Below are positions 1-64,000 of a stretch of 64,000 nucleotides of DNA, one piece after another. The DNA comes from Escherichia phage moha. The notes under the pieces were generated by a model. The model was not told the origin of the DNA. It saw only the letters and a program-made list of their open reading frames with translations, and did not search any database. The DNA is taken from the sequence record MN850590.1; one strand, given 5' to 3'. How positions within the stretch are numbered: the first letter of the stretch is position 1; each line of letters opens with the position of its first letter. The position numbers and the translations under genes are program-made.

Positions 1-2
1 TA

Positions 3-449
3 GAAGCAAATAATTGTGTATTTGATGCTAATGTTATTGGTGATAATACTGCGGAAGGTTATGTTCTGAAGCCTTGTTTCCCTAAATGGCTGCCAAACGG
101 TACTCGTGTAGCTATTAAGTGCAAGAACTCTAAATTCAGTGAAAAGAAAAAGTCTGATAAGCCTATTAAAACTCAGGTTCCATTAACCGAAATTGACAAA
201 AACTTGCTTGATGTTCTAGCTTGTTATGTTACATTAAATCGTGTTAATAATGTTATTTCTAAGATTGGGGATGTAACGCCAAAAGATTTTGGCAAAGTGA
301 TGGGATTGACTGTTCAAGATATTCTGGAAGAAACTTCTCGTGAAGGTATTGTATTAACATCATCTGATAATCCGAATCTTGTTAAGAAAGAATTAGTCCG
401 AATGGTGCAAGATGTTCTGCGTCCTGCATGGATTGAATTAGTATCATAA
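3..449 (+). CDS. rnlB: RNA ligase 2-like protein, C-terminal part (5' end lies outside the window)
   Basis: Open frame runs from the window edge to the stop at 449; convergent with gene 24 and separated from it by a bidirectional hairpin terminator; the position matches T4 gene 24.1/rnlB. Identity assigned from memory and synteny. Confidence 0.5.
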
Positions 450-451
450 CG

Positions 452-479
452 AAAAAGGGGACCTTACGGTCCCTTTTTT
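452..479. terminator. bidirectional rho-independent terminator between rnlB and gene 24
   Basis: aaaaa-GGGGACC-ttac-GGTCCC-tttttt; A-run upstream and T-run downstream allow termination on both strands. Confidence 0.75.
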
Positions 480-1761
480 ATTCATCAATGATAATTTTTG
501 GTAGCTTAACACCTAATAAAACAGACAAGTCTGAACGTCCTGCCATTTTATCCATGTCCCCACCATCAATTATTCTCGCTTCTTTTTCATCTTTTGCTAC
601 TGTGTAAGGATTTGCTGATAAAGCATATCTAACCAATAATCCGATAGACGGTTGCAAGCTTTCTGGATCAACTACAACTTTAAATGCACCAACATGTTCC
701 GGGTCATCTAAATCTACTCCTTCAGTGTATGGAGCATAAAAGATGGACCCTACAATTTCTTTTTCGCCGATATTTTCTACAACACCCACAATAACATAAT
801 CTAATGGACTGTTGGTATCGCAGTAAAGAGGTAATCCATTTGCCAAGAATCCATAAGCATTTTGTGAAAGATACTTGTCATCTTCTGGCTTATGTTTTAA
901 CCAACCGGAAGCAGCAAGAATAGCAGCTGCACGAGCTGAGGCCACACAAAACGTTGCAGTATAAGTTGTCTCTTTTTGAATGTGTGATACCATTTCACAC
1001 ACCATTCGATATAACGAACGACCTGCTTCTGGAGCGGATGCATAGCTCAAGTCAATAAATCCGGTGTCAGTAATTCCTGTAACTTTATAACGTTTCGATA
1101 CAGTAATTAAAGACTGAAGAATATCTTTATTAATTTCATCAGCCATTTCAGTAGCAAGTAAATCTTCTAAGAAGTTAGGGGCATCAAATCCATTCGCTTC
1201 CAAATCTTGCGCTAATTCAACCGTGAGGCCAGTTTTAAGTTTACGAGATTTGACTGAAGTTTGCCATTTATTAATCTGGAATCTTGCATCAGAAATTTCG
1301 CTATCAGAGCTTTCAAATTTGCTTGTTACCGCTGCATCTGAAAATAACCGTACCTTTAAATGAACGACTGCAATCTGAAGAGCTAATTCTAGATCACTTT
1401 CTTGAATATCTGCAAATGGTGTATCTTCTAACACTTTATAGACGATATTATTATATTTGAAAAAATCACCTTTATTTAGTGTGACTTTTGATTCTTCTGT
1501 GAGTTCAGTAATTTTTTCTCGGTCTACATATCCAACTTCGCCAGCATAAGTAGCACCAGTTTTAAATGTAAATTCATTATCTGGGTTAAGATATTTGATA
1601 CCATAAAAAGCAGCAACAGGTTGATTAGTTCTTTGTGTTGCTACAATGTCAGAATATACTAATTTAGTCGTAGCGCGAGTCAAAGCAACGAGATTTGGGC
1701 GACCAATTGAGTTGCTAGTAGACGTTGTAGATTCACGCAATAATTTTTGGATTTTACTCAT
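478..1761 (-). CDS. 24: capsid vertex protein gp24
   Basis: 427-aa ORF, same length as T4 gp24; lies immediately downstream of gene 23 in T4 order. Confidence 0.93.
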   Translation of the reverse strand: MSKIQKLLRESTTSTSNSIGRPNLVALTRATTKLVYSDIVATQRTNQPVAAFYGIKYLNPDNEFTFKTGATYAGEVGYVDREKITELTEESKVTLNKGDFFKYNNIVYKVLEDTPFADIQESDLELALQIAVVHLKVRLFSDAAVTSKFESSDSEISDARFQINKWQTSVKSRKLKTGLTVELAQDLEANGFDAPNFLEDLLATEMADEINKDILQSLITVSKRYKVTGITDTGFIDLSYASAPEAGRSLYRMVCEMVSHIQKETTYTATFCVASARAAAILAASGWLKHKPEDDKYLSQNAYGFLANGLPLYCDTNSPLDYVIVGVVENIGEKEIVGSIFYAPYTEGVDLDDPEHVGAFKVVVDPESLQPSIGLLVRYALSANPYTVAKDEKEARIIDGGDMDKMAGRSDLSVLLGVKLPKIIIDE

Positions 1762-1788
1762 TGCATTTTTTCCTTATGTGATATAGAT

Positions 1789-1796
1789 TATTTATA
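1789..1796 (-). promoter_or_regulatory. T4-type late promoter (TATAAATA) for gene 24
   Basis: Plus strand reads TATTTATA, 28 nt upstream of the gene 24 start codon. Confidence 0.6.
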
Positions 1797-1802
1797 AAGA
1801 TT

Positions 1803-1831
1803 GTTTACAACGTATTTGGTATGTGATACTA
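1803..1831 (+). promoter_or_regulatory. early-type sigma70 promoter
   Basis: GTTTAC at 1803-1808, 17-bp spacer, TG-a-TACTAT; followed by the conserved leader TAGACTTATCAACTACAGAGGAG and an ATG at 1863. Confidence 0.6.
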
Positions 1832-1862
1832 TAGACTTATCAACTACAGAGGAGTAAACAAA

Positions 1863-2132
1863 ATGACTAAAGCACGTTTCTTACGAGATACTTTAAAAGT
1901 TCTGGAAGCTGAAGCAGTTAAGTTAGTAGAAAAATATGGTGCAAAAGTTAATGGTAATGCCTTCAACAAAGTATGGATGAAAGTTGATTCTGAAGCTCGA
2001 GCTAAAGGTTATTGGGCCACTGATAAACTTGCATCATTCAAAAACAAAGATGGTTCTCCGGCATATGTCCAAGAAGGTATGCCTAATTGGCAAAATATTT
2101 TGAAAACTTACATCGAAATTGCACAGAAATAA
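1863..2132 (+). CDS. hypothetical early protein (89 aa), oriented against the late capsid genes
   Basis: ORF with GGAG Shine-Dalgarno and its own early-type promoter, sitting between genes 24 and 23. Confidence 0.6.
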   Translation: MTKARFLRDTLKVLEAEAVKLVEKYGAKVNGNAFNKVWMKVDSEARAKGYWATDKLASFKNKDGSPAYVQEGMPNWQNILKTYIEIAQK

Positions 2133-2160
2133 AACCAAAAATGGGAGACCGAAGTCTCCC
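2131..2160 (-). terminator. rho-independent terminator downstream of gene 23
   Basis: GGGAGAC-cgaa-GTCTCCC hairpin; on the minus strand it is followed by a U-rich tract (ATTTTTGGTTTT). Confidence 0.7.
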
Positions 2161-2184
2161 AAAATAAGATTTAATCAATTAAGA

Positions 2185-3753
2185 TTAGATGCCTTTTACA
2201 TATACACGGCGGAAGTAAGCGTTCTTACCAAGGCTGTTCAGGATAGATGGCATACCGGACTGGATGCGAGCACCTGGAGCCTGCAGGGAACTTTCAGCAA
2301 ACGGGTTAACACCGATACCGTAACGAGTTTTAAAGCCCATTACCGGCTGGAAGTTCTTAGGATCGGAACCACGCAGCGGGGTAAGTGCAACGTAAGGAGC
2401 ATAGTAAATACCTGCATCCATTTCGTTAGCGCCTTTGTAACCAACGGTGAAGTAATCCTGTTTAGCATACTGGTCGATGTATACGCGGTATTTACCACCA
2501 AGTACACCGGCAAATACAGACTTAGTAGTGTCGGTATTAAAACCAGAAGCCAGGCCCTGTGCAGCGTAAGAAATACCAGTATCAACTGAAGCCAGTACGT
2601 TAACTACGTTACGGGAAGCGATAATGAAGTTACCTTCACCACGACCGGTTTGACGAGCAATTTCAACTGCTTCTTTATCAATCTGGAACAACAGAGATTT
2701 AAAGCTTTCACCGGCCCAACGAGCACCACGGATATCAATCGGGTCCTGGAAGTCAAATACACCAGCTTTAGAACCCGGAGTCAGGGTCATACCAGATTTA
2801 CCAACCTGTGCTGAGTAGTTAATCCAATCAACAACTTCACGGTTGATTTCTAGCATAATTTCTGTAGCCAGAATACCGCTCAGTTCAGCATCAGCATCCA
2901 TACCGTGTACTGCACGGAGGTCTTGTGCTAATTCGATAGAGTAAGCAGCTTTCAGCTGGCGAGATTTAGCTTCGATAACTTGTTTATCGATACGGAAGCC
3001 CATTTCATTCCATGGGTTATCGGTAGAACCGTTGAAACCTTCCTGGAGTTCAGCGATAGAAGTAGCCATACCTTCAGCGATTTCTACCAGTGCACCAGCT
3101 TCCATTTGTTTCTTAACTTCTGCATCTAATTTAGCTGCATCAGTTGCACCAGAATCAAGTGTTACGACAGCAGAAGCTTGCAGATATACAGTACCAGTTT
3201 CTTGGAAGAAGTGAGTATAGATATCACCTACAACAGTAGTAGTGTCAGCAGCCAGAGCTGGGAATTTCTTAGCAGCACCCTGACCAGAGAACATCGCGTC
3301 TGGGGCATACATCGGATGGAAAGCTTCTTTAGCGCCAGCAGCGATAGGGTCTTTACCATATACTGCACGGAGAGCAAATACCTGACCGGTCGGGCTGTTC
3401 ATAGGCTGAACACCACAAATATCAAAAGCGATCAGATTAGGAATAGCACGACGAACCATACCCATAACTGCCGGCCCAATTTGGGTTACTGCACCAGAGG
3501 TTTGACCTGCTGCGATGTTCTGAGCATTATAACCATGGTCACCACCAATTTCAGCTTCGGTCAAGAAAGAACCAAATGCCTGAGCGATTTTCTCGTCTTT
3601 ATATTCAGGGGATACTTCGAAATCTTTTTCCTGGTTTTCGAAGATTTTAGCGATAATAGCCTGCTTGCTATTAGCGATTTCCGGCAGGCCTTCACCTTCC
3701 AGCAGTTCTTTCCATTTGTCTACGAGCTGAGCTTTAGTTTTGATAGTAGTCAT
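2185..3753 (-). CDS. 23: major capsid protein gp23
   Basis: 522-aa ORF; the translation is recognisable as T4 gp23 and the length matches (T4 521 aa). Confidence 0.97.
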   Translation of the reverse strand: MTTIKTKAQLVDKWKELLEGEGLPEIANSKQAIIAKIFENQEKDFEVSPEYKDEKIAQAFGSFLTEAEIGGDHGYNAQNIAAGQTSGAVTQIGPAVMGMVRRAIPNLIAFDICGVQPMNSPTGQVFALRAVYGKDPIAAGAKEAFHPMYAPDAMFSGQGAAKKFPALAADTTTVVGDIYTHFFQETGTVYLQASAVVTLDSGATDAAKLDAEVKKQMEAGALVEIAEGMATSIAELQEGFNGSTDNPWNEMGFRIDKQVIEAKSRQLKAAYSIELAQDLRAVHGMDADAELSGILATEIMLEINREVVDWINYSAQVGKSGMTLTPGSKAGVFDFQDPIDIRGARWAGESFKSLLFQIDKEAVEIARQTGRGEGNFIIASRNVVNVLASVDTGISYAAQGLASGFNTDTTKSVFAGVLGGKYRVYIDQYAKQDYFTVGYKGANEMDAGIYYAPYVALTPLRGSDPKNFQPVMGFKTRYGIGVNPFAESSLQAPGARIQSGMPSILNSLGKNAYFRRVYVKGI

Positions 3754-3770
3754 TTGTGTTAACCTTTAAA

Positions 3771-4583
3771 TTAGAAACGAGATGCGACTTTCGCATATAA
3801 ACTTACATTAGAATTCTGTTCTACCTGAGTTGTGGTAGTGTCAACTGCTTCGGCAACAAAATTAAGACCGGCAGCGTCATTGTCAACTGTATTTATACTT
3901 TCGGTAATAGCGGCTTCTTCTTTAGTAGAACCTTTAACCATTTCTACAATAGCAGTTAACTTAGTACCAAATGCGTCAGAATAATCCATACCTTCAACCA
4001 GGCCAATAACTTTTTCTTTCTGAGATTCAGTCAGGTCTTTTACGCTTTCATTAATAGCGGTTTCACGCTGAACGTAATTGATATATGCATCACGTTTGGT
4101 AACTTCTTCGAACAAACGAGCGGTTTCTTCTTTATGTTCGGCCAGCTCTTCTTCCATTTCTGCTACAACATCTACAGATTCTTCTGGAACAACAACGTTA
4201 TGTTCAACAAACAGTTCTTTCAGACCACCAAGCATGGATTCGAACAAATCAGCTTTAATGCCTTTATCAACTGCGATTTGGTTTTCTGCGAGCCATTCTT
4301 TTGCAAGATGGTCCAGGAATTTAGAAGCTTGTTCAGCCAATTTTTTATCAGCTTTCTCTTCAGCATCTTCTTTAGCCTTTTCAACTTCTTCTTCGGCTTT
4401 TTCGGCGATAGCTTTGATATGAGATTCAGCTAGTTTGACTGCTTCCTGCTTAACGGTGGCTTCGAATACAGTGCTGAAATTAGCTTTAACGTCCGGAGAC
4501 AGTTCTACTGATTCGAAAACACTATTAAGAGCAACTGAAGTCTCGATATTCTGAGCTTCTTTCAAAAGTTGTTCTTTGATCAT
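3771..4583 (-). CDS. 22: prohead core scaffold protein gp22
   Basis: 270-aa acidic, coiled-coil-rich ORF (T4 gp22 is 269 aa) in the expected position. Confidence 0.88.
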   Translation of the reverse strand: MIKEQLLKEAQNIETSVALNSVFESVELSPDVKANFSTVFEATVKQEAVKLAESHIKAIAEKAEEEVEKAKEDAEEKADKKLAEQASKFLDHLAKEWLAENQIAVDKGIKADLFESMLGGLKELFVEHNVVVPEESVDVVAEMEEELAEHKEETARLFEEVTKRDAYINYVQRETAINESVKDLTESQKEKVIGLVEGMDYSDAFGTKLTAIVEMVKGSTKEEAAITESINTVDNDAAGLNFVAEAVDTTTTQVEQNSNVSLYAKVASRF

Positions 4584-4613
4584 TTTAGTGTCCTGTGGTT
4601 TAGATTACATTAT

Positions 4614-4621
4614 TATTTATA
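4614..4621 (-). promoter_or_regulatory. late promoter (TATAAATA) for gene 22
   Basis: Plus strand TATTTATA about 31 nt upstream of the gene 22 start. Confidence 0.5.
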
Positions 4622-5258
4622 ATGCTTTTAAACTCTCTGCGAGAGCTTTAAATGCTTCATCAGCACTGTTTTTGGTGATTTCCACCGAATTTTCTGATTC
4701 TGATATTTGTTTAGGAGTAACCCAAGCATCTGGAGCAGAAGGTCCCCATACGGCATCTACGCCGACGGTTAATTTAAATCCTTCGTTCACGATACGGTAC
4801 CCTTTATTGGTGTCGGTTAAAGAACCAAGACCACGAGAGGAAACACCTGGAATCCAACCAGCACGTATATTAGCAGCTAATTTATCACCGGGACCATGGT
4901 CGCCTTCAATAATTCTAGCACGTCCATATACATCGTTTCCTTTCCACCACATATCTTCAATAATGATAGCGGCTTGCATAGGGTCAACATTTGCACGAGG
5001 TGGATGGTTTAATTCTCCAAGGGCTTGTTTGGTTGCGACTTGTTCTTTAATATAGTCACTTACTGCTTTTTCCAAAACGCGTTTAGGATATAAACGTTTA
5101 TTTCGGTTAACAACCTCTGCCTGAAGAAAAATACCTTCTATATAAAGCCCTGGTTTTAAGCCAGAATCTTTTCCATCATGAGATTCCAACATTGGAACGC
5201 CATCAATAATCTCACCGGGTTGACCCCAAGTTTCAATAAGTAACTCGGGTTTATTCAT
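4617..5258 (-). CDS. 21: prohead core protease gp21
   Basis: 213-aa ORF (T4 gp21 is 212 aa) in the expected position. Confidence 0.9.
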   Translation of the reverse strand: MNKPELLIETWGQPGEIIDGVPMLESHDGKDSGLKPGLYIEGIFLQAEVVNRNKRLYPKRVLEKAVSDYIKEQVATKQALGELNHPPRANVDPMQAAIIIEDMWWKGNDVYGRARIIEGDHGPGDKLAANIRAGWIPGVSSRGLGSLTDTNKGYRIVNEGFKLTVGVDAVWGPSAPDAWVTPKQISESENSVEITKNSADEAFKALAESLKAL

Positions 5259-5683
5259 TAGCTTAATCCTAATGCTTTACGACGTTTAAGAGCCTTTTTA
5301 CGCTTACGCAAGCCTTTAACTTGGCCTGAAGGGTTAGCTTTTTTAGCTTTAACGACCTTACGAGCGATTTGTCTACGTTTTGCTTTAGAAAGACCAGTGG
5401 TTTGGAACGCGTTACGTTCACGAGTTTTACGGTCTTTAGTGCGGGTGACTTCACCACGAGAAGAAACATGTTTAACGATAAACTCATTTAACTGTTCTTC
5501 ATTAATAATGGAAGCCATTGCAACAGCTAAATCCGTTTCAGTTTCAAGCATGTTCTCGATAATAGTATTTATATCGTCAATATCGAGAGCAGAAGACAAT
5601 GCATCGATTCGGCCCTGTGCTTCAGGAATAAGTGCTTCGACATTTTCGAGTACCAATTCATAAGATTCAGGGATAAGATACAT
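5258..5683 (-). CDS. 68: prohead core protein gp68
   Basis: 141-aa ORF with a basic C-terminus; length and position match T4 gp68. Confidence 0.8.
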
Positions 5684-5916
5684 TATTCATCGTCCTCATC
5701 ATCTTCGTCTTCGTCGTCATCGCCTTCATCAGCGTCGTCTTCCGAAGCTTTCTTTTCTTCTTCTTCAGGTTCTTCGCCTTCAATCAAAAATTGAGAAGCG
5801 ATTTCTGCTTTGCGTGCTTCAATCAAACGAACCGTTTTTTCTGCCATTGCACTTTCAAAAAACTTTCGAGTAGCAACGAGGTCGTTTGATTTAATAGCTT
5901 GAATTAAATCGTCCAT
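5683..5916 (-). CDS. 67: prohead core protein gp67
   Basis: 77-aa ORF with a poly-acidic C-terminus, located between genes 20 and 68. Confidence 0.8.
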
Positions 5917-7487
5917 TAAAAATCCTCTTGTTCTTGGTCGGGGTCTTGGAAACGAGCCTCTTTCGACTCTTCTTCAATTTGCTTAGCCTCTTGTTCAATT
6001 TCCTCGTCAGACATCTGAAGAATATCTTTCATAGCTGTTCTGTGAGAAATATATTTACCAATAAATGGTTCGGCCATCTGAAGCATATTAATGCGACGCT
6101 CCAGAATCTCAGCATCCTTTAATTCCGAGAAATAACTATCCCGATGAAATTTTATCTTAATATTATTTATTTCATCATTCCACTCATCTTCTGTAATAAT
6201 TCCTTTAAGAATTAAATTAGTTTTAAGCGGGTCTAGGAATATCTCTTCAAATTTATGTTGCAGCTCACGAATAAATTTACCAAATGATAATTCATCTCGT
6301 GTAATAGAAGTACCAGCATCAAACTGTATACCACCTTGGTCACTTGGAATACGGGTAATAGGAATACGTAAAGCCATATAAAGCGCATTACGGAACCAAC
6401 GTACATCTTCCATATTTCCGGTATTATCTGCACCTGGTAATGTATCAACTTCTGTTACTGCTTTACCATCACGTCGTTGTAACCAATAATCTTCGGTCAT
6501 CGACATAATATGCTGCTGGTTTTTAATCTTGCCTGTAGTAGCATCATATGCAATACGGTTTTTCATCGTATTCATAACATGTTGCATATGTTCTGCTGCT
6601 TTTCTTGAAGGCATATTACCTGTATCAACGTACCATACACGACGATCAGGAGCACGAGTAATACGATAAATTACGACGGCATCTTCAAGAAGTTTTAATT
6701 GGTTCGCCGGCTTAATAGCCCGATGCAAATAACCAATGATATTTTTACCACAACAATCAACTAAACCAGAATGGGCATAAACAATCGCGGCTTTAGGGAT
6801 TTTTATTTTTGTGCCAGCTTCATATATGCGACCATCACAAGCGTAAGATTCGTGTGATGTGTCATAAATGAAATATTCTTTATAACCCTTGACTATTTTA
6901 ACACCGGCTTCAGTGGTTGTAATAACTTCACGGACATATTGAACTTGACGTGGATCTAAACGACGAAGCTCTTTAATACCTTCTTTAGGGCGTTTAGGGT
7001 CAATAATTTTATGGAAGAAAATTCGAGAATCTACATACCAACGCCTAAAATGGTCTGAACCTTTACGTTGGAAAGATAAATGATTCAACACTTCGTTAAA
7101 TTCATCCAACATCAATGATTTTATATTTGGACTAAATTTTGTGTTGTCTAAATTTATAGAAACGACTTCTGTATCATCTTCATATACGATAGCATCAGAA
7201 ACTATTTCAGAGACTGCATTATCCACTTCATAGTTCGTCATCAAATTTCGATACGTATCGATTAATTCACGGGTTGATTTGAGCCCTGGTTCTTGACTAC
7301 CGAACATTCTCTGAAACATAGCATTATATGTTTGCTGTGCTTCATTTTCAGATACTTCGTATTCTTTAGCACCGTCGTCCAATTTTGGTGCTGTGATAGA
7401 TTCTAAATTTTCTTTTTCTTGGTCTTTGTAATCACGTTCGTCCATTTTTGCCCATGGAGCAAACAAACTTAAGATATTAAATTTCAT
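5916..7487 (-). CDS. 20: portal vertex protein gp20
   Basis: 523-aa ORF (T4 gp20 is 524 aa) in the expected position. Confidence 0.93.
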
Positions 7488-7516
7488 TGTATTCTCCGAA
7501 TGGGAATTATAGTTAT

Positions 7517-7524
7517 ATTTATAT
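7517..7524 (-). promoter_or_regulatory. late promoter (TATAAATA) for gene 20
   Basis: Plus strand TATTTATA 30 nt upstream of the gene 20 ATG. Confidence 0.6.
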
Positions 7525-7571
7525 GGACTTCTCCGTCATCACGGGAAGATGGGGATTTCTCCCCAACCAGA

Positions 7572-8063
7572 TTATTCCCACCAATCAAGAGCAAGAGTTA
7601 CTTCGAACGTTTCAATCTCGTTATTGCTGTCCCAGTCAAGAGATACTTCGCCAACGTTAGTAGGCCACAAGCCGACAATTTCAACTTCTTTAGTGACCGT
7701 TTTAGCATCACGGGCAAATTGACGAACGATAGCAGACTTTTTATATTCAGCAGGTTTACCACCGGTAATTTCATTACCTTGTCCTGCTGCAATACCTTGC
7801 CAATCAACAAATTTCTGACGAATGCTATGAGCATCATCGTTCATTACTGTAATAGTCCAATCATCGAATGTACGATCACCGGCCACGTTAATTTTACGGT
7901 TCATATAAGAAACAGGAACCTTTTCAACAATCGCAGCAGGAAGAGCCGTAGCACGACACTGGAAGCTAAAGTTTTGCCCAAGATAAGAGATTTCTACTTC
8001 GAACAGGTTAGGGCGAGCGAAATCACCTGATTCGAATGCACGAGTTACGTCATCTACAAACAT
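7572..8063 (-). CDS. 19: tail tube protein gp19
   Basis: 163-aa ORF, same length as T4 gp19, in the expected position. Confidence 0.93.
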   Translation of the reverse strand: MFVDDVTRAFESGDFARPNLFEVEISYLGQNFSFQCRATALPAAIVEKVPVSYMNRKINVAGDRTFDDWTITVMNDDAHSIRQKFVDWQGIAAGQGNEITGGKPAEYKKSAIVRQFARDAKTVTKEVEIVGLWPTNVGEVSLDWDSNNEIETFEVTLALDWWE

Positions 8064-8135
8064 ATTAGCCTCTGTAGTAATATGGGCTTAGGATTAACCT
8101 GATGCCCATAGAATTAATTTTTAAACGATATAGTA

Positions 8136-8143
8136 TATTTATA
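8136..8143 (-). promoter_or_regulatory. late promoter (TATAAATA) for gene 19, preceded by a hairpin
   Basis: Plus strand TATTTATA; the GGGCTA-ccgaaa-TAGCCC hairpin at 8144-8161 sits between the gene 18 stop and this promoter. Confidence 0.55.
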
Positions 8144-8175
8144 TGGGCTACCGAAATAGCCCATCAGGCGTCTTA

Positions 8176-10158
8176 TTAGCCACCTACAGCACCAATTAGT
8201 TCGTCGAAATCGGCACCAGTTGCTGTTGCTACAAAGTTCAACGTAATATAATTTATCGAGCGGGCAGGTTGTAAGTAGAAAGTAGCTACAAATTCATTAC
8301 GGTCGATAACTGCTGGAGTGTTATTGGTAGTATCACAAACAACTTTAAAGTTATATACACCACCAAGAGCTTTAATACCCTGTAGATATTGAGAAGTCTC
8401 TGTACGGAAAGAAGAACGGGTAAATGCGTTGTTCAATTCAAACAGGCGATATTTAGATGCTGAACCAATATTCGTTTTAACCATATTGAACAAACGACGA
8501 ACGTTAATACGGTCAAATGGCGAAGGAACAGAAGTGGCAGTTTTATCACCGTACAGAACATACCCATCACCACCAGTACCAGTAACAGGGTTAATAGCTT
8601 CCTGATACAAACGATCACGCTGCGCTTGGCGAGTTTCAATTGCAAGCTTAATAACGTTAAGAATTTGTCCACGGTTATAACCGGCTGGAGACATCCAAGG
8701 CTGAGAAATATTGTCTGTACGAGCACAAAGACCAGCGATATCAGCAGCTAATGGAACCCAACGATTCACGTCATTATATTTGTCATATTGATATTTATAG
8801 TTACCGTCAATAGCAGCATAAGTAGAACTTACATTAAAGTTATTATCAGTGTAAGTTCCTGACGCAGTACGCCAATCAACCAGATTATCAACTGCACGAT
8901 TAACAGGAATACCGACTATAGTTGCACGTGGCGGTGAGCAAAGAACCAAGCAATCTTGGCGAGAATCACCAATTGCTACAACATGTTTCTGAACTGTAGA
9001 AGCAACTTCTAAAGATTCACCTGCACAAGAACCGGCAATAAACAACTGCGCATTAACAGATTCGCGGTCAGCAAACAAATCCCAAGCTTCCATTAAATCA
9101 CCAGCGTCAACCGTTTCATTAGATGATAAGCCGCCACCCAGTTTGATTACGCCAGAGAAACCTTTTGGCCAACCTTGTGCAGTAGCGAAAATATAATTGC
9201 TTGCACCTTTAGCAAAGAAATCATCAATAAAGATATTACTACCATAAATATCGCGTTCACCACGTTTAGTAGAAAGAACTACGCTCTGAACTACAGCATC
9301 GTTACGACGAACTATAATTGCATATTGGTCATCAGTTTGTGGGCCATACCCAAAGATTGCTTTAGCAGTAGATGCGCGAGTACCACCATCAGGATAAATT
9401 TTTAACTGGGCTGAAGCACCTTTGTCATAGTCTGCTTTAGATACGATTTCAATTTCGAGCTGGTCGCCAAGTTCACCAGGATAAAGAGCAACTACGCCTG
9501 GGACACCATATTTTTTAATAGATTCTTGGAAAGTTAGAGAAGTAATAGCTTCTTCAGAAGTTTCAACTTCAGTTAACAGAATACCCGAATCGGTTACGAT
9601 AGAACCAATTGTAATAACGCCAGAAAGTCCAGAAGAAGAACTGGCAACTTCGGCGGTCCAGTTAGAACCCAATGCCGGATATTCATTAATTTCTTTTGCA
9701 CGAGCAATAATTTTACCGGTTGGGATATAAATGTTAAGAATTTTACCATCGACATCAACCGAAGTGACATAACCATCTGCTTCAACAGTTTCGGTCAAAT
9801 ACTTAACGATAATTTTATCACCAACTGCATAGTTACTACCAGCAGCAGAGATTGTGAATTCAATATTGCCTGCTACAGGAGATGAGTTCTTAGCAGTATC
9901 ACGGTCAACTGCGCGTACAACACGAAGGTCATTACCATATTGAAGGAAGTTCATAGCAGACATGAAATAATCTGCTGTATCCGTATTAGGAGTACCAAAC
10001 ATATCAACTAATGCAACTTCATCAGTGATTTGTTTAATCTGGAATGCAGGTCCCCATTGGAATTTTCCAGCCAGGGCAGCAGTACCAGTGGAGTTATTAA
10101 CTACAGTACTCTGTACGGTAGTTTCTTTGAGCTCAACGCCCGGAGAGAGAAGTGACAT
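8176..10158 (-). CDS. 18: tail sheath protein gp18
   Basis: 660-aa ORF (T4 gp18 is 659 aa) in the expected position. Confidence 0.95.
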   Translation of the reverse strand: MSLLSPGVELKETTVQSTVVNNSTGTAALAGKFQWGPAFQIKQITDEVALVDMFGTPNTDTADYFMSAMNFLQYGNDLRVVRAVDRDTAKNSSPVAGNIEFTISAAGSNYAVGDKIIVKYLTETVEADGYVTSVDVDGKILNIYIPTGKIIARAKEINEYPALGSNWTAEVASSSSGLSGVITIGSIVTDSGILLTEVETSEEAITSLTFQESIKKYGVPGVVALYPGELGDQLEIEIVSKADYDKGASAQLKIYPDGGTRASTAKAIFGYGPQTDDQYAIIVRRNDAVVQSVVLSTKRGERDIYGSNIFIDDFFAKGASNYIFATAQGWPKGFSGVIKLGGGLSSNETVDAGDLMEAWDLFADRESVNAQLFIAGSCAGESLEVASTVQKHVVAIGDSRQDCLVLCSPPRATIVGIPVNRAVDNLVDWRTASGTYTDNNFNVSSTYAAIDGNYKYQYDKYNDVNRWVPLAADIAGLCARTDNISQPWMSPAGYNRGQILNVIKLAIETRQAQRDRLYQEAINPVTGTGGDGYVLYGDKTATSVPSPFDRINVRRLFNMVKTNIGSASKYRLFELNNAFTRSSFRTETSQYLQGIKALGGVYNFKVVCDTTNNTPAVIDRNEFVATFYLQPARSINYITLNFVATATGADFDELIGAVGG

Positions 10159-10185
10159 TTTAATTCCTCTTAATTTGCTTTATTT

Positions 10186-12502
<2,317 letters not shown>

Positions 12503-12511
12503 ATTTACCTC

Positions 12512-13336
12512 TTATTGTTTTCTAGGACCAGGAGGGGTTGGTGGAGTCGGGATTGGAATATCATGAGTATAAGTTTGTTCAACTTCACCATTCCAATCTT
12601 GTGCTTCAACGTCTCTCGGTTTAATTTCTGTATCAACTGATTCAAAAACACTGGCGGCTGTTTGAAGGTCTCGTTCATTAGCATGAAAATCAAGATAAGT
12701 CGTTTTAATAAGGCCTTCAGCTGCGCCTACCGGAGGATACATCCATCCATTTACTTCAAATGTTAATGACCACTCTAAACGTCGACGAGATAAATTATCG
12801 CCGTCTATTTGTTCATCCATTGCTGCTGCCATCCATACGACTTTAATATCCCTTTCAAATGGAATATCCTGCCCATATTGCTCAATCATAGTCGTATTAA
12901 AATGCGGCTGAAAATATGGAATAATTTGCTCAACGATTTGGAACATATCATCTTCATAACGAGTAAAGATGCTCAGTTCAAAAATCATTTTAATTGGTGA
13001 TGGGTTGTATTGGTCTACAATATCCTTAGTCGATTTACTCAAAAGAGAGTTATTCAATATATTCGTTTTAAACGTTGGGTTATAAACGAAATCTACCATT
13101 TGGAGATTTATACGTGGTAGAATAGTTTCGACTTTAGCCACATCTTCTTGTGAGTTTATAGAGGTCCATTTATTAAGTTTCATCATAAAGTGCTCTTTAG
13201 ATGCATACGTAATAGGAACTCTAATTAATTTATTGCCTGTAGACAATTGACGGTTAACTTGGATATTTGAAAACAAATCGCCCATCATTGTGATATATCG
13301 CCTGAACGACGAGTTGTAAAAATAACCAAACATCAT
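12512..13336 (-). CDS. 15: tail sheath stabiliser / tail completion protein gp15
   Basis: 274-aa ORF (T4 gp15 is 272 aa) in the expected position. Confidence 0.88.
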   Translation of the reverse strand: MMFGYFYNSSFRRYITMMGDLFSNIQVNRQLSTGNKLIRVPITYASKEHFMMKLNKWTSINSQEDVAKVETILPRINLQMVDFVYNPTFKTNILNNSLLSKSTKDIVDQYNPSPIKMIFELSIFTRYEDDMFQIVEQIIPYFQPHFNTTMIEQYGQDIPFERDIKVVWMAAAMDEQIDGDNLSRRRLEWSLTFEVNGWMYPPVGAAEGLIKTTYLDFHANERDLQTAASVFESVDTEIKPRDVEAQDWNGEVEQTYTHDIPIPTPPTPPGPRKQ

Positions 13337-13385
13337 TTCTCCTAACCGGCCTTTCGACCGGTGTTTGCTTTATCTTATCTATTTA

Positions 13386-14150
13386 TTAATTCATAAACCC
13401 ATCGTCAAATGGTGAATTTTGTCTACCACGGTTGTTAACTACTACATACGGCTCAACGTATTCACTTGCCTCTGAATTGATTTGCTCAACTTCAGAATAT
13501 TCATCGATATTAATGTCATGGATACCGTCAAGATTTCTAACAGGGTTAAGTTCCAAGTCACTAAATTCAGGTATATTGATACCTTCATTTTTCTGAAGCA
13601 CCGGATTGATTTCTTCGCCAGAGTAAATAAACTTGCCTGCAGTAATTTTACGAATCGCATTTTTACCTACTTGATAGAATGGGTCATATGGTTCAACCCA
13701 GTTAATCTCAAACAAACTGTTGTCCATTGGGAAGTATATTAAATCACCTTCCTTAGGCTCCTGATTGTTGACCTGGTGTTTGAAAAGACCCGGGTTAATA
13801 GATAATGTAACCTCGTCTTGAACTTGCATTCCGAAGTTGCTGAAGAACGATTTCGCTCCTTCATAACCTTCAAAAGAGTTCAGATATGCAGCAAATTTCC
13901 ATGCTTTAGTAAATTTATTTTTAAGGTCCTCACCAAAGATAAGGTCCACAGCAACATATTCACGTGGAACATAAAAACATTCAATACCGCGCATCTGTAT
14001 GCTTTCTGCCACTAGAACATCGGCTAATGTCTGACTATTCTCATAATTATTAAAATTGACAAATGGATTGAGGATTTCAGTCTCATTTGTCTGAGAATAC
14101 CCACCACGATTTTCTAGCTTGGCGAAAAGATTTTTATCATAAGTTGCCAT
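13386..14150 (-). CDS. 14: neck protein gp14
   Basis: 254-aa ORF (T4 gp14 is 256 aa) in the expected position. Confidence 0.88.
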
Positions 14151-14151
14151 A

Positions 14152-15078
14152 TTAACCTACCAAAATACCTGCAGGAGGGTCCAGTAAATATAACTCTTCT
14201 CGTAAAGCTTCTTTCTCTAAACGAGCTTCTTCAATTAATCGAACACCATCAACAGTGACGCCACCAGGTAACATCATACCTTGATGTTTAGCAAGAATTT
14301 GTCCATTAAGCTCTTTAGCTAATGCAGTTGCATAATCTTTAACCCAGCGGTTGTTATATGCGCCTTGTTTAGTTGCAGGATCTTCACCAACTCGACGTCC
14401 TACCAAATTATGGTCTGGATTATCATAACGTTCAGAAATAGACCATGAATCACGAGGACCAACCTGACCGTACCCTACTGTATTTCCTACCATCTTATGG
14501 GTCTCGATATAAGAGCGAACATACGATTCAACGATAATGACATCTTTCTGTCTAAAGTTACCCATTACTTTTAATTGCTCGTTTGCAGAGTTAAACCAAA
14601 AATCTGGAAGAGGAGCAATCATATCTTGAAGCATACCCATATAAGATACTAATTGAGAATAATACCCGAGGTCAGCGCCAAAAGCGTTCGGACCGTAGAA
14701 TTTACCACAATTACTACCCATACCACCTGAAACACCAGCCATTCCTAAAAGGAAATCGGTGAACCATGGATAAGTTGCATTACCATCCATTGAAGTAATA
14801 GAGCCAACATTTGTTCTTATAATTCTTGTTACGGCAAATACGTTAGAACCACGCATATCAAATACGCCGTGACGGTATTTTTCTTCGTCATCAACAAAAA
14901 ATACATGGAAACCTTTATTCAACCCGTCAAAATGGTATTCGCCATAAAGTTCTAACGCTCGTGAAATACAATCATAAATTTGGTCCGTAGTTAATTCAAC
15001 ATTTACAATAGGAGCGCCTAAACGACGTAATATTACATCCTTTAATTCTTTAGGGTTTTGTGCATTATAACCTGACAT
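14152..15078 (-). CDS. 13: neck protein gp13
   Basis: 308-aa ORF (T4 gp13 is 309 aa) in the expected position. Confidence 0.88.
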
Positions 15079-15110
15079 ATAAATCCTTTAGGGCCCGAAG
15101 GCCCTTTTCA

Positions 15111-16559
15111 TTAAGCTGTAGGAAGTTCAACCCATGCGCCATCTTTGCGAACATAGAATTTACCGTCTGAAGGAGCATCTTCAATATATCCAGCGTCCTT
15201 AAGAGTTTGGATTTCAGCTTCTGCAGCGGCCAAATCAGTTTCAAGAGTAGCAATTCTAGAAGTTAAACCATTAATTGTCATATCATGACTTTTAACTGTA
15301 GGCAATATACCGCGTTCTTCAACAGTCGAACCATTTGGGTTGGTGCCATTTATAAGAGTATTTAATGTGTTTACAGAACCCTTAATTCCTGTGCTATTAG
15401 TCCCAACATCAGTTTGAATGTTCTGAATGTCATTACTCATCCCACTGATAGTTCCTTCAAGCTCTCGAGTACGATAAAGCAAAGAGCCGTCTGGTTCCGG
15501 TTTCCCACCTGAAGCGTCAACACCAACTACGTTATTTAACCATGACACATTAAAACGCAATCCTGATGAAGAATCAGAGCCGACAACAGTGTTCAATGCT
15601 CCGATAGCATCAGTATTGAGTTTAATACGTCCTTGGATTGTAGTAGGCAAATCATCAGCGCCAATGGCAGTTTCTACTGTAGTCAAACGAGGTTTAATAC
15701 CACCGGATTGATTGAGCTCAAGATTAATGTCATTTATTGCTGAACTATTTGCATTAGTGGTAGTAATAATAGAAGTCGTATTAGGATACCCAATAGACTG
15801 TTTAATGCCATCCAAGTTAGCATTTTGACGCGACAAAGTTAAATCAATACTGGAAAGACGACTAAACACTGGAGTAGTGAAAGAAGTGCGAGGTCCCATT
15901 TCTTCACGCAAGTGTTCAACTTCAATAGTTAAAGAGCCGACGTCAGAATCAGCAAATTTAGTTTCTAGATCAGTTAATCGAACACCGTGGTCAACAATTA
16001 CGGAGCTATTAGTCATAATACGGCGTTTCATACCAGTGCTATCATTTCCTGGAGTAGGAACCCCATTAATATCTTGACCAGTGTATTGTCCTAATTCGTT
16101 TTTAATCCAAAGCAGGTCGTTACGAACCGTTCTATAAACTGAATCTGTTTCCTGATTATAAACACCAATATCATCAGTATTCGCATCAATATGTTCATTC
16201 AAATCATTCAATTCACTAGCATGGGTTTGAACTGTGACTTTAATGACATCGATATCTTGGGTGTTCTGACCTATCTGTGCAAGAGCATCAACATCCCCAG
16301 AAACATCTAAAATACCTTGAATAACTTTGATATCTTCATTGGCCGTATTCAAAGAAGATGCTATAGTTTTAATATTAACATCTAACGCTTCTACGTTACG
16401 TTGAACTTCAACAATAGGACGGTTCATTACACCTTCAGAACCGTATTTTGTGTCAGCACCTGTTATTTCTTCATCGTTTTTAATCCATTCAATACGACTC
16501 TGACCCGCGTCTGGCGGGCCGTCAACATATGGTAAATCTACCAGAGTTATATCAGCCAT
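15111..16559 (-). CDS. wac: fibritin (whisker) protein
   Basis: 482-aa ORF (T4 Wac is 487 aa), mostly coiled-coil, ending in a foldon-like ...GYIEDAPSDGKFYVRKDGAWVELPTA. Confidence 0.9.
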   Translation of the reverse strand: MADITLVDLPYVDGPPDAGQSRIEWIKNDEEITGADTKYGSEGVMNRPIVEVQRNVEALDVNIKTIASSLNTANEDIKVIQGILDVSGDVDALAQIGQNTQDIDVIKVTVQTHASELNDLNEHIDANTDDIGVYNQETDSVYRTVRNDLLWIKNELGQYTGQDINGVPTPGNDSTGMKRRIMTNSSVIVDHGVRLTDLETKFADSDVGSLTIEVEHLREEMGPRTSFTTPVFSRLSSIDLTLSRQNANLDGIKQSIGYPNTTSIITTTNANSSAINDINLELNQSGGIKPRLTTVETAIGADDLPTTIQGRIKLNTDAIGALNTVVGSDSSSGLRFNVSWLNNVVGVDASGGKPEPDGSLLYRTRELEGTISGMSNDIQNIQTDVGTNSTGIKGSVNTLNTLINGTNPNGSTVEERGILPTVKSHDMTINGLTSRIATLETDLAAAEAEIQTLKDAGYIEDAPSDGKFYVRKDGAWVELPTA

Positions 16560-18142
16560 TATTTTACCTTAATGATATAGTTTAAAGAAATATTCCATGG
16601 ACGAGTTTCATTTCCAATTAATTCTGGACGATTCATGGTATATTTAGAGTTACGCTGAGACGCTGGATCAATTTCATATCCTTCGTTAGTAAAATATGAA
16701 CGGTTATCCCAGTCAAGTCCTTTACGAGTACCAACAAAGTTTGAACGACGAGTATTACCAAATGCACCGGAATCGTCATGTTCGCCAAAACCACCAGCAT
16801 GCTTATGATACGACATCTGTTGTTTTTGCACTTCACCGACATATCCACCGGTACAACCTACCGCCAGACGAGGCTTACCGAATTGGTCATTACCATTAAC
16901 ATTAGGGTTAGTTAAATGGTTACCACGACCTGAGCCGCGAACAAATAATCCACGCATATCAGGCAAGCCCGGGTTAGAAGAGCTACCACCATATCGTGTC
17001 CCAATTCTGGAAGCATATACAGGACATTCTGAAGCAGAAACGGTCCCACCATGACAGAAGCGCCAGTCAGAACTCGGTAAACTATCTGCAGCCCACATTG
17101 TAATAGCGCCAACTGGAAGAATTCGGTCCAATTCATTTTGAGTCACAATACGATTGCCTTGAATATAACCACCGGTCATATTGACATTACCAGTTATATT
17201 AGCTCCACCAGAACCAACCGTCAACGTATTATTAATGCGAAGCGTGCCATTAATAGTTTGTCCACCTCGTTGGTGGATAACATCAGCATTCCAAGCAAGG
17301 GCAGAAGAACCATCACCACCTGATTGGTTACCCGCTTGTGTAGTTAAACGAACAACTCCACGTAAAGAAGTTGTAGCCCCACGGCCGTTTAATGTTGCGC
17401 CGGTCACTACAACTGAAGAGTTGTTACTATTTACTTCAGTCTGTGTCCCTAGTTTAACGACACCTTTATTAGTTTCTGATGCTACTGAATTCATAAAGGT
17501 ATAAGGTGAAATTGCATAGCCTTCACGCAGGGTGCCTTGTTGTGCTTGAGCAACTGTAGCCAAACGAACAACACCGGTAATAGATTCGGTGGCGTCACTA
17601 TTATTTGGAGCAATTTGTGAAATAAGTTTAATTGCTAATTGCTGTGTTTTTAACGGGGTCATTGCCGTTGTATCATCAGAACCAGCTAATGCCGCAGCAG
17701 AAGTTGAAATTTTAATTACACCATTTGTTGCTTCTGTTGACACTTTTGTCTGAAATACATTGTCTATTTTTTGATTCAATTTAAGCGGAGTAATTGATGC
17801 ATCGTCAATAGTTCCTGTTACTGCTTCATCTTCAGTAGCATAACGAGTTAAGCCATATTGAGTTTCGGTTGCATTAGGATATTGTAGACGAGCATTCAGT
17901 GATGCCGGAGTAACAGCTTTACTATTATCTAATCCATCAATAACTTCTTGTGGAGTAGCTATTTGAATAATTCCTGGTGTAGTAGTTGTTGCTTCTGGTA
18001 CACCATTAACACCTGAAGGAGAAATAGCAGCTAATGCGGCTTGGACATTAGTGACTGTATCTGGAAAATTCGACCCCGTAGGGTCGAATTCAACGTAAAT
18101 GGATTCGTTTGAAACGTGTTGGTATGTATTGTTATTACTCAT
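16559..18142 (-). CDS. 12: short tail fibre protein gp12
   Basis: 527-aa ORF, same length as T4 gp12, in the expected position. Confidence 0.9.
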
Positions 18143-18798
18143 GAGGCTCTCACAAAGTGGTAGAAAACGGTAGGAGTATCATGGTTATCAAGAGTAACCG
18201 TTTGGGCACCCAATAAATTCCATGTTCCGTATCCGGATTTTGCTTCAGACAAAATTTCTTGCGAAATTGTTACACCAAACGAAGCATATGTTGGCAACAC
18301 ATGACGTTGGTTATCTAAATATGTCACCTGAAGTTTATTACCTTCAGACGGATGGTCTTTATAAGAAGAAATAGCGATTTGATTAGCAATGGCTTCTTGT
18401 AAAGCTATACGAACTTGTGCCGTTAATTCGTTATCAGTCATACCGATTGTTGCTTTAACAGCAAGTCCAAATACGTTAATAACGACAGGCGTTCCAGGGG
18501 CCAAAGTATCGTCGAGAACATCACCAGAAAAAGTCCAATAATCAACTTGTGCTGTACCTTCAGGCGATATGCCTGAAGTGTTTGTGACAACAGTACCAAT
18601 ATCAGCTCGTGCCATATTATGGACATCATTTATTGCAGATTCTACGTTAGCGTCATAAAAACCGCGAGCTAACTGAGAAATAGTCACGGAACCTACAGCT
18701 TGGTTGTTTAAAACATCAATTTGATCTGGATTTTTTCTGTAATTCAAAAAATCAGCATGACGGGAAATAACTCCCGCCTTTGTATTAAGTACAGTCAT
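18139..18798 (-). CDS. 11: baseplate wedge protein gp11
   Basis: The ORF track gives 225 aa; the start matching T4 gp11 is the internal Met (MTVLNTKAG...), giving 219 aa as in T4 and an ATGA overlap with the gene 10 stop. Confidence 0.88.
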
Positions 18799-20603
18799 TA
18801 TGCAATCCTTACCCAACGGTATACAGTTATAGATGGCTGAATATTAGTTATAGAACGCGCTGGAACATGAGATCCATTAGTTTTTGCATGGTCTTCACGA
18901 TATTTAGTGTAAATAGGACCTTCTTCATCCGGGTCATATTGGCAACCGCCTATAATTACTGTACCATTATCATCAGAAATAAGAACCTTTTCATCGGTTT
19001 GTGTAGCCGGTAAATCAGCATTTTCTAATGTGATGGTTGTTACACCAACGGTACCACCTGCAGTATGAGTAGGGTTACCATTGACGTCAAGGTCATTATT
19101 ATTTAATGCAAAATTAGGATCCGACGCGTCGTCATTCCAACCTGCTAATACTTTGCCTTGTCCCCAAATTTTCCATGAACCAAAACCTAAATAAGTGGCC
19201 GGATTATTAGGGTTAACCGCATTTTCGTAAATAGTCCCGACAGGATAAATTGTATCAAATATTGCTGAGATAGTCGAGAATTCACGTTCATACTTAGGAA
19301 CAGGTTCTACATTAGGCCATCCAATTTTATCGAAATCGGTTAATGCAACGTCACCAGTAATTTCAATGTTAGACCCTTGAGAAACATATTTCTCATCAGC
19401 GACATCAAGGATTTCTTCCATTTCAAGAAGAGTTCCTAAATCGTTATTAAACCATGTGATGGTAATAATGTCTTGGTCTTCAAATTGACGGTCAAACAGA
19501 ATTGCGCTAGGGATATTATCAGTATATTCAATCGCATAATCTGTATACGATTGAGTCCATGTCCCACCGAGATTAGCGCATGACTCTTCAGAATCAGCAT
19601 CCACACCTTCACAACGGAAAATAGGAGTTCCAACAGTACCCGCTAATTCTTGGAGAATACCATTGAAACGAACTTCTAATGAATTCGGGTTAGGTGGTTC
19701 TGTAGGATTAATACCAAATGCTGTAAATGGAATAGACCTGAATGTACTCAAATCAGTGACGTAAATACTTCCGTCAATAGACTTTTTAGCAGTCAATTTA
19801 CTATCTAAAATGCGAACTTGGCGACGAGTATATGAACTACGCCACTGAGAAACACCGTCTAGGAATGTCTCAATTTGTACAGTGTCCCCAACATTACATG
19901 GTTGGCGTAATCTAATATTAAATCCATCAAGTGCAACCAGTTCACCAGGATTAGCGCCTGGAGAACCAAAATCACTATTATCACTGAATACATCACCATA
20001 ATACAATTCGTTGCCACGATGTTTTACGCGAATGTTGTTAACGTTATAAGAGGTACCGTTAAAAACATCCATGAAATCGGTCTGACCTTGGGTTTCAACC
20101 AGATATTCTCTACGAGCAACATTACTAATGTCAGAGCTAACTATTTTATCAATTTGTTTGTTCTTGATGTATTCCCAACGTCCAGGAGCACAATAAACTA
20201 ATTCTAAATCAGAGAACTGAACGTTAATTTCTACCGGAGATGAAGAACCTTTAATCGTGTCTCCGTTTGCCGGAATTAAAGTAACAGGGTTAATGTTCCA
20301 AGTTGCAAATACGTCACGAGCACGAATAACTTTATTATAGTCTGCAATTGTCCCTTTAGGAAGATTTACCGAAACTCGCCCAGAAGTAGTATTAATTGCA
20401 TAAGATTTACCCCAAGCAGCCTTAAGATTAAGACCATCAGCCGCATCATAAGTCTTCCATGCGCCAGCGGCATAAGGAACTTCACCATCACCTAATTCAT
20501 AATAGATTTCGTCAAAGTTCTCATTTATTTTTTCACCACCTCGACGAAGGTAATCGCCTTGTCCGTCATCAACGACGTTACCAATTTTAATATTTTGTTT
20601 CAT
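18798..20603 (-). CDS. 10: baseplate wedge protein gp10
   Basis: 601-aa ORF (T4 gp10 is 602 aa) in the expected position. Confidence 0.9.
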
Positions 20604-21475
20604 TATTGAGCGACCCCAATTTTCTGAGTTGAGATAATTTTAACTGCCGAACGTAATCCAATAATATCGGATGTAATCGTCATAGTAGCAAAGTTGTTAA
20701 TAATACTAAAGCTAATATTAGCAATCTCGTCGGTTTCATCTACATTACCAACTCGCATTACTGCAAATTCGGTAGAAAGAACTTCCGAGTTAATTGTATC
20801 TATTAGAATATTTATTTCGCATGTTTTTATTTTTCTACCGTCGGCGGATTGGCATGTAACAAGCAATTTAGCCATGTTATAATCCGTGCGATAAAACAGA
20901 GGAATAGAAACTGTGTTTCCTGTAAGACTCCAAGTCCCATCGACAGGAGATTCTTTCTGCCCAAACATGCTATCAGTAGAATAATTCCATACTGAAGTTG
21001 GCCCGTTAAGTTCAACACAACGAAGAACAACATGGGTATAAGGGGTGGAAATAACAAGATTATTAAGAACACCTTTAATCGAACCATCGGTTACTTGGAT
21101 ACTTAAAGGATTGTTAACAGAAATAGACCCATTAGAGTTTATGAATTCTACAGAGTCACCTAATTCAGGTCGGTCAATAATAACAATCACACCACCATCA
21201 GAAGCATCAATATCATGCATAGTGCCTGGTTTAATAGGAGTTTGATAATCGACCGCCTTTCCTTTTTGATAATAACCTGTGGCATGGATAGTTTGACCTG
21301 TAGGTCCGGTTCCATCTGCTACGGCCATTTTACGTTGATCGCCAAATGCATTGTAAATAGCGTTGATATCGTCATTTATTTTATTACCACCGTCGAATAA
21401 GATATCTCCTGTTGAGGCATTACCAATTTCGCCGGTATCGATTAATTGTTTAGGAGTTTGCTTAAAAAATGCCAT
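20603..21475 (-). CDS. 9: baseplate wedge / long tail fibre socket protein gp9
   Basis: 290-aa ORF (T4 gp9 is 288 aa) in the expected position. Confidence 0.9.
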   Translation of the reverse strand: MAFFKQTPKQLIDTGEIGNASTGDILFDGGNKINDDINAIYNAFGDQRKMAVADGTGPTGQTIHATGYYQKGKAVDYQTPIKPGTMHDIDASDGGVIVIIDRPELGDSVEFINSNGSISVNNPLSIQVTDGSIKGVLNNLVISTPYTHVVLRCVELNGPTSVWNYSTDSMFGQKESPVDGTWSLTGNTVSIPLFYRTDYNMAKLLVTCQSADGRKIKTCEINILIDTINSEVLSTEFAVMRVGNVDETDEIANISFSIINNFATMTITSDIIGLRSAVKIISTQKIGVAQ

Positions 21476-21507
21476 AATTCTGCCTTTTGTTGTCCGATAT
21501 TATATTC

Positions 21508-21515
21508 TATTTATA
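21508..21515 (-). promoter_or_regulatory. late promoter (TATAAATA) for gene 9
   Basis: Plus strand TATTTATA about 30 nt upstream of the gene 9 ATG. Confidence 0.6.
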
Positions 21516-21520
21516 GATAC

Positions 21521-21544
21521 AAAAATGGGAGCCTTCGGGCTCCC
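21521..21544 (-). terminator. rho-independent terminator downstream of gene 8
   Basis: GGGAGCC-ttcg-GGCTCCC hairpin; on the minus strand it is followed by ATTTTTG. Confidence 0.65.
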
Positions 21545-21547
21545 TAA

Positions 21548-22552
21548 TTAAAACATAAACAAAATGTTAATTTCTTCTGTTTGGTCCATTGCCATAATAA
21601 CAGGTGGTCGGTTTTCCATATAAATCATTTCACCAGAATGACGTTGCAGGTCTCTAGGGTCGTAATAATCCTTTTCTGCTTTAACATTAGGGTCATTTGG
21701 ATTTTTCTTAGCTTCTAACGGGTTTGCGATAATTGATATCTGTCTAAAACCCTTGTTACCAGGCAAAGCTGCCTCAGGGAAATAAACAGAATCAAAATAT
21801 GCTTTAAACCGCATCGTATTAGCTTTAACACGGTAAATCAAACCGTAGTCATCTTGTTGCCAAGTTAAGTTATTTTCATATCCCCAACGGGTTGGGTCTT
21901 CTTTAATTTCTTCCGGCCATGGAACTACAAGATATTCATTAGTGCAACGGTTAATTGACACATCGGCAGGAATCTCGTAAAGATATTCCCAAATATATCC
22001 ATCACCGGTTTCGATAACCCCATTAGCATCGCCTCTGCCTTCAGGAGGAGACATAGAACGAACAGACGGGGTCCATTTACCACCTAATTTAAGACATTCA
22101 TCTTTATTATCTAAAGATTCTATTGAACAGAGCCCTACGTCAGGGACATCTAAACAACGGTAAATTAACCAACCAGCTCCAACTTCTGTCGCGTTGTACG
22201 GAGCAGTATTACATGCGACTATATCGTTAATTCTAAACGTGTAAGGGTCTGGATATCGCACATCTCCCCAATCACGTCTAGGAATAACAGAATCTAACAT
22301 TGAAGGTAAAACTTTAACGGTACCCATCATATGGGTCCACATATCAGTAACACCAAGAACAGAATCTGTAGGATAAGGTGGGGCGAAGCCCACCTCATTT
22401 TCATTTGACGCCCAAGGCTCTGAACGTCCAAACGTAATATAAATGGAGTTCTTATCGTCTCCATCCCCAACTGAATTATAAAAATTCAGCATTTTCTCTG
22501 TTCTAAATTTTGATGTAACTATTGCACGATAGATAACACTTGAATCATTCAT
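21548..22552 (-). CDS. 8: baseplate wedge protein gp8
   Basis: 334-aa ORF, same length as T4 gp8, in the expected position. Confidence 0.9.
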   Translation of the reverse strand: MNDSSVIYRAIVTSKFRTEKMLNFYNSVGDGDDKNSIYITFGRSEPWASNENEVGFAPPYPTDSVLGVTDMWTHMMGTVKVLPSMLDSVIPRRDWGDVRYPDPYTFRINDIVACNTAPYNATEVGAGWLIYRCLDVPDVGLCSIESLDNKDECLKLGGKWTPSVRSMSPPEGRGDANGVIETGDGYIWEYLYEIPADVSINRCTNEYLVVPWPEEIKEDPTRWGYENNLTWQQDDYGLIYRVKANTMRFKAYFDSVYFPEAALPGNKGFRQISIIANPLEAKKNPNDPNVKAEKDYYDPRDLQRHSGEMIYMENRPPVIMAMDQTEEINILFMF

Positions 22553-25500
22553 CTAATTTAACCTGTGGTGGATTCACGGGGTCTCTTGGATTTCCTACAT
22601 TATCGATTAACCGTTGTTCAACCAAATCTCTAAATCTAGAGAATGTTGTTCCGGACGCATCAAATAATGGGCTCATCAGTTTACGTCGTTCCGATGGAAG
22701 TTGACCTTGAAATATGGAGTTATTGTTTTCAGCGTTATAATCTTCAGGCAATGGATAATCTTGACCAGCCATAGGGCCTATTTCATATATCGCTTTACCT
22801 GTAATAGGGTCAAACTCAACATTTCCTTGTGGGTCTAATTTAGCCACTCGGTCTGCATATTTAGTCGGTAATCCAGAATCCCACTTATAGTTTTTGTATT
22901 TATTAATAATGGTTTCAACATGTTTAAGTGTTAATCCAGTGTTAATAAACATTGTGAGAAGGGTAATTGCGATAAATCCAAATCCAACCGGATGAACAAA
23001 ACGTAATACGTCTGATTTCCAACGAGATGATGGAAGTTTAGATTTAATCTTCATTACGTAGTATGCTCTACCACGATTTATGTAATCGATGTTGTTCTGA
23101 GAAAGCTCTTTACCTTTAATACCACGAACAATTTCACCTTCAAAACCAGGGAGTCTTTCAGCTTTAACTTCCTGTCCTTGGATTAAACGACCTAAGAGGT
23201 TGTGAATTGTTACAGTCCATTGTAATTTACCTTTAGAGTAACTTCTCTCGATATACGTCACATTACAACGTCCTGTAGCGGTGTATATGGTTTGTCCGAC
23301 CAAATCTTCTGTCAACGAATCAGATTCAATGATGATATCATATTCGGTCCCGGAACTAGATTCAATTTCAATTTCAACATCTTCGTTATAAAGCACTTTA
23401 AACAAGAATTTATATGACGCTTCAGTTCCTTTAGTTGAATAGAAGTCATAACTTCTTGATTCAAAGAAACGAGACACTAAATCGCGTTTTTCGGCGTTTA
23501 AGTAAATGTTTCGTTTATAAATCTCAGACCATAAGTATTCCCACGCATGTTCTTCGCGCGGATATTGATTTTTAATAAGATTCAAAAGGTTGTTATAATG
23601 GGTCCCATAACCGTCAGAAAGATACTGAATATAAGCCTCGCAGAATGCTTCAAAGTTTGTATTATCTAAAAGATAAGACTCCGGCATCATTGTAGTGAGC
23701 AATGGTCGTAAATCTGGGTCTGCAATACCGTTCTCTTCTACAGGAGTCCATGTGGTATCTTTTTCTTGGTTTTGTAACGATGCTGTTAAGAATATATTAG
23801 TAGGCTTCCAAATTATAGAAACATTATCTCTAACACGATAACTAAAATCATAATAAGAAATAATCTCACCTGATGATTTATAGAAAATCATGCCGGATGC
23901 ATATTTTTTAAATCCGGTGAAATCTACGTTAGGCATCACTATTGTACAGTCACCGTCCTTCCAATATTCATGAACTTCACGGTCTGAAGAACTAAGTGGA
24001 TGATTCTCAATAACCTTAGTGTAAAGTAAATCAGAATAAATTACAACGGCCTTGTCTGAGTTATTAATCCAACATCGAGTACCAGACTTTCTAGAATAAC
24101 TAAAGAATGGCTCAGCATAGTATTCCATCGGTTGAGGAGTGAACGATTCCCATTGAGAGTCTTCAGTTGAAATAAATGCCATCATATGATAATGTTTATC
24201 AGCTAACCATTCGCTAGGATACTCATATTTAACAGCACCGATTAAACCGTACTTGATTTGTGTTTTTGGGTCATCAACAATATCCGATTCTAGAAATTTA
24301 AAATTACTAGACGAAATAGATAACTCAACACCATCAGTAGACATACTGGTGTACCCTGGTTCAATAAGACGGCGTTCTTCTTCAGTATTACCAAACACAC
24401 GTTTAAATGTGCCAGCATCATGATCTAGAACGTAAACACCTTTATCAGCAGAATCAACAATAGGAGTAGTCCTCGGGTCATCGTTAAGATTAACAACTTC
24501 ACCGATAATCAGTGCAAATATTTTACCACCAACAGAATCCATTTTATAGCAAACTGCCTTAGGGTTACCTGTGATGTTAAATGTTTCTTGTTCAAACAAA
24601 CGTTCGGAATACGTCGGAGATAACGGGTCTGAATCAATAGGGGCATTACTAGTTTTAATAAAACGAACTTTATCTCGAGCAGCAACGTATACATAATCGT
24701 CATTGCAAACGATAGCTTCTGCAATACGTGACACGTTAGCAGGTAATGATGCGTAGTTACCAAATATTTCTACATCAAATCCTAAATTTAACTGGTCACC
24801 AATTTTAGCAAATGTTATATCTTGAGAACTAAATCTCACATCATCAGCAGACCAACGAACGTCAGTTGATTTACGGCCGTAAAATAATTTATCATACCCA
24901 AGAACATACGTGGTATAACCTGTCTGGTAATACACTGTTCTTGATACAGGGTACCCTACACGGTCATTAAACAATTTAACCGATTTCCAGGTTTGTCCCT
25001 TATCATTAGAGACTTTAACCACAGGCTGATACCGTTCAAACAAATAAAGAATTCCTTCGGATTCCATCAAATAAACACGGTTTATATCATGACACACCTG
25101 TTGAATCGAACCTTGAATTTCATGATACTCATTTTCGCCAATAATGAAATTTTTAATAGATGAAATATCCGCATAAGCAGGGCTAAATTGGAACGATTCA
25201 TTCATTAGAGCTGCCATTATAGTGTCGTTATTAAAATCGACATAAGACATGTTGTTATTTGTAAATTTTTCTCTAATAAAAGTGTTAGCCAATTGCATTT
25301 CAATCATATGTTGAAATGTATACGCGTTAGTCTGAAATGATTCAAATATTTCGGTATATACCCAATCAGATCTCTCGAAGCCTTCGGCGGCAGTTGATAC
25401 ACGAATAATATAAGAAGTTAATGGGTCTAAGCTACTTTCGAACCAGTTGCTATTAGGAGTATATCCTAAATTTATCCATCTGTAGCTGGCAGGGGGAATT

Positions 25501-25643
25501 ATTTCCCCGTCTGCCGTTTTAGTCTCAGCGATTTCTACGAAATAGTAGAAATTAGCACCAACGTCATCCCAGCGTATTTGAACTTGGTTAGCGGACAACT
25601 TGGATATTCTGAGACTTGTGACTGCTGGCGCTTTTACTGTCAT
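22545..25643 (-). CDS. 7: baseplate wedge protein gp7
   Basis: 1032-aa ORF, same length as T4 gp7, in the expected position. Confidence 0.9.
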   Translation of the reverse strand: MTVKAPAVTSLRISKLSANQVQIRWDDVGANFYYFVEIAETKTADGEIIPPASYRWINLGYTPNSNWFESSLDPLTSYIIRVSTAAEGFERSDWVYTEIFESFQTNAYTFQHMIEMQLANTFIREKFTNNNMSYVDFNNDTIMAALMNESFQFSPAYADISSIKNFIIGENEYHEIQGSIQQVCHDINRVYLMESEGILYLFERYQPVVKVSNDKGQTWKSVKLFNDRVGYPVSRTVYYQTGYTTYVLGYDKLFYGRKSTDVRWSADDVRFSSQDITFAKIGDQLNLGFDVEIFGNYASLPANVSRIAEAIVCNDDYVYVAARDKVRFIKTSNAPIDSDPLSPTYSERLFEQETFNITGNPKAVCYKMDSVGGKIFALIIGEVVNLNDDPRTTPIVDSADKGVYVLDHDAGTFKRVFGNTEEERRLIEPGYTSMSTDGVELSISSSNFKFLESDIVDDPKTQIKYGLIGAVKYEYPSEWLADKHYHMMAFISTEDSQWESFTPQPMEYYAEPFFSYSRKSGTRCWINNSDKAVVIYSDLLYTKVIENHPLSSSDREVHEYWKDGDCTIVMPNVDFTGFKKYASGMIFYKSSGEIISYYDFSYRVRDNVSIIWKPTNIFLTASLQNQEKDTTWTPVEENGIADPDLRPLLTTMMPESYLLDNTNFEAFCEAYIQYLSDGYGTHYNNLLNLIKNQYPREEHAWEYLWSEIYKRNIYLNAEKRDLVSRFFESRSYDFYSTKGTEASYKFLFKVLYNEDVEIEIESSSGTEYDIIIESDSLTEDLVGQTIYTATGRCNVTYIERSYSKGKLQWTVTIHNLLGRLIQGQEVKAERLPGFEGEIVRGIKGKELSQNNIDYINRGRAYYVMKIKSKLPSSRWKSDVLRFVHPVGFGFIAITLLTMFINTGLTLKHVETIINKYKNYKWDSGLPTKYADRVAKLDPQGNVEFDPITGKAIYEIGPMAGQDYPLPEDYNAENNNSIFQGQLPSERRKLMSPLFDASGTTFSRFRDLVEQRLIDNVGNPRDPVNPPQVKLDE

Positions 25644-27613
25644 TGTGAAATAGGCTCCAAATCTATAGTTAAGTACTGAGGACGTAAGTCGTTTTCGAAT
25701 ACGATTAAAGAACCATCCTTTGTAAAAATAATATCATCTGCAGGGTCGGAATAAAGTTCAATTGTTTGAACTTCAAAACGGTCTGAAGTGAGGTCAATTT
25801 TAGCAATGTTCCAATAAATCGAATCGGCAGGATAATTCACTTCACCAATTGAATAGTATTTGTTTCGTCCGTCAGTAACAGTAAGTTTATTAAAATCATT
25901 ACCTGTATAAGGTTGTATATTTTCGTTTTCAACAACATCACCGTCTGCAAATGGACCAATAATAACTTGACCTATGCCACGATCATTACGGTCAGAAGAT
26001 ACTATGCGAACACCGTATTTAATAGTTTCGTTTGCATTTTCTGGATTAGGTCTGTGCGAATCAAACGAGAATATATTAGATTCCATCGATCTATCTTTAA
26101 TCTGATTATTGTATTTAATACCGGCCTCAGGCGTTTTATAGAAGTTTTGTACTTCGCGAACCATTTGAATAGTAGCTGAAGAACCAATAATAGAAATATC
26201 TGCATCATCGACATAAGTTAGCATTTTAGATTTTGCAAACGATGAGTTAAAAATTTCTACATCTTCAATATAATATCGGTCAATTTTATTAATAATTTGC
26301 CCTTCAAGATATTGTTCTGATTCTTGGAGTTTATTCAACGCGTATGTAACTTTGATATTCATTTTGATAAACAAATAATCAGGCGAAATAACAACAGGTG
26401 TAATAGTCCCTAAGTTATAATCATTCAAATAGTTTTTGATATCATCGCGTTGGACAGAAGTCAAATACAATCCAGATTTAGGCTTAGCAGCAATATATGC
26501 GTACCCTGGTTTAGATGAATCTGTGAATGTTTGAACCGCTTGAATAATAGAACCAAACCGCTCAGAAACGAATGTGTCATAGTCGGAAGCGGTTACACAA
26601 CGTTGTTGAGTTTCGCGTTTAATTGTGCCTAATTCGCGGATACGTTCAATATCTTCAGGGTCACCACCGCCGTCGGCCCCAACAAAGTCTGGGTTATTGC
26701 TAGGGTTCTCATTAATATCGATTACCGTGATATTAGCTAATGTATCAGCATAAGAAAATCCTACAGCACCGTTAGCATCTGCGCCATTAGTAGAAATATA
26801 CTCAATTACGATTTTAGAACCCTGAACAGGTTTAAGGCCACCAATATAGTTAGATGTTAACGCACCTTCTGACGTGTTAATAGAGATTTCGCCTTCACCA
26901 AAATAAAATTCGGTGTTCCCATCAACTGTTTCACGCATATAATAGATTGTTGACGTAGAACCAGCGTGAACCATCGACTTACGAGTCCAGTTAATCCATT
27001 CTGCTCCGTCAACATACAACTTAACCAAATTACGGTCAATATTCTTATCACGAATAATGATAGGTTTTAATCTATCAAATGTTAATTCAGTGCGAACAAT
27101 ACGTCCTTGAGCTAATCGAAGACGTGGAAAATATTGGTTATTTTTATCTTTAACTACAATGACATCTTCGGTAGAAACAAAGTTATACGGGTTAACAGAA
27201 GTATCTTTAGCGTATGCTAAGAAACGAGTGCCACGTGGAATGGTGATATAGTTTCTATTTAATGCATCCGTACATGTGAGCATAATTTCTGTTTGTGCTG
27301 CTGATTTAGATGAAGGCAGATATCCGTTATCTTGAGCCGCTTGTACAACAGAGCTACGCAAGTTTGCAGTGCGCATAAAACTTTCATACACTGCACTATT
27401 ACTGAACTGTTGGATGTAAAGAGTGTTATATGCTAAAAGGTCACACAATACGTTTAAGCGTGAACCTTCAAAATCATAATCAAGAAATTCATTCTGCCCA
27501 TTAAGCCATTCAATAATGTTCTGTTTGATTTCGGCAAATGTGCCCCCGATAAAAATCTCGGGAATAGCATTCGCTGTTCGTGTTAATTGATAATTTACAG
27601 GAGTGTTTGCCAT
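25640..27613 (-). CDS. 6: baseplate wedge protein gp6
   Basis: The ORF track gives 676 aa; the start matching T4 gp6 is the internal Met (MANTPVNYQLTRTA...), giving about 657 aa. Confidence 0.9.
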   Translation of the reverse strand: MANTPVNYQLTRTANAIPEIFIGGTFAEIKQNIIEWLNGQNEFLDYDFEGSRLNVLCDLLAYNTLYIQQFSNSAVYESFMRTANLRSSVVQAAQDNGYLPSSKSAAQTEIMLTCTDALNRNYITIPRGTRFLAYAKDTSVNPYNFVSTEDVIVVKDKNNQYFPRLRLAQGRIVRTELTFDRLKPIIIRDKNIDRNLVKLYVDGAEWINWTRKSMVHAGSTSTIYYMRETVDGNTEFYFGEGEISINTSEGALTSNYIGGLKPVQGSKIVIEYISTNGADANGAVGFSYADTLANITVIDINENPSNNPDFVGADGGGDPEDIERIRELGTIKRETQQRCVTASDYDTFVSERFGSIIQAVQTFTDSSKPGYAYIAAKPKSGLYLTSVQRDDIKNYLNDYNLGTITPVVISPDYLFIKMNIKVTYALNKLQESEQYLEGQIINKIDRYYIEDVEIFNSSFAKSKMLTYVDDADISIIGSSATIQMVREVQNFYKTPEAGIKYNNQIKDRSMESNIFSFDSHRPNPENANETIKYGVRIVSSDRNDRGIGQVIIGPFADGDVVENENIQPYTGNDFNKLTVTDGRNKYYSIGEVNYPADSIYWNIAKIDLTSDRFEVQTIELYSDPADDIIFTKDGSLIVFENDLRPQYLTIDLEPISQ

Positions 27614-27621
27614 TTTAATTC

Positions 27622-27915
27622 CTATTTTATAAAGACTTTTGACGAGGCCTGAGAAACAGTATCCCCGCATGAAATTGGGTCAGCCATTTGAACGGCCTTT
27701 TTACCGGTGACGTATACTTTAGATGTACGAGGTTCAGTAACACCTCCATGAGTCTCGTATGGTTTTTTAATTTCTGTATGAGGTGTTATTTGGTCTCCTG
27801 CCACAAGAACAGGAATACCGCCGGTGAACACTTTAGATTGGGAAGCATTTATTACAGTAGGAGGCCATGCTTCATGACCTGTTGTAACGCACTTGTCGTA
27901 ACTTAAGCCAGACAT
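27622..27915 (-). CDS. 5.4: PAAR-repeat baseplate spike tip protein gp5.4
   Basis: Starting at the internal Met gives 97 aa, the T4 gp5.4 length; cysteine and histidine rich. Confidence 0.75.
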
Positions 27916-27917
27916 TT

Positions 27918-28433
27918 TCACGGCCTCACATAAACATAGTTTCGTAATTGATGAGCCCATTTGCTCCAATTTCCTACTATAGTTTTTGTATAAACCTTAG
28001 TAAGAGTTTTTTGTACTGGAGCCGGTGGAGGTTCTGTACCAGAGTCACTTCTAGAACCGCCTGATGAACTTTCTTCTTGGTAGTTATAAATCATTTCAAC
28101 CGTATAACTAAACACTTTACGAAGATTCTGAGGAGCTCTCCACAAATATAACTGTGTGGACTCATCTTTTGGTAAATCATCCCATGAAGATGCGGTTTCA
28201 AAATCATCATTTAATCGGTATTTCAATGCGTCCGAAGAAAAGCTAAACACACTTTCATATGTTCCATATAAACGATTACCATCTACCGTAATGCCTTGTG
28301 TCGGTTCATAATCTGTTATATTTATTGACACTAAAGTTTCGGTTGTTTCTAACTGTGGAGTAAAAAGGGCGTCTATTGACGCCCCTTCCATGTCTTCTCC
28401 TAAGTCGGTATTTAAAGGAAGTATTTGTGCCAT
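27918..28433 (-). CDS. conserved hypothetical protein in the gene 5.1 position
   Basis: 171-aa ORF between gene 5 and gene 5.4, tightly packed with its neighbours. Confidence 0.55.
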
Positions 28434-28436
28434 ATA

Positions 28437-30170
28437 TTACCCAATATCAATACGAGATCCGTCAACAGTGTATTGTCCTGAAGCTACTGAGCTCATTGTA
28501 GACATTGTTTCTGCCCAATCCCCGGCAACAGTCATATCAACATTACCATTAACAGTCCATTTAACGTTTCCGTTGACGGTGTAATCATGATTCCCTTCGA
28601 CCTGAGTTTTTGCATCACCTTTAACAAGAATATCTGCATTTCCGTCAACAACTATTTTGATATTACCCTTAACGTAAAGAGTTCCATCGCCTTCAACAGT
28701 TTTAGATTGATTACCACGAATAAAGATTGTGTCATTGCCGTCTATTTGATGGAGGCGGTCTGCCATGTTATAATATATTTCATTAGCACCAACGTTAACA
28801 AGCTTATCGCCAGAAATCAAAAAGTTCCCATCGCCATTAGTGATGTCAAAAAGGTCTTCTACAGTTTTACGAGTACGACGCCCAGACGGAGAAACTTCCT
28901 CATATGACCCTGTTGGATGAACTAAGCGATAACGTTCATTACCTGGAGTATCGTCAAATTCTTGGATATGACCGCTTTCTGTTTCCATAGCATGAACGTA
29001 TGGATACTCACCACGATAACTTGATTCCGGTTCTTTAAAAAGGATGCGTGAATCTAATGGAACAGGAGGACCAGCTGGGTCTTCTGGATCGGTATTTCTA
29101 GTAACTAAATCGGCACCAACTCCTGGTGAAGGCGGCGTTTTAACAGGAACACCATATGATTCCATGTTACCGGTTAAAATAATTGTTGTTACACGTGAAG
29201 CGCGTCCTTTAGTCTGTTGGAACCATAATGAATCGCGTCCAGATTTGTATGCAGTTTTCCAATCGCCTGCGGCCATTGCTTTAAGCATAGTATTGAATTT
29301 TGCTACACCACCAACGCCCATTTGGAAACACATGTTTTCTAATGCCATTTGACGAGACCTGTTCATTTTAGCATAAACAGGACCTACTTTAGAATTAGAA
29401 CGAATGTCTTTCTGCATCTTAGCAAGGTCTTTCTCAAATAACGCTGTTGCTTCTTCTAATGTAATAGTTCCCGGATTTCCTGTTACTTCACGCCCTACTT
29501 GATCGGATAACAATTTATTAATTCGAGACATATCTCGGGTCTTTTCCATTACGATAAGGTGCCCAATACCTACGGTAGGATATCCGAGATGGTCCCAATA
29601 CACTTTATCACGAAGACCTTCGTCACGACGTAACATTTCTGTTATTGTAAAATTAGGGTCATCATCTTCTGGAATATTTGCTAAATCTGTATCATCTGGG
29701 TTTATACCATAATCCAAGTTGTTATCTTGAATTACGTTAGAGTTTGAATAATAACCAGCTTCACCACCTTGGTTTAATACGTTCGTATCATTACCTAAAC
29801 GTCGTGGATACTGGCCTGTCGGGTCTGAAAAACCTTCAAGTCTATTAGGCTTTTCACGTACGATTCCACCGTATGTACCAAGTACAATCCCGTTTGTTTT
29901 CCATTTGTCTAAGAAATGACCATATACTCGAGTTCCTTCAACAGGACCTGTAACAGAACCACCAATACCTGACATTGATGCAGACGTAATAGGTTGAATA
30001 ACAGTCATCCATGGAAGTTTTTCTGTAGGAATACCTTGTACATCACCTTGTGCTCTCTGTGCCGGATGAAGTCCAACGACTCGAACTCGAACTCGCCCTT
30101 GTTTTAATGGGTCCATTCTGTCCTCGACAACACCCACGAACCAATTAAGGCTACTGCTAATCATTTCCAT
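28437..30170 (-). CDS. 5: baseplate hub / tail-associated lysozyme gp5
   Basis: 577-aa ORF (T4 gp5 is 575 aa) with a central lysozyme-like region and a C-terminal beta-helix repeat region. Confidence 0.93.
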   Translation of the reverse strand: MEMISSSLNWFVGVVEDRMDPLKQGRVRVRVVGLHPAQRAQGDVQGIPTEKLPWMTVIQPITSASMSGIGGSVTGPVEGTRVYGHFLDKWKTNGIVLGTYGGIVREKPNRLEGFSDPTGQYPRRLGNDTNVLNQGGEAGYYSNSNVIQDNNLDYGINPDDTDLANIPEDDDPNFTITEMLRRDEGLRDKVYWDHLGYPTVGIGHLIVMEKTRDMSRINKLLSDQVGREVTGNPGTITLEEATALFEKDLAKMQKDIRSNSKVGPVYAKMNRSRQMALENMCFQMGVGGVAKFNTMLKAMAAGDWKTAYKSGRDSLWFQQTKGRASRVTTIILTGNMESYGVPVKTPPSPGVGADLVTRNTDPEDPAGPPVPLDSRILFKEPESSYRGEYPYVHAMETESGHIQEFDDTPGNERYRLVHPTGSYEEVSPSGRRTRKTVEDLFDITNGDGNFLISGDKLVNVGANEIYYNMADRLHQIDGNDTIFIRGNQSKTVEGDGTLYVKGNIKIVVDGNADILVKGDAKTQVEGNHDYTVNGNVKWTVNGNVDMTVAGDWAETMSTMSSVASGQYTVDGSRIDIG

Positions 30171-30745
30171 TATGCAATCTCCATCTCACGAATCAAATCA
30201 GTAATAAACGAGTTTATATCTTCTTTTGCAACAATTTTTATTTTACGAAGTTTTTCATTATCTAATACTGCCGCTTCATAAATATCTACTGCAGCTAAAG
30301 GTCCTTTATATTGCGGATACTTACGAGCTTCATCACCTTTATCGTACCACACTAAAGGCTCATCAGGATATGAAACTAAATTGTAAAATTTCTCACGGTT
30401 CTCGTTAATATGATAAAGAATTTGGTCTCCACCAGCATTTGCATATTTCTGAATAGAAGCTTGATACGCTGCTTCCTGAGATGTAATCCAACCATAATAC
30501 GGGTCGTAGTTATCGTTGCACATCAAAAGAACCCAGTATAATTGCGGGTTGCCATAAATGATATTCGCTAGTTCTTCAGGACGTGGAGAGCCTTTAATGT
30601 AATAAGAACGTAATCTATAATTGGCAGCAACACGCTTAAAGTACTCTTTATAGTTACGAAATATGTCTGTCATAGGAATAGTAGGTGCATTCTTATCAAC
30701 TGTTTTAGCACTATATCCTATTGGGTCGAAGAATGTAAATAACAA
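30170..30745 (-). CDS. 53: baseplate wedge protein gp53
   Basis: 191-aa ORF (T4 gp53 is 196 aa), immediately upstream of gene 5 on the same strand. Confidence 0.85.
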   Translation of the reverse strand: MLFTFFDPIGYSAKTVDKNAPTIPMTDIFRNYKEYFKRVAANYRLRSYYIKGSPRPEELANIIYGNPQLYWVLLMCNDNYDPYYGWITSQEAAYQASIQKYANAGGDQILYHINENREKFYNLVSYPDEPLVWYDKGDEARKYPQYKGPLAAVDIYEAAVLDNEKLRKIKIVAKEDINSFITDLIREMEIA

Positions 30746-30772
30746 GATAGTCTCCTTCCAATATGAAATTGG

Positions 30773-30780
30773 TATAAATA
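30773..30780 (+). promoter_or_regulatory. late promoter (TATAAATA) for gene 4
   Basis: TATAAATA 27 nt upstream of the gene 4 ATG. Confidence 0.6.
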
Positions 30781-30787
30781 ATAATAC

Positions 30788-30795
30788 TATTTATA
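30788..30795 (-). promoter_or_regulatory. late promoter (TATAAATA) for gene 53, divergent from the gene 4 promoter
   Basis: Plus strand TATTTATA 43 nt upstream of the gene 53 ATG. Confidence 0.5.
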
Positions 30796-30806
30796 AGGAG
30801 GACAAC

Positions 30807-31256
30807 ATGGCCTACTCTGGTAAATGGGTCCCAAAAAATTTAAAAAAATACCGTGGAGACCATACCAAAATAACGTATCGTTCAAACTGGGAAAAATTCT
30901 TTTTCGAATGGTTGGATAAAAATCCAGAAATTATTGCATGGGGTAGTGAAACAGCAGTAATTCCATATTTTTGTAATGCTGAAGGTAAGAAACGTCGATA
31001 CTATATGGACATATGGATGAAAGATACATCAGGTCAAGAGTTCTTTGTAGAAATAAAACCAAAGAAAGAAACTCAGCCACCTATTAAACCGGTGAATCTT
31101 ACAACTGCGGCTAAGAAACGTTATATGAATGAAATCTACACGTGGTCTGTGAACTGTGACAAATGGAAAGCTGCCTCAGCTGTTGCTGAAAAGAGAAATA
31201 TAAAATTTCGAGTTCTAACCGAAGATGGTCTTAGAAAACTCGGATACAAGGGGTAA
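30807..31256 (+). CDS. 4: head completion protein gp4
   Basis: Start taken at the ATG after a GGAGG Shine-Dalgarno, giving 149 aa (T4 gp4 is 150 aa); divergent from gene 53 as in T4. Confidence 0.85.
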
Positions 31257-31258
31257 TT

Positions 31259-32080
31259 ATGAGCATATTCCAAATTATATCTGAAGGCGTACAAGCCCCT
31301 AAGATTGCTCAGTCTATGAATGAAAGAAAATGGATTGAGATAGGATTAGAATACAAGAAAGCTAAAGAGAAAGGAATCACTGCAAAAGCATTTGCAGAAT
31401 CAAAAGGAATAAAATACTCGTCGTTTACATCTGCAATGTCTAGATATGCATCATCTATTAAGACTGCACAGAAAATTGAAACGCTTGAATCTAAACCTAA
31501 AAATAAACTCAATAAGCAAGAACGTCAACTTCTGATGATAAACTCGTTTCGCAGTTCAATACGAGAAAAGATTAGAAATGAAGGCGCAGCAGTAAACAAC
31601 AAATCATCTAAGTGGTTTGTTGAAACAATTAAGAAAAGTGTAAAAGGTCATAAAGTAGTCAAGCCTACGCCAGGCAAAATTTATACTTACGTGTATGATG
31701 CTAAACATAAAGATACTCTGCCGTATTGGGACAGATATCCTTTGATTATTTATTTAGGATTAGGTAAACATAATTTGATGTATGGGTTAAACTTGCACTA
31801 TATCCCACCTAAAGCACGACAACAGTTTCTTGAAGAATTGCTGAAGCAATATGCTAGCACAACCACTATTACTAATAACACAAAGTTGAAGATAGACTGG
31901 AGCAAGGTGAAAGGATTTCAAGGTGCTGACAAAATGATTAAAGCATACCTGCCAGGCCACATTAGAGGAACAATAACAGAAATAGCTCCTAAAGACTGGG
32001 CTAACATAATCATGTTACCTACTCAGCAGTTTATGTCAAAAGGAAAACGTTTCTCTGCGAATACTGTTTGGAAATCTTAA
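31259..32080 (+). CDS. 2: DNA end protector protein gp2
   Basis: 273-aa basic ORF (T4 gp2 is 274 aa); synteny 4-2-3-1. Confidence 0.75.
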
Positions 32081-32182
32081 TTCTATTCTCTTCCGCTCTT
32101 CCGATATTCTGTTAAACCGGATTAATGGAAGAGACCTAAAACCATTATACTGCATTTTTATTAAAGCGTTTTTGAGGTGCTT

Positions 32183-32767
32183 ATGACTCGTCCAGCGAGA
32201 CAGATTTTTAACCAAACAAATATAACAAACTTTGTTGTGGATATCCCAGATAGTACACGAACTTCAGGTTTTGTGCTCAATGCCCAAACGGCTCCATTAC
32301 CAGGTGTGAGAATTCCTGTTGTTGAAACTGTGACGGGCACAATGGGGTTAGGACGTGCAATGCGCGCAGGCACTACATTTGAATATGACCCTTTTATTGT
32401 ACGCTTTATAGTTGATGAAGACATGACGTCCTGGATGAACATGTATAAATGGATGCTCAGCACTAATAACTATATAACCGGTCATAATACAGCCCACTCC
32501 GATGGTCCTGAGTTTGTTACTTTGCACATTTTAAACAACAATAAGACTGAAGTAGTTTTGACGGCGAATTTCTATAAACCATGGATTTCTGATTTGAGTG
32601 AAATTGAATTTAGTTACACTGAAGACTCTGACCCTGCCGTTACATGCGTAGCAACTATTCACTTCGCGTATATGACGATAGAAAAGGATGGTGAAGTCAT
32701 TGTATCTCAACAACCACGTCAAGCAGTCGAATCTAAATCCATTTCTAGACACCCTTCCTTGCGTTAA
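32183..32767 (+). CDS. 3: tail tube terminator / tail completion protein gp3
   Basis: 194-aa ORF between genes 2 and 1; start taken at the ATG after the GAGGTG Shine-Dalgarno. Confidence 0.7.
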   Translation: MTRPARQIFNQTNITNFVVDIPDSTRTSGFVLNAQTAPLPGVRIPVVETVTGTMGLGRAMRAGTTFEYDPFIVRFIVDEDMTSWMNMYKWMLSTNNYITGHNTAHSDGPEFVTLHILNNNKTEVVLTANFYKPWISDLSEIEFSYTEDSDPAVTCVATIHFAYMTIEKDGEVIVSQQPRQAVESKSISRHPSLR

Positions 32768-32784
32768 TCGCTTCTAGCTCCGTA

Positions 32785-32793
32785 TGTTATAAT
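32785..32793 (+). promoter_or_regulatory. extended -10 promoter element (TGTTATAAT) upstream of gene 1
   Basis: Exact TGnTATAAT 28 nt upstream of the gene 1 ATG. Confidence 0.45.
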
Positions 32794-32820
32794 CACTCAT
32801 AAATTATATGAGGAAAACCT

Positions 32821-33555
32821 ATGGAGCTAATCTTTTTAAGTGGCATCAAACGTAGTGGCAAAGATACTACTGCTGATTACATCAATTCAAACTTTAAATC
32901 TGTAAAATATCAATTAGCATATCCGATTAAAGACGCTCTAGCAATAGCCTGGGGGCGTAAACATGCTGAAAATCCTGATGTATTCACAGAGTTGAAATAC
33001 GAATACTTTGAAGGCATTGGATACGACCGTGAAACACCATTAAATCTCAATAAGTTGGATGTTATTGAATTATTGGAAGAAGCGCTAATTTATTTGCAAA
33101 GTCAATATTTACCGATTAATAATGTTAAAGTATTATCATCGTTAGAAGGTGGATATTCGTATCTAGATATTAAACCATATGAAGCCCTGCGTGAAGCTAT
33201 AAATAATATCAACGACACATGGTCAATCCGCCGTCTTATGCAAGCCCTCGGTACGGATGTTGTCGTTAATTTATTTGACCGTATGTATTGGGTTAAACTT
33301 TTTGCATTAAACTATATGGATTATATTGGAAGTGATTTCGATTACTATGTTGTAACCGATACACGCCAAGTCCATGAAATGGAAACCGCTAGAGCGATGG
33401 GTGCTACAGTTATTCATGTGGTTCGCTCTGGTACGGAATCCACCGATAAACATATTACAGAAGCTGGGTTGCCTATTGAAGAAGGCGATTTAGTTATTAC
33501 AAACGACGGCTCTTTAGAAGAGCTTTATTCTAAAATTGAAACAATCTTAAGGTAA
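32821..33555 (+). CDS. 1: deoxynucleoside monophosphate kinase gp1
   Basis: 244-aa ORF with an N-terminal P-loop (FLSGIKRSGKDT); recognisable as T4 gp1. Confidence 0.9.
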   Translation: MELIFLSGIKRSGKDTTADYINSNFKSVKYQLAYPIKDALAIAWGRKHAENPDVFTELKYEYFEGIGYDRETPLNLNKLDVIELLEEALIYLQSQYLPINNVKVLSSLEGGYSYLDIKPYEALREAINNINDTWSIRRLMQALGTDVVVNLFDRMYWVKLFALNYMDYIGSDFDYYVVTDTRQVHEMETARAMGATVIHVVRSGTESTDKHITEAGLPIEEGDLVITNDGSLEELYSKIETILR

Positions 33556-33559
33556 TAAA

Positions 33560-34245
<686 letters not shown>

Positions 34246-34258
34246 TTTTAACAAAACA

Positions 34259-34294
34259 GTTTACATAAGGATGATGGTGTGTTACTATCATCCT
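34259..34294 (+). promoter_or_regulatory. early-type promoter with the -10 region embedded in an inverted repeat
   Basis: GTTTAC at 34259-34264, TGTTACTAT -10, flanked by the 8-bp inverted repeat AGGATGAT / ATCATCCT. Confidence 0.55.
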
Positions 34295-34322
34295 ATCAAA
34301 TAAACAGCCTCAAGGAAATAAA

Positions 34323-34610
34323 ATGAAAACCTATAAAGAATTTATATCACCTGTTGCTAACGTTTCTACTCTGACCGAAGCAACCCTTACTTCCGAAGTT
34401 ATTAAAGCAAATAAAGGACGTGAGGGTAAACCAATGATTAGCCTGGTTGACGGCGAAGAAGTAAAAGGTACTGTTTACTTAGGGGATGGATGGTCTGCTA
34501 AGAAAGACGGCGCTACTATTGTTATCTCTCCGGCCGAAGAGACCGCACTGTTTAAAGCTAAGCATATTTCTGTAGCTCAGCTTAAAATTATTGCAAAAAC
34601 TCTTCTGTAA
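34323..34610 (+). CDS. ipI: internal protein I-like protein with capsid-targeting leader
   Basis: 95-aa ORF starting MKTYKEFI..., matching the T4 internal-protein leader MKTYQEFIAE; position between 57B and the tRNAs as for T4 ipI. Confidence 0.7.
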   Translation: MKTYKEFISPVANVSTLTEATLTSEVIKANKGREGKPMISLVDGEEVKGTVYLGDGWSAKKDGATIVISPAEETALFKAKHISVAQLKIIAKTLL

Positions 34611-34613
34611 GTA

Positions 34614-34652
34614 GTTTACATCTTGATAGGACTATGTTATAGTAGTCCTATC
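34614..34652 (+). promoter_or_regulatory. promoter-early stem-loop (PeSL-type) cassette, copy 1
   Basis: GTTTAC, spacer, then GATAGGACTA-tgttatag-TAGTCCTATC: a perfect 10-bp inverted repeat around the TG-t-TATAGT -10. Confidence 0.65.
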
Positions 34653-34680
34653 AAAACAAATGAGTAAATGGAGAAATAAA

Positions 34681-34866
34681 ATGAAACGCGCTGAACTGAT
34701 TCGTAATGTTGCTGTAGTAATTGCTTCAATGGCTTTTAGTTTTTCGATGTTTGTAGGATTCATTTGCGGACTACTGACAACAACTGAAAATTCTATCTCA
34801 TTGGTAGTAGCATTTCTAATCGGTTTAATCGCTATCGTTATGGATAAAATTGCAAAAGGTGAGTAA
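34681..34866 (+). CDS. small membrane protein (61 aa, hydrophobic)
   Basis: ATG after a GGAG in the conserved leader; the ORF track start (34660) is probably upstream of the real one. Confidence 0.5.
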   Translation: MKRAELIRNVAVVIASMAFSFSMFVGFICGLLTTTENSISLVVAFLIGLIAIVMDKIAKGE

Positions 34867-34867
34867 A

Positions 34868-35230
34868 ATGAAATATCACGTATATGCGGATTTTGAAGCA
34901 AATCCTTCTAAAGACCCTGATTGTCGTTTGATACGCAAACCATTTGATTCAGCAGCTCAAGCATGGACTTGGATTAAATCTAAATCGCCTGGTTATATGT
35001 TCTTTGAAGTAGTCGATGACAATGGTACACTGCATCCAGAACCTACAGAAACTATTAATTTCCTTCTGTTTGCTGGTTACGACTGTTATCCTCTTGGCGG
35101 TATTGATGATCTTGTTGCTACAGGAAAAACTGTTGAGGCTCTTCGCGAAATTTATAAAAACGCAGAAGAAAATTTTGACTGGTATCATATTGTTGATGCT
35201 CACACCTTTGAAGTGGTGGAACATTCATGA
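34868..35230 (+). CDS. hypothetical protein (120 aa)
   Basis: ORF with start coupled to the upstream stop. Confidence 0.5.
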   Translation: MKYHVYADFEANPSKDPDCRLIRKPFDSAAQAWTWIKSKSPGYMFFEVVDDNGTLHPEPTETINFLLFAGYDCYPLGGIDDLVATGKTVEALREIYKNAEENFDWYHIVDAHTFEVVEHS

Positions 35231-35517
35231 TTCTTTATGCTAAGGTAAAATCCGTTGAGAATGGATATGAAAGCGACCGAGCTGCAGCTAAAGCACTAGT
35301 CGATTACTATGGTATTTTGACCCACTTTGAAGTTGAAAAGGTTTACGTCGACCGTTCATCTTCACAGGTTAAATTACTTTGGGAAGACCGCAAATTTAAT
35401 AGTGTGAACTTTGATTTCTTTATTGAAACAGAAAAAGGTCCTCTTGAATATGATATTTTCAAGAATCCTTTGAAATTACGTTGCATTGAATATAATTACA
35501 TTAATATGGTACGGTGA
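35227..35517 (+). CDS. hypothetical protein (96 aa)
   Basis: ORF with ATGA overlap to the upstream gene. Confidence 0.5.
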   Translation: MILYAKVKSVENGYESDRAAAKALVDYYGILTHFEVEKVYVDRSSSQVKLLWEDRKFNSVNFDFFIETEKGPLEYDIFKNPLKLRCIEYNYINMVR

Positions 35518-35521
35518 GTAA

Positions 35522-36037
35522 ATGAATATTTGTTTAGGCAGTACAATTCCTAAGGGTTACGTAATTGATGTCACTACTTGGGAAAATGACGGCGACAACT
35601 ATAAAACTAAAACGTTGTTTGGTGTAGAAGAGCATGAGCTCCAACAGTTTAAATATCTTTTGAAGAAATTTAAGAGCCGTCATTCCAGCACTAAAGCTGA
35701 ACGTTACTGTGGTAATACACTATTCAGTGATTGTTCGCTTTTAATCTATGAATACTTGGTTGAAGGATTGTTCTCAGACCAGCTTTATCCAGAATTCATT
35801 AAAAAGGTCTTTGATATTGAAGTCGACCTTGGTAATAAATCTGAAGAAGACGAATCGCGTGTATTTGACCTGTTCCATGAGAATGGATATTTAGTATCAG
35901 AAGGTCTCATTGATATTCTTGGTCATGCTTCTGAATATTATGATTATGATTTCTTGCGTGTAGTTGAATGTGTTGAATTTGCTTATATTGAAGAAGAAAT
36001 CGTTTTGCCGACTGTTAAAATGATTGATTTGCTTTAA
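35522..36037 (+). CDS. hypothetical acidic protein (171 aa)
   Basis: ORF in the co-directional early cluster. Confidence 0.55.
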   Translation: MNICLGSTIPKGYVIDVTTWENDGDNYKTKTLFGVEEHELQQFKYLLKKFKSRHSSTKAERYCGNTLFSDCSLLIYEYLVEGLFSDQLYPEFIKKVFDIEVDLGNKSEEDESRVFDLFHENGYLVSEGLIDILGHASEYYDYDFLRVVECVEFAYIEEEIVLPTVKMIDLL

Positions 36038-36116
36038 GAATTATGTGTTATTATTAATTCATACCCTCTATTACCAAAGGTGCTCTAAAGTGCCTTTCAT
36101 AATAGAAAGTTATTTA

Positions 36117-36191
36117 GGCCCTGTAGCTCAATGGGAGAGCTGTCAGCTCATAACTGATAGGTAGCTGGATCGAAACCAGCCAGGGTCACCA
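36117..36191 (+). tRNA. tRNA with CAT anticodon (Met, or Ile2 if C34 is lysidinylated)
   Basis: Manual fold: acceptor GGCCCTG/CAGGGTC, D-stem GCTC/GAGC, anticodon stem GTCAG/CTGAT with loop CT-CAT-AA, T-stem GCTGG/CCAGC, discriminator A and encoded CCA. Confidence 0.8.
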
Positions 36192-36194
36192 ATC

Positions 36195-36271
<77 letters not shown>

Positions 36272-36289
36272 ACTTTAAGTGAGGAAAAT

Positions 36290-36634
36290 ATGAAAGGCAA
36301 TATTTATCTGGTAGTTCATGACTTAACGTTTTATTTTAACGAACGTGAAACAGTTATTTCCGACCGGTTGATTAATTCGTTATATCAACACGCTGATTAC
36401 GTTTATTTCCAAAATGAATTTGGCCATTGGAAGTTTCTTAAAAACCGTTCAGGGTTAACTAGTTTTGAATACTTTGACCGTAAAGACCTTTTAAACGAAA
36501 TTCCATTACAACATCGGTTCCAGAAACGCGAATCACTATACTATTGTCGTCATATACCAAATGCTGAATGTGTTAATGAAGCGATTAATCTATGGCGGCG
36601 GCGTCGAGAGCAAATTGATGATATGCCAAAATAA
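36290..36634 (+). CDS. hypothetical protein (114 aa)
   Basis: Start taken at the ATG after GAGGAAAA, downstream of tRNA-Arg; the ORF track start (36242) overlaps the tRNA. Confidence 0.5.
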   Translation: MKGNIYLVVHDLTFYFNERETVISDRLINSLYQHADYVYFQNEFGHWKFLKNRSGLTSFEYFDRKDLLNEIPLQHRFQKRESLYYCRHIPNAECVNEAINLWRRRREQIDDMPK

Positions 36635-36639
36635 GAAGC

Positions 36640-36944
36640 CGGGTCGCTACCGGCAAGTCGTCGGACTGATGTTCCCTGAGTAAGGACTGGTCTTAATAAA
36701 TCTTTACGATTTGTTAATATCCCCTTACATCACAGCAGAAACGGCGCACCGAATTATCGATTCGAGGAAATATCTTTGCCGTAAGCCGAGTAGCGTTTTT
36801 GACGGAACGTTCGGATATGGTCGAGATATGGCCTTTTAAAAATATTGAGTAGCGTCAACTGCTTAATAACCGGGTTCGAATCCCGGCGTTTCGTACAAAC
36901 ACTTGCCTTAGCAGGTGGAACCCCGACAAGGTTGCCGCAAGGCT
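36640..36944 (+). ncRNA. candidate structured stable RNA region
   Basis: About 300 nt with no credible ORF, containing several hairpins and a canonical tRNA T-arm motif (CCGGG-TTCGAAT-CCCGG at 36870-36886), ending at a strong terminator. Confidence 0.25.
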
Positions 36945-36978
36945 TAGCCCCTTCCGAAAGGTCGGGGCTTTTTGGCAT
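36945..36978 (+). terminator. rho-independent terminator (34-nt sequence repeated exactly at 52157)
   Basis: TAGCCCCTTCCGAAAGGTCGGGGCTTTTTGGCAT: GC-rich stem, GAAA loop, T5 tract. Confidence 0.8.
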
Positions 36979-37018
36979 AATAATAAATAGATAAGTTAAT
37001 TAACTTAGGAAAAGCAAC

Positions 37019-37483
37019 ATGAAATCATACGCTGAATTTTTGACTGAACAATCTAGTTCAGATGTAAAAGCCGCTGCGATTGCAGCAATTCAAGCAGGTA
37101 AATATTCTTACAAAGACGCCTCTGATGAAGAACGTTTCCGTTTTATTAGAGATTTTAAAGCCGAAGGTTTTACTAATGCTAATACTGTTAGCCGAGTTTT
37201 TAAAAGCCTAGCTGCATCAGGTGAATTGTTCCAGAAAGCTACAGGTAAAGCACCTGCGCCAAAAACAGACCCTAAAGCAGCTCAAGAAAAAAATATCGCC
37301 AAAGGAATTATTTCTAAGTATGAAGCAATTCTTAAAGAGCTTTTAGTAATCAAAACAGAAGGCCAGAAACTGGCACGAGCACATAGCTTCAAAGATAATC
37401 CTCACGCTCATAGCCTTGAGTATGTTGAAGATATCCAAAAACTTATTAAAGACCGTATCTGGTCTGCTAAACAAATTAAATAA
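37019..37483 (+). CDS. internal-protein-like protein with capsid-targeting leader (154 aa)
   Basis: N-terminus MKSYAEFLTE resembles the MKTYQEFIAE leader; followed by a terminator. Confidence 0.6.
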   Translation: MKSYAEFLTEQSSSDVKAAAIAAIQAGKYSYKDASDEERFRFIRDFKAEGFTNANTVSRVFKSLAASGELFQKATGKAPAPKTDPKAAQEKNIAKGIISKYEAILKELLVIKTEGQKLARAHSFKDNPHAHSLEYVEDIQKLIKDRIWSAKQIK

Positions 37484-37489
37484 TAGAAT

Positions 37490-37518
37490 GCCCCTTCCTT
37501 ATGGTTGGGGCCTTTTGG
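37490..37518 (+). terminator. rho-independent terminator
   Basis: GCCCC...GGGGC stem followed by CTTTTGG. Confidence 0.6.
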
Positions 37519-37549
37519 TATCTAGGGCATAAAAATATTTCATAAAGAT

Positions 37550-37578
37550 GTTTACTTCTTCTAAGGACATGATACTAT
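37550..37578 (+). promoter_or_regulatory. early-type promoter
   Basis: GTTTAC, spacer, TG-a-TACTAT, then the TAGACTTATCAA leader and AGAGGA Shine-Dalgarno. Confidence 0.6.
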
Positions 37579-37606
37579 AGACTTATCAACCATAGAGGAA
37601 AATGTT

Positions 37607-38110
37607 ATGAGTCTTTACACTGAACTGAATAAAAAATCTGAAGAATCTGCTGAAACTATTTTTAAAAACGTGCAAAAGCGTATTTTGGAAAAGATGTATG
37701 ATGCAGCATCTAAAGGTGAAAAATCTTGCCGGTTTCCGATGAGGTGTTCTTCTGATTTATGCGCAAATACTATTGAATGGCTGGAAAGTGAAGGTCTTAC
37801 GGTAGAGAAAAACCCGGCGACTTCTATTGACGGCGAATCATATATTAGTATTTCTTGGGATAAATCAAGGGTAGAAGAGAAAGATGGTGATTGGGTTGTA
37901 GATGTTAAAACTTCTGATGGTGGACGTTCTGTTGAAGTTTCGGCTGTAGTTAAAGGTACCCACGAACAAAGGACTTGGGGTTGGGGTGGTGAAGAAAAAG
38001 AAATTGTTCTTAGTGTGATTGCCAGGTCAACTAGTAATAAAATTGCACAAAGCATCATTGACGCTGCAATTGCTGAAGCAGAAAAAATTTGCAAAATTAA
38101 AAATAAATGA
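37607..38110 (+). CDS. hypothetical protein (167 aa)
   Basis: ORF with promoter and Shine-Dalgarno; preferred over the overlapping antisense ORF. Confidence 0.6.
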   Translation: MSLYTELNKKSEESAETIFKNVQKRILEKMYDAASKGEKSCRFPMRCSSDLCANTIEWLESEGLTVEKNPATSIDGESYISISWDKSRVEEKDGDWVVDVKTSDGGRSVEVSAVVKGTHEQRTWGWGGEEKEIVLSVIARSTSNKIAQSIIDAAIAEAEKICKIKNK

Positions 38111-38169
38111 TGTACAAACGCCAAGGATGGTGGTACTATAGACTTATCAACTACAGAGGAGTAAACAAA

Positions 38170-38334
38170 ATGACTACTTTAATTATTTGGTTCGATGAAA
38201 ATGAAGAAACATACTGTGTGAATATTGGTGAAAGTCCAATGCCTGAATTTGAATCCTCGGATAAAAACTCTGTTGTATCTTGGGCTGAAGGTTATAAAGC
38301 AGCTAAAGGTGACGTTGAAATAATTTACATCTAA
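38170..38334 (+). CDS. hypothetical small protein (54 aa)
   Basis: ATG after CAGAGGAGTAAACAAA, the same leader as at 1840-1862. Confidence 0.5.
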   Translation: MTTLIIWFDENEETYCVNIGESPMPEFESSDKNSVVSWAEGYKAAKGDVEIIYI

Positions 38335-38380
38335 GTAAGTTTATGTTATAGTAGTCCTATCAAATCAAGAGGAAAACAAA

Positions 38381-38608
38381 ATGGCTAAAGTTAGTATTGA
38401 TGTCGTTGATTATGAATACACAGAAGAAGTTATTCGCAACCGCCACCCTGAAGTTCGTATCGATTCAGTCCAAGATTCCAAGTTCTGGACAACTGAGCTT
38501 AATCTGAGTGGTCCTTATGAAGCTGTTAAGAAGTTCATGGTTGAAGAATACTGCGAAGGCATGCACCCCGAAGACGCCAAGTTTTATGTCAATTTGATTA
38601 AAAAATAA
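38381..38608 (+). CDS. hypothetical protein (75 aa)
   Basis: ORF downstream of a truncated PeSL copy (right arm TAGTCCTATC at 38352-38361) with an AGAGGAAAA Shine-Dalgarno. Confidence 0.55.
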   Translation: MAKVSIDVVDYEYTEEVIRNRHPEVRIDSVQDSKFWTTELNLSGPYEAVKKFMVEEYCEGMHPEDAKFYVNLIKK

Positions 38609-38640
38609 TTTACAAACTCTTGAGAGCAGAGTATAATGCT
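38609..38640 (+). promoter_or_regulatory. sigma70-type promoter with the -10 inside an inverted repeat
   Basis: TTTACA, 17-bp spacer, TATAAT, with GAGAGCA / TGCTCTC arms flanking the -10. Confidence 0.6.
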
Positions 38641-38678
38641 CTCGTTGGATAATAAACCACCAATTGAAAGGTAATAAT

Positions 38679-39272
38679 ATGAACACACTGAAGAAACTTG
38701 TTGAATTCATCCGCACTAAACTTGGTACTGCTATGGCTAAAAATCTGACTGTCGAAGAACAGTATAACGCAGCTGCAGATAAGTTGATTACCCAAATCAA
38801 AGAACTAAAAACGGCTTCTGTTAAATCTATTAATGAAGAAAAACGTATTCGCGAACTTGTTAATGAAAAGAACAAGCAAGCCGCTTCTAAGGAACGTGAA
38901 ATTCGTAAGCTCCTGGCTGAAGGACAAGATGTTACCATGCATGCTAAGCTTGGTCTTCTGTATCGTCGAACTGCCGAACAACTTAATACAAAAGCTGACG
39001 GGTATGCCGCTATGCGAATTGAAATTGCTCGTAAGGTGGTTGAACTTGATGATGCTCGTCAGAATCTGGCAATCAAACTCGAATACATTCGTGAAACTCG
39101 AGCAGCCAATGCCCTTGGTATCTCTACGGCCGATGATGTAATTGAAATAGCTGCACTGACTAAGGTTGATATCGAAGACACTCTGACTCGTGTTGAAACG
39201 TTCAATGGCACTCCAGCCGGCGTCGAAACCACTTCTGCTGATGTACAAGAATATATTAACTCTTTGAAATAA
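38679..39272 (+). CDS. coiled-coil protein, possibly PspA/IM30-like (197 aa)
   Basis: Long heptad-rich helical sequence with an amphipathic N-terminus; assignment is by eye only. Confidence 0.4.
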
Positions 39273-39280
39273 AATAATAC

Positions 39281-39302
39281 GGAGGACTCCGGTCCTCCTT
39301 TT
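39281..39302 (+). terminator. rho-independent terminator
   Basis: GGAGGAC-tccg-GTCCTCC followed by TTTT. Confidence 0.7.
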
Positions 39303-39321
39303 GGATAATAAAGGAGTTAAC

Positions 39322-39924
39322 ATGCGAAACCAAAATAATGATATTGACTCAATGTTCGAAGAGTTCCGAGATAAGGTAAATCCACCTACGTCTTTAGTTG
39401 ATTCATTACGATATGTTGCAACCGGACGTAAATGGTACTGGTCGTCTTCTTATGAGACCACCGAGAAAACGGCTAGCCATAGCAGAAAATCTTTATTAGC
39501 CCCAGGTATTATGATTCATGATATCGGAGCTATTGCTAAACTAGTTGCAGACCATGATATTAGATTCACCGATTTCGTTGCTCCTACATGGTCTGTTTGT
39601 TGTTTAAACACTGAATGGGAATATATCAGCGAACGCTCTAAAGATTATTATGGTTTTAGAGATAAGCTTCTGAGGTCTAATATGTTTTATATCGATACAG
39701 AAGTTCTAGTCGATAATAAAAAATATTACTTTACGTTAATCATCGATTCTGAAACTATGTATGAAGGCAAGCCTTTGCTTAAAAGAGTTGATGCTTTAAG
39801 TGCTATTGATGCGCTTTATGAAACTATGGTTGTTAGTCCTAATTTCACTAACAATTTAATCCTTGAGCAATTTATTATGGAATGTAGAGAATATGTCAAA
39901 GCCAACCCTATACATGCCAAGTAA
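39322..39924 (+). CDS. hypothetical protein (200 aa)
   Basis: ATG after an AAGGAG Shine-Dalgarno. Confidence 0.55.
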   Translation: MRNQNNDIDSMFEEFRDKVNPPTSLVDSLRYVATGRKWYWSSSYETTEKTASHSRKSLLAPGIMIHDIGAIAKLVADHDIRFTDFVAPTWSVCCLNTEWEYISERSKDYYGFRDKLLRSNMFYIDTEVLVDNKKYYFTLIIDSETMYEGKPLLKRVDALSAIDALYETMVVSPNFTNNLILEQFIMECREYVKANPIHAK

Positions 39925-40285
39925 GCCCTGGGCGTATGAATACAAGCGTAAATTAATCCCAAATGAAGTACTATTTGGCCCTATTTTAGCTTTAGCATTT
40001 TTAATCTTTATGATTATAGGAGCTGTTTTAGATTCTAGTGAAGTTATATCGTCTGATGCAGTGTTTTTACTTATTATAGCCGGGTCGTTTATTGTGCCAT
40101 TTTTATTAATGCCTATTAACTGGGTGGGATATTGGTACCAAGGACGTCATTATAGAGCTCGAGTACGCGAATGGAAAATTCAATGTGCAAAAGCTCAAGC
40201 TCAGTATGATGAAGCTGTTAAAAAGTATGAATATGAAGAAGCTATGGAATTCGTTAAGGAAATAAGATGCAAAAGCCTGAACTGA
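39893..40285 (+). CDS. hypothetical membrane protein; start uncertain
   Basis: ORF with two hydrophobic segments; candidate starts at 39863, 39893 and 39914. Confidence 0.4.
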   Translation: MSKPTLYMPSKPWAYEYKRKLIPNEVLFGPILALAFLIFMIIGAVLDSSEVISSDAVFLLIIAGSFIVPFLLMPINWVGYWYQGRHYRARVREWKIQCAKAQAQYDEAVKKYEYEEAMEFVKEIRCKSLN

Positions 40286-40383
40286 ATTTATGCTGTTTAC
40301 GCTTCTCAAATGATTAGTTATAATGAACTCCTAGCTAGACGTGAAAATGAAACAATCGAAAACTTTATTAAGGAATGTAGAAA

Positions 40384-40689
40384 ATGAGTAAGATTATTGA
40401 AATTAAAGTACCAGAGTTTAATGATGCCAAATCCGCTTCAGATGCAATTTATAAACTTCTGAATCAAGCTGAACGTATCGAAGAAGAAGCAACAAAGATC
40501 GCAGACCAATATGCCGTATCATTTTCTGTAGGTGATTATGGTAGCGGTCGTACTTATTATCCTAAGGGTGAAATCGTATCCCAGTGGATGAAAAATGAAA
40601 TTGAAAATAACGGTGGCGATGTTAAGCGTGAAGGTAATGGTTACATTATTACTGAAGGTGCTTGGGTTTCGTCTTCTGCGTTGTGTTAA
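40384..40689 (+). CDS. small protein, paralog family member 1 (C-terminal GAWVSSSALC)
   Basis: 101-aa ORF; shares a C-terminal W-V-S/A-S-S-x-x-C motif with the next two ORFs. Confidence 0.55.
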   Translation: MSKIIEIKVPEFNDAKSASDAIYKLLNQAERIEEEATKIADQYAVSFSVGDYGSGRTYYPKGEIVSQWMKNEIENNGGDVKREGNGYIITEGAWVSSSALC

Positions 40690-40698
40690 GGAATCATT

Positions 40699-40971
40699 AT
40701 GTCTAAAGAACAAACCGAACTGGCTGAAGCTGTAGCAAAAATCTATGCAGCTATTGAGGCTGCCAAAGAAATTGCTGATAAACAAAACACAACATTCAAC
40801 TTGTACCCAGCTTATGGTATGGGTGGAACCTATCATTCACCCGGACATCTTAAAGCCGATCTTGAACGTTGTACAAAAAACGGCTATGCTGAATGGGCTG
40901 ACGTTTACCAATACGACTACAACCTGAGCCTCGAAACTGGTGGTTGGGTCGCATCTTCTCACACTTGCTAA
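40699..40971 (+). CDS. small protein, paralog family member 2 (C-terminal GGWVASSHTC)
   Basis: 90-aa ORF in tandem with the previous one. Confidence 0.55.
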   Translation: MSKEQTELAEAVAKIYAAIEAAKEIADKQNTTFNLYPAYGMGGTYHSPGHLKADLERCTKNGYAEWADVYQYDYNLSLETGGWVASSHTC

Positions 40972-40980
40972 GGAAACAAT

Positions 40981-41178
40981 ATGTCTCGTGAATTAGATTG
41001 TGCTGTACGTACGGCAGTAGCTGCCCTGGAAAACCTGTTCCAAATTGCAACAGAAGAACGCGAAGAAGTTACATTATGGATTGAAGATAACGCAGGTCTG
41101 AATCTCCAGGACGCGATCTCATTATCCCACAATAGTATCACTGTTCAAGGCTGGGTATCATCTAGTTATTCTTGCTAA
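40981..41178 (+). CDS. small protein, paralog family member 3 (C-terminal QGWVSSSYSC)
   Basis: 65-aa ORF in tandem with the previous two. Confidence 0.55.
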   Translation: MSRELDCAVRTAVAALENLFQIATEEREEVTLWIEDNAGLNLQDAISLSHNSITVQGWVSSSYSC

Positions 41179-41182
41179 AACA

Positions 41183-41221
41183 GTTTACAACAAGATAGGG
41201 CTATGTTATAGTAGTCCTATC
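41183..41221 (+). promoter_or_regulatory. PeSL-type cassette, copy 2
   Basis: GTTTAC, then GATAGGGCTA-tgttatag-TAGTCCTATC (one mismatch in the left arm). Confidence 0.6.
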
Positions 41222-41240
41222 AAAACAAATGGAGTCCACA

Positions 41241-41480
41241 ATGATTTATTACGAAAGTATCGGAACCAAAGTGGTTGGTAAAACCATTACTCGTGAAAAG
41301 TTTGCAAAGATATTCGATATGCGTTATAAAAAATCTGAACACAAAGGCATCCGATTCGAAGATGCGCACTGTACAATTTGCCCTTATAATGAAGACATAA
41401 ACGGTACAATCGTTCCATTGGTAGAGGCTTCACATGATGACCTCTGGGATGAATATAATATCGCATGTCGTGAAATTTAA
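41241..41480 (+). CDS. hypothetical protein (79 aa)
   Basis: Start taken at the ATG after the GGAG in the leader; the ORF track start (41229) lies inside the Shine-Dalgarno. Confidence 0.5.
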   Translation: MIYYESIGTKVVGKTITREKFAKIFDMRYKKSEHKGIRFEDAHCTICPYNEDINGTIVPLVEASHDDLWDEYNIACREI

Positions 41481-41508
41481 GTTAATGAATTAATCCGAGG
41501 AAAATATT

Positions 41509-42465
41509 ATGATGTTAGTTATTGGTTCTCGTGCACTTCACTATCACGGTCTTATTGATTCTAGCGCTATTAAAAATAGTGATTGGGACTTTATTGCGGA
41601 CCAATGTTCTTGGAATGCATTCAAAAATCAAATGATGGGTGTATATGTTCACCAAGATAACCCTGATGTCCAAGTTTTCAAATGCTTCCATAATGGACGC
41701 GAAACTCATTTTGAAGCATATATTGTTCCGGCAATCACTAATGTCCGTGAATTAGTCGGTGAACTCACTCCTGAAGATTTCACGTCTTCTTATGACCTTT
41801 TAAAATACGCCAAGAAAAATTTGACTAAAGACCGTTTGAACGGGTTTTACTGGGCAACTCCTGAGATATGTCTTGCAATTAAGATGTCTCATCGTTTCAA
41901 GAAAAATAATCCATTCTTTTTAAAGACTATGAACCATATTCAGTATCTTCGTGGTAAAGGTGTTACACTGAACGATGAACTTACTGAAATTATGCTGAAA
42001 CGCCAGAAAGAAACCTTGAACTATGCTCACCCAGTTCTTGACACTTCTAAAAGTGCGTTCTTTAAAGATGACATCTATACATATGACCATGATACTATTC
42101 ATGAAGCCATTGCACTAACAGACCGTCCGGCGTATACATTTTATATGAAAGATGGTTCTGAAGTCATGACCTCACGCGAGAAGTTCGAATCGTTACCAGA
42201 AATGGTCAAATTGGCCGGCGTATACGAAGAATCATGTGTACTAGCATTAGAACGTTCTCAAATTCCTAATGACTTTAAAATTAACCCTGAAGCCAGTTTT
42301 ATGATGGCATTGGAAAAAGTCTGTACAAGCATCACCTCTGGTTGGTTCCGTGAGTACGCATACGAGAACTATTATGAAGTAGTGGCTATGTATCATAAGC
42401 TCGGCAAAAATGATTACATCAAACGGTTTAAAGAAAATTTTCATATGGTAAAACCTTTCAAATAA
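41509..42465 (+). CDS. hypothetical protein (318 aa)
   Basis: Long ORF; N-terminus IGSRALHYHG...SDWDF loosely resembles a nucleotidyltransferase GS...DxD motif. Confidence 0.55.
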   Translation: MMLVIGSRALHYHGLIDSSAIKNSDWDFIADQCSWNAFKNQMMGVYVHQDNPDVQVFKCFHNGRETHFEAYIVPAITNVRELVGELTPEDFTSSYDLLKYAKKNLTKDRLNGFYWATPEICLAIKMSHRFKKNNPFFLKTMNHIQYLRGKGVTLNDELTEIMLKRQKETLNYAHPVLDTSKSAFFKDDIYTYDHDTIHEAIALTDRPAYTFYMKDGSEVMTSREKFESLPEMVKLAGVYEESCVLALERSQIPNDFKINPEASFMMALEKVCTSITSGWFREYAYENYYEVVAMYHKLGKNDYIKRFKENFHMVKPFK

Positions 42466-42477
42466 TTTCGCAAAACT

Positions 42478-42515
42478 GTTTACACAATTATAGGACTATG
42501 TTACAGTAGTCCTAT
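42478..42515 (+). promoter_or_regulatory. PeSL-type cassette, copy 3
   Basis: GTTTAC, then ATAGGACTA-tgttacag-TAGTCCTAT; both arms are complementary to each other. Confidence 0.6.
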
Positions 42516-42536
42516 TAAAAACATGAGGAGAATATT

Positions 42537-42842
42537 ATGAAATTAACAGACACCAATCGAATCGGTCTTTTAACAATATTTGCATCACCTTTTTACGCAG
42601 CCCTTTCTGTTGCAGTATTACAAAAGGCTTACGATATGGATGGTGTTCCTGGTTTTGTATTCTTATCGCCGTTTTTGCTATTCGTTGGAGCTTTGTTATT
42701 ATATGCCACGACTAGTTTCGACCATAATGTCTGGGTCAATTATAAACGTAAATTGACCGAAGAAGAACACGCAGAAGCTCGTAAAAAAGCTATTGAATCT
42801 ACCAATCTAGAAAATTTCATTAAAGAATGTCGAGGAAAATAA
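42537..42842 (+). CDS. hypothetical membrane protein (101 aa)
   Basis: Two hydrophobic segments; GAGGAG Shine-Dalgarno. Confidence 0.55.
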   Translation: MKLTDTNRIGLLTIFASPFYAALSVAVLQKAYDMDGVPGFVFLSPFLLFVGALLLYATTSFDHNVWVNYKRKLTEEEHAEARKKAIESTNLENFIKECRGK

Positions 42843-42843
42843 T

Positions 42844-43530
42844 ATGAATAGTTCTAAAGTGTTTAATAGTCAAGCTCGTGCAGTAGGTGGTTTTGCTCAT
42901 GCGATTAAAAATGACCAGATTAAAAACGAGCCTATGTTCTTTAATTGCGATTTGAATTTTGCTTTTGATAACGGCGGTCCAATTACTCGTAGCTTTATCC
43001 AAAATCTCCCTGACGATTGGAAAGACTCGGATGTAGTATTTGATTCACGAGTCCACATGCTGATGCCTGGTTGGTACCCTGCTATCCCAGGTTATCACCA
43101 TGACGATGTTCCACGTCCTGATATTCCAGTTGGTCAACACTTTATTACTGCAGGACAACCCGATTATGACAATCCTCGCTATTTGTCTGAACATATTCTT
43201 GGTCTTGTTAACGCTGATGTGTGTCCTACTCATTTTGCAACAGGAACTGCAGAGTTCAGTCAGATTCCTGATGGCGAACTTATCTATCGTCAGTGGCACA
43301 AAGAAGTCCTCGAAAAAATTGAAAAAGGTGAACTAGAGAAATGGGAAGCTCCAGATCGTACTCTTCTTCAGTTTGATTGGCAAACATGGCACACTGGTTC
43401 TCGTGCAATTAGTAACGGATGGCGTTGGTTCGGACGTGTATCTCGTAATACAGACCGAGTTAAAAAGATTACCAATGAAATTCGTGTCAACGCTCAAGTT
43501 TATCTAGAATTCCCTATGGAAGGCTGGTAA
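42844..43530 (+). CDS. hypothetical protein (228 aa)
   Basis: ORF tightly coupled to its neighbours. Confidence 0.55.
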   Translation: MNSSKVFNSQARAVGGFAHAIKNDQIKNEPMFFNCDLNFAFDNGGPITRSFIQNLPDDWKDSDVVFDSRVHMLMPGWYPAIPGYHHDDVPRPDIPVGQHFITAGQPDYDNPRYLSEHILGLVNADVCPTHFATGTAEFSQIPDGELIYRQWHKEVLEKIEKGELEKWEAPDRTLLQFDWQTWHTGSRAISNGWRWFGRVSRNTDRVKKITNEIRVNAQVYLEFPMEGW

Positions 43531-44009
43531 TGATTAACAATAATATAGACGATGGCGACGAAGGTATTTCATACTATTCAGTAGATTGGACAGGATGTCC
43601 ATCCTACTTAGTGAAACACCATTGTCAAGCATTTAAAATCGACAAACCAGCAGGTATTATCGTGAACAGATACATTAATGGATATCAACCTATCGATGAA
43701 GTAATACGAACAACCCAAGCTGAGCTTGAAAAGTTTTTCAATAAGTGTCAATGGATAACAGGATGGATTATATTTGTACCGTCAGTGTGGTTTTTTAGTA
43801 CTAAAGTAAGTGCCTTTGCTATACTAGATATTATCGCTATCTTATTAGCATCTACTATCGTAAGTATAATTGGCGGTATTATTGGTGGAGGTACTGTAGG
43901 CATCATTATTAATCTTGTTAAAAGTAGTTTACAGGAACGTAAAGACAAGATAAAGGCCAAGAATAATGAAGTTGAACGTTTTATTACCGAATGCAGGAAT
44001 TTGAGATGA
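43530..44009 (+). CDS. hypothetical membrane protein (159 aa)
   Basis: TAATG overlap with the upstream gene; Gly/Ile-rich transmembrane segments. Confidence 0.55.
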   Translation: MINNNIDDGDEGISYYSVDWTGCPSYLVKHHCQAFKIDKPAGIIVNRYINGYQPIDEVIRTTQAELEKFFNKCQWITGWIIFVPSVWFFSTKVSAFAILDIIAILLASTIVSIIGGIIGGGTVGIIINLVKSSLQERKDKIKAKNNEVERFITECRNLR

Positions 44010-44242
44010 GTATAGCAATTTACATTAAATCAGAATCATGTGATAGTTATCTGTACACATACGATAAAGATGTGTCAGAAGAAAAAATCAAAGACGACCT
44101 TAATATGGACCTTGATATGTTCTGTCCTATTGCAGATTACAAACTTGCGGTCTCTAATAGTGAAAGTCCATCTAAAGAAACGCGCATTGAAGAATTTATG
44201 TCCGAATTAATGGCCAAATCATGGAACCGAGATGATGAGTAA
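44006..44242 (+). CDS. hypothetical protein (about 78 aa)
   Basis: ATGA overlap with the upstream stop; the ORF track start at 43991 is the alternative. Confidence 0.4.
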   Translation: MSIAIYIKSESCDSYLYTYDKDVSEEKIKDDLNMDLDMFCPIADYKLAVSNSESPSKETRIEEFMSELMAKSWNRDDE

Positions 44243-44690
44243 GAAAAATAAAGTGAAAGAACTATCAGCCGGTATTATTTTCCTTACCGAAGATAAAGAA
44301 TTATTCATGGGGCGTGTAACTGGTTCTCGTCCTAAAGGTTCTTTAGCTCATCGGTGGGATATTCCTAAAGGACGTGTCGAGCCCGGTGAATCTCCTATTG
44401 AAGCCGCTATTCGTGAATGCGAAGAAGAAACTGGGTTTACACAATATGACCCTGCCTTCCTGAAAGACCTAGGTGAACATCATTACTCAGACAATAAGAA
44501 TATTCATCTGTTCCTATATACCATCCCTGTAGAGCACGAGCAATTCAGAAACAGTGTTTGTAATTCCTATCATACATTCCCAGACGGACGTCAGATTCCT
44601 GAATTTGATGCATTCGCTTTAATTAAACCTTCTCAATGGGAATATGTAATGGGCAAATCATTATATAAGGTGCTCACTACCCTCCTATAA
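44232..44690 (+). CDS. nudE: Nudix hydrolase
   Basis: 152-aa ORF with a Nudix box (GRVEPGESPIEAAIRECEEETG), directly upstream of e in this window. Confidence 0.85.
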   Translation: MMSKKNKVKELSAGIIFLTEDKELFMGRVTGSRPKGSLAHRWDIPKGRVEPGESPIEAAIRECEEETGFTQYDPAFLKDLGEHHYSDNKNIHLFLYTIPVEHEQFRNSVCNSYHTFPDGRQIPEFDAFALIKPSQWEYVMGKSLYKVLTTLL

Positions 44691-44724
44691 GTAATAAATA
44701 CCTCCTATAAACGTGGGAGGTATT

Positions 44725-45213
44725 ATGAATATATTTGAAATGCTTCGTAATGACGAAGGTCTTAGACTGACTTTATACAAAGACACTGAAGGCTTTTGGA
44801 CGATTGGCATTGGCCATTTAGTAACAAAGAATCCGTCTTTAGCCGTAGCTAAAGCTGAACTTGACAGAATGATCGGGCGTAAATGCAACGGTACAATTAC
44901 CCTTGATGAGGCTGAAAAGCTATTTAATGAAGACGTCGATAAAGCCGTTCGCGGAATCTTGGGTAATGCTAAACTTAAACCGGTATATGATTCTTTAGAT
45001 GCGGTTCGTCGATGTGCATTGGTCAATATGGTCTTCCAAATGGGTGTAGCAGGCGTCGCTGGTTTTACTAATTCTCTTCGTATGCTTCAACAGAAACGTT
45101 GGGATGAAGCGGCAGTAAATCTAGCCCAATCTAAATGGTATCGTCAGACACCTAATCGCGCGAAACGCGTAATCTCAACATTTAAAACAGGAACTTGGAA
45201 AGCGTATATATGA
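44725..45213 (+). CDS. e: endolysin (T4-type lysozyme)
   Basis: Translation [32 protein letters not shown]... is near-identical to T4 lysozyme; start taken at the ATG after a GGGAGG Shine-Dalgarno. Confidence 0.97.
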
Positions 45214-45491
45214 AAACATATAGTGAATTTTTATCAGAATCTATTCTTAACGAAGCTACTGACACATTTGCAACTAAGCTAGGTGCAGCTTTGGTTGAAG
45301 CCGAAAGTCTATTAGCACGTATTTCTGAACTTGCTAGTAAGATAGATACTCGCAAATTTGAACGTACCAGCGATATCGCTAAGCTTGAAGCCTTGTTACG
45401 TATGTGCGATAAACCGGACGAAATCGCTAAGAATGGCTCGCTAATGAAACAACGTCTTGAAAAATATATTTCAGGCGCTTCAGAAAAATAG
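45210..45491 (+). CDS. internal-protein-like protein with capsid-targeting leader (93 aa)
   Basis: Starts [10 protein letters not shown]; ATGA overlap with the e stop. Confidence 0.6.
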
Positions 45492-45492
45492 T

Positions 45493-45546
45493 GTTTACTT
45501 CCTCCAAGGACTTTGATACTATACATTCATCAACTACTTGGAGGAA
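45493..45546 (+). promoter_or_regulatory. early-type promoter with a Shine-Dalgarno-sequestering inverted repeat, upstream of denV
   Basis: GTTTAC, then left arm TTCCTCCAAG (45499-45508), TG-a-TACTAT -10, and right arm CTTGGAGGAA (45537-45546) containing the GGAGG Shine-Dalgarno. Confidence 0.6.
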
Positions 45547-45549
45547 ATT

Positions 45550-45963
45550 ATGACCCGTATCAATTTAACACTTGTTTCTGAACTGACCGACCAACATCTT
45601 ATGGCTGAGTATCGTGAATTACCACGCGTATTTGGTGCAGTCCGTAAACATGTTCAAAACGGTAAACGTGTAAAGGATTTTAAAATCTCTCCAACATTTA
45701 TCTTAGGCACAGGTCACGTAACATTCTTTTACGACAAACTCGAATTTTTACGTTTACGTCAAATCGAGCTAATCGCTGAATGCTTGAAACGTGGTTTCAA
45801 AATCAAGGACACGACTGTCCAGGATATTTCCGACATTCCTGTAGAATTTCGTAATAATTATGTCCCGTCCGAAGCGTCCATTGCGATAAGTCAAGCACGC
45901 TTAGATGAAAAAATTGCTCAACGTCCGACTTGGTACAAATACTATGGTAAATCAATTTACTAA
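45550..45963 (+). CDS. denV: endonuclease V (pyrimidine dimer DNA glycosylase)
   Basis: Translation [34 protein letters not shown]... is near-identical to T4 endonuclease V; 137 aa. Confidence 0.95.
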
Positions 45964-45969
45964 GGAAAA

Positions 45970-46230
45970 ATGAAAATGTATCAAGAATTTATCATTGAAG
46001 CAGATGCCAAAGGTCCTAAATTTAAAGTTAAAGCTTTCATTGGTGATGCGGAAGACTTTGGCTCATTAAAACGTAATGGGTATTTTTTCTTAGGTGGCGA
46101 TGGTAAAGAAATCAACACCTATGCAAAACGTAGTGAAATTGCTTATGTTGTAGCAAGTCCTAAAGTAGATGTTGACGATATTGGATACGATTTTAACAAC
46201 TTCGGAATTATTTCTGGCGGTAAAGCTTAA
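45970..46230 (+). CDS. internal-protein-like protein with capsid-targeting leader (86 aa)
   Basis: Starts MKMYQEFIIE. Confidence 0.55.
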   Translation: MKMYQEFIIEADAKGPKFKVKAFIGDAEDFGSLKRNGYFFLGGDGKEINTYAKRSEIAYVVASPKVDVDDIGYDFNNFGIISGGKA

Positions 46231-46233
46231 ATT

Positions 46234-46263
46234 GTTTACGCTTAAGTATTAATATGGTATAAT
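46234..46263 (+). promoter_or_regulatory. early-type promoter (GTTTAC, 18 bp, TG-g-TATAAT)
   Basis: Near-consensus extended -10 followed by the CTATCAAAACAAA leader. Confidence 0.6.
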
Positions 46264-46294
46264 TACTCTATCAAAACAAACAAGGAAACAAAAA

Positions 46295-46873
46295 ATGAAA
46301 ACATATAAAGAATTTATCGCCGAGGCCTTTGCAGGAAAAGCTCAAGGCATTAATAAGGACGAGTGGAATTATCGTGGCGGAAACGGCTTTGACCCTAAAA
46401 CTGCTCCACTTGAACGATATCTAGCCACAAAGGCTTCTGATTTTAAAGCCTTCGCTTGGGAAGGACTTCGCTGGCGTAACGATTTAAATATTGAAGTTGA
46501 CGGACTTAAATTTGCTCATATTGAAGATGTTGTTGCTAGTAACTTAGACGCAGCTTTTGTTAAAGCCGACAGTGACCTTCGTCGCTGGAATTTAAAACTG
46601 TTCTCTAAACAAAAAGGCCCGAAGTTTGTGCCTAAAGCAGGTAAATGGGTTATTGATAATAAATTAGCTAAGGCTGTCAACTACGCCGGTCTTGAATTTG
46701 CCAAGCATAAATCATCATGGAAAGGTCTTGATGCAATGGCTTTCCGTAAAGAATTTGCCGATGTTATGGCTAAAGGCGGCTTTAAGGCAGAAATAGATAC
46801 CTCTAAAGGTACGTTTAAGGACGCTAATGTTCAGTATGCTTACGCCGTTGCTAATGCGGCCCGTGGTAATTAA
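46295..46873 (+). CDS. internal protein III-like protein with capsid-targeting leader (192 aa)
   Basis: Starts MKTYKEFIAEA; similar in size to T4 IPIII (194 aa). Confidence 0.65.
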   Translation: MKTYKEFIAEAFAGKAQGINKDEWNYRGGNGFDPKTAPLERYLATKASDFKAFAWEGLRWRNDLNIEVDGLKFAHIEDVVASNLDAAFVKADSDLRRWNLKLFSKQKGPKFVPKAGKWVIDNKLAKAVNYAGLEFAKHKSSWKGLDAMAFRKEFADVMAKGGFKAEIDTSKGTFKDANVQYAYAVANAARGN

Positions 46874-46875
46874 TA

Positions 46876-46897
46876 AGGCCTAAGTATAGGCCTATTT
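46876..46897 (+). terminator. hairpin, putative weak terminator
   Basis: AGGCCTA-agta-TAGGCCT followed by ATTT. Confidence 0.35.
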
Positions 46898-47051
46898 ACA
46901 TTCAAATAAAATGGGAACAACCTGGACCTCATGATTCTATGAGGGATTCCCGCCAACCTGTAATAAGGTCGAGCCCAAGTGCGGTAATGGGTAAATACAG
47001 AAATGGACAATTCATGCGCCATGGAATGGCCCAACCTAAAAGAGAAACTAA

Positions 47052-47591
47052 ATGAGAACATTTTTAACCGGTCCTTATCTATCCCTGATGAATGCTTTTA
47101 CACACCATTCTGATGCTAGAGTAGAAGAAATTTGTAAGAACGGTTATGTCCCACCATTTGAAGACGTACTCAAGCAGTACTGTACACTTCGTTTAGACGG
47201 CGGCAGACAATCAGGTAAATCAATTGCTGTGACTAACTTTGCTGCTAATTGGCTGTATGATGGCGGAACAGTTATTGTTCTTTCTAATACTTCAGCTTAT
47301 GCTAAAATTTCTGCTGGCAACATTAAAAAAGAATTTTCTCGTTATTCTAGCGATGATATTCGATTCCGTTTATTTACTGATTCTGTTCGTAGTTTTATTG
47401 GCAATGAAGGTTCTAAATTCCGTGGATTAACGCTTTCTCGTATTCTGTATATAATTGACGAGCCTATTAAAGCTCCTGATATGGATAAGATTTACAATGT
47501 CCACATTAAAACAGTACAGCACTGCTGCAAAAGCAAATATTGCATCAGCGGTAATGCTCGTCCTCAATTTTTTGTGATTGGAATGCAATGA
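47052..47591 (+). CDS. P-loop NTPase-like hypothetical protein (179 aa)
   Basis: Walker A-like GGRQSGKS and Walker B-like ILYIIDEP. Confidence 0.5.
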   Translation: MRTFLTGPYLSLMNAFTHHSDARVEEICKNGYVPPFEDVLKQYCTLRLDGGRQSGKSIAVTNFAANWLYDGGTVIVLSNTSAYAKISAGNIKKEFSRYSSDDIRFRLFTDSVRSFIGNEGSKFRGLTLSRILYIIDEPIKAPDMDKIYNVHIKTVQHCCKSKYCISGNARPQFFVIGMQ

Positions 47592-47896
47592 TGACCACTA
47601 TTGAAGTTTTTGAGTATTGTTATAACAGCCCAGTATGCAATAAAAGGGCTCTTGTAGAAAATTATGAGATTTACCATTTTAAACCTAAACGATATCGTTT
47701 GACTAAAGGTCCGTTCGCAGGGCAGCAGGTTCTTTGTACTGCTCCTAATGCACGGTTGATGACTAGTATTCCGCATTTCAAAATGGAATTTATTGATGGG
47801 CCATTTAAGGGATTAATCACTCAAAGTTTAATGGCATTTAATTCCGACCCATTTTTGATTAAAGAAAAATCTTGGATAAATTTATTTTCTAATTGA
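47588..47896 (+). CDS. hypothetical protein (102 aa)
   Basis: ORF with start overlapping the upstream stop. Confidence 0.5.
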   Translation: MMTTIEVFEYCYNSPVCNKRALVENYEIYHFKPKRYRLTKGPFAGQQVLCTAPNARLMTSIPHFKMEFIDGPFKGLITQSLMAFNSDPFLIKEKSWINLFSN

Positions 47897-47902
47897 GGTT
47901 AT

Positions 47903-48265
47903 ATGAAAGCATATCAAATTCTTGAAGGTGCACATAAAGGCACTATTTATTTTGAAGACGGTACTCAAGCCCGGATTATTGTCTCTAAGACTTTTAAAGA
48001 AGACGCTATTGTAGACCCGGAAATTTTCTACGGTTTGAATGCCCGTGAAATTGAAATTGAACATCAACCTAAAGTTAAAATTGAAGGTGGTCAACACCTG
48101 AACGTTAACGTTCTGCGTCGCGAAACTCTGGAAGATGCAGTTAAGCATCCGGAAAAATATCCGCAGCTGACCATTCGTGTATCCGGTTATGCAGTTCGCT
48201 TTAACTCTCTGACTCCGGAACAGCAGCGCGACGTTATCGCTCGTACCTTTACTGAGAGTCTATAA
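47903..48265 (+). CDS. GrcA/YfiD-like autonomous glycyl radical cofactor
   Basis: 120-aa ORF with the glycyl-radical motif RVSGYAV near the C-terminus; the C-terminal roughly 60 codons are GC-rich with host-like codon choice. Confidence 0.8.
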
Positions 48266-48489
48266 TGGCTAAATTGATTATAGAAGGGTCTGAAGATGTT
48301 TTAAAATGTTTTGCCGCCTGGTTTAGTTGCTCAGGCGAGCAATCATTCACTGAAGCATTTAGAATGGGTGATATTACTGGAAACTATCCGACAACTGATA
48401 TCACTGTACGTGGATATGGTATTAATGAGCCTATCCAATTGGTCGAATATGACCTTGCCACCGATGAGGAAATTCCTTATGTCGATTGA
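48265..48489 (+). CDS. hypothetical protein (74 aa)
   Basis: TAATG overlap with the upstream gene. Confidence 0.5.
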   Translation: MAKLIIEGSEDVLKCFAAWFSCSGEQSFTEAFRMGDITGNYPTTDITVRGYGINEPIQLVEYDLATDEEIPYVD

Positions 48490-48745
48490 AGATATTAAAG
48501 GTTACAAACCGCACACCGATGACAAAATCGGTAAAGTGAACGCTATTAAAGATGCCGAAGTCCGTCTTGGATTGTTGTTTGATGCTCTGATTGAAGAAGC
48601 ATATATCTTGAAAGAAAATGAAACAGAGCAACAAACCAAAGAAGATATGGATGCAGTGCAGGCTCTTAAGTATGCTAAGCAACATCTAAAAGAAGCCAGC
48701 ATGTGGGCATGCCGTGCAGTATTTCGACCTGAGGAAAAATACTAG
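48479..48745 (+). CDS. hypothetical protein (88 aa)
   Basis: Start taken at the ATG overlapping the upstream stop; the longer ORF-track frame from 48311 is probably not translated. Confidence 0.45.
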   Translation: MSIEDIKGYKPHTDDKIGKVNAIKDAEVRLGLLFDALIEEAYILKENETEQQTKEDMDAVQALKYAKQHLKEASMWACRAVFRPEEKY

Positions 48746-48954
48746 TGAAAATTGAAAGTTTGCAAGAATTCCAACGTATCATTAGCGAAGCCTGTACCGG
48801 TTACCACAAATATTTGCTCGATGACCAGGTTGCTTGTCTTGAAGAAGGCGAAATGCAGTACGCTGTCCAGCGCCTTGAACAAGTGAAAGAGTTTTATCCT
48901 GCAATGGTAGAAATTTGTTCGATAGCTGGAAAACTCACACCATTCCAAGAATAA
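48745..48954 (+). CDS. hypothetical protein (69 aa, GTG start)
   Basis: GTG start preceded by GAGGAAAAA. Confidence 0.4.
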   Translation: MKIESLQEFQRIISEACTGYHKYLLDDQVACLEEGEMQYAVQRLEQVKEFYPAMVEICSIAGKLTPFQE

Positions 48955-48958
48955 AGTA

Positions 48959-49009
48959 GTTTACTTCTCCTCTAGTTGTGTTACTATAGACCTGTCAACT
49001 AGAGGAGAA
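48959..49009 (+). promoter_or_regulatory. early-type promoter with a 14-bp Shine-Dalgarno-sequestering inverted repeat, upstream of regB
   Basis: GTTTAC, left arm TTCTCCTCTAGTTG (48965-48978), TG-t-TACTAT -10, right arm CAACTAGAGGAGAA (48996-49009). Confidence 0.65.
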
Positions 49010-49015
49010 ATCAAA

Positions 49016-49474
49016 ATGACTATCAATTCAGACGTTTTTATCCGCCGTAATAAACTCCGTCGAATCTTTGAAACGGAGTTCCGCAAAATAAATGCCAGTA
49101 TAAAAGATGCTGCAAAGTCTCTTGGACTACCAGGCTTTCATATCAAGTATTCTCAACATCTCTTAGATCGTGCCATCCAGAGAGAAATAGATGAGAATTA
49201 CGTTTTTGAATTATTTCATAAAGTAAAAAATCATGTTAAAGAAGTTGCAGAATTTTTATCAATGCCGGCACGTCCAGATGTTGATGAAGATTTTGTCGAA
49301 GGTGTCGAATATCGCCCAGGCCGTTTAGAAATAACTGACGGAAATCTTTGGTTAGGACTTACAGTTTGTCGCGAAAATCCGGCATTCAAAATGAAGACTC
49401 TTCAATGTAGAATGGCTATTATTAACAGTAAACGACTACCAGGAAAAGCTTCTAAAGCAGTGATTAAAATCTAG
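49016..49474 (+). CDS. regB: RegB endoribonuclease
   Basis: 152-aa ORF (T4 RegB is 153 aa) recognisable as RegB, located between denV and tk. Confidence 0.8.
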   Translation: MTINSDVFIRRNKLRRIFETEFRKINASIKDAAKSLGLPGFHIKYSQHLLDRAIQREIDENYVFELFHKVKNHVKEVAEFLSMPARPDVDEDFVEGVEYRPGRLEITDGNLWLGLTVCRENPAFKMKTLQCRMAIINSKRLPGKASKAVIKI

Positions 49475-49482
49475 AGGTAAAC

Positions 49483-50025
49483 ATGAGAAAAGCACTACTC
49501 GCTGGTCTATTTGCTCTTTCATTATCAGCACATAGCTCCGAGCATACTTTTAGTAATGTCCAACTCGATAACTTGAATTATGCTTATCAGTTTGGGGAAC
49601 AGTTTTCTAAGGATGGAAAATTTAAAACGCATGAAAATATGCATAAGAAAGGACTTGGATACATAATGGCCGCAATACTATGGCAGGAATCATCTGCCGG
49701 TATTAATCTTAAAGATAAGAAAGGTCACCATGCGTATGGAATGTTCCAAAATTATCTACCGACAATGAGGGCAAGAATTAACCAGCTTGGTTATAATATG
49801 ACTGATGCCCAAATTAAGAAAATGCTATCTAAGCGGTCTAATTCAGCCAGATGGGCTTATATCGAATTTTCTTATTGGTTAAATATACATAACGGGGATA
49901 TAAGAAAAGCTATATCCTCATATAATGCGGGATGGAAGACAAGTGCCGGAAGTAAATATGCTTCTGAAGTCCTAGAAAAGGCTAATTACCTTAAATCAAA
50001 TAAACTACTGGAAATAAAAGAATGA
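49483..50025 (+). CDS. secreted lytic transglycosylase (SLT-domain)-like protein (180 aa)
   Basis: N-terminal signal peptide (MRKALLAGLFALSLSAHS) and SLT-like motifs (WQESSAG, GMFQ, YNAGW). Confidence 0.55.
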   Translation: MRKALLAGLFALSLSAHSSEHTFSNVQLDNLNYAYQFGEQFSKDGKFKTHENMHKKGLGYIMAAILWQESSAGINLKDKKGHHAYGMFQNYLPTMRARINQLGYNMTDAQIKKMLSKRSNSARWAYIEFSYWLNIHNGDIRKAISSYNAGWKTSAGSKYASEVLEKANYLKSNKLLEIKE

Positions 50026-50369
50026 CCAAAATGTTGGCTTTAATAGTTGGCTTGGTTTCATTTAATGCTCTTGCTAATACTACATATACTGATGTAACGG
50101 AGTATACAAACAGAACGGCGTCTGATTATTGTGGTAAAAGTCAAGAGTGTAAAGTAGATTTTTCACAAAAATTGTTATATGCGTATAAAGACGGAGAAAA
50201 AGACGGGGCGTCTAGTAGGTTCAAGGCGTCTACCTTAATTAAAAGATACTATAAAAAATGGCAAATATTAGAATGCTCGGTGGCGGAACCTAAAGATAAG
50301 GCAGCATGCAATTCTATGGTGGACCGTCTAGTTGACTCTTATAATAGAGGACTTGCAGCAAGTGATTAA
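50022..50369 (+). CDS. secreted hypothetical protein (115 aa)
   Basis: Signal peptide (MTKMLALIVGLVSFNALA) and four cysteines; ATGA overlap with the SLT-like gene. Confidence 0.55.
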   Translation: MTKMLALIVGLVSFNALANTTYTDVTEYTNRTASDYCGKSQECKVDFSQKLLYAYKDGEKDGASSRFKASTLIKRYYKKWQILECSVAEPKDKAACNSMVDRLVDSYNRGLAASD

Positions 50370-50826
50370 AAACTATATCAAGGGCGATATTGTCGCCCTG
50401 TTTTCTAAAGGTAATAATATTGCTCATGGGTGTAATTGTTTTCATACAATGGGCGCGGGTGTGGCAGGACAATTAGCAAAGGCTTATCCAAAAATTCTGG
50501 AAGCCGATAAACTTCAAACCGAATTCGGAGACGAGTCTAAACTCGGGACTTATTCGGTTTATGAAAAATATTTTAAGACCCATAAAGCTTATTGCTTTAA
50601 TCTTTATACACAGTTTGAGCCGGGACCTAATTTTGAGTACTCTGCTTTAATGAATTGTATAATAGAATTAAATGAATTCGGAAAGAATAAGATAACAAAG
50701 CCTGTAATTTATATGCCAAGAATTGGTGCAGGTATTGGTGGTGGAAACTGGGATGTCATCGAAGAGATTTTAGATACGTATTCCACTAAACTAGAAATTG
50801 TGATTGTTGATTGGGAACCTAAATGA
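50362..50826 (+). CDS. macro domain (ADP-ribose binding/hydrolase) protein
   Basis: Motifs KGDIVALF, IAHGCNCFHTMGAGVAGQL and PRIGAGIGGG. Start is uncertain: GTG at 50362 lies 10 nt after a TAGAGGA Shine-Dalgarno, and the ORF-track start at 50332 is a TTG. Confidence 0.65.
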   Translation: MIKNYIKGDIVALFSKGNNIAHGCNCFHTMGAGVAGQLAKAYPKILEADKLQTEFGDESKLGTYSVYEKYFKTHKAYCFNLYTQFEPGPNFEYSALMNCIIELNEFGKNKITKPVIYMPRIGAGIGGGNWDVIEEILDTYSTKLEIVIVDWEPK

Positions 50827-51005
50827 AATTAACTAAAGAAGAGAAAGCTAAACTGTTCGAACTTATCCATGACCTATTGGATGAACAAGCAGCCACCAAT
50901 GCGTATGATGAATATGCTCCTTTAACAGATGAAGAATATCAAGCATTGATGGAATCATTTGACAGGAAAGAACAAGAACTCATTGACTACGTGAATTCAC
51001 TATAA
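50823..51005 (+). CDS. hypothetical small acidic protein (60 aa)
   Basis: ORF with start overlapping the upstream stop. Confidence 0.45.
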   Translation: MKLTKEEKAKLFELIHDLLDEQAATNAYDEYAPLTDEEYQALMESFDRKEQELIDYVNSL

Positions 51006-51014
51006 GGGACTCTT

Positions 51015-51596
51015 ATGGCTAGTTTAATTTTTACCTATGCCGCTATGAACGCTGGTAAGTCTGCTTCATTACTTACTGCCGCACATAACTATAAAGAACG
51101 TGGCATGGGTGTATTAGTTCTTAAACCGGCTATTGATACTCGCGATTCAAAAGGTGAAATAGTCTCTCGTATTGGTATTCGTCAGGACGCCAATATAATT
51201 ACAAAAGACATGGATATCTTTGAATTTTATAAATGGGCTGCAGCACAAAAGGATATTCACTGCGTATTTGTTGACGAAGCTCAGTTCTTAACTACTGAAA
51301 AGGTGTATCAACTTAGTCGTATTGTTGACGTATACAATGTGCCGGTAATGGCATATGGACTACGAACAGATTTTAAAGGTAATCTATTTGAAGGTTCTCA
51401 AGCATTAATGGCTATTGCCGATAAGCTTGTTGAACTTAAAGGTGTCTGTCATTGTGGTAAAAAGGCCACAATGGTAGCTAGAGTCACGGAAGACGGACTT
51501 CCAATTACAGATGGCAGTCAAATTGAAATTGGTGATACCGATAGATATGTGTCATTATGCCGGAAGCATTGGAACGATTTGACAGGGTTGTTATAA
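51015..51596 (+). CDS. tk: thymidine kinase
   Basis: 193-aa ORF with a P-loop (AAMNAGKSASL) and a C-terminal CHCGKKA zinc motif; recognisable as T4 Tk and the same length. Confidence 0.93.
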   Translation: MASLIFTYAAMNAGKSASLLTAAHNYKERGMGVLVLKPAIDTRDSKGEIVSRIGIRQDANIITKDMDIFEFYKWAAAQKDIHCVFVDEAQFLTTEKVYQLSRIVDVYNVPVMAYGLRTDFKGNLFEGSQALMAIADKLVELKGVCHCGKKATMVARVTEDGLPITDGSQIEIGDTDRYVSLCRKHWNDLTGLL

Positions 51597-51623
51597 ATAC
51601 TAATATCTAACCAAGAGGTATAT

Positions 51624-51836
51624 ATGCAGCAATTAAACGAAAGACAACTTCGTAATCTTACTGTAACCCAATTGGATGAAATCCGAAGAGAATTAGGACA
51701 TTCTATTTCTCATTTAAACGAGGATATCCGTCAAACTGGTTCTAAAGCTGATTATACACGCAAGCGCAAGCTGGAAAAATACCTCACAGATGTTAAGGCC
51801 GTCCAAAGGCGAAAAATAAATACTGGCCAAAATTAA
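51624..51836 (+). CDS. hypothetical protein (70 aa)
   Basis: ORF after an AAGAGG Shine-Dalgarno. Confidence 0.5.
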
Positions 51837-51848
51837 CAGGAGGCCTAT

Positions 51849-52151
51849 ATGGCCTTAAGAGCGATAGCTGTCATAGCGATGCTGGGGTTTTTTGCAGCAA
51901 CAACTCCTATCGTTGGTACTGCACATATCGACCCATATTTTGATAACTTTATGGAATCAGGGATTAAAAACGTATATACTTTGTTTGAAATTCAAAATGT
52001 CGAGAATTCTGAAAAATTCTATAAGTATATGGCAAAGCATTACAAAAATAGCCCCTGTGATGATGCATTTGAATGTTATGAACAAGGCATAAAAACTGCC
52101 AGACAATTTGCCGAGTTCATGAAAATAAAATTAGAGCCTACATCTATCTAA
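51849..52151 (+). CDS. rI: lysis inhibition regulator RI (antiholin)
   Basis: 100-aa ORF with an N-terminal signal-anchor and conserved DPYFDNFMESGI...FEC pattern; recognisable as T4 RI. Confidence 0.75.
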   Translation: MALRAIAVIAMLGFFAATTPIVGTAHIDPYFDNFMESGIKNVYTLFEIQNVENSEKFYKYMAKHYKNSPCDDAFECYEQGIKTARQFAEFMKIKLEPTSI

Positions 52152-52156
52152 TTTAC

Positions 52157-52190
52157 TAGCCCCTTCCGAAAGGTCGGGGCTTTTTGGCAT
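52157..52190 (+). terminator. rho-independent terminator (exact copy of the 34-nt element at 36945)
   Basis: TAGCCCCTTCCGAAAGGTCGGGGCTTTTTGGCAT. Confidence 0.8.
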
Positions 52191-52196
52191 CTATCA

Positions 52197-52248
52197 GTTT
52201 ACTTCTCCTCAGGTTGTGTTATAGTAAACCTTACTTACTAGAGGAGAA
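52197..52248 (+). promoter_or_regulatory. early-type promoter with a Shine-Dalgarno-complementary upstream arm
   Basis: GTTTAC, then TTCTCCTC..., TG-t-TATAGT, and ...GAGGAGAA. Confidence 0.55.
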
Positions 52249-52252
52249 CGTT

Positions 52253-52432
52253 ATGTCACGTAAAGAAAAAATTTCTAAGTTAATGTTTTTGATTGAAGAG
52301 TACGCTAATGCGGTATCTGATTGGGAAAATGCTCATGGTTGCGAAGATGGAGACATCGACATTAACAGAGCTATGAAAAAGATGGCTGACACCCACACCG
52401 AATTGCAAATGTATGTTAACGAGATTATGTGA
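52253..52432 (+). CDS. hypothetical small protein (59 aa)
   Basis: ATG after GAGGAGAACG; the ORF track start (52184) would precede the promoter. Confidence 0.45.
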   Translation: MSRKEKISKLMFLIEEYANAVSDWENAHGCEDGDIDINRAMKKMADTHTELQMYVNEIM

Positions 52433-52439
52433 GGATATT

Positions 52440-52649
52440 ATGCTTTACGATTATACTGGAAAATCTGAAGACGGTGTACTTGAACTTTTACCTGAAAGCG
52501 CTGAAGATGACGATATGGCGATGGTGATGTTTTGTAAAAATGGTCCTGGGGATAAGGGATGGATTTATCTTCGTCAAGAAAATGACTTAATTGTTTTGGA
52601 CCCTAAACAAGTTGAAGAGCTTTATCAACATTTAAAACACAATCGGTAG
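52440..52649 (+). CDS. hypothetical small acidic protein (69 aa)
   Basis: ATG after a GAGGA Shine-Dalgarno. Confidence 0.45.
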   Translation: MLYDYTGKSEDGVLELLPESAEDDDMAMVMFCKNGPGDKGWIYLRQENDLIVLDPKQVEELYQHLKHNR

Positions 52650-52686
52650 TTTACAACTTGATAGGACTATGTTATAGTAGTCCTAT
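52649..52686 (+). promoter_or_regulatory. PeSL-type cassette, copy 4
   Basis: GTTTAC, then GATAGGACTA-tgttatag-TAGTCCTATC; identical to copy 1. Confidence 0.65.
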
Positions 52687-52914
52687 CAAAACAAATGGAG
52701 AACAAAATGAAACTTTTGCTTATCGCTTATGTTGTAGTACAATACAATTATCCGATGTTTACGTATAACATGGTAAATGGTGTAATGAATCTTATTGAAG
52801 CGAGTATGGTAAAATGACCTGTGAAATGGATCTTATTTAATTTTTATAGAAATCAGGTTGATGCTCGTCAGAATGATTTGGTGAATTTTGTTGAAACTTT
52901 AATTGGTGAATAAT

Positions 52915-53445
52915 ATGAAAACTGTAATTGAAACGACTGAGTTGTTTGGTGATTTATGTATCGAAAAACGTGGTTATGCGTACGTTCTGACGCAAGAAGA
53001 TGATGTTGTTACTATTCTTCCTATGGAACTAGACAAGATTTTGAAACTCAATCCACCCGGTCATGCATCTGTAATTAACATTGATGAAGACCTTCAAGTT
53101 CGTTTTTATCACGGACTTTATAGTGGGGTTAATATCGAAACCGAAGATGAATGTTTTTCTATTAATAATTGGAAAACATTTGTCACTAAGGTGAAAGAAT
53201 TCATGGAATCTGAAACAGCCAAAAAGGCCAAACTTCAATGGGCTAAATGCCGTAATGCTTTTATTACAAATCAGGAACGCCCTGACTATACAACAGTCCT
53301 GGGAGTTAATCCTTCTTATGAAGACGGTGATGTCGTAGTTATTCGCCAAATTGATGACCTTCGTCAACATATCATTACATTAGACAAAGATGAGGCAGTT
53401 GCTCTTAAAGCTTATCTCGATTCTATTATCCCAACTTTGAAATAA
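52915..53445 (+). CDS. hypothetical protein (176 aa)
   Basis: ORF after a GGTGA Shine-Dalgarno. Confidence 0.5.
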   Translation: MKTVIETTELFGDLCIEKRGYAYVLTQEDDVVTILPMELDKILKLNPPGHASVINIDEDLQVRFYHGLYSGVNIETEDECFSINNWKTFVTKVKEFMESETAKKAKLQWAKCRNAFITNQERPDYTTVLGVNPSYEDGDVVVIRQIDDLRQHIITLDKDEAVALKAYLDSIIPTLK

Positions 53446-53454
53446 GGAATTATT

Positions 53455-53928
53455 ATGATTATCAATGAAAACTCTTGGCACTTTAAAATTTATGCCGCGT
53501 TCAATAGTACATGGAATCGTCCGAAAACGTTGTGTGCTTATTTTTGGAAAACGTTAATCCCGGTATTGTCTGTTTCAATTATTGGATTTGCGATTTTAGC
53601 AGCAGTCACAATCATTGGCCATGAAATTTTAACTAAATTCTTTGTTTTTAGCAGTCTATGGACATTAGTTCCAGCATCAATTGGTGTAGGCATTTTAATG
53701 GTAGCAGTCATGGCTTTTATTTCTACCGGGTTGGTAATTGGCCCGTCTTGGTTGTTAGACAAATATAACGACAGAAAATATTATAAAGAAATTGAGCTCA
53801 TTGCACAAAACCAAGAACGAATTAAAAATGGACTTGAGCCTATTGAACGTAAGAAATCATTAATAGGCGAATACCTTAAAGCTCGTAAAGAAAAAGTCTG
53901 TCCTACTCTTGAATATAAGGCTAAATGA
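53455..53928 (+). CDS. hypothetical membrane protein (157 aa)
   Basis: Multiple hydrophobic segments. Confidence 0.55.
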   Translation: MIINENSWHFKIYAAFNSTWNRPKTLCAYFWKTLIPVLSVSIIGFAILAAVTIIGHEILTKFFVFSSLWTLVPASIGVGILMVAVMAFISTGLVIGPSWLLDKYNDRKYYKEIELIAQNQERIKNGLEPIERKKSLIGEYLKARKEKVCPTLEYKAK

Positions 53929-54914
53929 TGAAAACAATTGTGAAAACTTATTTTGGTAGCCACCTTTATGGAACGTCTACCCCAGAATCTGACGTTGATT
54001 TTAAAGAAATTTATGTCCCTCATGCTCGTGATATCTTGACCGGTAACGTTAAAGAACACATGAGCAAGAACACGAATAACACATCTTCTAAGAACACAAA
54101 AGACGACGTGGACCATGAGTTGTATAGTCTCAAATATTTCTTTAAACTAGCTGCGGATGGTGAAACCGTCGCATTAGATATGCTTCACACTCCACAAAGT
54201 CTAGTAGTTAAATCTGATTTGCCTGATGTATGGAAGTATATTCAAGATAACAGGTCTCGTTTCTATACCACTAACATGAAATCTTATTTAGGGTATGTCC
54301 GTAAGCAAGCTTCTAAATACGGTGTCAAGGGTTCTCGACTGGCTGTTCTTCGTCAAGCCCTTAAACGTTCTAATGAATGGGGACAATACTTTGATAATGG
54401 TGCAGTAATTCGTTTATCACATATGAAGAATGTTCTGCCTGTAGGTGAATTTGCTTCGTGGGTTGAAACAGAAAACGAGAAAACAGGTAAGCAAACATTC
54501 TATAATCTGTTAGACCGTAAATTCCAAGATACGTTAACCAATAAAGAGTTCAATGCCATCCTGGTTAAACTGGAAGAGAACTACGGTGAACGTGCTCGTA
54601 AGGCAGAAGCCAACGAAGGTATTGACTGGAAAGCATTGAGTCATGCATGTCGTGGTGGACTTCAACTATTGGAAATTTACAAAACCGGCGACCTGGTTTA
54701 CCCACTTCAGGATGCTCCATTTATTCTCGATGTTAAGCTTGGTAAACATACGTTTAAAACTGTACAAGAATTCCTAGAAGATATCGTTGACCAAGTTGAA
54801 CAAGCATCAGAACAAGCCGCTAAGAACGGTATGCAACAAAAAGTAGATATGAGTTTCTGGGATGATTTCCTTGAGCAAGTCTATCTCGAAAATCATAATT
54901 CTTACTATAAATAA
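53925..54914 (+). CDS. nucleotidyltransferase-fold (Pol-beta superfamily) protein (329 aa)
   Basis: N-terminal YFGSHLYGTSTPESDVDF matches the hG[GS]x(9-13)Dh[DE] nucleotidyltransferase signature; ATGA overlap with the upstream gene. Confidence 0.55.
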   Translation: MMKTIVKTYFGSHLYGTSTPESDVDFKEIYVPHARDILTGNVKEHMSKNTNNTSSKNTKDDVDHELYSLKYFFKLAADGETVALDMLHTPQSLVVKSDLPDVWKYIQDNRSRFYTTNMKSYLGYVRKQASKYGVKGSRLAVLRQALKRSNEWGQYFDNGAVIRLSHMKNVLPVGEFASWVETENEKTGKQTFYNLLDRKFQDTLTNKEFNAILVKLEENYGERARKAEANEGIDWKALSHACRGGLQLLEIYKTGDLVYPLQDAPFILDVKLGKHTFKTVQEFLEDIVDQVEQASEQAAKNGMQQKVDMSFWDDFLEQVYLENHNSYYK

Positions 54915-54945
54915 ATAGATAAATAACCCTTAACTCGAGGTAAAT

Positions 54946-55212
54946 ATGAAAAAATTAGTAATTGGTTTATTCGCAGTAATGATGGCATTCTCTGTTGGTG
55001 CTACCACAGGTGCAGGAGCTGGTGGTAACCAGTCTTCTGGGCCTTCCAATGGTTCGGTAAATGCATCACATTCTCAGGGTATTGAGAACATTAAATCAAG
55101 CTATATTAATAGCACGGCCGGACAAGCAACTGAAGCATGGTCAAAGGGTCGAGTAGTTACTCGCTCCGTATTCTGTGATATGCCTAATTATGTTGCTAAG
55201 TGCGATAAGTAA
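54946..55212 (+). CDS. secreted glycine/serine-rich small protein (88 aa)
   Basis: Signal peptide and a C-terminal cysteine pair; followed by a terminator. Confidence 0.55.
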   Translation: MKKLVIGLFAVMMAFSVGATTGAGAGGNQSSGPSNGSVNASHSQGIENIKSSYINSTAGQATEAWSKGRVVTRSVFCDMPNYVAKCDK

Positions 55213-55216
55213 ATGT

Positions 55217-55238
55217 GGGGACCTTCGGGTCCCTTTAG
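55217..55238 (+). terminator. rho-independent terminator
   Basis: GGGGACC-ttcg-GGTCCC followed by TTT. Confidence 0.65.
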
Positions 55239-55263
55239 GGGGTTAAAATATTTAAAAAAGTAG

Positions 55264-55290
55264 TGTACATGCTTTTAGGATATGATACTA
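55264..55290 (+). promoter_or_regulatory. early-type promoter (-35 variant TGTACA, TG-a-TACTAT)
   Basis: Followed by the TAGACCTATCAAAACAAGAGGAG leader. Confidence 0.5.
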
Positions 55291-55321
55291 TAGACCTATC
55301 AAAACAAGAGGAGAAAACAAA

Positions 55322-55540
55322 ATGAAAACCAAAATGTTAGAAATGATTCGTGAAGCAGGTGATAAAGGTCTTATGGTTAACACTCGTGATGCAGACCAAC
55401 GTCAAGCATTCGGTGAACTGAAAGCTAAAGGTCTAGTTAAAGCATCCTTAGGAATAGGTAATGCATTACGAGTCACCTTAACCCCAGCCGGTAAAGCAGT
55501 GTTCTTTCAACCTCTTACCAAAAAATCTCGTCGCAAATAA
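55322..55540 (+). CDS. small basic protein, possible winged-helix DNA binder (72 aa)
   Basis: Sits between its own promoter and the next promoter; helix-turn-helix-like GELKAKGLVKASLG. Confidence 0.45.
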   Translation: MKTKMLEMIREAGDKGLMVNTRDADQRQAFGELKAKGLVKASLGIGNALRVTLTPAGKAVFFQPLTKKSRRK

Positions 55541-55542
55541 TT

Positions 55543-55571
55543 GTTTACTTTTGCTTTAAACATGTTATTAT
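55543..55571 (+). promoter_or_regulatory. early-type promoter
   Basis: GTTTAC, spacer, TG-t-TATTAT, followed by the TAGACCTATC leader. Confidence 0.55.
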
Positions 55572-55609
55572 AGACCTATCGAAACGAAATGAGTAAATTG
55601 GAGAATAAA

Positions 55610-56590
55610 ATGTTCAACGTTCAAATCAAAAAAGGTATCTATCGTAATAACGAAATCTCTGGTTCTTATGTTGCCACAAAGACCTGGTTCCCGGCAAAGC
55701 TTAATCCTGAATGTTCCCACTTAGGTGACGGTAAAATTTTCGTTATGATTGATGGTTCTGAACGTGGAGTATGGGTCTTCAAATCAGACATCGTAATGGA
55801 AGGAGTTGAGACATCACCAGTTGCAGTTGTTGAAAGCACTGAAGATATGAAAACTCGTATCAACAAACGCTTTAAAGTAATGAACATGATGACGAATGGT
55901 ATTATCGATGGCAAAATTCGTTCACTCATTATTTCAGGTGCAGCCGGTATTGGTAAGACGTATTCTCTGGATAAAGCACTTAATAATGCTAATGATAATG
56001 GTTTCATCAAATACAAAAGCATTAATGGTAAAATCTCTGGTATAGGTCTTTACGAACAACTTTGGCTCAACCGTGATGCAGACAGCGTTCTCTTAATCGA
56101 CGACGTTGACGTATTCTCGGATATGGACATCTTGAACCTTCTTAAAGCAGCATTAGATACCGGTGATAAACGCAAAGTTTGCTGGAGCACTGCATCATCT
56201 TATCTTGATGATAAGGGTATCGATAAAGAATTTGAGTTTGAAGGTACTATCGTTTTCATTACAAACGTTGATATCGATAAAGAGTTAGAACGTGGTTCGA
56301 AACTTGCTCCTCACCTTCAAGCTTTAGTATCTCGTTCAGTATATCTCGATCTTGGAGTACACTCTAATGAAGAGATTATGGTTCGAGTTGAAGATGTAAT
56401 ATTATCTACTGACATGATGCAGAAACGTGGCTTGACTGATGCTGAAACGTACAAAGCATTGTCCTGGATGAAGGCTAACGTATCTCGTCTTCGTAATGTG
56501 TCATTACGTACAGCTCTTTATGTAGCAGATTTTATTTCAACTGATAAAGATGGTTGGGAGGAAATCTCTGAAGTAACTTTACTGAAATAA
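55610..56590 (+). CDS. AAA-type P-loop ATPase (326 aa)
   Basis: Walker A ISGAAGIGKTYS and Walker B VLLIDDVD; roughly 120-aa N-terminal domain upstream of the ATPase core. Confidence 0.6.
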   Translation: MFNVQIKKGIYRNNEISGSYVATKTWFPAKLNPECSHLGDGKIFVMIDGSERGVWVFKSDIVMEGVETSPVAVVESTEDMKTRINKRFKVMNMMTNGIIDGKIRSLIISGAAGIGKTYSLDKALNNANDNGFIKYKSINGKISGIGLYEQLWLNRDADSVLLIDDVDVFSDMDILNLLKAALDTGDKRKVCWSTASSYLDDKGIDKEFEFEGTIVFITNVDIDKELERGSKLAPHLQALVSRSVYLDLGVHSNEEIMVRVEDVILSTDMMQKRGLTDAETYKALSWMKANVSRLRNVSLRTALYVADFISTDKDGWEEISEVTLLK

Positions 56591-56728
56591 GCTTATAGGA
56601 AGTTCTGAGGTAACAAAAGCCATAAAGATGAATAATCATATGGCTTACCTCAAAGAAGGACACCAGGAACCTACTGAGGGCATAGAAATATTTAAAAATA
56701 ATGATGTACAAATCAAAGAGGATATGTT

Positions 56729-57016
56729 ATGGATTTTATGCAAAAAATTAAAGCCGCAGTCGAACTCTATGCTCATCGTATGGTTAGTTCTACAATGCAA
56801 TATAGCGAGGAGGTTCGCCAGGATTCTTCCTTGAAAGGAAAAACTAAAGCCTTAATTACCTTAGACCGTTTGCAAAAGAATGCCATAGAGATGCTCCAGT
56901 ACGACAAGGGTGTATATAAGAAAGAACGGGAAGAGAAACTTAAATCTGAAAAATTACAAAAAATCCCGAAGTCTGTTTGGTTCAGTGGAAAAAATACCGA
57001 AAAAAGTTTCTTTTAG
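56729..57016 (+). CDS. hypothetical protein (95 aa)
   Basis: ATG 8 nt after an AAGAGGA Shine-Dalgarno; preferred over the overlapping 68-aa frame at 56628. Confidence 0.45.
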   Translation: MDFMQKIKAAVELYAHRMVSSTMQYSEEVRQDSSLKGKTKALITLDRLQKNAIEMLQYDKGVYKKEREEKLKSEKLQKIPKSVWFSGKNTEKSFF

Positions 57017-57018
57017 TT

Positions 57019-57047
57019 GTTTACAAGGTCTATGGTTATGTTATTAT
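57019..57047 (+). promoter_or_regulatory. early-type promoter
   Basis: GTTTAC, spacer, TG-t-TATTAT, followed by the TAGACCTATCAACTACTGGAGG leader. Confidence 0.55.
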
Positions 57048-57074
57048 AGACCTATCAACTACTGGAGGTAAAAC

Positions 57075-57602
57075 ATGAACGCTAAAGATATTTTCAACCT
57101 GGTAAATTATAACGACGGTAAATTTAAATCTGAAGCACAAAGCAAGTTCTTTAATGACGTTGCTTATGGTAACGAGATTACCGTGGACGGAGGACAGATT
57201 TTCAAATCTCGTTGGAATTGGATTGTTATCATCGATTCAGTTGGAATTGTGGAAGTCTACAAAAACACTAACAAAAAACGTACATTATTCTGGTCTCGTG
57301 AAACTAACGAGCAGTACAAAAAGGATAAAGCATCTCGTTTATCCAAAGTAACCCAGGAAGATATCGACTTCATCAAGAAAGATATCTTAATGTATGAAAA
57401 TTTAATCGCTGAAGACCAGGCAGTACTCGATAAGTTCGATGAAATTAAAGCTTCTCGAGAAATCCCTGACTTCATGAAAGAAACAGTAAACGAACGTTAC
57501 GCTCTCACTTCAGAACGTATCTTGAACTACACAAAACAGAAAGCAGAACGCATTAGTACTCTTCATAAATTCGAAGAACGTTTAAAGACGGTTCACGCAT
57601 AA
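57075..57602 (+). CDS. hypothetical protein (175 aa)
   Basis: ORF after a GGAGG Shine-Dalgarno. Confidence 0.55.
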   Translation: MNAKDIFNLVNYNDGKFKSEAQSKFFNDVAYGNEITVDGGQIFKSRWNWIVIIDSVGIVEVYKNTNKKRTLFWSRETNEQYKKDKASRLSKVTQEDIDFIKKDILMYENLIAEDQAVLDKFDEIKASREIPDFMKETVNERYALTSERILNYTKQKAERISTLHKFEERLKTVHA

Positions 57603-57664
57603 ACGCTTTACCCAAGGACGGGTTATAATGGTTCTGAGTTCCAATTCAATCTGAGGAAATAGTT

Positions 57665-58636
57665 ATGAGTATTACATCTGATGCAGTAAAACATGAAATT
57701 GCCGGTTTATGTGCTTCACAGATTAAAGTATGGTTTGATGGACATAATGATCGACGTTCACTCAATTATGAGCAAATCGCTATTCAGGTTCACCAATTAC
57801 TGGTTAGTAAATTTGATTTCCACATGCCGTCTGAAATCTATACTAATCTGCCACGAGCAATCATTAAAGCATGTAAAGGCTACGGAAAATCAATGGCAGA
57901 TGGAATCTTCAACGCGTTGAATAAACTTAACGTTCTGTCGATGATTAACTCTAATAATATATTGCGTAATCTCGGACGTACCGATTTGTTTGGACGTGAA
58001 CAGGGTAAAATGCCTTTGAAACAGATTATTGCTCATCTTAACCAGAACCAAACACGTTTTCTGGCTGTAGCAGCTCGCTTACAGACTGGCTTAGACCGAC
58101 AGATGAACTTTAAAACTCATCCACGTTATTCAGGTTCATCTGAGTTCTTTAATTGTGAATTACAAAAAGTTGCTGGTAAAACGGTCTTAGTGGTTCGTGT
58201 AACGTTTGAAGGACGACGTCAAGGATATTTTGACTTAATCGGTTCTGGGCTTAAACACTGTGGATTTATTGACGAAGTTGATATCAAGCGTGACGGCATT
58301 GGATATCGTATTGGGTATGTTTGTACTCTTAAAGAAGAAGAAATTTCAGAACCAGTGCCACCTAAGGTTAAAGCTCCTAAAGAAGTTACATACGATATTA
58401 ACCGAGATGATGCTCTTCAAGGCCTTATTGATGAACTAAACGAGGAAGTTATTCCAGTACAGAAATTTGAATCAAAGCACGCTGAGCAAATCAAATACTT
58501 TGAAGCTTTGATTAACGAACTTAATGTAACTATTCAACAGACCGACGATGAAATCTCACGATTAGCAGGGATGAACGGTAAAAATAAAACAGAACGAGCT
58601 AATCTCATTCAAGTAGTAAAACTTCTTAAGGATTAA
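57665..58636 (+). CDS. hypothetical protein with C-terminal coiled coil (323 aa)
   Basis: ORF after a GAGGAAA Shine-Dalgarno. Confidence 0.55.
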   Translation: MSITSDAVKHEIAGLCASQIKVWFDGHNDRRSLNYEQIAIQVHQLLVSKFDFHMPSEIYTNLPRAIIKACKGYGKSMADGIFNALNKLNVLSMINSNNILRNLGRTDLFGREQGKMPLKQIIAHLNQNQTRFLAVAARLQTGLDRQMNFKTHPRYSGSSEFFNCELQKVAGKTVLVVRVTFEGRRQGYFDLIGSGLKHCGFIDEVDIKRDGIGYRIGYVCTLKEEEISEPVPPKVKAPKEVTYDINRDDALQGLIDELNEEVIPVQKFESKHAEQIKYFEALINELNVTIQQTDDEISRLAGMNGKNKTERANLIQVVKLLKD

Positions 58637-58638
58637 TA

Positions 58639-58839
58639 ATGGAAATTATTTGTTTTATTTTTGTATATATTGTGTTAGGGTTCATTATAGTAATGATTGG
58701 ACGAAACCACATGGAAATTAGTTCAGGCGGTGAAGCTGTATTTGCCACATTTATTTGGCCTATTCTTGCTTTATTTGGAATAGTTTGGATTGTATCCTGG
58801 CCTTTAGCTAAACTTTATGAAAAAATATTTAGACTATAA
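58639..58839 (+). CDS. small membrane protein (66 aa)
   Basis: Two hydrophobic helices; coupled to the upstream gene. Confidence 0.45.
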   Translation: MEIICFIFVYIVLGFIIVMIGRNHMEISSGGEAVFATFIWPILALFGIVWIVSWPLAKLYEKIFRL

Positions 58840-58858
58840 TACGAAAATTGGAACATGT

Positions 58859-58920
58859 AATGAATGCATTAAAATCATAAAACAGTTTACAACCAAGGAT
58901 GGTTGGAGTATAATAAATCT
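58859..58920 (+). repeat. 62-bp repeat, copy A (gene 3' end plus early promoter)
   Basis: AATGAATGCATTAAAATCATAAAA-c-AGTTTACAACCAAGGATGGTTGGAGTATAAT-a-AATCT; two mismatches against copy B; includes GTTTAC and TATAAT. Confidence 0.8.
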
Positions 58921-58940
58921 TTCAACATGAGGAATACAAA

Positions 58941-59870
58941 ATGGCTTTTATTACACGCAAAGAACTTATCAAAGAATTTACTTCGTATAACGACAAAACC
59001 ACCTACCCTAAGCGTAAAGCTCGGACTCCTGCGCAGATTGAACAGATATGTGCGTACTACGGGATTAATTCTCGCAAATTCAGCGACTTTGAATGTGCTA
59101 CCAATGTGCCTGTTAAAGAGCTCACTAAAAATGGCGAGTTCGCTCGTGTTCTGGCTAAACAGAAACTTCGTAATTTTTGTATTGGCGGCGAAGGCCAATA
59201 TTTTGCTAAGCAGTTCCGAAATAACCTTAACAATCTGATGGCTATTGCTTCTCGTATTCGTTCGCAATCAGTTAACATGAAGCATCTGAAGTATACTTAC
59301 GATAAGTTAGAAATCATGGTTATCAGTGAGAACGAGTTCACTCTCACATATAAACCCGAGAACGATAACGTCGCTCGTGTATTCAACCAAGCGTTGGAAG
59401 TGTTAGGCGATAATATTCATCAGATTAAAGCAATTTATTCTCGTGAGCTTAATATTATCGACCCTGTCAAGAATAAGGGTCATATCGCTATTCAAGCTCG
59501 TGTATCTGTTGGTAAAAAAGTTCCTGCACCGTGGTGGCACAAAGACTCTGAGTATTACCAAAATCTTAAAAAGGAAAATGCAATGTTCGAAGGCAATATT
59601 ACAGCAACACCAGTCGGTAATGCAGAGGTTCTAAGCGCATATTCTACTGCTCCATCTATATACACTTCCGCGACGACTAAACTGGAAATCTCTAACAACC
59701 TTCTTCCAGCCGAAGATTACCATTACAACCAAATCAAGGTCACTGTGGACCAACTGTCTGTTGAACTTGACAAAGCACAAGCTAAGCTTCGTGATGCTCA
59801 AAGTGTTGTAACGAATCTCCAGTTGCAGTATTCTAAACTTTTTAACGCAATGAATGCATTAAAATCATAA
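58941..59870 (+). CDS. hypothetical protein with C-terminal coiled coil (309 aa)
   Basis: ORF after a GAGGAA Shine-Dalgarno; its last codons (...NAMNALKS) lie inside repeat copy B. Confidence 0.55.
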   Translation: MAFITRKELIKEFTSYNDKTTYPKRKARTPAQIEQICAYYGINSRKFSDFECATNVPVKELTKNGEFARVLAKQKLRNFCIGGEGQYFAKQFRNNLNNLMAIASRIRSQSVNMKHLKYTYDKLEIMVISENEFTLTYKPENDNVARVFNQALEVLGDNIHQIKAIYSRELNIIDPVKNKGHIAIQARVSVGKKVPAPWWHKDSEYYQNLKKENAMFEGNITATPVGNAEVLSAYSTAPSIYTSATTKLEISNNLLPAEDYHYNQIKVTVDQLSVELDKAQAKLRDAQSVVTNLQLQYSKLFNAMNALKS

Positions 59871-59910
59871 AATAGTTTACAACCAAGGATGGTTGGAGTA
59901 TAATGAATCT
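59849..59910 (+). repeat. 62-bp repeat, copy B
   Basis: Near-identical to 58859-58920; spans the 3' end of the 58941-59870 ORF and the promoter of the next gene. Confidence 0.8.
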
Positions 59911-59932
59911 ATCTTAACGAGAGGAAAATATT

Positions 59933-60883
59933 ATGACACGTTCACATTACATTGAATACTTTGCAGGTCTTATCGCTAACGTTCATGCCCAACGTGCTTC
60001 TGGTGCACTAGGATTTGATGTTCCACACCGAGATGTAGTAAGTGGTATTCTTCGCGATTTTGGTACATACATAGGCCAAGAAAATCATATCTGTAAAGAT
60101 ACTCAAAATGCGTATTCTCATTCGTTAGGGACGTTGCTTCAATGGTTCAAACGTTCTCGTTTATTATCTTCTACTGTAGCTCGCGATAACATTAAAAACT
60201 TTATGAAGCCGAGCTTTATTAAATCTGTGACATCTAAAACCGATTTGGTTGAATTCACTATTGTTAATGATGTTAAAAAGACTCATTTGGCTGATTGGTT
60301 ATCTACCATTCCTGAAACTAAATTTGCTGATAAATTTGCTTGTGAATTCAATAACCAAGTGAATATGCTTTTTAAACATTCTCGTAAATTATTCACAGGC
60401 GGCGATGATCGTACAAATAAAGTTCATGTTAAAGATTGGGTTACTGCAGTATTCAAACCAACCGGTAATGGTAACGCATCATTATCAATTGATATCCAGG
60501 TTCCTTATTACTACTCACGTAATCTCGGTACCATGAAAGCCGAAGAAATTAATAAGCGCAACAAAACCATTCGTTCGCTGTCTTATAAACTTCGCATGAT
60601 GTTAAGAATCATGGACGTGGTAGAAATGTATGATGAAACCGAAGATAATGGTTCAATGTTATACAGTTCTCGCATTCAAATTAAGTTGAAGAACCCTAAC
60701 GAGTATAAGCCTAAGCCTATTAAAGAGCCTAAAGCAGAAAAAGTTGATAACTTAAGAGAAGAACGCGAATATCTCAAATCTCGTCTGAAAGAAGTCGAAG
60801 CCCAGATTGCAGAACAAACTAAATCGTTAAAAGCTCTGAATGCGAAAGCGGATGGTTTACGAAATGCCATTGAGGTGTTATAA
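59933..60883 (+). CDS. hypothetical protein with C-terminal coiled coil (316 aa)
   Basis: ORF after a GAGGAAAA Shine-Dalgarno. Confidence 0.55.
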   Translation: MTRSHYIEYFAGLIANVHAQRASGALGFDVPHRDVVSGILRDFGTYIGQENHICKDTQNAYSHSLGTLLQWFKRSRLLSSTVARDNIKNFMKPSFIKSVTSKTDLVEFTIVNDVKKTHLADWLSTIPETKFADKFACEFNNQVNMLFKHSRKLFTGGDDRTNKVHVKDWVTAVFKPTGNGNASLSIDIQVPYYYSRNLGTMKAEEINKRNKTIRSLSYKLRMMLRIMDVVEMYDETEDNGSMLYSSRIQIKLKNPNEYKPKPIKEPKAEKVDNLREEREYLKSRLKEVEAQIAEQTKSLKALNAKADGLRNAIEVL

Positions 60884-61188
60884 TGAAACTACGTCTTTTA
60901 GAGGATATTGATATGAGCACTAATCATGGCTTGGTTAAGTTTATTGACGATAGTTCAAAGATTGAATTTGTTCAGCGAGATAAAATCCACGGTGAAGAAG
61001 AGTTCGTTCCTCCGGCATGGAACGAAATAATGAAAATGGTTGAACGACGTGAAAATGCTGCCAAATCGGCAGCAAAACATCCATGTCCGGAATGTGGAAC
61101 TATCCAAGTCCAACTGGTTAACTGGACCAGTGATAACTTGAAATTGAAATGCCGTAAATGCTTCCACAAATTTGAGAGAACATTATAA
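60883..61188 (+). CDS. zinc-ribbon small protein (101 aa)
   Basis: CPECG...CRKC motif. Confidence 0.5.
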   Translation: MKLRLLEDIDMSTNHGLVKFIDDSSKIEFVQRDKIHGEEEFVPPAWNEIMKMVERRENAAKSAAKHPCPECGTIQVQLVNWTSDNLKLKCRKCFHKFERTL

Positions 61189-61601
61189 TGAGATATAGCC
61201 TTCGTTGTTTTATCGCAGCTTTAGTTTTTGCTATTATTCCATTCATTTGGAACAGCCAGAATACTTACATGGAAACTAAAGTAATTCCTGTGGAGGTAGT
61301 GGAATTAATCTCAGGTCAATCTACAGGAAAATATTCTAAATTAGAATTTATTGCAGTCTATAAAGATGAGCAAGGACGAGTTTTTGACAGGCGTGTATCG
61401 CCATCGTTTTATACGCTTCTGAATAAAGGTGATACGATAGCTATAGAAATTCGTGAGATGGATATCAAACAAACTACCAAAGATAACTTGATTTGGTTCT
61501 TTGGTACAGTGTTGTTGGTTTCTATCTGTATCACAGGTTTTATTACATGTATTGTATTTGGCATTGCATATTTAATTGATGAAAGGAAAAATAATGTTTA
61601 A
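61188..61601 (+). CDS. hypothetical membrane protein (137 aa)
   Basis: N- and C-terminal hydrophobic helices. Confidence 0.5.
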   Translation: MRYSLRCFIAALVFAIIPFIWNSQNTYMETKVIPVEVVELISGQSTGKYSKLEFIAVYKDEQGRVFDRRVSPSFYTLLNKGDTIAIEIREMDIKQTTKDNLIWFFGTVLLVSICITGFITCIVFGIAYLIDERKNNV

Positions 61602-61857
61602 AGTGTACGGGTATGACTCTACTATTCATAAATGCATTTATTGTGATAATGCGAAACGATTGCTGACTGTTAAGAAACAACCATTCGAATTCATTAATGT
61701 TATGCCGGAAAAAGGTGTGTTCGATGATGAGAAAATTACTGAGCTTCTGGTTAAGCTTGGACGTGAATCACAAGTTGGATTGACTATGCCTCAGGTGTTT
61801 GCTCCTGACGGAAGTCACATTGGTGGATTTGACCAACTACGAGAATATTTTAAATGA
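61594..61857 (+). CDS. nrdC: glutaredoxin/thioredoxin
   Basis: Translation MFKVYGYDSTIHKCIYCDNAKRLL... with a CxxC active site; recognisable as T4 NrdC, 87 aa from the ATG at 61594. Confidence 0.93.
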   Translation: MFKVYGYDSTIHKCIYCDNAKRLLTVKKQPFEFINVMPEKGVFDDEKITELLVKLGRESQVGLTMPQVFAPDGSHIGGFDQLREYFK

Positions 61858-62150
61858 GTATTGATTTAACTTTCCCTGGCCCTTATGACCAGGGTGAATT
61901 AGAAGCTTTATTATATCAAGAAATGTGCTCTCGTGCCAAGAACGATATTCAGTATGCTATCGATAATCCATGGGGCGAATTTCGAGTAATGATGGGTAAT
62001 CGAATCATCGGTGTCCAATGGCGATTCGTTGGCCTTGAGCCTGAGGACTATGAAGAAAACGAGCACGGTGACTGGATTCCTGTTGGTGAATATCACTGGG
62101 AATACGGTGGTCCTGATTTTGAAGTCTCTTGTTCATGGGTAGAACAATAA
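61854..62150 (+). CDS. hypothetical protein (98 aa)
   Basis: ATGA overlap with the nrdC stop. Confidence 0.5.
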   Translation: MSIDLTFPGPYDQGELEALLYQEMCSRAKNDIQYAIDNPWGEFRVMMGNRIIGVQWRFVGLEPEDYEENEHGDWIPVGEYHWEYGGPDFEVSCSWVEQ

Positions 62151-62168
62151 CCTGCTAGAAAATTTTAA

Positions 62169-62525
62169 ATGACATATTCATTAAATCTTAAAGATTTCCA
62201 AGATGTATACGAAGTTTGTGCCAATGAACTTGGTCCTGATGCTCCAACTATTATTGAAGTTTTAAATGTGCTCCCTTCATCATTAGCTTACGAAGCCAAA
62301 TCATGGGGATGGAACGACACTGTCGTTCGTGATGACCTTTACGTCCTGATGAACGACATGATGGTTAAAAAGGCAGAACCGGTTGCACCAATGGTTACCA
62401 TTACCGTTGAAGAATATAATCGCCTGCAAGCCATTGAAGAGCTTCTGTGGAACATTGAATGTGACCTGCCGTCAGGGCTAGAATCCTGGATTGATTATGA
62501 AGAGCTCAATAAACTCCGGGGTTAA
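62169..62525 (+). CDS. hypothetical protein (118 aa)
   Basis: ORF in the co-directional cluster. Confidence 0.5.
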   Translation: MTYSLNLKDFQDVYEVCANELGPDAPTIIEVLNVLPSSLAYEAKSWGWNDTVVRDDLYVLMNDMMVKKAEPVAPMVTITVEEYNRLQAIEELLWNIECDLPSGLESWIDYEELNKLRG

Positions 62526-62653
62526 GCCATGGTATTCGGCTCGATGGGAGACAGTCGAGCCAGACGTCGAAACAGTTTACAACGACGAAGAAACGTGTTA
62601 TGATGAACCTTCAATAAATGAATTAATTGATATGGAGATGGGAAGAGATTATT

Positions 62654-62824
62654 ATGCAAGTTAAATTATTGTACCGTTTATTAAAAAGTGGCGAACACGA
62701 TTGGTATTTGCTTATTAAAACCGATCCGAATTTTTTCTCTGGACAACCATTTACAGTTCGTCCTACTAAACGTCAGCTTCGCAAAGCTAAACGTTCTCAT
62801 CGTAACTTTTATAGAGAATATTGA
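62654..62824 (+). CDS. small basic protein, paralog A (56 aa)
   Basis: C-terminal ...FTVRPTKRQLRKAKRSHRNFYREY resembles the ORF at 63249. Confidence 0.4.
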   Translation: MQVKLLYRLLKSGEHDWYLLIKTDPNFFSGQPFTVRPTKRQLRKAKRSHRNFYREY

Positions 62825-62825
62825 T

Positions 62826-63239
62826 ATGAATATTTCTGAAACTCGCGGTAAATGGTTCAAGATTGTTAAAGAAGATGAAGAACTACAAGTCAAGTTTCCT
62901 GAATTAAAGAAAGATACGATCATCAAGGTAATTGGTACTACTACCGAAGATGGTTATGGCGACCATGGCATTATTGAAGTGATGTTGAACACAGGTGAGA
63001 AACTTTGCATCTATGACCGTGATACTTCTCTTTGGTGCTTCTGGGAATCCCATTCAATAGATGAACTCGAAGAAATTGACCAAGTAGTTTGTGATGGTGG
63101 ACTTGGCGAATTCGAAGGTGAACGTATTTCTTATGCTTTAGCTAAATTAGCCGCCCAAGAAAATAATGACGGTTATGAAGGTAATCTGATGCAAGCCGCA
63201 GCGGAATACATTGAATATTTAGAAAGACGTTTAAGTTAA
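62826..63239 (+). CDS. hypothetical acidic protein (137 aa)
   Basis: ATG adjacent to the upstream stop. Confidence 0.5.
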   Translation: MNISETRGKWFKIVKEDEELQVKFPELKKDTIIKVIGTTTEDGYGDHGIIEVMLNTGEKLCIYDRDTSLWCFWESHSIDELEEIDQVVCDGGLGEFEGERISYALAKLAAQENNDGYEGNLMQAAAEYIEYLERRLS

Positions 63240-63248
63240 AGGTTTATT

Positions 63249-63428
63249 ATGAAAACTGAACTATTTTATGGCGAAAGAACAAACGGCCAAAAATCCTGGA
63301 AATTTATTATGATTGGGGCTCCAAACAATCCGAACATGAGGACTTCAATCATTTCGGTAACACGTCCTACTAAAAGAATGATTCGACAGTATAAACGTTT
63401 TCATCGAGACTTTTATAACGTTTACTAA
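63249..63428 (+). CDS. small basic protein, paralog B (59 aa)
   Basis: C-terminal ...ISVTRPTKRMIRQYKRFHRDFYNVY; below the 60-aa ORF-track cutoff, found by manual translation. Confidence 0.4.
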   Translation: MKTELFYGERTNGQKSWKFIMIGAPNNPNMRTSIISVTRPTKRMIRQYKRFHRDFYNVY

Positions 63429-63430
63429 AT

Positions 63431-63462
63431 TATAAATACCCTTATCTATATATGGTAAGGGT
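63431..63462 (+). promoter_or_regulatory. gene 49 late promoter plus Shine-Dalgarno-sequestering hairpin
   Basis: TATAAATA at 63431-63438, immediately followed by ACCCTTA (63438-63444), which pairs with TAAGGGT (63456-63462) containing the Shine-Dalgarno. Confidence 0.7.
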
Positions 63463-63467
63463 TTATT

Positions 63468-63941
63468 ATGTTATTATCTGGCAAATTATACAAAGAAGAA
63501 AAACAAAAATTTTATGATGCACAGAATGGTAAGTGTCCTATTTGCCACCGTGAATTAGACTCTGATGTTCAAGGTAACCATCTTGACCACGACCACGAAT
63601 TAAACGGGCCAAAAGCCGGTAGAGTTCGTGGATTACTCTGTAATCTGTGCAACGCAGCAGAAGGCCAAATGAAGCATAAGTTCAATCGTTCCGGTCTTAA
63701 AGGACGTGATGTTGACTACCTCGAATGGCTTGAAGCTCTTCTTGCTTATTTGAAACAAGATTATTCTGATAATAATATCCATCCTAATTTTGTTCCAGAC
63801 AAAACTAAAGAGTTCTCAAGACTAGGTAAAGAGGAAATGATGGCTGAGATGCTTCAAAGAGGATTTGAATATAATGAATCTGACACCAAAACACAGTTAA
63901 TAGCTTCATTTAAGAAGCAACTTAGAAAGAGTTTAAAATGA
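63468..63941 (+). CDS. 49: endonuclease VII (Holliday junction resolvase)
   Basis: 157-aa ORF; translation MLLSGKLYKEEKQKFYDAQNGKCPICHRELDSDVQGNHLDHDHELNG... is near-identical to T4 gp49. Confidence 0.95.
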   Translation: MLLSGKLYKEEKQKFYDAQNGKCPICHRELDSDVQGNHLDHDHELNGPKAGRVRGLLCNLCNAAEGQMKHKFNRSGLKGRDVDYLEWLEALLAYLKQDYSDNNIHPNFVPDKTKEFSRLGKEEMMAEMLQRGFEYNESDTKTQLIASFKKQLRKSLK

Positions 63942-64000
63942 CAATTGAAAAAGAAATTGAAGGATTGATTCATAAAACTAATAAAGACCTTTTAAACGAG
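63938..64000 (+). CDS. hypothetical protein, 5' fragment (continues beyond the window)
   Basis: ATG overlapping the gene 49 stop (ATGA); only 21 codons visible. Confidence 0.3.
   Translation, partial: MTIEKEIEGLIHKTNKDLLNE

Follow-up and report, generated by a model that had tools for sequence, protein, structure and literature searches.

Why does a gene with an early-type promoter lie, on the opposite strand, between two capsid genes of a T4-like phage? The question is raised by a stretch of 64,000 nucleotides from Escherichia phage moha (MN850590.1), hereafter the window, in which an 89-aa open reading frame, that we named ORF89, separates gene 24 from gene 23. A preliminary description of this DNA had presented the ORF as an early-promoter-driven gene inserted antisense to its neighbours, at a junction that could be a hotspot for such insertions.

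The Locus and Its Flanking Genes

The sequence here matches T4-like coliphages of the Mosigvirus type (100% identity to p000y and vB_Eco_mar005P1, 99.5% to PhAPEC2), and the identities of genes 24 and 23 were taken from the annotated PhAPEC2 (table 1). From position 478 to ~30745, all large ORFs are encoded by the minus strand, except for antisense overlaps of longer minus-strand ORFs, and ORF89 is the sole plus-strand gene identified within this late block. Genes 22 and 21 follow gene 23 in the local layout. The gp24 of the window is 95% identical to that of T4 and ~70% identical to those of the Dhakavirus and Gaprivervirus loci. The gp24 gene is single in the window and in T4, unlike in L002, L003, L014, and L067 (Gaprivervirus, Dhakavirus, and two metagenomic relatives), where two tandem gp24 paralogues lie upstream of the junction.

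Table 1. Features of the Gene 24/Gene 23 Junction and Its Surroundings in the Window
Feature	Position	Strand	Basis or remark
rnlB, 3′ end	1-449	+	
Gene 24 (capsid vertex protein), left flank of the junction	478-1761	-	ORF; gp24 annotation in PhAPEC2 (99.5% identical)
Gene 24 late promoter box TATAAATA (TATTTATA on the plus strand), left cassette boundary	1789-1796	-	Read from the sequence; kept in nearly all junctions, whether empty or occupied
Cassette, 333 nt (early promoter, leader, and ORF)	1800-2132	+	Joined-flank query and alignments; absent from T2-type junctions
-35 element GTTTACA of the T4-type early (sigma-70) promoter	1803-1809	+	Fits the T4/PST PeSL consensus
Extended -10 element TG-A-TACTAT	1824-1832	+	Promoter scan; TG ahead of the second hexamer
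Repeated -10/leader/Shine-Dalgarno/start element	1827-1869	+	43 nt, 100% identical to 38134-38176
Shine-Dalgarno AGAGGAG	1848-1854	+	8 nt before the ATG; AGAGGA invariant in the leader-copy alignment
ORF89, 89 aa (ATG start, TAA stop), PHROG 6003, homologous to RB69ORF188c	1863-2132	+	ORF list; profile match
Gene 23 intrinsic terminator, right cassette boundary	2131-2160	-	8-bp stem with UUCG loop (2143-2160); U tract (2131-2142)
Gene 23 (major capsid protein), right flank	2185-3753	-	ORF; gp23 annotation in PhAPEC2

We did not see a foreign base composition in the cassette. Its GC content is 34.2%, compared with 36.5% for gene 24 and 38.0% for the window, and the GC3 of ORF89 is 23.3%, compared with 22.4% for gene 24. 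Gene 23 is more GC-rich than all of these (45.8%, GC3 36.5%), probably because the codons of this late gene, the most highly expressed one, are optimised.

ORF89 Carries the Standard Early Promoter and Leader of the Genome

The hexamers TTTACA (1804-1809) and TACTAT (1827-1832) are separated by 17 nt, with a TG upstream of the second, and transcription is predicted to start near ~1839. All the elements of a T4-type early promoter are thus present: GTTTACA, a 17-nt spacer, TG-A-TACTAT, and an A/T-rich upstream region. This A/T-rich stretch coincides with the late promoter box of gene 24. We counted a strict form of the T4-early pattern, GTTTAC-N15-19-TAnnnTAnA, in the whole window and obtained eight matches compared with 0.43 expected by chance. 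All eight are on the plus strand. Seven lie between 37 and 59 kb, in the early region; the remaining one, alone in the late block, is the ORF89 promoter. Two tRNA genes of the plus strand, tRNA-Met (CAT) and tRNA-Arg (TCT), occupy 36117-36271, and the first early-type promoter match (37550) follows ~1.3 kb downstream.

The similarity extends beyond the promoter. The 43 nt repeated at 38 kb begin at the -10 box, include the leader and Shine-Dalgarno sequence, and end with the second codon, related copies are found at 37573, 48982, and 55286, and the core -10/leader/Shine-Dalgarno motif has five matches in the window compared with zero expected. The leader and Shine-Dalgarno sequence of ORF89 are the standard early design of this genome. 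The preliminary description had ascribed to ORF89 the same promoter and leader architecture as the early genes; given this identity, the related copies, and the motif counts, the statement is literally true. Near-identical promoter/leader/Shine-Dalgarno/start elements form a family in the window (38130-38176, 37550-37606, 48959-49015, and 55263-55320). The element at 38134-38176 drives an ORF of ~54 aa, and this second match to the ORF89 leader element is likewise found in most Mosigvirus records.

The sequence thus confirms an early-promoter-driven 89-aa ORF that is antisense to both capsid genes. The term "early" is taken here from the sequence of the promoter; our literature search found no T4 or Mosigvirus transcriptome covering segD or ORF89. 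In T4-like genomes, early transcription proceeds on the strand opposite to the late genes. The eight early promoters of the window all share one direction, which is the reverse of that of the late genes, so that the antisense orientation of ORF89 is not special.

A perfect 8-bp inverted repeat (1801-1808 and 1854-1861, TTGTTTAC and GTAAACAA) pairs the -35 box with the spacer between the Shine-Dalgarno sequence and the ATG. Its -35 arm lies outside the RNA, so that any role would be at the DNA level, and the repeat may be due to chance. Folding of the promoter region (1762-1870) revealed no stem-loop, only weak A/T-rich pairing.

The Cassette Is an Insertion at a Junction with Several States of Occupancy

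Compared with T2-type phages, the cassette is a precise addition, with the late promoter box of gene 24 on its left and the terminator hairpin of gene 23 on its right. To define it, 350 nt of the gene 24 flank were joined to 350 nt of the terminator and gene 23 flank, and this query was searched in the phage collection. It aligns as a single 693-nt piece, with ~84% identity, to T2, RB3, and ~500 other Tequatrovirus records. Conversely, in all 11 Mosigvirus records sampled, the match spans 1033 nt, that is, the 700-nt query plus 333 nt. Only one half of the query is matched in T4, T6, and ECML-134, as expected for a segD-sized insert. The ORF89 cassette is an insertion relative to most relatives of the phage, as the preliminary description had it.

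We then surveyed 46 junctions, consisting of 45 T4-like loci from IMG/VR and that of T4. The IMG/VR set holds zero Mosigvirus loci, and the occupancy of the Mosigvirus junction rests on the 11 sampled records. Five states are distinguishable. The junction is empty in 32 of the 46 loci, with 76-124 nt that contain the gene 24 ribosome site, the gene 23 terminator hairpin, and, mostly, a TATAAATA-type late promoter box. An ORF89 family member is present alone in seven loci and together with a segD-like gene in two (L040 and L062). A segD-like gene alone occupies four, T4 included, and a 500-aa homing endonuclease the last one (L045 5141-6643, antisense; PHROG 3339, E = 7.5e-131). All cargo of the occupied junctions lies antisense to genes 23 and 24; in each of them, a TTTACA-N17-TAnnAT motif adjoins the late promoter box, and the cargo ends just ahead of the hairpin. 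The gap that receives it, from the late promoter box to the terminator hairpin, is roughly 80 nt long. Together with the replacement of one allele by another within cassette-sized limits (see below), these five states bear out the view of the junction as an insertion hotspot.

Since empty junctions are seen in the most distant relatives, whose gp24 is only ~30% identical, the empty state is probably ancestral. One of the IMG/VR junctions, L039, is 102 nt long and empty, with a TTGTTTTACA remnant of a -35 box beside the late promoter. At the right end, this junction is identical to that of L026, a relative with segD. Given this remnant and this match, L039 looks like the scar of a cassette lost by deletion.

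Promoter and ORF Are Exchanged as a Unit

Gaprivervirus (VR20) and Dhakavirus (QL01) have homologues of ORF89 at this junction too, with the orientation unchanged, which answers the question of conservation that the preliminary description had left to be checked. The alleles are only 31-38% identical between genera, compared with ~86% for the adjacent C-terminus of gp23. Intermediate alleles, with 61-71% identity, are carried by metagenomic T4-like contigs, and the two longer of these contigs (61% and 70%) show the same junction.

One of these metagenomic loci is a recombinant. L067 (2860-3360 of a 173-kb T4-like contig) combines Dhakavirus-type flanks with a Mosigvirus-type allele of ORF89. 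Its flanks are 92-94% (gp24 N-terminus) and 92-93% (gp23 C-terminus) identical to those of QL01 and L040, and its ORF89 product is 27% identical to the Dhakavirus alleles and 61% identical to that of the window. In the alignment with QL01, identity stops at the late promoter box and resumes at AAACAAGAATGGGAGACC, in the terminator. These breakpoints show that the promoter and the ORF move together, with crossovers at two conserved regulatory motifs. The ORF89 cassette has been exchanged as a unit.

The family is not restricted to T4-like phages. Two distant relatives, P0021 and P0022 (34-35% identity, E = 1e-9 to 1e-13), are encoded by two non-T4 phage contigs, L016 (3900-4290) and L017 (3890-4290). 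Each has its own sigma-70 promoter (TTGAAT/TTGACG...TATTAT/TATATT) and a flanking hairpin. L017 is related to 42-kb Serratia siphoviruses. In L016, the gene belongs to a block of small same-strand genes, and trace similarity was found only to 84-kb Erwinia phages.

ORF89 Encodes a Conserved Small Basic Protein

ORF89 matches PHROG 6003, a family of unknown function, over its full length (E = 2.1e-45, residues 1-89 on profile positions 1-90 of 90), as do all 16 aligned family members. The exact protein is present on 262 contigs. Its PhAPEC2 copy, of the same sequence, is annotated as "hypothetical protein, similar to RB69ORF188c", and all public records of the protein read "hypothetical protein". 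The gene is already annotated, as hypothetical, in more than 200 genomes. RB69ORF188c is not mentioned in any paper that we found.

Among the Dhakavirus alleles, those unsaturated at synonymous sites (dS 0.14-0.69), dN/dS ranges from 0.05 to 0.13. An AlphaFold model built from the 16-sequence alignment has a pLDDT of 93.5 and a pTM of 0.79 and predicts a helix (3-25), a second helix (31-48), a beta-hairpin (52-70), and a third helix (76-88). An invariant G-N...N motif falls in the loop joining the first two helices. The protein is basic, with a pI of 9.6, and 15 of the 16 family members have a pI of 9.2-9.9. ORF89 is thus a real gene under purifying selection. Phages mogra and 310Ecol104PP carry split or truncated copies of it, which indicates that it is dispensable.

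Searches for known relatives returned little. No Pfam family was found for ORF89 or any of the 16 relatives, and the PDB sequence search gave no match. Comparison of the model with PDB and BFVD by Foldseek retrieved nothing except one family member. The match to Pfam DUF4859 (E = 0.0029, in two of the 16 members) is weaker than the family cut-off and was attributed to chance. A profile search of 1.8 billion representative proteins gave nine clusters only, two of them repeat-inflated false positives. These two, P0024 and P0025, were rejected as relatives because their scores are the sum of five to six short repeats and reach significance only through this addition. P0024 (655 aa, metagenomic) is a six-fold cytochrome-b5-domain repeat protein and P0025 a eukaryotic Ig-repeat protein. 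P0024 has a motif of ~20 residues in common with residues 51-69 of ORF89, W-T-x-E-K-L-A-x-Y-N-G-K-N-x-Q-P-A-Y.

The Gene 23 Terminator and Possible Antisense Transcription

On the minus strand, the hairpin has a UUCG loop and is followed by AUUUUUGGUUUU, and the terminator scan reports the site on this strand only. We therefore assign it to gene 23. The same or a similar hairpin is found in the empty 23/24 junctions. The preliminary description had ORF89 overlapping this terminator, which is overstated: the stop codon (2130-2132) meets only the first 2 nt of the U tract and the stem starts 11 nt past the end of the ORF, so that the contact is real and the ORF abuts the terminator.

On the plus strand, the hairpin (-13.5 kcal/mol) is followed by AAAAUAAGAUUU. 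The ORF89 transcript would thus contain one part of an intrinsic terminator, the GC-rich hairpin, and not the other, the U tract. The stem-loops of PeSL cassettes have been reported as effective terminators (Arbiol et al. 2010, PMC2839356). As the U tract is missing on this strand, antisense read-through from the cassette into gene 23 is plausible. The Dhakavirus hairpin likewise has no U tract on the strand of the ORF89 homologue; that of Gaprivervirus has T runs on both sides.

Such read-through might be the main purpose of the cassette. Polymerase or antisense RNA passing through the 3′ part of gene 23 could silence leaky early expression of the capsid gene or shape the 3′ end of its mRNA, and the ORF would be secondary. 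The hairpins of the window phage and of Dhakavirus would permit this, and all types of cargo in the slot are antisense. However, the protein is under strong purifying selection and has a confident predicted fold, 32 of the 46 junctions have no promoter there at all, and the T runs flanking the Gaprivervirus hairpin would block read-through. Moreover, the family members of non-T4 phages are not antisense to capsid genes, and in T4 the early promoters have normally ceased to act by the time of gene 23 transcription. We found nothing useful in the literature on "anti-late" RNA. A cis-antisense regulator is, on these grounds, very unlikely.

segD and Other Endonuclease Genes in the Same Slot

The preliminary description had stated that T4 carries a different insert at this junction. 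This insert is segD, in the same orientation as ORF89. It has been described as unique among the endonuclease genes of T4 in being antisense to the genes beside it, and a segD-specific promoter could not be found (Edgell et al. 2010, PMC2988022). At the position homologous to the ORF89 promoter, we identified TTTACA, a 17-nt spacer, and TATTAT, with a TG upstream. In T4 (L004, NC_000866; 4740-4800, minus strand of the locus), this motif is back to back with the gene 24 late promoter. An early-type promoter occurs at the same place in the four other segD-like junctions inspected (4/4). TTTACA-N17-TATTAT is thus a plausible candidate for the early promoter of T4 segD.

In L040 (5162-6118) and L062 (5030-5974), an ORF89 homologue and a segD-like GIY-YIG gene lie in tandem within one 23/24 gap. 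The ATG of the segD-like gene is 4 nt past the stop codon of the ORF89 homologue and it has no promoter of its own, forming one transcription unit. In both loci, the endonuclease gene appears to have been inserted into an existing ORF89-type cassette.

These arrangements invite the idea that ORF89 itself belongs to homing-endonuclease biology, as a remnant DNA-binding domain, as an immunity or helper factor for SegD-like enzymes, or as the target into which they home. It would account for the presence of segD-like genes and of another homing endonuclease in the same slot, and for the promoter common to both genes in L040 and L062. The protein evidence is against it: ORF89 has no match to nuclease or HTH families, no GIY-YIG, HNH, or other nuclease domain was found with Pfam in the 16 family members, and the hhalign profile comparison with T4 SegD, by which we looked for a relationship between the two, gave a probability of 1.4%. 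So is the distribution. Seven of the nine ORF89-bearing junctions of the survey have no endonuclease, the 333-nt insert of the sampled Mosigvirus records is too small for one, and the relatives in other phage types have none adjacent. Judged by these profile and motif searches, ORF89 is not a homing endonuclease, and a role in homing is highly improbable.

A Possible Role for the Protein

The position of ORF89 between genes 23 and 24 could also mean that it is a head-related protein, internal or decorating, placed among the head genes for functional reasons. Two family members do have weak matches to a PHROG "internal virion protein" (best E = 0.0015; E = 0.09 for the window protein), which are below any sensible threshold. 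Against this reading, the ORF89 promoter is of the early and not of the late type, and the gene is on the opposite strand. The gene is also absent from most T4-like phages despite near-identical gp23 and gp24, and elsewhere it is found among small early-type genes or after tail genes. We therefore give this reading only a slim chance. That ORF89 is a chance ORF in an AT-rich spacer, as its shortness, its unknown function, and its invariable annotation as hypothetical might suggest, has a negligible probability and is effectively refuted by the comparative data, with the low dN/dS, the maintenance of the family at 23-70% identity in three T-even genera and two unrelated phage types, the confident AlphaFold model, and the canonical Shine-Dalgarno sequence and promoter.

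The dispensability of ORF89, its rapid divergence, its patchy distribution, and its spread across phage types fit a host or defence factor better than a capsid function. We infer that the protein is unrelated to capsid assembly, and there is about an even chance that it is directed at the host or host defences. With a confident fold that has no known analogue, a basic charge, dispensability, and occurrence in several types of Enterobacterales phages, the family would be reasonable to include in screens for factors of early host takeover or anti-defence.

A Probable Early Accessory Cassette within the Head-Gene Block

Taken together, the stretch from ~1800 to 2132 is probably a self-contained early accessory-gene cassette, similar to the PeSL+ORFan cassettes and comparable with morons. 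By its sequence class, the T4-early-type sigma-70 promoter would be used by the host RNA polymerase, still unmodified, during the first minutes after infection and, with the standard leader, would drive the synthesis of a small, basic, soluble protein of 89 aa. Gain, loss, and exchange of the cassette would take place at the late promoter box and the terminator hairpin, through homologous recombination between co-infecting phages. Its orientation follows the early-strand rule of T4-like genomes, and its transcript would be ended or attenuated at the hairpin, or soon after by Rho, in antisense gene 23. Endonuclease cargo uses the same slot, orientation, and promoter type.

A broader and more tentative proposal, which we regard as possible rather than probable, is that the 23/24 gap is a dedicated landing pad of T-even phages, in which the late promoter box and the terminator hairpin serve as recombination linkers for cargo with a standard early promoter, and that ORF89 is a host- or defence-directed early effector with a new fold, moved between T-even phages and at least two unrelated types of Enterobacterales phages. 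If the landing pad exists, T4 segD should be transcribed early from its homologous TTTACA-N17-TATTAT promoter.

The locus is a clean natural example of modular cassette exchange within the most conserved block of the T4 genome. Two regulatory motifs mark the limits of the cassette, and the empty junction, either cargo, both cargoes in tandem, and a deletion scar can all be compared. The same comparison yields a plausible early promoter for T4 segD.

Comparison with PeSL Cassettes, Morons, and segD

PeSL+ORFan cassettes have been described in T4-like phages (Arbiol et al. 2010, PMC2839356; Comeau et al. 2014, PMC4122927). The ORF89 promoter fits their T4/PST consensus, TTTACW-N17-TAYWAT (Comeau et al. 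2014, PMC4122927), with an A/T-rich upstream region and a conserved Shine-Dalgarno sequence and ATG. As in these cassettes, several near-identical copies of the promoter and leader occur per genome, the cargo is a small ORFan, and a GC-rich stem-loop forms a boundary. Insertion, deletion, and replacement between relatives are seen in the 46 junctions, in the L067 swap, and in the empty T2-type junction. Unlike in PeSLs, there is no stem-loop in or beside the promoter element. The stem-loop of the locus is the terminator of the neighbouring gene 23, at the 3′ end of the ORF, and would adjoin the promoter only in a circularised cassette. A further feature of PeSL cassettes is the formation of mini-circles through recombination between flanking elements. 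As a single promoter copy flanks ORF89, excision between two PeSLs is impossible as drawn; the apparent recombination points are instead the late promoter box and the terminator. ORF89 also lies within a conserved head-gene block and not in a hyperplastic region. The cassette thus works like a PeSL or moron cassette but, with no stem-loop in its promoter element, is not a strict PeSL.

The lambdoid morons (Juhala, Hendrix and colleagues, as discussed in PMC2839356) are likewise single accessory genes with their own promoter, located between genes that are adjacent in related phages. Transcription independent of the surrounding late operon is a further likeness predicted for ORF89. It differs from morons in that its base composition is not distinct from that of the genome, and it may differ in its terminator: the hairpin after ORF89 lacks a U tract on the plus strand, and the Gaprivervirus homologue has T runs on both sides of its own. 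Moreover, the phage is strictly lytic, which leaves no place for expression from a prophage, and the cassette is exchanged at conserved boundary motifs and not by illegitimate recombination.

The closest parallel in position is T4 segD, which has the slot, the antisense orientation, and the type and position of the promoter in common with ORF89 and whose 3′ end also lies just before the gene 23 hairpin. The two proteins are unrelated, with 223 aa for SegD compared with 89 aa for ORF89, which carries no nuclease motifs. From the RB69ORF188c-like hypothetical proteins of PHROG 6003, matched over their full length, ORF89 shows no difference. It is an ordinary swappable accessory cassette and not a new kind of system.

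Follow-up and report, generated by a model that had tools for sequence, protein, structure and literature searches.

Five genes in the 64-kb window, the whole stretch of DNA analysed here, open with the capsid-targeting leader of the T4 internal proteins. The window is DNA of a T4-like phage of the Mosigvirus (RB69) group, and we consider it probable, at roughly 80%, that all five genes encode T4-type internal proteins that are targeted to the scaffold, cleaved by gp21, injected, and mostly act as inhibitors of restriction or other defences. The leader-protein phenomenon is old and well described, variable internal proteins with the leader alone in common having reportedly been known since 1994, and the window adds nothing new in principle. 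What novelty there is among the five cargoes is modest and confined to the 154-aa product of the gene at 37019, still unrecognised in databases as a member of a leader-protein family.

Five leader genes in three regions

In the ORF list of the window, the leader opens five ORFs at 34323, 37019, 45210, 45970, and 46295, all on the plus strand and at the starts given in the original prediction. A back-translated leader pattern, ATGAARNNNTAYNNNGARTTY, matched 5 times against 0.01 expected (64 kb, both strands, 100 shuffles), each match being the start of one of these ORFs, and relaxed protein patterns found no sixth leader ORF of at least 40 aa in the window. An AGGAAA-type ribosome-binding site lies 6 to 14 nt 5' of every start.

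Targeting by the leader depends chiefly on residues 4 and 7, and processing on residues 8 and 10 (PMC9026906). Y4 and F7 are retained in 5 of 5 leaders, and when the five ORFs were compared with 22 leaders from T4, T2, T6, RB69, and database homologues, the shared residues were Y or F at 4 and F at 7, joined in most by L or I at 8 together with E10. This alignment of the N-termini bears out the leader and places the E of an [L/I]-x-E motif, the predicted gp21 site, at position 10 in four ORFs and at position 19 in the fifth, the IPI orthologue. Codon use varies among the five leaders (TAT/TAC, TTG/TTA/ATA/ATC, GAA/GAG), which argues that selection acts on the peptide. Beyond the leader, the five bodies are mutually unrelated by BLASTP, as had been predicted; diverse Ips are described as having only the capsid-targeting sequence (CTS) in common (PMC3012670).

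The genes had been assigned to four separate loci and are better counted in three regions: the ipI locus on the 57B side, a site right after the tRNA/rnaD/rnaC cluster, and the e-denV-vs.8 region, where three leader genes occupy both sides of denV. The variable ip loci beside 57B and beside e/denV house the genes at 34323, 45210, 45970, and 46295, but not the one at 37019, whose position is behind the tRNA/rnaD/rnaC cluster.

The cognate protease and the scaffold core (gp22, gp67, gp68) are encoded alongside the leader genes. In tblastn searches with T4 proteins, the gp21 prohead protease was located at 4626–5258 on the minus strand (88% identity over 211 aa) and the gp22 scaffolding core protein at 3774–4583, also on the minus strand (77% over 270 aa), with gp68 at 81% and gp67 at 60% identity; gp23, gp24, and gp20 are likewise encoded in the window. 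Gp21 is the enzyme that removes the leaders, and gp22 is thought to be the structure that they bind.

Orthologues of IPI and IPIII

The gene at 34323–34610 (plus strand; 95 aa, MKTYKEFISP) encodes the orthologue of IPI, with 88% identity to T4 IPI and complete identity to RB69 IPI. Its propeptide comprises residues 1 to 19 (34323–34379) and ends LTE|A, leaving mature IPI* as residues 20 to 95. The Pfam family IPI_T4 (PF11634) covers exactly these residues (1.3e-50, profile 1–76 of 76, 169.7 bits against a cut-off of 25), and the PDB chain 2JUB matches them with its residues 1 to 76 (E 5.8e-42), so that Pfam, the T4 and RB69 identities, and 2JUB all put the predicted mature N-terminus at residue 20. 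The gene at 46295–46873 (plus strand; 192 aa, leader MKTYKEFIAE|A) encodes the IPIII orthologue, 92% identical to T4 IPIII over 192 aa and matching phrog_5341 from end to end (3.8e-117, 1–192 of 192). Both genes are preceded on the plus strand by early-type sigma-70-like boxes, TTTACA-17-TACTAT with a TG at 34260–34288 for ipI and TTTACG-17-TATAAT with a TG at 46235–46263 for ipIII.

T4 IPII (phrog_7857) aligned by BLASTP to all five products mainly in the leader, with a best E of 0.004 and nothing significant beyond it, and by sequence comparison an IPII orthologue is absent from the window. The remaining three cargoes are not orthologous to any T4 internal protein. The original prediction had named, as an outcome that would count against it, a set made up of orthologues of IPI, IPII, and IPIII only, and the set found here is thus a wider one.

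Two further probable cargoes flanking denV

The gene at 45210–45491 (plus strand; 93 aa) starts with an ATG that overlaps the stop codon of the lysozyme gene e (ATGA). Its product matches phrog_3499, "internal head protein" (3.4e-46), is 47.6% identical to T2/T6 Ip5 over 84 aa (E 6e-24), and forms one family with RB69p127; the T6 record notes that Ip5 is RB69ORF127c. From these similarities we regard the product as a divergent Ip5, and because it diverges, the same target cannot be assumed. A cut is predicted before S at the end of the leader, and a further L-N-E|A site ends at residue 15. An Ip5 homologue in Bas37, bas37_0261, was depleted on CFT073 (log2FC −2.09) in published transposon data. 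Bas37_0260 was considered as the homologue of the 93-aa protein and rejected, being of the 77-aa Ip6 type, with bas37_0261 its Ip5-type neighbour; a tblastn search of the window for an Ip6/bas37_0260 homologue matched leaders only.

The gene at 45970–46230 (plus strand; 86 aa, leader MKMYQEFIIE|A) starts 6 nt past denV and encodes an RB69 gp125-type protein, near-identical to RB69p125 "internal head protein" and present in 216 phage records. It matches phrog_2667, a family that also contains RB69p156 (4.9e-20 over 1–84), and a MAFFT alignment gives it 31% identity with RB69 gp156. RB69 gp156 in turn resembles T2 Ip7 by inspection, without alignment; the pairwise BLASTP comparison of the 86-aa protein with T2 Ip7 was not significant (E 0.46). 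The AlphaFold model has a pLDDT of 69, with one of five models confident, and a fold search of the PDB gave no match below E = 0.27, 2JUB being absent among the best 50 matches. RefSeq already annotates both the 93-aa and the 86-aa genes as "internal head protein", and neither has a promoter of its own.

The 154-aa protein behind rnaC

The gene at 37019–37483 (plus strand) encodes an unnamed leader-bearing protein of 154 aa in phrog_2280. Its leader, MKSYAEFLTE|Q, predicts a mature form of 144 aa that is Lys-rich, with a pI of 9.6. Homologues occur in 511 phage records and are "hypothetical" throughout, among the matches listed. Homologues at 47–79% identity conserve the leader even as codons and adjacent residues vary, and some have a second L-x-E at residue 15, as do Ip5 and IPI.

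The AlphaFold model (pLDDT 74) consists of a disordered leader and two helical domains. It matched no PDB fold better than E = 2. In BFVD, significance (E ≤ 0.001) was reached by just two proteins, both from phages and uncharacterised; at 82% and 63% identity to the query, they count as close relatives and not as fold analogues. An HMMER search run exhaustively on 1.8 billion representatives returned just eight matches, all phage relatives. Searched by sequence against PDB, Pfam, and NCBIfam, the 154-, 93-, and 86-aa proteins gave no matches, and their bodies showed no sequence or structural similarity to an inhibitor of known mechanism. The 154-aa protein touches phrog_7857, the T4 IPII family, weakly (E 0.0067, residues 1–43). 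No homologue of it was found at the fetched T2, T4, and T6 loci. T2 Ip4 was rejected as one: at 157 aa it has the length of the Tequatrovirus homologues, but the leader alone aligns.

In other phages, the homologue of the 154-aa protein has as its neighbour a 187-aa leader protein, bas37_0243 in Bas37, which also falls in phrog_2280. This paralogue is absent from the window and frameshifted in RB69. Profiles of the two families match weakly (26% probability), over the C-terminal 25 residues.

Directly 5' of the gene, the homologue of T4 rnaD and rnaC (36629–36978, 92.6% identity, no Rfam family) ends in a terminator-like hairpin and T run at 36952–36967 (plus strand). It is followed on the same strand by AATAAATA at 36982–36989, a late-promoter-like box starting 37 nt 5' of the ATG and one mismatch from T4 TATAAATA. 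In Tequatrovirus, an exact TATAAATA precedes the homologous genes, at −44 for bas45_0250 and at −46 for bas36_0245, and AATAAATA may function as the late promoter of the gene at 37019. The exact TATAAATA had been expected before all five genes and was found within 200 nt of none; the late box is confined to the family of the 154-aa protein. The gene itself lacks an early-promoter cassette, in contrast to ipI and ipIII of the window and to those ip genes that were checked in T4, T2, and T6, the arrangement GTTTAC..N17..TAnnAT being present also 5' of T4 ipI, ipII, and ipIII, T2 ip4, ip5, and ip7, and T6 ip6.

Proposed delivery and action of the five proteins

In the proposed pathway, the N-terminal leader of 10 residues (19 in IPI) would bind the assembling gp22 core, as in established T4 biology, and the leader protein would be enclosed as the gp23 shell forms around that core. 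Gp21 would then cut after the Glu of [L/I]-x-E, with predicted cuts at E10 in the products of the genes at 37019, 45970, and 46295, at E10 and possibly E15 in the Ip5-like protein, and at E19 in IPI. Once released, the mature proteins would remain in the head with the DNA (in T4, at some hundreds of copies each; approximately 360 per head are reported in PMC9026906) and be injected, acting ahead of all phage gene expression. The most likely function of IPI and IPIII is to block particular type IV enzymes of the GmrSD type that cut sugar-modified hmC DNA; for the Ip5-like, gp125-type, and 154-aa proteins, the most likely role is again one of specific inhibition, directed at type IV variants or at other early defences. 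For these last three, we infer packaging, processing, injection, and targets alike; a virion proteome of Mosigvirus or Tequatrovirus relatives, or of phages with these genes, was not found in the literature.

The anti-defence reading is supported by its agreement with published work on Ips. IPI, IPII, and IPIII are inhibitors, each of a different GmrSD type IV restriction enzyme (PMC12373910), RB69 IPI gives protection from GmrSD (PMC6024577), and Bas37_0260, an Ip6-type leader protein, is a McrBC inhibitor (bioRxiv 10.1101/2025.11.20.689424). Since injected proteins precede phage gene expression, they would decide the survival of modified DNA under type IV restriction, and since the known Ips block a single enzyme variant each, the Ip catalogue of a therapeutic or model phage should help to predict its host range.

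The 154-aa protein leaves the most room for other readings. It is conceivable, though we hold it to be improbable at present, that phrog_2280 makes up a third class of capsid-targeted proteins, so far unrecognised and characterised by its own post-rnaC locus, a late promoter, a conserved N-terminal helical domain with an exchangeable C-terminal part, and a 187-aa paralogue that is essential in Bas37. If so, the leader system would also deliver core assembly or infection-initiation proteins in some T-even phages.

Less likely still is that the extra cargoes, above all the basic 154-aa protein, are packaged and serve the virion itself, in neutralising DNA charge, in core or head assembly, or in ejection. 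The high lysine content and pI of the mature protein would fit such a role, as would a late-promoter-like box of the kind that precedes structural genes. The paralogue bas37_0243, of the same PHROG, is scored "Essential" in HIDEN-SEQ (1 of 48 TA sites hit), and head-assembly aberrations in IPIII mutants and contacts of internal-protein lysines with DNA are both on record (PMC9026906; PMC3012670). The direct homologue of the 154-aa protein in Bas37, however, bas37_0244 (75% identical), is non-essential in published transposon data, as expected of an accessory gene, and shows no conditional phenotype in the two host comparisons consulted (log2FC −0.11 on CFT073 and −0.30 on CFE299). Moreover, all four Ip-type proteins of known function are restriction inhibitors, and the absence of the 154-aa protein from the fetched T2, T4, and T6 loci, together with a 187-aa paralogue that is missing or frameshifted, makes a universal structural role unlikely.

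That the 154-aa protein is unpackaged and acts only intracellularly, its leader-like 5' end being left over from cassette recombination or favoured for translation initiation, would suit a gene that lies at neither classical ip locus and lacks the early-promoter cassette, "hypothetical" among the records listed and with proteomic support not found in the literature. We nevertheless regard this reading as very improbable, given that homologues as distant as 47–60% identity retain the critical leader positions despite codon and neighbour variation, and that a gp21-type L-x-E follows the leader, in some homologues with a second at residue 15.

Under the favoured reading of the 154-aa protein as an injected inhibitor, its family is of interest for being widespread, labelled "hypothetical", and outside the two Ip hotspots of the literature, which makes it a cheap and well-defined candidate to try against GmrSD, McrBC, and other defence systems.

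Comparison with other internal-protein systems

Leader, cleavage motif, protease, and scaffold are alike in the window and in T4, the IPI and IPIII genes are direct orthologues, and the regions on the 57B side and the e/denV side hold ip genes in both. The window differs from T4 in having no IPII orthologue, in three cargo bodies with no T4 counterpart, in a denV that lies between ip genes instead of beyond them, and in one gene at a third site after rnaC.

RB69 is closer, with an identical IPI (gp155), with gp125 and gp127 near-identical to the 86-aa and 93-aa proteins, and with the same arrangement e-gp127-denV-gp125. Its ORF149c occupies the same post-tRNA site and belongs to the same PHROG as the 154-aa protein, but is of the truncated 187-aa type. 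RB69 lacks IPIII. Its leader genes number at least eight, among them those of the gp156 and ORF123c/124c types, which are absent from the window, so five, as found here, is ordinary.

T2/T6 Ip4 to Ip7, whose names (nomenclature of Repoila et al. 1994) were taken from GenBank record notes, all have the leader. Homologues of Ip4 and Ip6 are absent from the window. Ip5, 48% identical to the 93-aa protein, is at the ipI locus in T2/T6 and its counterpart beside e in the window, and T2 Ip7 may be linked to the 86-aa protein through the phrog_2667 membership that the latter shares with gp156, which resembles Ip7 by inspection.

Beyond the T-even phages, P22 gp7, gp16, and gp20, the T7 core proteins, and the inner-body proteins of SPN3US/phiKZ are likewise held inside the head and delivered along with the DNA. 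They are mostly ejection conduits or inner bodies and lack a short transferable N-terminal tag of this kind, although in the giant phages SPN3US/phiKZ propeptides are removed by a gp21-like protease, as the leaders are.

Capsid-targeting leaders in the window

The window comes from a Mosigvirus, the RB69 group of T4-type phages, and a 14-kb query around the genes discussed here has approximately 95% nucleotide identity to Escherichia phages ChristianSchoenbein (Bas46), phiC120, and PhAPEC2 and to Shigella phage Shf125875. The gene order is T4-like: gene 1, 57A, 57B, ipI, trna.4-.2, tRNAs, e.x genes, nudE, e, and denV. Five plus-strand ORFs, starting at 34323, 37019, 45210, 45970, and 46295 (95, 154, 93, 86, and 192 amino acids), carry the N-terminal capsid-targeting leader of T4 internal proteins (Ips), as originally described. 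The back-translated leader ATGAARNNNTAYNNNGARTTY matches 5 times in the window versus 0.01 times expected, and a chance origin of these matches is excluded; looser protein patterns returned no sixth copy in the window. Codons differ among the five leaders, and it is therefore the peptide that is conserved, not the DNA.

In T4, residues 1 to 10 of IPIII are enough for capsid targeting, with residues 4 and 7 having the strongest effect on targeting and residues 8 and 10 involved in processing, and Ip propeptides are 10 to 19 residues long (reviewed in PMC9026906). Aligning the N-termini bore out both the leader and a predicted protease site: Tyr4 and Phe7 are kept in all five ORFs, and the cleavage motif [L/I]8-x-Glu10 is found in four. 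The exception, 34323, has Ile8-Ser-Pro10 and a Leu-Thr-Glu at residues 17-19, which is the exact arrangement of T4 IPI. An additional Leu-Asn-Glu ends at residue 15 of 45210, where Ip5 of T2 and T6 has Ile-Thr-Glu. The gp21 protease (4626-5258, minus strand, 88% identical to T4) and the gp22 scaffold (3774-4583, minus strand) are encoded in the window, as are gp67, gp68, gp20, gp23, and gp24.

Identity of the cargo proteins

Four of the five genes belong to internal-protein families that are already recognized, and 37019 is an unrecognized member at an additional locus. Sequence comparison identifies 34323 as IPI, with 88% identity to T4 IPI and 100% to RB69 IPI; both Pfam IPI_T4 and the NMR structure of mature IPI* (2JUB) align to its residues 20-95. 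By the same kind of comparison 46295 is IPIII (92% identity to T4 IPIII). The protein at 45210, which T4 lacks, falls in phrog_3499, "internal head protein," the family of RB69 gp127. Its identity to T2 and T6 Ip5 is 48%, and a note in the T6 GenBank record treats Ip5 as the equivalent of RB69ORF127c. The protein at 45970 is RB69 gp125, annotated in RefSeq as "internal head protein," and shares phrog_2667 with RB69 gp156. By inspection gp156 resembles T2 Ip7; the direct pairwise match between 45970 and Ip7 was not significant. No homolog of IPII, Ip4, or Ip6 occurs within the window, and BLASTP confirmed that the cargo bodies are unrelated to each other.

Many database copies of the 86-amino acid protein (45970-46230) are truncated or internally deleted (e.g., P0017, P0021, and P0024), and a 38-amino acid PHROGs fragment family, phrog_35655, covers its C-terminus. 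Together these suggest that this gene decays frequently.

A candidate Ip family at a third locus

What is modestly new in this window is 37019. It belongs to phrog_2280, "unknown function," and has homologs in 511 phage records, with 95% to 100% identity in Mosigvirus relatives and approximately 74% in many Tequatroviruses; in Klebsiella phages the N-terminal half alone is common to it. The homologs are "hypothetical" in all records and cluster members listed, and T2, T4, and T6 have none at the equivalent positions. Published work refers to "the two Ip loci" (PMC12373910), and 37019 lies at a third, immediately 3′ of a 350-nt segment (36629-36978, plus strand) 92.6% identical to the T4 stable RNAs rnaD and rnaC. 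A terminator-like hairpin (36952-36967) closes this segment. The Rfam search of the segment returned two nearby tRNAs and nothing else, and the rnaD/rnaC RNAs therefore have no Rfam family. The window has just two tRNA genes, a CAT tRNA (36117-36191, plus strand; typed as Met by ARAGORN but as Ile/ATA in the Bas46 record) and an Arg-TCT tRNA (36195-36271, plus strand). T4 has eight, and Bas36 and Bas37 have at least ten.

An early-type GTTTAC-N17-TAnnAT promoter precedes each ip gene of T4, T2, and T6 as well as ipI and ipIII of the window. The 37019 family instead has a T4 late-promoter box upstream: Bas45 and Bas36 carry the exact box (TATAAATA, at -44/-46), and the window and Bas46 carry a variant of it (AATAAATA, at -37). 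Late transcription, if these boxes are active promoters, would fit a head component.

An exhaustive HMMER search with 37019 found eight representatives in total. The distant homologs keep the leader (MLKFNEFLAE, MLEYSEFLKE, MKFKEFLIE) and the N-terminal domain (AGKYSY..SRFQFARDM); their C-terminal parts differ. In the AlphaFold model (pLDDT 74) a disordered leader precedes an N-domain of three helices, which a disordered Ala/Pro/Lys linker joins to a helical hairpin; Foldseek gave no match of known function.

Proposed function of the leader-bearing proteins

Each of IPI, IPII, and IPIII blocks its own GmrSD-family type IV restriction enzyme, with no cross-protection (PMC12373910), and protection against GmrSD restriction has been reported for RB69 IPI (PMC6024577). 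Bas37_0260, a 77-amino acid leader protein of the T6 Ip6 type at the ipI locus of Bas37 (phage KarlGJung), protects against McrBC (bioRxiv 10.1101/2025.11.20.689424, a 2025 preprint). RB69 DNA carries arabinosyl-hmC (PMC6024577). In the best-supported mechanism, the leader would carry each protein into the scaffolding core, where gp21 would cleave it off; the mature protein would stay in the head, enter the cell with the DNA, and at once neutralize host nucleases attacking the sugar-modified hmC DNA of the RB69 group. For IPI and IPIII this proposal rests on close orthology. It may extend to 37019, 45210, and 45970 because they bear the leader and all four characterized Ips inhibit type IV restriction. 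The original suggestion of injected anti-defense proteins is supported and agrees with current knowledge, by analogy for these three cargoes; we found no virion proteome or experiment placing any of the three in heads.

Alternatively, the basic 37019 protein could serve the virion itself, in charge neutralization, assembly, or ejection. A 187-amino acid phrog_2280 paralog (MKTYAEFLTEAAKLPSE...) lends this some weight: in the Bas37 table of the HIDEN-SEQ transposon-insertion dataset its gene, bas37_0243, is scored "Essential" (1 of 48 TA sites hit), which would be unusual for a leader-bearing protein, if true. The direct homolog of 37019 in Bas37, bas37_0244 (75% identical), is however non-essential, with no effect on CFT073 or CFE299, the two hosts checked, and phrog_2280 genes come and go among close relatives. 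Both points count against a general structural role, which we consider unlikely. It is highly improbable that 37019 carries its leader as a non-functional relic, given that divergent homologs retain it.

The paralog gene directly follows the 37019 homolog in Bas36, Bas37, and Bas46 (4529-5092 of the Bas37 locus L009, 4607-5170 of L002, and 6493-7056 of L006) and is represented in 165 phage records, with identities of 95% or more in nearly all of them. It is frameshifted in RB69 (ORF149c + ORF148c) and absent from the window, where a plus-strand gene at 37607-38110 occupies its place. A 169-amino acid ORF (37615-38124, minus strand) mirrors that gene nearly end to end and is probably a shadow ORF rather than a gene.

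For an Ip5-type function under the proposed anti-nuclease mechanism, the HIDEN-SEQ supplement offers a lead in its table comparing K-12 with CFT073. Insertions in the Bas37 Ip5 gene, bas37_0261 (L009 9364-9621), are approximately 4-fold depleted on UPEC CFT073 (log2FC -2.09, adjusted p 0), with no counterpart on CFE299 and no discussion by the table's authors. CFT073 has a GmrSD homolog, c5421 (PMC4437046). Insertions in neighboring 57B are likewise depleted on CFT073 (-1.56), and a polar effect is possible. Transfer to 45210 (45210-45491) is limited by a mutual identity of just 48%.

Distribution and exchange of leader genes

Five leader genes are not unusual. The equivalent 22 kb of RB69 holds at least 8, including IPI, gp156, gp125, gp127, ORF123c, ORF124c, and ORF149c; Bas45 has six and Bas46 one more than the window. 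Papers citing Repoila et al. 1994 (PMC12373910, PMC3012670) credit that study with recording Ip diversity of this kind. In the window the 86-amino acid gene and ipIII are separated by a 64-nt spacer with a promoter (46231-46294). Bas46, Bas45, and RB69 have an additional leader gene there (ORF124c type, 90 to 104 amino acids, phrog_3966, "unknown function"), which is present or absent between phages approximately 95% identical. The e-denV-ipIII internal-protein block (45210-46873) shares 95% to 98% protein identity with the L005 locus of Bas45 (Tequatrovirus PaulHMueller), whereas the 37019 homolog of Bas45 reaches 76% and no higher, suggesting from these identities that the denV-side block was recently exchanged across genera.

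Follow-up and report, generated by a model that had tools for sequence, protein, structure and literature searches.

The locus

The window analysed here, a 64,000-nucleotide stretch of Escherichia phage moha (MN850590.1), is DNA of a T4-like phage. Its plus strand carries two tRNA genes, tRNA-Met (36117-36191) and tRNA-Arg (36195-36271), both called by ARAGORN and by the Rfam tRNA model (59.4 and 71.1 bits for the pair). These are the upstream members of a transcription unit that, judged by alignment, encodes orthologues of two T4 stable RNAs: rnaD (RNA D, species 2; about 120 nt), at 36631-36750; and rnaC (RNA C, species 1), at 36757-36895. The A/U-rich spacer GAAUUA (36751-36756) runs from rnaD to rnaC. 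Next on the same strand come a conserved 3' trailer (36896-36944) and an intrinsic terminator (approximately 36945-36975), located by a terminator scan.

The initial annotation had proposed that this stretch, which it placed before a terminator, might be the counterpart of two stable RNAs encoded by T4. Both points are borne out. The terminator is a hairpin with a T-run at about 36946-36975. The T4 reference annotation (NC_000866) lists rnaD (T4s002) at 71053-71171 and rnaC (T4s001) at 70908-71046, directly after tRNA-Arg, and alignment to that sequence equates window positions 36631-36750 with rnaD and 36757-36895 with rnaC. The record for Mosigvirus ATK47 annotates rnaC at the matching position. 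(The ends of both RNAs are carried over from the T4 annotation, with a possible error of 1-2 nt.)

T4 shares the order of elements: rnaD, spacer, rnaC, trailer, terminator. In both phages rnaD lies immediately 5' of rnaC, here across a 6-nt spacer, and rnaC closes the series of RNA genes in the tRNA transcription unit, ahead of the terminator. Identity to T4 is 86.8% for rnaD and 98.6% for rnaC (137 of 139 positions); the trailer and the terminator match T4 at 93.9% and 90%, respectively. The T4 and window rnaC sequences therefore differ by two substitutions; their order, their placement on the tRNA strand, and their predicted fold are equal. Outside the cassette, T4 identity is about 33% immediately upstream, and the alignment is lost past the terminator. 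Because identity collapses on both sides, the rnaD-rnaC-trailer-terminator cassette reads, in sequence comparison, as an island of conservation amid mosaic surroundings. The region is 100% identical to that of Escherichia phage vB_EcoM-172859UKE1 and 97.8% identical to that of ATK47, and a blastn search with it matched 806 phage records, nearly all from T4-type enterobacterial phages. Stable RNAs C and D beside tRNA genes are already known from T4, and in this respect the locus is textbook T4 biology.

The window differs from T4 in one feature of its arrangement: an inserted ORF (36290-36634) separates the unit from tRNA-Arg. T4 rnaD starts 1 nt past tRNA-Arg, whereas rnaD here starts inside the stop codon of the upstream ORF. 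This ORF is similar to RB69ORF150c; T2 also has an ORF between tRNA-Arg and rnaD, but T4 does not. Its stop codon (36632-36634) falls within the annotated 5' end of rnaD, and therefore rnaD would here be excised from the 3' end of an mRNA.

Coding potential

The region had been described as lacking any ORF with a plausible start or ribosome-binding site. Mechanical ORFs do exist, two of 42 and 49 amino acids on the plus strand, each with a TTG start, and one of 74 amino acids on the minus strand, with an ATG start; no ORF is conserved. Gene callers have placed CDSs here in many GenBank records, with up to four 'hypothetical protein' features, as though the region encoded small proteins. The lengths and frames of these ORFs are not conserved among close relatives, however; the frame of the 74-amino-acid ORF, for example, is shortened to 37-40 codons in T4, VR7, and ZCEC15. 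Moreover, the substitutions that separate the homologues compensate RNA helices, and T4 produces stable RNAs from the homologous DNA. Protein coding was rejected on the first of these grounds, and small proteins are an exceedingly improbable explanation for the region.

The rnaC fold

Folding energies set the region apart from dinucleotide shuffles, with z-scores of -5.5 for the whole stretch, -4.55 for rnaC, and -3.49 for rnaD. Together with compensatory changes in both RNAs, this upholds the original description of a structured non-coding region. By the measure of covariation, both rnaC and rnaD are folds under selection.

For rnaC, 21 distinct copies were aligned, drawn from nine genera (Tequatro-, Mosig-, Gapriver-, Moon-, Karam-, Winkler-, Gelderland-, Kanagawa-, and Marfavirus) and from uncultured and metagenomic contigs, and the fold was evaluated with RNAalifold and by explicit pair counting. 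Of the alignment cells at the 40 pairs of the model, counted over all 21 sequences, 97.6% pair; slid partners give 37-48%. Compensatory change is found at 19 of the 40 pairs, and none of 500 shuffles matches the observed values. The rnaC covariance model, R1, finds rnaC over its full length at 160.7 bits as its sole match in the window, which is itself a seed sequence of the model.

The structure supported by these comparisons is that of a tRNA mimic with a predicted four-way junction. The true 5' and 3' ends form a 7-bp acceptor stem, 36758-36764 (CGAUUCG) with 36887-36893 (CGUUUCG), stacked on a canonical T-arm, CCGGG-UUCGAAU-CCCGG (36870-36886). The stem includes two central U·U mismatches, which are invariant; at its third pair, 16 sequences have G·C and the other 5 have A·U. 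The remainder comprises four elements: a 3-bp AGG/CCU stem (36765-67 with 36832-34); a long arm of about 66 nt (36768-36831) with the apical loop UUGACG; an A-rich linker (36835-36842); and a 10-bp arm with the loop CGUCAA (36843-36868), in which eight pairs show compensatory change. The long arm and the 10-bp arm fill the positions of the D-arm and the anticodon arm. All nine genera share the same hexaloops, U·U mismatches, and linker (the paired hexaloop change of the Marfavirus clade is described below). The sequence of the long arm is wholly replaced in Gelderland-, Kanagawa-, and Marfavirus rnaC, with a hairpin of similar length kept.

The initial annotation had noted the T-arm, CCGGG-TTCGAAT-CCCGG, and the 7-nt strand CGTTTCG that follows it, and both lie as given above. 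It paired the latter with CGGAACG as an acceptor-like stem. That sequence is indeed present at 36803-36809, although the distance to the 3' strand is 84 nt from 36803 rather than 92. The proposed stem, counted as 36802-09 with 36887-94, can form in this sequence and is 87.5% pairable, but all 500 shuffles do as well. It lacks any compensatory change, the fourth of its pairs is broken in 13 of the 21 homologues, and the maintained 5' strand is 36758-64. Positions 36802-09 belong instead to the hairpin at the tip of the long arm. The same annotation reported that no anticodon arm is present. There is indeed no 7-nt anticodon loop, and neither ARAGORN nor the Rfam tRNA model calls a tRNA here; yet its place is taken, at 36843-36868, by an arm of 10 bp that covaries and has a loop of 6 nt.

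Copies of rnaC vary at the acceptor end and in the T-loop. In T4-type copies the acceptor stem is followed by U-ACA, in those of the Marfavirus clade by an encoded U-CCA. Winklervirus-type rnaC (L010 1126-1267; L081 5958-6099; L140 4201-4342) has a T-loop of UGCAUCC or UGCAUGC in place of UUCGAAU. Because these copies retain every other element, the canonical T-loop appears dispensable.

Complementary hexaloops

The two invariant loops of rnaC can pair with one another. The loop UUGACG (36799-36804) is the proposed kissing partner of CGUCAA (36853-36858), and six of six pairs are possible in all 21 rnaC sequences. Both loops differ in F48 and related contigs of the Marfavirus clade, reading UUGGCG with CGCCAA, so that G·C stands in place of an A·U pair. 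The matched loop pairs have duplex energies of -5.5 and -7.6 kcal/mol. The cross-combination UUGACG/CGCCAA reaches only -0.4 kcal/mol, so that nearly all duplex energy is gone; the other, UUGGCG/CGUCAA, retains a G·U pair and has -4.9 kcal/mol. Moreover, UUGACG is kept in the rnaC of Melville and PEi26, though the remainder of the arm is replaced.

Metagenomic sequences agree with this pattern. A one-sided loop change was seen in none of 20 genuine IMG/VR rnaC copies harvested by acceptor sequence alone, and IMG/VR and JGI metagenomes yielded no loop variants beyond the two known states. (Matches to the first loose IMG/VR loop-variant pattern were mostly due to chance.) Together, these comparisons, with their one independent covariation event, suggest a probable 6-bp loop-loop contact, intra- or intermolecular, which would lock the shape of rnaC.

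Relation to tRNA and other tRNA-like RNAs

Rfam 15 holds no family for rnaC or rnaD. The Infernal/Rfam search that had been recommended for this region matched no family and no tRNA within it: whether run with the gathering threshold or with a cut-off of E <= 10, it gave only weak, chance-level matches beyond the upstream tRNAs. Within the tRNA clan the highest score was that of tRNA-Sec, 16.6 bits where the threshold is 47, and RF00005 (gathering threshold 29 bits) found no tRNA in the rnaC/rnaD stretch. ARAGORN reported just the two upstream tRNAs in the window and no tmRNA, and Rfam likewise gave no tmRNA at E <= 10.

The resemblance of rnaC to tRNA (RF00005) nevertheless extends to several features: a 7-bp acceptor stem; a 5-bp T-stem with a UUCGAAU loop, abutting the acceptor 3' strand; a predicted four-way junction; location in a tRNA operon; and, in one clade, an encoded U-CCA. 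Unlike tRNA, rnaC is about 139 nt long, lacks both a D-arm and a 7-nt anticodon loop, and carries two U·U mismatches in its acceptor stem. Its non-acceptor arms appear to pair mutually, which would replace the elbow formed in tRNA by the D-loop and T-loop.

Other non-decoding RNAs mimic the acceptor/T end of tRNA. In the tRNA-like domain (TLD) of tmRNA, the tRNA-like structures (TLS) of plant viruses, and the bacterial YrlA/Y-RNA-like molecules, a pseudoknot or kissing lock replaces the tRNA arms. In its modelled fold rnaC resembles these, an acceptor/T mimic with a putative tertiary lock, although no sequence or Rfam relationship connects it to any of them. It differs from each in particulars: it has no tag reading frame, unlike tmRNA; it does not lie at a viral genome 3' end, unlike a plant-virus TLS; and its ends make an acceptor stem rather than the Ro-binding stem of YrlA/Y-RNA-like molecules.

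The rnaD fold

From comparison of its homologues, rnaD is predicted to consist of a 5' hairpin and a long irregular hairpin with an interchangeable central arm. Positions 36638-36654 hold the 5' hairpin, GCCGG-gtcgcta-CCGGC, which had first been placed 11 nt further along, at 36649-36665. The long hairpin is closed by a conserved helix of 7 bp, GUCGUCG (36657-36663) with CGGCG-C-AC (36742-36749). T4 rnaD and window rnaD have these helices in common; their cores are 94-100% identical (the 3' core 100%), whereas the central arm (approximately 36681-36725) is only 73% identical. Among T4-type copies, a nearly invariant core bears at least three unrelated versions of the central arm.

With the rnaD covariance model, R2, the window reaches 143.6 bits; it is again one of the seed sequences. 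More distant copies were aligned by fitting to the model, which favours the model's own structure, and this applies to the counts from the resulting alignment, A7 (17 sequences): compensatory change at 13 of 22 pairs, and 95.9% of cells paired as against 30-46% with slid partners. When divergent copies are included, the compensated pairs extend to the innermost pair of the closing helix. Covariation across related phages, which the initial annotation had named as a check, is thus present in both RNAs.

Weaker but significant matches to the covariance model, at 22-37 bits, identify rnaD-like elements in tRNA clusters of the Moon-, Karam-, Marfa-, and Winklervirus type. Copies checked against tRNA maps place the element after tRNA-Asn in KM16, SonariX, and F48. 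Four of these elements lie at L004 558-661, L003 (SonariX) 408-509, L008 691-786, and L138 2877-3006, and all four lack an rnaD annotation. The first three are inside Moon-, Karam-, and Marfavirus tRNA clusters, 3' of tRNA-Asn.

On the minus strand, the rnaD 5' hairpin (36638-36654) and the TTCTTATTTT that follows it are scored as resembling an intrinsic terminator. With the adjoining genes on the plus strand, this is probably incidental.

Part of the T4-type rnaD sequence recalls known RNA motifs. CUGAUG and GAAA flank the variable helix, and the internal loop, GACUGAU / WGAAA, has a sole variable position, which corresponds to N7 of the hammerhead. On this basis rnaD might be taken for a ribozyme of the hammerhead type or for a k-turn RNA of the box C/D type. 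However, the hammerhead A9 and the G10.1-C11.1 pair are missing, and rnaD has just two helices and no cleavage site. Rfam returned no ribozyme match for rnaD even at E <= 10, and no target for the rnaD arms was found in the window. The divergent rnaD-like copies, moreover, have lost CUGAU/GAAA, with CAGCUU/AAAUA in KM16 and CACUUUA/AAAUA in SonariX; these internal loops refute the motif as a family-wide feature. We give almost no credence to either identity for rnaD.

Selected RNAs or by-products

Both RNAs might instead be functionless by-products of tRNA processing, with rnaC a decayed tRNA gene and rnaD an inter-tRNA spacer that persist because tRNA processing releases them. They do occupy tRNA places at tRNA-like spacing; some genera are without one of the two, as in Dhakavirus, which has rnaD without rnaC; and 50 years have passed without a function being found (PMC3014915). 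Yet decay would not be expected to leave compensatory changes in 19 rnaC pairs and 13 rnaD pairs, nor hexaloops, U·U mismatches, and a linker that are invariant over nine genera. Arms have been swapped whole while the core and the apical loop were kept, and a convergent adaptive SNP has been reported in rnaD (PMC12685909). A decaying pseudogene would not be expected to maintain its structure by compensatory change; the initial annotation's suggestion of a tRNA-derived pseudogene is not supported, on these grounds and in view of the invariant loops. On balance, the by-product account is unlikely, and selection for the RNA folds is the preferred explanation.

Trailer and terminator

The trailer contains a hairpin, CACUUGC-CUUA-GCAGGUG (36900-36917), followed by GAACCCCGACAAGGUU. 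Its core (approximately 36898-36936) is essentially invariant in nine phages, with differences only in the hairpin loop. In Dhakavirus the trailer stands directly 3' of rnaD, with no intervening rnaC. The terminator, a hairpin with a T-run, ends the tRNA/rnaD/rnaC transcription unit; one of its stem pairs covaries (C·G to G·C).

Two further features were noted. The 34-nt terminator hairpin (36945-36978) recurs exactly at 52157-52190, about 15 kb downstream, and the terminator module therefore serves a second locus. In addition, the trailer segment CCCCGAC (36921-36927) is able to pair with the terminator 3' strand GUCGGGG (36961-36967); in T4 this trailer segment repeats the 5' strand of the terminator in direct orientation. 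Possible readings are an alternative fold, a signal for processing, or an sRNA derived from the 3' end.

The last of these could be extended to the locus as a whole, one or more parts of which might act as a base-pairing regulatory sRNA. The best candidate is the trailer plus terminator (36896-36975), as a 3'-end-derived sRNA of the Hfq type: it finishes in a stem-loop and U-tail, and its trailer core is invariant in nine phages and kept even where rnaC is absent. That invariance also fits a termination or processing signal, however, and the analysis found no target. The rnaC hexaloops are not free to serve as sRNA seeds, since they are complementary to each other. A regulatory sRNA is a very unlikely reading of any part of the locus.

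Distribution and spread

In every phage considered, rnaC and rnaD are on the tRNA strand, within tRNA clusters or ending them, and 0-7 nt separate them from a directly adjoining tRNA. In Karam-, Moon-, and Gelderlandvirus, rnaC sits between tRNA-Trp and tRNA-Gly, with spacers of 5-7 nt. In Dhakavirus, rnaD is fused to the trailer and terminator, and rnaC is absent. The size of the GAAUUA spacer matches that of the leader/trailer spacers between tRNAs in these clusters; in other genera an equal spacer of 5-7 nt follows the ...CCA end of a tRNA.

No host origin was found: blastn against 5,426 complete E. coli genomes gave no matches. A pattern scan of 185,579 species genomes, which detects only copies that keep the conserved acceptor sequence, gave only chance matches of 15 bits or less.

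Database records label the two RNAs in several ways. In SonariX (L003 1554-1648), rnaC is mis-annotated as a 95-nt tRNA-Met because ARAGORN uses the false stem of the 36802-09 type. Other GenBank records cover the region with 'tRNA-OTHER', with aberrant tRNAs, or with up to four 'hypothetical protein' CDSs. These annotations over rnaC and rnaD are systematic errors that a covariance model would fix.

The pattern of conservation has also to be weighed against horizontal spread. Gene conversion of the SegB homing type in mixed infections might drag the cassette from phage to phage, so that its conservation would reflect homing rather than selection on the RNAs. The island of 87-99% T4 identity, against about 33% just upstream and with the alignment lost after the terminator, speaks for this account. 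Homing endonuclease genes are present in several of these tRNA clusters, and the T-arm DNA of rnaC (36872-36882) contains GGTTCGAATCC, the core motif of SegB, whose recognition core has been given as GGTTCRANTCC (PMC2330249). The near-identity of rnaC in T4 and in the present phage, a Mosigvirus, could come in part from gene conversion around a SegB homing site; rnaC could be cleavable in co-infection with segB-carrying phages, which would help to homogenise the cassette. Horizontal spread nevertheless leaves two observations unexplained: compensatory changes among copies with only about 69-84% identity, and structure kept in arms whose sequence has been replaced. As a replacement for RNA selection we consider it improbable. 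The two are compatible rather than exclusive.

Expression, processing, and function

Eight tRNAs, together with the species I and II RNAs, derive from the primary transcript of the T4 cluster, in which species I is the last RNA before termination (PMC2330249). RNAC and RNAD have been classed as late RNAs of T4, with validation by northern blot (PMC9697503). By analogy with this literature and with tRNA-operon biology, rnaD and rnaC of the window would be co-transcribed with the tRNA genes. The suggestion in the initial annotation of a processing substrate fits this arrangement, in which the RNAs lie in tRNA operons at tRNA-like spacing. The acceptor/T minihelix of rnaC may be read as a tRNA, such that RNase P would cut the 5' end and trimming of the 3' end would follow. 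The fold of rnaC and the tRNA-like spacing make its excision as a tRNA the most likely route. Presumably rnaD is the structured piece that remains between two processing sites, and both RNAs might accumulate stably because their ends are buried in helices.

The literature searched assigns no function to rnaC or rnaD, and reviews call their roles unknown (PMC3014915). One observation hints at a function of rnaD. When phage BW1 was evolved on E. coli ECOR34, an identical rnaD SNP arose in three of three independent lines; virulence increased sharply, the relative-bacterial-growth (RBG) value changing from 0.17 to 0.98 (PMC12685909).

Deletions of the T4 tRNA region are viable on laboratory hosts, and for this reason any role of rnaC or rnaD would be conditional. 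Because rnaC conserves its acceptor/T end and its putatively locked shape, and not the sequences of its arms, it might serve as a decoy, a tRNA look-alike that does not decode, for some factor that recognises the acceptor/T end. The target could be a host defence toxin directed at tRNA, or else a processing or modifying enzyme. For its part, rnaD might contribute to host-specific infection efficiency. This pair of roles, decoy for rnaC and host efficiency for rnaD, is a speculative guess that we hold with low confidence.

A stronger version would make both RNAs counter-defence genes that act as RNA: rnaC a purpose-built, anticodon-less decoy that titrates a factor attacking tRNA ends, and rnaD an anti-host element. 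The acceptor end of rnaC would then be made distinctive by its U·U internal loop, its U discriminator, and the CCA or ACA that follows. An Abi- or toxin-type tRNA nucleotidyltransferase or nuclease would be one example of a target. The role of rnaD would be to set host range, at which the convergent BW1 SNP may hint. Counter-defence in this full form is rather unlikely.

The reading that best accommodates the evidence as a whole is that the window encodes orthologues of T4 rnaD and rnaC, with folds under selection and processing of the tRNA type, and with a possible decoy role for rnaC. We regard this joint reading as highly probable, its decoy component being, as above, a low-confidence guess.

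Implications

The finding of rnaC and rnaD in a T4-like genome is in itself ordinary. What is added here is a structural model supported by covariation, a wider distribution of rnaD-like elements, and mutants for testing. Rfam families for the two RNAs being absent, covariance models would clean the annotations of hundreds of phages. The rnaD-like elements reach genera not known to carry rnaD. Finally, the predicted fold of rnaC, with its true acceptor stem, U·U pairs, and hexaloops, offers concrete mutants with which to approach a 50-year-old question.

Follow-up and report, generated by a model that had tools for sequence, protein, structure and literature searches.

The genome of Escherichia phage moha carries two identical 34-nt copies of a sequence that, judged by its anatomy and position, is a predicted Rho-independent terminator. 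Their identity is probably best explained by purifying selection on two apparently old paralogous terminators, together with reshuffling of alleles between phages. The stretch of DNA analysed here (64,000 nt of record MN850590.1, hereafter the window) belongs to a Mosigvirus genome, RB69-like and of the T4 type. The 34-mer, TAGCCCCTTCCGAAAGGTCGGGGCTTTTTGGCAT, occurs on the plus strand as copies A and B, with no mismatch in either (Table 1). Allowing up to 3 mismatches, exactly two sites were found in the window, and none of 100 dinucleotide-preserving shuffles contained any match. The identity of A and B breaks off at both flanks, where the preceding base is T versus C and the next base A versus C, so the length of 34 nt is exact; the duplication reported in a preliminary description of this DNA thus stands at its full length. 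That description also correctly placed copy A after a stable-RNA region near tRNAs and copy B after rI. An assembly artefact was ruled out, since the same sites and alleles are present in many independent genomes. The two-copy terminator in moha is genuine yet ordinary: within the genus, matching copies at A and B are the usual situation.

Table 1. Features at the three hairpin sites, with positions in the window.
Feature	Position	Strand	Details
rnaD (species 2 stable RNA) homologue	36631..36750	+	86.8% identity to annotated T4 rnaD, 121 nt
rnaC (species 1 stable RNA) homologue	36757..36895	+	98.6% identity to T4 rnaC, 97.8% to ATK47 rnaC
3′ trailer of rnaC unit, with small hairpins	36896..36944	+	91.6% identity to T4 over 83 nt including the terminator
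Predicted terminator, copy A	36945..36978	+	exact 34-mer; core 36947-36968, T run 36969-36973; fold -16.7 kcal/mol
154-aa ORF	37019..37483	+	between copies A and C; from ORF list
Predicted terminator, copy C (diverged)	37488..37521	+	8/34 mismatches; core 37490-37511; fold -16.4 kcal/mol
T4-type early promoter after copy C	37551..37578	+	TTTACT, 16 nt, TACTAT; repeat families D3 and D4
rI (lysis inhibition regulator) gene	51849..52151	+	ORF; rI annotation in relatives
Predicted terminator, copy B	52157..52190	+	exact 34-mer; core 52159-52180, T run 52181-52185; fold -15.0 kcal/mol
T4-type early promoter after copy B	52198..52225	+	TTTACT, 16 nt, TATAGT; TG before it
First ORF of next unit	52253..52432	+	ATG at 52253, in frame with ORF 52184-52432

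Anatomy of the predicted terminators

The diverged third terminator that the preliminary description placed at 37490-37518 is real, but the full copy (copy C) is longer than that. Copies A, B and C follow a common hairpin plan of GCCCC, a 2x2 internal loop, CC, a tetraloop, GG and GGGGC, then a U run, with predicted stabilities of -15 to -16.7 kcal/mol. In A and B, 5 G-C pairs and a CC/GG clamp enclose a GAAA loop, and TTTTT lies directly after the stem as a U5 tail; copy C is distinguished by a TTAT loop and a CTTTTGGTAT tail. GNRA and UUCG tetraloop hairpins are common in T4 intergenic regions. The GC-rich stem, GNRA tetraloop, U tract and location on the coding strand after a gene end are also those of generic phage and bacterial Rho-independent terminators. 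The mid-stem 2x2 pyrimidine internal loop, conserved in these copies, is unlike that generic design, as are common flanking bases that point to descent from one ancestor.

The intrinsic-terminator anatomy proposed earlier is thus present in full: a GC-rich stem-loop, a U tract and a position at a unit end on the transcribed strand. Copy B was flagged as terminator-like in a terminator scan of the window, a terminator is annotated at the site equivalent to copy A in vB_EcoM_G53, and the SA79RD record carries at its copy C site (positions 73872-73903 of that record) a rho-independent terminator annotation credited to WebGeSTer and TransTermHP.

Copy A follows a stable-RNA unit shared with T4

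Homologues of rnaD and rnaC lie downstream of tRNA-Met and tRNA-Arg, and the end of rnaC is separated from copy A by 49 nt. From this position and anatomy, copy A would end the tRNA-rnaD-rnaC transcription unit. T4 carries TAGCCCCGACCGAAAGGTTGGGGCTTTTTGGTATCTA after rnaC, a hairpin that is orthologous to copy A by sequence comparison: it occupies the same place after rnaC and its conserved trailer (identities in Table 1), and its GCCCC/GGGGC stem, GAAA loop and TTTTTGG tail are those of copy A. It differs in having GA in place of the window's TT; its 9-bp stem is therefore unbroken and lacks the U.U and U.C mid-stem mismatches of the window hairpin. We take the T4 hairpin to be the terminator of the operon, as in the older T4 literature; a literature search on the T4 rnaC terminator returned nothing useful. 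An Rfam search of the region returned two tRNAs only, with no family for rnaC/rnaD or the hairpin. A pattern scan (TTTAC-N-TAnnnT) found no early promoter within 75 nt downstream of copy A. Several database records place 'hypothetical proteins' across rnaC, rnaD and the copy A terminator; these calls are probably spurious.

Copies B and C adjoin early promoters

Copy B starts 5 nt past the rI stop codon. By its anatomy and position it would end tk-rI.1-rI transcripts and insulate these genes from the next unit, which is driven by an early promoter and begins 8 nt downstream. The promoter after copy B has 83% identity to a promoter at 48958-48993 (repeat family D3), and B and C are each directly upstream of a T4-type early promoter with a similar RBS. 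The first ORF of the unit after copy B occupies the place of the gene annotated as mobD.2a in RB69, and may be its counterpart.

The preliminary description suggested that the terminator travels with an adjacent promoter as a cassette. Such a promoter does adjoin B and C, but none lies beside A; because of this, the A/B pair cannot be a single terminator-promoter cassette copied whole. That description also took the exact match to stand out against diverged intergenic sequence elsewhere. This premise does not hold, as several promoter/RBS repeat families in the window retain 90-98% identity over 47-65 nt.

The copies share a common origin

Bases outside the hairpin are common to A, B and C, namely TA ahead of the stem and TTTTTGGYAT(CTA) behind it, and recur in the T4 rnaC terminator; downstream GGYATCTA is found in the T4 counterpart of copy A as well as in B and C of the window. 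Alignment of the T4 unit after rnaC covers 37 nt with copy B, at 89%, and 35 nt with copy C. Because these shared flanking bases are non-structural, the copies are true paralogues of common descent. The alternative, separate origins followed by convergence on one optimal terminator sequence, could draw on the 22-nt hairpin backbone GCCCCTTCC-NNNN-GGTYGGGGC plus T run, which we found in 104 IMG/VR stretches with many unrelated flanking contexts. Convergence would not be expected to produce TA upstream and GGCAT downstream, bases irrelevant to the hairpin, nor 34/34 identity that includes non-hairpin positions, and we regard it as highly improbable.

The terminator after rI is absent in T4, where rI overlaps the next gene, and gene content at site B differs between T4 and Mosigvirus. 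In the stretches of T4 that were examined, which cover part of its genome, no copy of the rnaC-type hairpin turned up. Copying of an A-type unit in the Mosigvirus lineage would have given rise to copy B.

Alleles at sites A and B among related phages

IMG/VR scans anchored on the flanks of A and B gave only 6 and 3 loci, too few for statistics, and the GenBank phage collection was therefore used. Genus-wide, the 34-mer varies at position 19, which lies in the internal loop, and in its tetraloop and tail. A variant with T at position 19, one base removed from the window's sequence, was found at 226 places in 167 Mosigvirus-type records; BEU50 and a20 have it without mismatch at A and at B. The C variant carried by the window occurs in 35 records, nearly all of which have it at one place only: about 17 carry it solely at A and about 12 solely at B, and AV118 has it at both sites. 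Since identical A and B copies are common in the genus, the recent copying or gene conversion proposed in the preliminary description is not needed to account for moha.

We weighed the proposal of a recent ectopic conversion or copying between A and B in moha's own lineage against these distributions. In its favour, the rarer C stands at position 19 of both sites within 34/34 identity, T4-type phages recombine on short homologies (PMC2839356), and NRG-P0074, BEU50 and a20, which are closest to the window across the wider B region, have T at that position, so that one short conversion from A could explain the C at B. However, the window's B hairpin and 160 nt downstream are identical to those of mar005p1 and JK42, whose A sites differ from the window's: mar005p1 has T at position 19, and JK42 has the same hairpin with a different tail. 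In the B haplotypes of all three phages, the C at position 19 goes together with a T at +98. Around site A the window has 99.8-99.9% identity to MM02 and 172859UKE1, which have its A allele and different B alleles; each of its two alleles sits within flanks common to other phages. C also co-occurs at A and B about as often as independence predicts (18 x 13 / 157, about 1.5 expected; 1 verified in the database, AV118, or 2 if AV115 is another), a rough estimate because the denominators are BLAST coverage counts that may include duplicate records. Recent conversion within this lineage consequently appears unlikely.

We consider it probable that selection and exchange between phages suffice. The hairpin and U tract would be under strong functional constraint, leaving very few free positions. 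Genomes in which A and B match are common in the genus, the shared form being the one with T at position 19. When phages co-infect, ordinary homologous recombination would reshuffle alleles at each site, and moha carries the rarer C-at-position-19 allele at both. The hairpin is also widespread: four large IMG/VR contigs (174-181 kb) each carry 2-3 copies of it with an identical core and differing flanks. The terminators would also mark borders of swapped gene cassettes, as PeSL elements (below) are described to do. Under this preferred reading, the repeat flags where two transcription units of an RB69-like phage end and has little import beyond annotation; when short regulatory repeats of T4-type genomes are identical, a recent event should not be read from identity alone, and population data are called for.

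Relation to PeSL cassettes

The closest known concept for the moha repeat is the PeSL, a promoter-early stem-loop cassette of T4-type phages (Arbiol et al. 2010, PMC2839356; Comeau et al. 2014, PMC4122927). PeSLs have been described for RB49/phi1, PST/T4 and nt-1/KVP40, with a PST/T4 promoter consensus of TTTACW-N17-TAYWAT (PMC2839356, PMC4122927); RB69 has 0 occurrences in PMC4122927. Like PeSLs, window copies B and C place a GC-rich, predicted terminating stem-loop beside a strong early promoter, the elements are repeated within one genome, and they lie in variable regions whose small neighbouring ORFs differ between relatives. Copy A marks the edge of such a variable segment, and the PeSL pattern of hyperplastic regions is seen in the varied sequence after copy A and in the site B gene content of T4 versus Mosigvirus. 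The differences are that copy A belongs to a conserved stable-RNA operon, that the hairpin is absent at most early promoters of the window, and that no recombination product between copies, whether empty site or circle, was found here.

The identity of A and B might accordingly reflect mobility of whole cassettes (stem-loop, early promoter and small ORF) moving by recombination, for example through mini-circles, a model described in both papers. This would agree with the promoters and RBSs after B and C, the 154-aa ORF flanked by A and C as direct repeats, a 124-nt tandem duplication in a20 that starts within the 3′ arm of copy B, and the sequence just past the T run of copy A, which exists in at least six versions among phage groups. 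It accords poorly with copy A, which terminates the rnaC unit at an old and fixed position by its conservation with T4, with the stability of copy B and its flanks in about 154 records, and with the majority of early promoters in the window, which have no such upstream hairpin. The A/C deletion form is also undocumented: an artificial query fusing copy A to the tail of copy C was matched in two pieces spanning the ORF in all of the best 30 of 57 junction-covering records. We judge cassette mobility an improbable source of the identity.

Probable exchange of short tracts between copies

Selection with reshuffling between phages, our preferred explanation, does not exclude transfer between the copies themselves. 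A second allele at site B has a TTAT loop and a 22-nt core that equals the copy C core, which makes some past exchange among A, B and C likely. Because both this core and C at position 19 segregate across paralogous sites, a pattern expected in the wake of ectopic conversion, such exchange appears to contribute something, and occasional short templated exchange between copies probably occurs in the population; the moha genome does not require it. A stronger version, which we put forward tentatively and hold to be rather doubtful, is that Mosigvirus terminator paralogues swap very short tracts by ectopic conversion or template switching in the hairpin, so that loci carry borrowed alleles and hairpins become preferred breakpoints for cassette replacement. 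It fits the GAAA allele of site B, which equals copy A, the TTAT allele, which equals copy C, and the C/T polymorphism at position 19, which segregates at A as well as at B. If true, it would provide a small, tractable example of regulatory hairpins helping to shuffle T4-type genes, and would extend the PeSL model to promoterless terminators and to another genus.

Anatomy and setting of the repeat

The window holds two exact copies of the 34-mer TAGCCCCTTCCGAAAGGTCGGGGCTTTTTGGCAT, at sites A and B, both on the + strand. Since the bases bordering A and B differ on either side, 34 nt is the true length of the match, as the preliminary description had it. With up to 3 mismatches allowed, no other match was found in the window, and 100 shuffles gave none. 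The diverged relative also described there, site C (ATGCCCCTTCCTTATGGTTGGGGCCTTTTGGTAT), is present with 8 mismatches to the 34-mer. All three copies share a predicted fold in which a GCCCC/GGGGC stem, a 2x2 pyrimidine internal loop and a CC/GG clamp enclosing a tetraloop (GAAA in A and B, UUAU in C) are followed by a U run. Predicted hairpin stabilities are −15 to −16.7 kcal/mol, and both A and B came up as terminator-like in a consensus scan. Such features are those of a Rho-independent terminator, and termination is the predicted role.

Features around the terminator copies and early-promoter/RBS repeats of the window
Feature	Position	Remarks
tRNA-Met, tRNA-Arg		upstream of A
345-nt ORF		upstream of A
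rnaD homologue	36631-36750	86.8% identical to T4
rnaC (species 1 RNA) homologue	36757-36895	98.6% identical to T4
Trailer		49 nt, between rnaC homologue and A
Terminator A	36945-36978	
154-aa ORF	37019-37483	after A, between A and C
Terminator C	37488-37521	diverged copy
Early promoter after C	37551-37578	
rI	51849-52151	stop codon 5 nt before B start
Terminator B	52157-52190	
Early promoter, T4-type	52198-52225	TTTACT-16-TATAGT, eight bases past B
Small ORF	start 52253	downstream of early promoter 52198-52225
Early-promoter/RBS repeat	1823-1869 and 38130-38176	98% over 47 nt
Early-promoter/RBS repeat	41182-41244 and 52648-52710	90% over 63 nt
Early-promoter/RBS repeat	58859-58923 and 59849-59913	95% over 65 nt

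The phage is a Mosigvirus, of the RB69 group of T4-type phages of E. coli. The records most similar to it are, around A, vB_EcoM-172859UKE1 and MM02 (99.8-99.9% identity) and, around B, NRG-P0074, a20 and APCEc01 (~99%). Given the tRNAs, rnaD, rnaC and trailer upstream of it, A is the end of a tRNA-rnaD-rnaC unit, and no early promoter like those after B and C follows it.

The rnaC homologue is 98.6% identical to T4, whereas nearby protein-coding DNA such as rI is just ~70% identical; Rfam returned no family for it. ORFs of 42 and 49 aa on the + strand (36711-36839 and 36845-36994) overlap rnaC, the trailer and terminator A, and their equivalents are annotated as hypothetical proteins in MM02 and 172859UKE1; these gene predictions are probably spurious, the sequence being that of non-coding RNA. 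The NRG-P0074 locus (L002, PQ480333.1, 9878-10208) has no annotated tRNA genes, nor any of the genes located behind them in other relatives, and it yielded no hairpin of the A or C type. The whole tRNA-rnaC segment thus appears to be missing from this close relative, which suggests that it is dispensable.

Origin of the copies

The T4 orthologue of A, TAGCCCCGACCGAAAGGTTGGGGCTTTTTGGTATCTA, also sits after rnaC; its 9-bp stem is uninterrupted, whereas the window copies carry the 2x2 internal loop. Alignment of the T4 unit extends over 37 nt (89%) against window B and over 35 nt against C, so the copies share bases beyond the hairpin, namely TA in front and GGYAT(CTA) behind. Convergence of separate terminators on one form is disfavoured by these common flanking bases, which argue for common descent. 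Site B is absent from T4, since rI overlaps the next gene in that phage. The most economical history is that A is old and that B and C are copies of an A-type unit made in the Mosigvirus lineage.

Identity of A and B within the genus

Exact identity of A and B had been read as a sign of recent copying or gene conversion. The repeat differs among relatives at position 19, in the internal loop, where the window has C. The 34-mer with T at this position was found at 226 places in 167 phage records. BEU50 and a20 carry it without mismatch at A as well as at B; in RB69, B carries all of it and A a 29-nt part. Within the genus it is therefore common, and probably ancestral, for the terminators at A and B to be identical. 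The window's C variant matched 35 records, almost all of them at a single place. Sorted by the coordinates of the A-region and B-region searches, ~17 carry it at A only (e.g. MM02, 172859UKE1, APCEc01, JK45, mobillu) and ~12 at B only (e.g. mar005P1, p000y, G2469, mogra, AV116). The complete 34-mer was verified at A and B together in a single record, AV118; AV115, also with two matching places, may be a second. Under independent assortment, a rough estimate over ~157 records with B context gives ~1.5 expected double carriers, which the single verified one matches.

The A and B alleles each travel with their own flanks. MM02 and 172859UKE1 are nearly identical to the window in the A region, and their B alleles differ from the window's, being TTAT-T and GAAA-T, respectively (named by tetraloop, with T at position 19). 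Conversely, mar005p1 and JK42 share the window's B hairpin and the 160 nt downstream of it exactly; at A, position 19 is T in mar005p1, and in JK42 the window's hairpin is joined to a different tail. With the T variant widespread, the C variant mostly at single sites and alleles keeping their flanks, recent copying or conversion is not needed. In the simplest account, A and B would be two old paralogous terminators kept alike by purifying selection; ordinary recombination between co-infecting phages would reshuffle the alleles at each site, and by chance would have put the C allele at both sites of the moha genome.

Possible exchange between copies, and cassette boundaries

The alleles of site B fall into two classes, one with a GAAA loop and the core of A, the other with a TTAT loop and the 22-nt core of C. 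They are 3 clustered substitutions apart in an otherwise ~99% identical 240-nt context, and the TTAT class occurs on several flank haplotypes. The position-19 C/T polymorphism segregates at both A and B, and the tail variants GGCAT and GGTAT recur across sites. This sharing of polymorphisms suggests that, in the past of the population, copies occasionally exchanged short templated tracts, though mutation in parallel at the few positions free of constraint may also explain it. Right after A's T run the sequence differs among at least six phage groups (window type, JK42/mar005p1 type, RB69, two IMG/VR genomes and T4), while the rnaC side upstream is conserved in all of them. Among the best 30 of 57 records, no form lacking the ORF between A and C was found. 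That the hairpins both swap short tracts by templated exchange and act as breakpoints for gene replacement is a tentative, rather doubtful proposal, and if true would be of modest significance only.

Phage a20 (L114, OQ067374.1, ~132,500-132,650, corresponding to window 52176-52300) carries a 124-nt tandem duplication whose start lies within terminator B, in its 3′ arm (GGGGCTTTTTGGCATC...), and which takes in the early promoter and the following ORF's first codons; an additional small CDS, a20_217, is annotated there. In L003 (5417-5440), L004 (5506-5530), L014 and L092, another gene follows terminator A, and the exact T4 late-promoter motif TATAAATA lies immediately past A's T run; the window has AATAAATA at 36982-36989.

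Relation to known cassettes and other repeats

Among described elements, the repeat comes closest to the PeSL (promoter-early stem-loop) of T4-type phages, a terminating stem-loop plus early promoter repeated in hyperplastic regions, for which recombination was demonstrated and mini-circles were detected in RB49 and phi1 (PMC2839356); the PST/T4 and nt-1/KVP40 pairs were added later (PMC4122927). B and C match the PeSL layout. A lacks the promoter and is more aptly seen as the conserved, predicted terminator of a stable-RNA operon, so the A/B pair does not suit the suggestion that the terminator travels with a promoter cassette. The repeat is real and explained, a further example of repeated regulatory cassettes already described in T4-type phages.

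The backbone GCCCCTTCC-NNNN-GGTYGGGGC plus T run was found in 104 IMG/VR stretches with many different flanking contexts. Four large contigs (174-181 kb) carry 2-3 copies each of an identical 22-nt hairpin, GCCCCTTCCTTTCGGTTGGGGC, with different flanks; the multi-copy loci are L012, L018, L013, L027, L052, L021, L040, L047, L057, L067 and L077. Many of these copies lie between an A run on the upstream side and a T run on the downstream side, so they may act as bidirectional terminators.

Within the window, the terminator repeat is an ordinary member of the repeated regulatory DNA, which comprises eight direct-repeat families, mostly early-promoter/RBS cassettes. The three early-promoter/RBS pairs in the table are longer than the terminator repeat, and in some cases their members lie tens of kilobases apart. 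A further terminator and early-promoter composite at 55213-55300 has another hairpin (GGGACC-TTCG-GGTCCC, UUCG loop), and the promoter region after it is 75% identical to the promoter following C.

Follow-up and report, generated by a model that had tools for sequence, protein, structure and literature searches.

The e.6 family of T4-like phages very probably shares its ancestry with the bacterial membrane-maintenance proteins PspA, IM30 and Vipp1, and as a branch of that family it is phage-restricted, highly divergent and shortened. In this study, we analysed a stretch of 64,000 nucleotides of phage DNA (the window), which is part of an RB69-like T-even phage of the genus Mosigvirus, and a 197-aa protein encoded in it that can be identified by sequence as the Mosigvirus (RB69-like) orthologue of T4 e.6 (UniProt P39224, T4p129). 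The first-pass annotation had suggested a PspA/IM30-like protein at this place, and that assignment is now supported by profile-profile comparison, by the ranking of PDB chains in an HMM search, by transitive Pfam membership, by the predicted fold and by the literature. The PspA/IM30/Vipp1 proteins are the bacterial arm of the ESCRT-III superfamily.

The PspA homology of e.6 is itself not new, as it was mentioned in passing in a genome announcement of 2021 and in a genome-mining paper of 2022. In the announcement of Klebsiella phage Metamorpho, the homologue of T4 e.6 was reported to align with E. coli PspA (4WHE_A; HHpred, 99.9%) (PMC7862958). Gendre et al. linked a phrog_1203 protein of the Salmonella Kuttervirus SeF3a to PspA by a pdb70 match and wished to see phrog_1203 annotated as 'phage_shock_protein_A'; the protein was present in 4 of 15 Kuttervirus genomes, and in their view it might counteract abortive infection (PMC9409062). 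A search of the literature for e.6 or phage-encoded PspA returned no experimental study beyond these two in-silico mentions and two omics or CRISPRi data sets. In T4, the e.6 RNA has been classed as early, whereas the protein (P39224) was detected and assigned to the middle class (PMC9697503 supplement), and CRISPRi-ART knock-down of the gene was scored 'Not fit', which means that the gene did not contribute measurably to fitness on the laboratory host (PMC11879866 supplement).

The e.6 gene and its genomic setting

The reading frame runs on the plus strand from an ATG at 38679 to a stop codon at 39270-39272 and comprises 594 nt or 197 aa. In the mechanical list of open reading frames it begins at an upstream TTG (38664); because the homologues all start at the ATG, with the sequence M-N/S/A-x-L-K-K, we take ATG 38679 rather than TTG 38664 to be the biological start. 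The gene and the signals that flank it are as follows.

38609..38637, plus strand: strong promoter-like site of the sigma-70/T4-early type (TTTACA-17 nt-TATAAT, 11/12) directly upstream of the gene, from a consensus scan only
38666..38671, plus strand: Shine-Dalgarno-like GAAAGG, 7 nt before the ATG, read from the sequence
38679..39272, plus strand: coding sequence of the T4 e.6 (phrog_1203) orthologue, a divergent PspA/IM30-family protein, on coding, orthology and homology evidence
39281..39302, plus strand: GC-rich terminator-like hairpin (GGAGGAC-TCCG-GTCCTCC, then TTTT), from a consensus scan

The 197-aa reading frame is a real gene under strong purifying selection. When it is compared with the orthologue of the T4-type Shigella phage Shfl2, 89 of the 122 nucleotide differences fall at codon position 3, and the codon changes comprise 78 synonymous and 22 non-synonymous ones. 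Two long antisense reading frames on the minus strand (38465-38938 and 38805-39323) are both interrupted by stop codons in Shfl2. The spacing of the upstream promoter-like hexamers differs between the RB69/Mosigvirus allele studied here and the T4-type sequence, for in Shfl2 they lie only 12 nt apart, and the site is thus not conserved as such. The site at 38609-38637 fits the early RNA class of T4 e.6. For a T4-like phage, too, a terminator has been predicted behind e.6 (PMC5931544).

The assignment to e.6 draws on protein identity and on gene order. The protein is 100% identical in amino acid sequence to proteins of the Escherichia phages mobillu, APCEc01 and Mizar, all members of Mosigvirus, and 88% identical to the protein annotated as 'e.6' in T4-type phages such as Shfl2; a PHROGs scan places it in phrog_1203 ('unknown function') with an E-value of 4.6e-87. 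The genes are arranged as in T4, with tRNA genes and e.8-type small reading frames followed by e.6, e.5 and e.4, and with nudE and e further on. In T4, e.6 is likewise 594 nt long and lies at the same place between the tRNA/e.8 region and e.5-e.4, but the upstream gene content differs, T4 having e.7 where the window has an FRD3-family reading frame. The neighbours in the window are therefore e.5 (phrog_2607), e.4 (phrog_2604, a membrane protein) and the FRD3-family frame, and a psp-related Pfam match was found in none of the scanned neighbouring proteins, which gave FRD3 only.

Homologues of the 197-aa protein were found in 1101 phage records; e.5 occurs in 643 and the T4-type core gene 1 in 1549. 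As its records outnumber those of e.5, and as a distant homologue has unrelated flanking genes, the conservation of e.6 does not depend on that of the genes next to it. Functional coupling to e.5 was considered and rejected, as the gene downstream of that distant homologue (on L004) encodes an unrelated membrane protein (phrog_11433), and the difference in occurrence also contradicts it. The family extends to phages of quite different hosts, Aeromonas among them. An exhaustive HMM search of 1.84 billion representative proteins with a profile of the close clade (A1) gave only 45 clusters at 50% identity, all of about 195-209 aa, and the e.6 family (phrog_1203) is small and distinct, a clade of its own.

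Sequence homology to PspA, IM30 and Vipp1

Identity between e.6 and PspA/Vipp1 is only about 11-19%, and the single sequence stays under every curated threshold. Taken alone, the 197-aa sequence has no Pfam match to PF04012 (PspA_IM30) even at E <= 10 and no phmmer match in the PDB; single-sequence searches of Pfam, NCBIfam and the PDB (phmmer) yield coiled-coil noise only, namely spectrin, laminin and the spanin LysB. The close-clade profile A1 reaches Vipp1 in the PDB at E-values of about 1-2 only. For the profile-profile comparisons we used a family alignment of 44 sequences that includes distant members, down to 17% identity (A2), and a PspA/Vipp1 alignment (A3) that contains PspA of E. 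coli and of four other enterobacterial sources, two gut-metagenome PspA sequences, an actinobacterial PspA and residues 1-152 of Vipp1. The diversity of A3 was supplied by tblastn matches among phages and plasmids and by the Vipp1 chain that the PDB profile search had matched. By hhalign, A1 aligns with A3 at a probability of 14%, and A2 aligns with E. coli PspA alone at 22%, with only the first helix (a0) covered. Detection of the PspA homology depends on including the distant family members, because A1 alone gives an E-value of about 1 against Vipp1 and the 14% just mentioned.

With the distant members included, the picture is different. Against 177,635 PDB sequences, the top 8 matches of the A2 HMM are all chains of the Vipp1/PspA family, the best being Synechocystis Vipp1 with an E-value of 4e-5. 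The alignment with Vipp1 is in register from Met1, query 1-146 being paired with chain 1-147, and it includes the signature of the hairpin tip; the match carries a large composition bias (score 25.5, bias 16.6). The profile similarity to PspA/Vipp1 expected from the first-pass annotation is present in the comparison of A2 with A3, for which hhalign gives a probability of 94.4% and an E-value of 8.5e-8 over 200 aligned columns, covering the full length.

The connection can also be followed through individual members of the family. When the 44 members were scanned singly against Pfam, 5 matched PspA_IM30, and two of these, P0063 (39.0 bits) and P0057 (35.1 bits), lie above the PF04012 gathering score of 33.9, with residues 6/7-146 aligned to profile positions 2/3-143. 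Both are recognised as e.6-family members by the A1 HMM, with E-values of 5.6e-17 and 7.2e-20, respectively. P0063 is also assigned to phrog_1203 (E 3.5e-65), and its gene adjoins uvsX and the gene 41 helicase on a contig of T4-like character; judged by these matches, it can be placed unambiguously in the e.6 family.

A tblastn search of 50,697 phage records with E. coli PspA reached no e.6 homologue. The e.6 family is therefore an old, divergent lineage, and recent capture of a host pspA gene is rejected as its origin.

Predicted structure and domain layout

The structure was predicted twice with AlphaFold2, using 23 and 44 homologues; the two resulting models have mean pLDDT values of 76.8 and 78.8. 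According to DSSP, both are about 80% helix, with helices at residues 2-22, 25-80 and 86-145 and short helices towards the C-terminus, in agreement with the earlier description of the protein as almost entirely helical. Both models also have a break at residues 23-24 and a five-residue turn between helices 25-80 and 86-145. The PspA-like overall organisation that had been proposed is confirmed by structure prediction in its helix order and its hairpin. The layout, in coordinates of the window, is as follows.

38682..38744, plus strand: helix a0, residues 2-22, basic and amphipathic, putatively membrane-binding; a predicted helix of low pLDDT (43-51)
38751..38918, plus strand: helix a1, residues 25-80, first arm of the hairpin; pLDDT 74-97, heptad signal z = 3.55
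38919..38933, plus strand: hairpin tip, residues 81-85 (E-G-Q-D-V), matching the PspA/Vipp1 tip 'G-x-[DE]...A-[KR]-x-x-L'
38934..39113, plus strand: helix a2/3, residues 86-145, second arm of the hairpin; pLDDT 80-95
39114..39269, plus strand: C-terminal part, residues 146-197, about 25 aa shorter than in PspA, with the 'ALGIxTADDV' segment, 'R-V-E-T-F' and the terminal helix

The PspA/IM30/Vipp1 proteins are the best structural matches of the e.6 models, and they have the order of helices in common with e.6: a0, a hairpin of a1 and a2-3 of similar length and, more tentatively, the a4 motif and a C-terminal helix. In Foldseek searches of the PDB, matches 1-9 of both models are all Vipp1, with best E-values of 3.4e-4 and 6.7e-4, and are followed by archaeal CdvB2 and Synechocystis PspA. 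These E-values (3e-4 to 7e-4) are modest, and since the superposition of long helical hairpins is a loose one, the global TM scores are no higher than 0.45-0.57; the hairpin itself superposes on that of Vipp1 (6zvs_A) at 2.9-3.0 A over 123 columns.

Helix a0 is aligned by both HMMER and hhalign in register with the AHa helix of PspA/Vipp1 (residues 1-22), which these proteins need in order to bind membranes and to act as effectors (PMC4556811). Among the 44 members, K5 and K14 are each conserved in 38 and F10 in 31. Residues 2-21 carry a net charge of +4, which makes this helix more basic than its counterparts in PspA and Vipp1 (0 and +2). The N-terminus had been called amphipathic, and this holds in so far as its hydrophobic moment is comparable to those of the a0 helices of PspA and Vipp1: it is 0.35 for residues 2-21, the best 18-residue window (0.43) being among the top 5 of the protein, as against 0.40 in E. 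coli PspA and 0.50 in Vipp1. The moment is not separable from that of shuffled sequences (p = 0.17), because the segment is so short (20 residues); for PspA itself the shuffle p is 0.08.

Between AHa and AHb, PspA and Vipp1 have a conserved, helix-breaking proline, P25 (PMC4556811), which is also among the invariant positions of A3. Here it is replaced by V25, and only 7 of the 44 e.6 members have kept the proline. The break at 23-24 is still predicted with V25; P25 is conserved in PspA/Vipp1, but the fold does not require it.

Heptad periodicity had been claimed for the protein as a whole. It is found in the first arm of the hairpin, where the 3.5-residue hydrophobic periodicity of a1 (residues 25-80) has a z of 3.55 that is reached by 0.8% of shuffles, but it is absent from the second arm, a2/3 (residues 86-145; z = -0.38). 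At the tip between the two arms, HMMER sets Vipp1 'LTNGE---ENLAREAL' against the family's 'kkgeevvkthakLaL', and G82 is conserved in 30 of the 44 members and A89, K90 and L91 in 24-34.

The difference in length from PspA, about 25 aa, lies wholly in the a4/a5 region, that is, in the C-terminal third. In this region, residues 146-180 form short helices of low AlphaFold confidence (45-54), and a terminal helix follows at 186-196 ('Y-I-x-S-L-K'). By hhalign, RVETF of e.6 lies opposite RFESF in a4 of PspA, and YINSLK opposite LAQLKAK, in what is a short region with a low-confidence model. The most conserved residue of the e.6 family, G147 (43 of 44), belongs to the 'ALGIxTADDV' segment just after a3, which is specific to the family and has no obvious counterpart in PspA. 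Of the PspA architecture, the e.6 family has retained a0 and the long a1/a2-3 hairpin, whose tip is conserved, and probably also an a4 remnant and the C-terminal helix.

Beyond PspA and Vipp1, e.6 has the hairpin-based fold in common with archaeal CdvB and eukaryotic ESCRT-III (Snf7), chains of CdvB2 filaments being matched by Foldseek with E-values of 0.04-0.06. However, there is neither a sequence-level match to these proteins nor a Vps4/MIM context, and the relation is one at superfamily level only. In BFVD, members of the family from Straboviridae and Ackermannviridae come first, followed at ranks 7-8 by two other virus-encoded proteins of the ESCRT-III superfamily, Snf7 of Megaviridae and the PspA/IM30 protein of Acinetobacter phage vB_AbaM_ME3. 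In contrast to the e.6 family, these two are recognisable by standard annotation.

A membrane-stabilising role and its alternatives

The function that we favour for e.6, with a probability of roughly 0.55 for all of its steps together, is that of a phage-supplied membrane stabiliser that would preserve the proton-motive force. The protein would be made early in infection and, working as PspA and Vipp1 do, would attach to the inner membrane from the cytoplasmic side by its basic amphipathic a0, and oligomerisation would be driven by the hairpin; the oligomers may then seal or stabilise damaged membrane, so that the proton-motive force is kept. T4-type phages shut off host transcription, and induction of the psp operon depends on sigma-54 and PspF. 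The phage may therefore carry a copy of its own because the shut-off cell would be unable to induce the psp operon, if this reasoning applies here. The benefit is expected to be conditional. It could arise when the membrane leaks after DNA injection or superinfection, when holin-loaded membranes have to stay energised during lysis inhibition and an early trigger of lysis has to be avoided, or when membrane-depolarising host defences and abortive-infection effectors have to be blunted.

Early expression, with which the promoter-like site agrees, and dispensability on a healthy laboratory host both fit the picture of a membrane stabiliser, while the T4 knock-down, being without fitness cost under standard conditions, speaks against the mechanism. 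It is also a point of difference that e.6 is encoded by lytic phages and has neighbours in which the scan found nothing psp-related, and that the context of the enterobacterial Psp system (PspF, the partners PspB/PspC and the operon) is not encountered at the e.6 locus.

Two other explanations would accept the kinship with PspA and differ in what the protein is for. One is that e.6 serves dedicated counter-defence and neutralises abortive-infection effectors that permeabilise or depolarise the inner membrane, such as Rex-type systems or pore-forming CBASS, retron and Abi effectors. Its biochemistry would be that of the membrane stabiliser and its selective reason narrower than general membrane upkeep. 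This was proposed for phrog_1203 (PMC9409062), and it would suit an early-expressed accessory gene that is 'Not fit' in T4 on the laboratory host and has the patchy distribution outside T4-like phages (4/15 Kuttervirus genomes) that is usual for anti-defence genes. The proposal is putative, however, and ties e.6 to no particular defence system, and the gene is under strong purifying selection and far more uniformly conserved (1101 records vs 1549 for core gene 1) than anti-defence genes typically are; we consider this explanation unlikely. The other is that a PspA-like hairpin acts as a regulatory mimic or antagonist, binding PspF, PspB/C or PspA oligomers and thereby silencing, hijacking or poisoning the phage-shock response, which was the second suggestion of the first-pass annotation. 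E. coli PspA is indeed both an effector and a negative regulator of PspF, and its fragment 1-186 keeps negative regulation without forming large oligomers (PMC4556811), a finding that could be related to the C-terminal shortening of e.6. On the other hand, host PspA is too distant in sequence to be linked by tblastn, conservation is lost in the AHb/P25 region to which regulation has been ascribed (V25), and the family reaches into phages of quite other hosts, such as Aeromonas. As T4-type phages shut off host transcription anyway, there would also be little gain from repressing a host operon, and taken together these points make the regulatory role quite improbable.

The remaining alternative denies the kinship itself. 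In this case e.6 would be an unrelated coiled coil whose matches to PspA/Vipp1 come from a shared helical, charged composition, and its role would be another one, for example that of a scaffold, a spanin-like protein or a tail or host-range protein. The high composition bias of the HMMER match to Vipp1 points in this direction, as do the weak single-sequence matches to Rz-like spanins (E 0.014-0.04) and to spectrin and laminin repeats. Yet PspA/Vipp1 rank exclusively on top, holding the first 8-9 places in profile and fold searches ahead of thousands of coiled coils, the alignment stays in register along the protein, starting at Met1, taking in the tip of the hairpin and the a4 motif and reaching the C-terminus, and two family members pass the curated threshold of Pfam; for these reasons, we do not regard the similarity as a coiled-coil artefact. 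As for a spanin, an Rz-like i-spanin needs an N-terminal transmembrane anchor, a periplasmic coiled coil and an o-spanin partner, and e.6 does not have this arrangement. The spanin matches are weak (phrog_1267, E 0.042) or far under the cut-off (TIGR03495, 15.6 bits against 92.75), a search of the 197-aa sequence for a membrane-spanning hydrophobic stretch found none, and the gene lies in an early-gene region and not in a lysis cassette; the spanin reading was accordingly rejected. In GenBank and UniRef, orthologues are labelled 'hypothetical protein', 'host specificity protein' or 'tail completion protein', and the latter two names could be taken to favour a tail or host-range role. No tail-tip, host-range or tail-completion family matches in Pfam, PHROGs and NCBIfam scans, and we reject this reading too, as the labels are unsupported record names only; homologues with a different established function, which would have weighed against the first-pass annotation, were thus not found behind them. 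An unrelated coiled coil is, on this evidence, very improbable.

T4 is the best-studied phage, and about half of its genes are without known function. Among the genes of that kind, e.6 is one of the more widely conserved, being present in more than 1,100 sequenced phages, and its identity as a divergent, compact and phage-specific member of a known family, within the ESCRT-III superfamily, gives a concrete and testable hypothesis for an early T4 gene and corrects misleading labels such as 'host specificity protein'. The homology has already been published, though databases do not record it, and the gain is to be sought in experiments on the protein more than in its annotation. The identification also shows that lytic phages themselves encode a membrane-maintenance machine that owes its name to 'phage shock'. 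A protective role of e.6, if true, would bear on how dying cells are kept energised, on how the timing of lysis is protected and on how membrane-targeting abortive infection is countered. More broadly, and only tentatively, T4-like phages and some Ackermannviridae may deploy a minimal ESCRT-III-type membrane-repair protein early in infection, so that the inner membrane stays energised once host gene expression has been shut off, guarding the timing of lysis (holin triggering, lysis inhibition) and defeating depolarising defences. If this reading in terms of membrane repair is true, the ESCRT-III superfamily would be used for the benefit of a virus inside a bacterium.

Names and relatives of the e.6 family

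Many e.6 orthologues are labelled 'host specificity protein' in public records, and one is labelled 'Tail completion protein'; this remark is based on the family records H7, H12-H15 and H17, the family members P0003, P0031 and P0033, and the predicted viral structure BFVD A0A5Q2F7S5. Family searches returned nothing backing either name; both are probably propagated misannotations. Canonical full-length PspA proteins are also encoded on two unverified gut-metagenome scaffolds that carry the name 'Bacteriophage sp.' and may be either true phage or contaminating bacterial DNA:

MT835668.1, 301-969: PspA, 31% identity to E. coli PspA
MT839532.1, 301-978: PspA, 28% identity to E. coli PspA

Reading frames opposite e.6

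Two long open reading frames overlap e.6 on the opposite strand:

38465-38938 (-): antisense ORF, 157 aa
38805-39323 (-): antisense ORF, 172 aa

Neither is conserved in the T4-type Shigella phage Shfl2, because the antisense frames there contain 3-18 stops and the substitutions between the window and Shfl2 across e.6 follow the phase of the plus-strand codons. Both are shadow ORFs.

Flanking tRNA genes and tandem paralogues

The tRNA genes were assigned according to the annotation of phage APCEc01, and the promoter-like site just 5' of the paralogues by consensus scan:

36117-36191 (+): tRNA-Met(CAT)
36195-36271 (+): tRNA-Arg(TCT)
40296-40324: promoter-like TTTACG-17-TATAAT
40384-40689 (+): paralogue 1, 101 aa
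40699-40971 (+): paralogue 2, 90 aa
40981-41178 (+): paralogue 3, 65 aa

The three small ORFs are tandem paralogues with 31-34% mutual identity, all of which begin with MSK or MSR and share the C-terminal motif G-W-V-[SA]-S-S-x-x-C. A gene of about 360 nt, located in APCEc01 between e.4 and the first of these paralogues (L002, 7589-7948), is apparently absent from the window; the coordinate offset between the window and APCEc01 decreases by about 239 bp across approximately 40286-40383.

The region immediately upstream of e.6

Directly 5' of e.6 lies a short ORF:

38381-38608 (+): ORF, 75 aa

It constitutes a full-length Pfam Phage_FRD3 domain (E 1.3e-38), and its alignment with phrog_1764 is confined to the C-terminus of that family (positions 317-390 of 391). 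Two promoter hexamers, TTTACA and TATAAT, lie 5' of e.6; their spacing is 17 nt in the window (38609-38637) and only 12 nt in Shfl2 (L001, 5935-5970), where they overlap the 3' end of the preceding ORF. This difference in spacing, together with the overlap in Shfl2, suggests that the promoter arrangement of e.6 may differ between the genus represented by the window and the T4-type genus.
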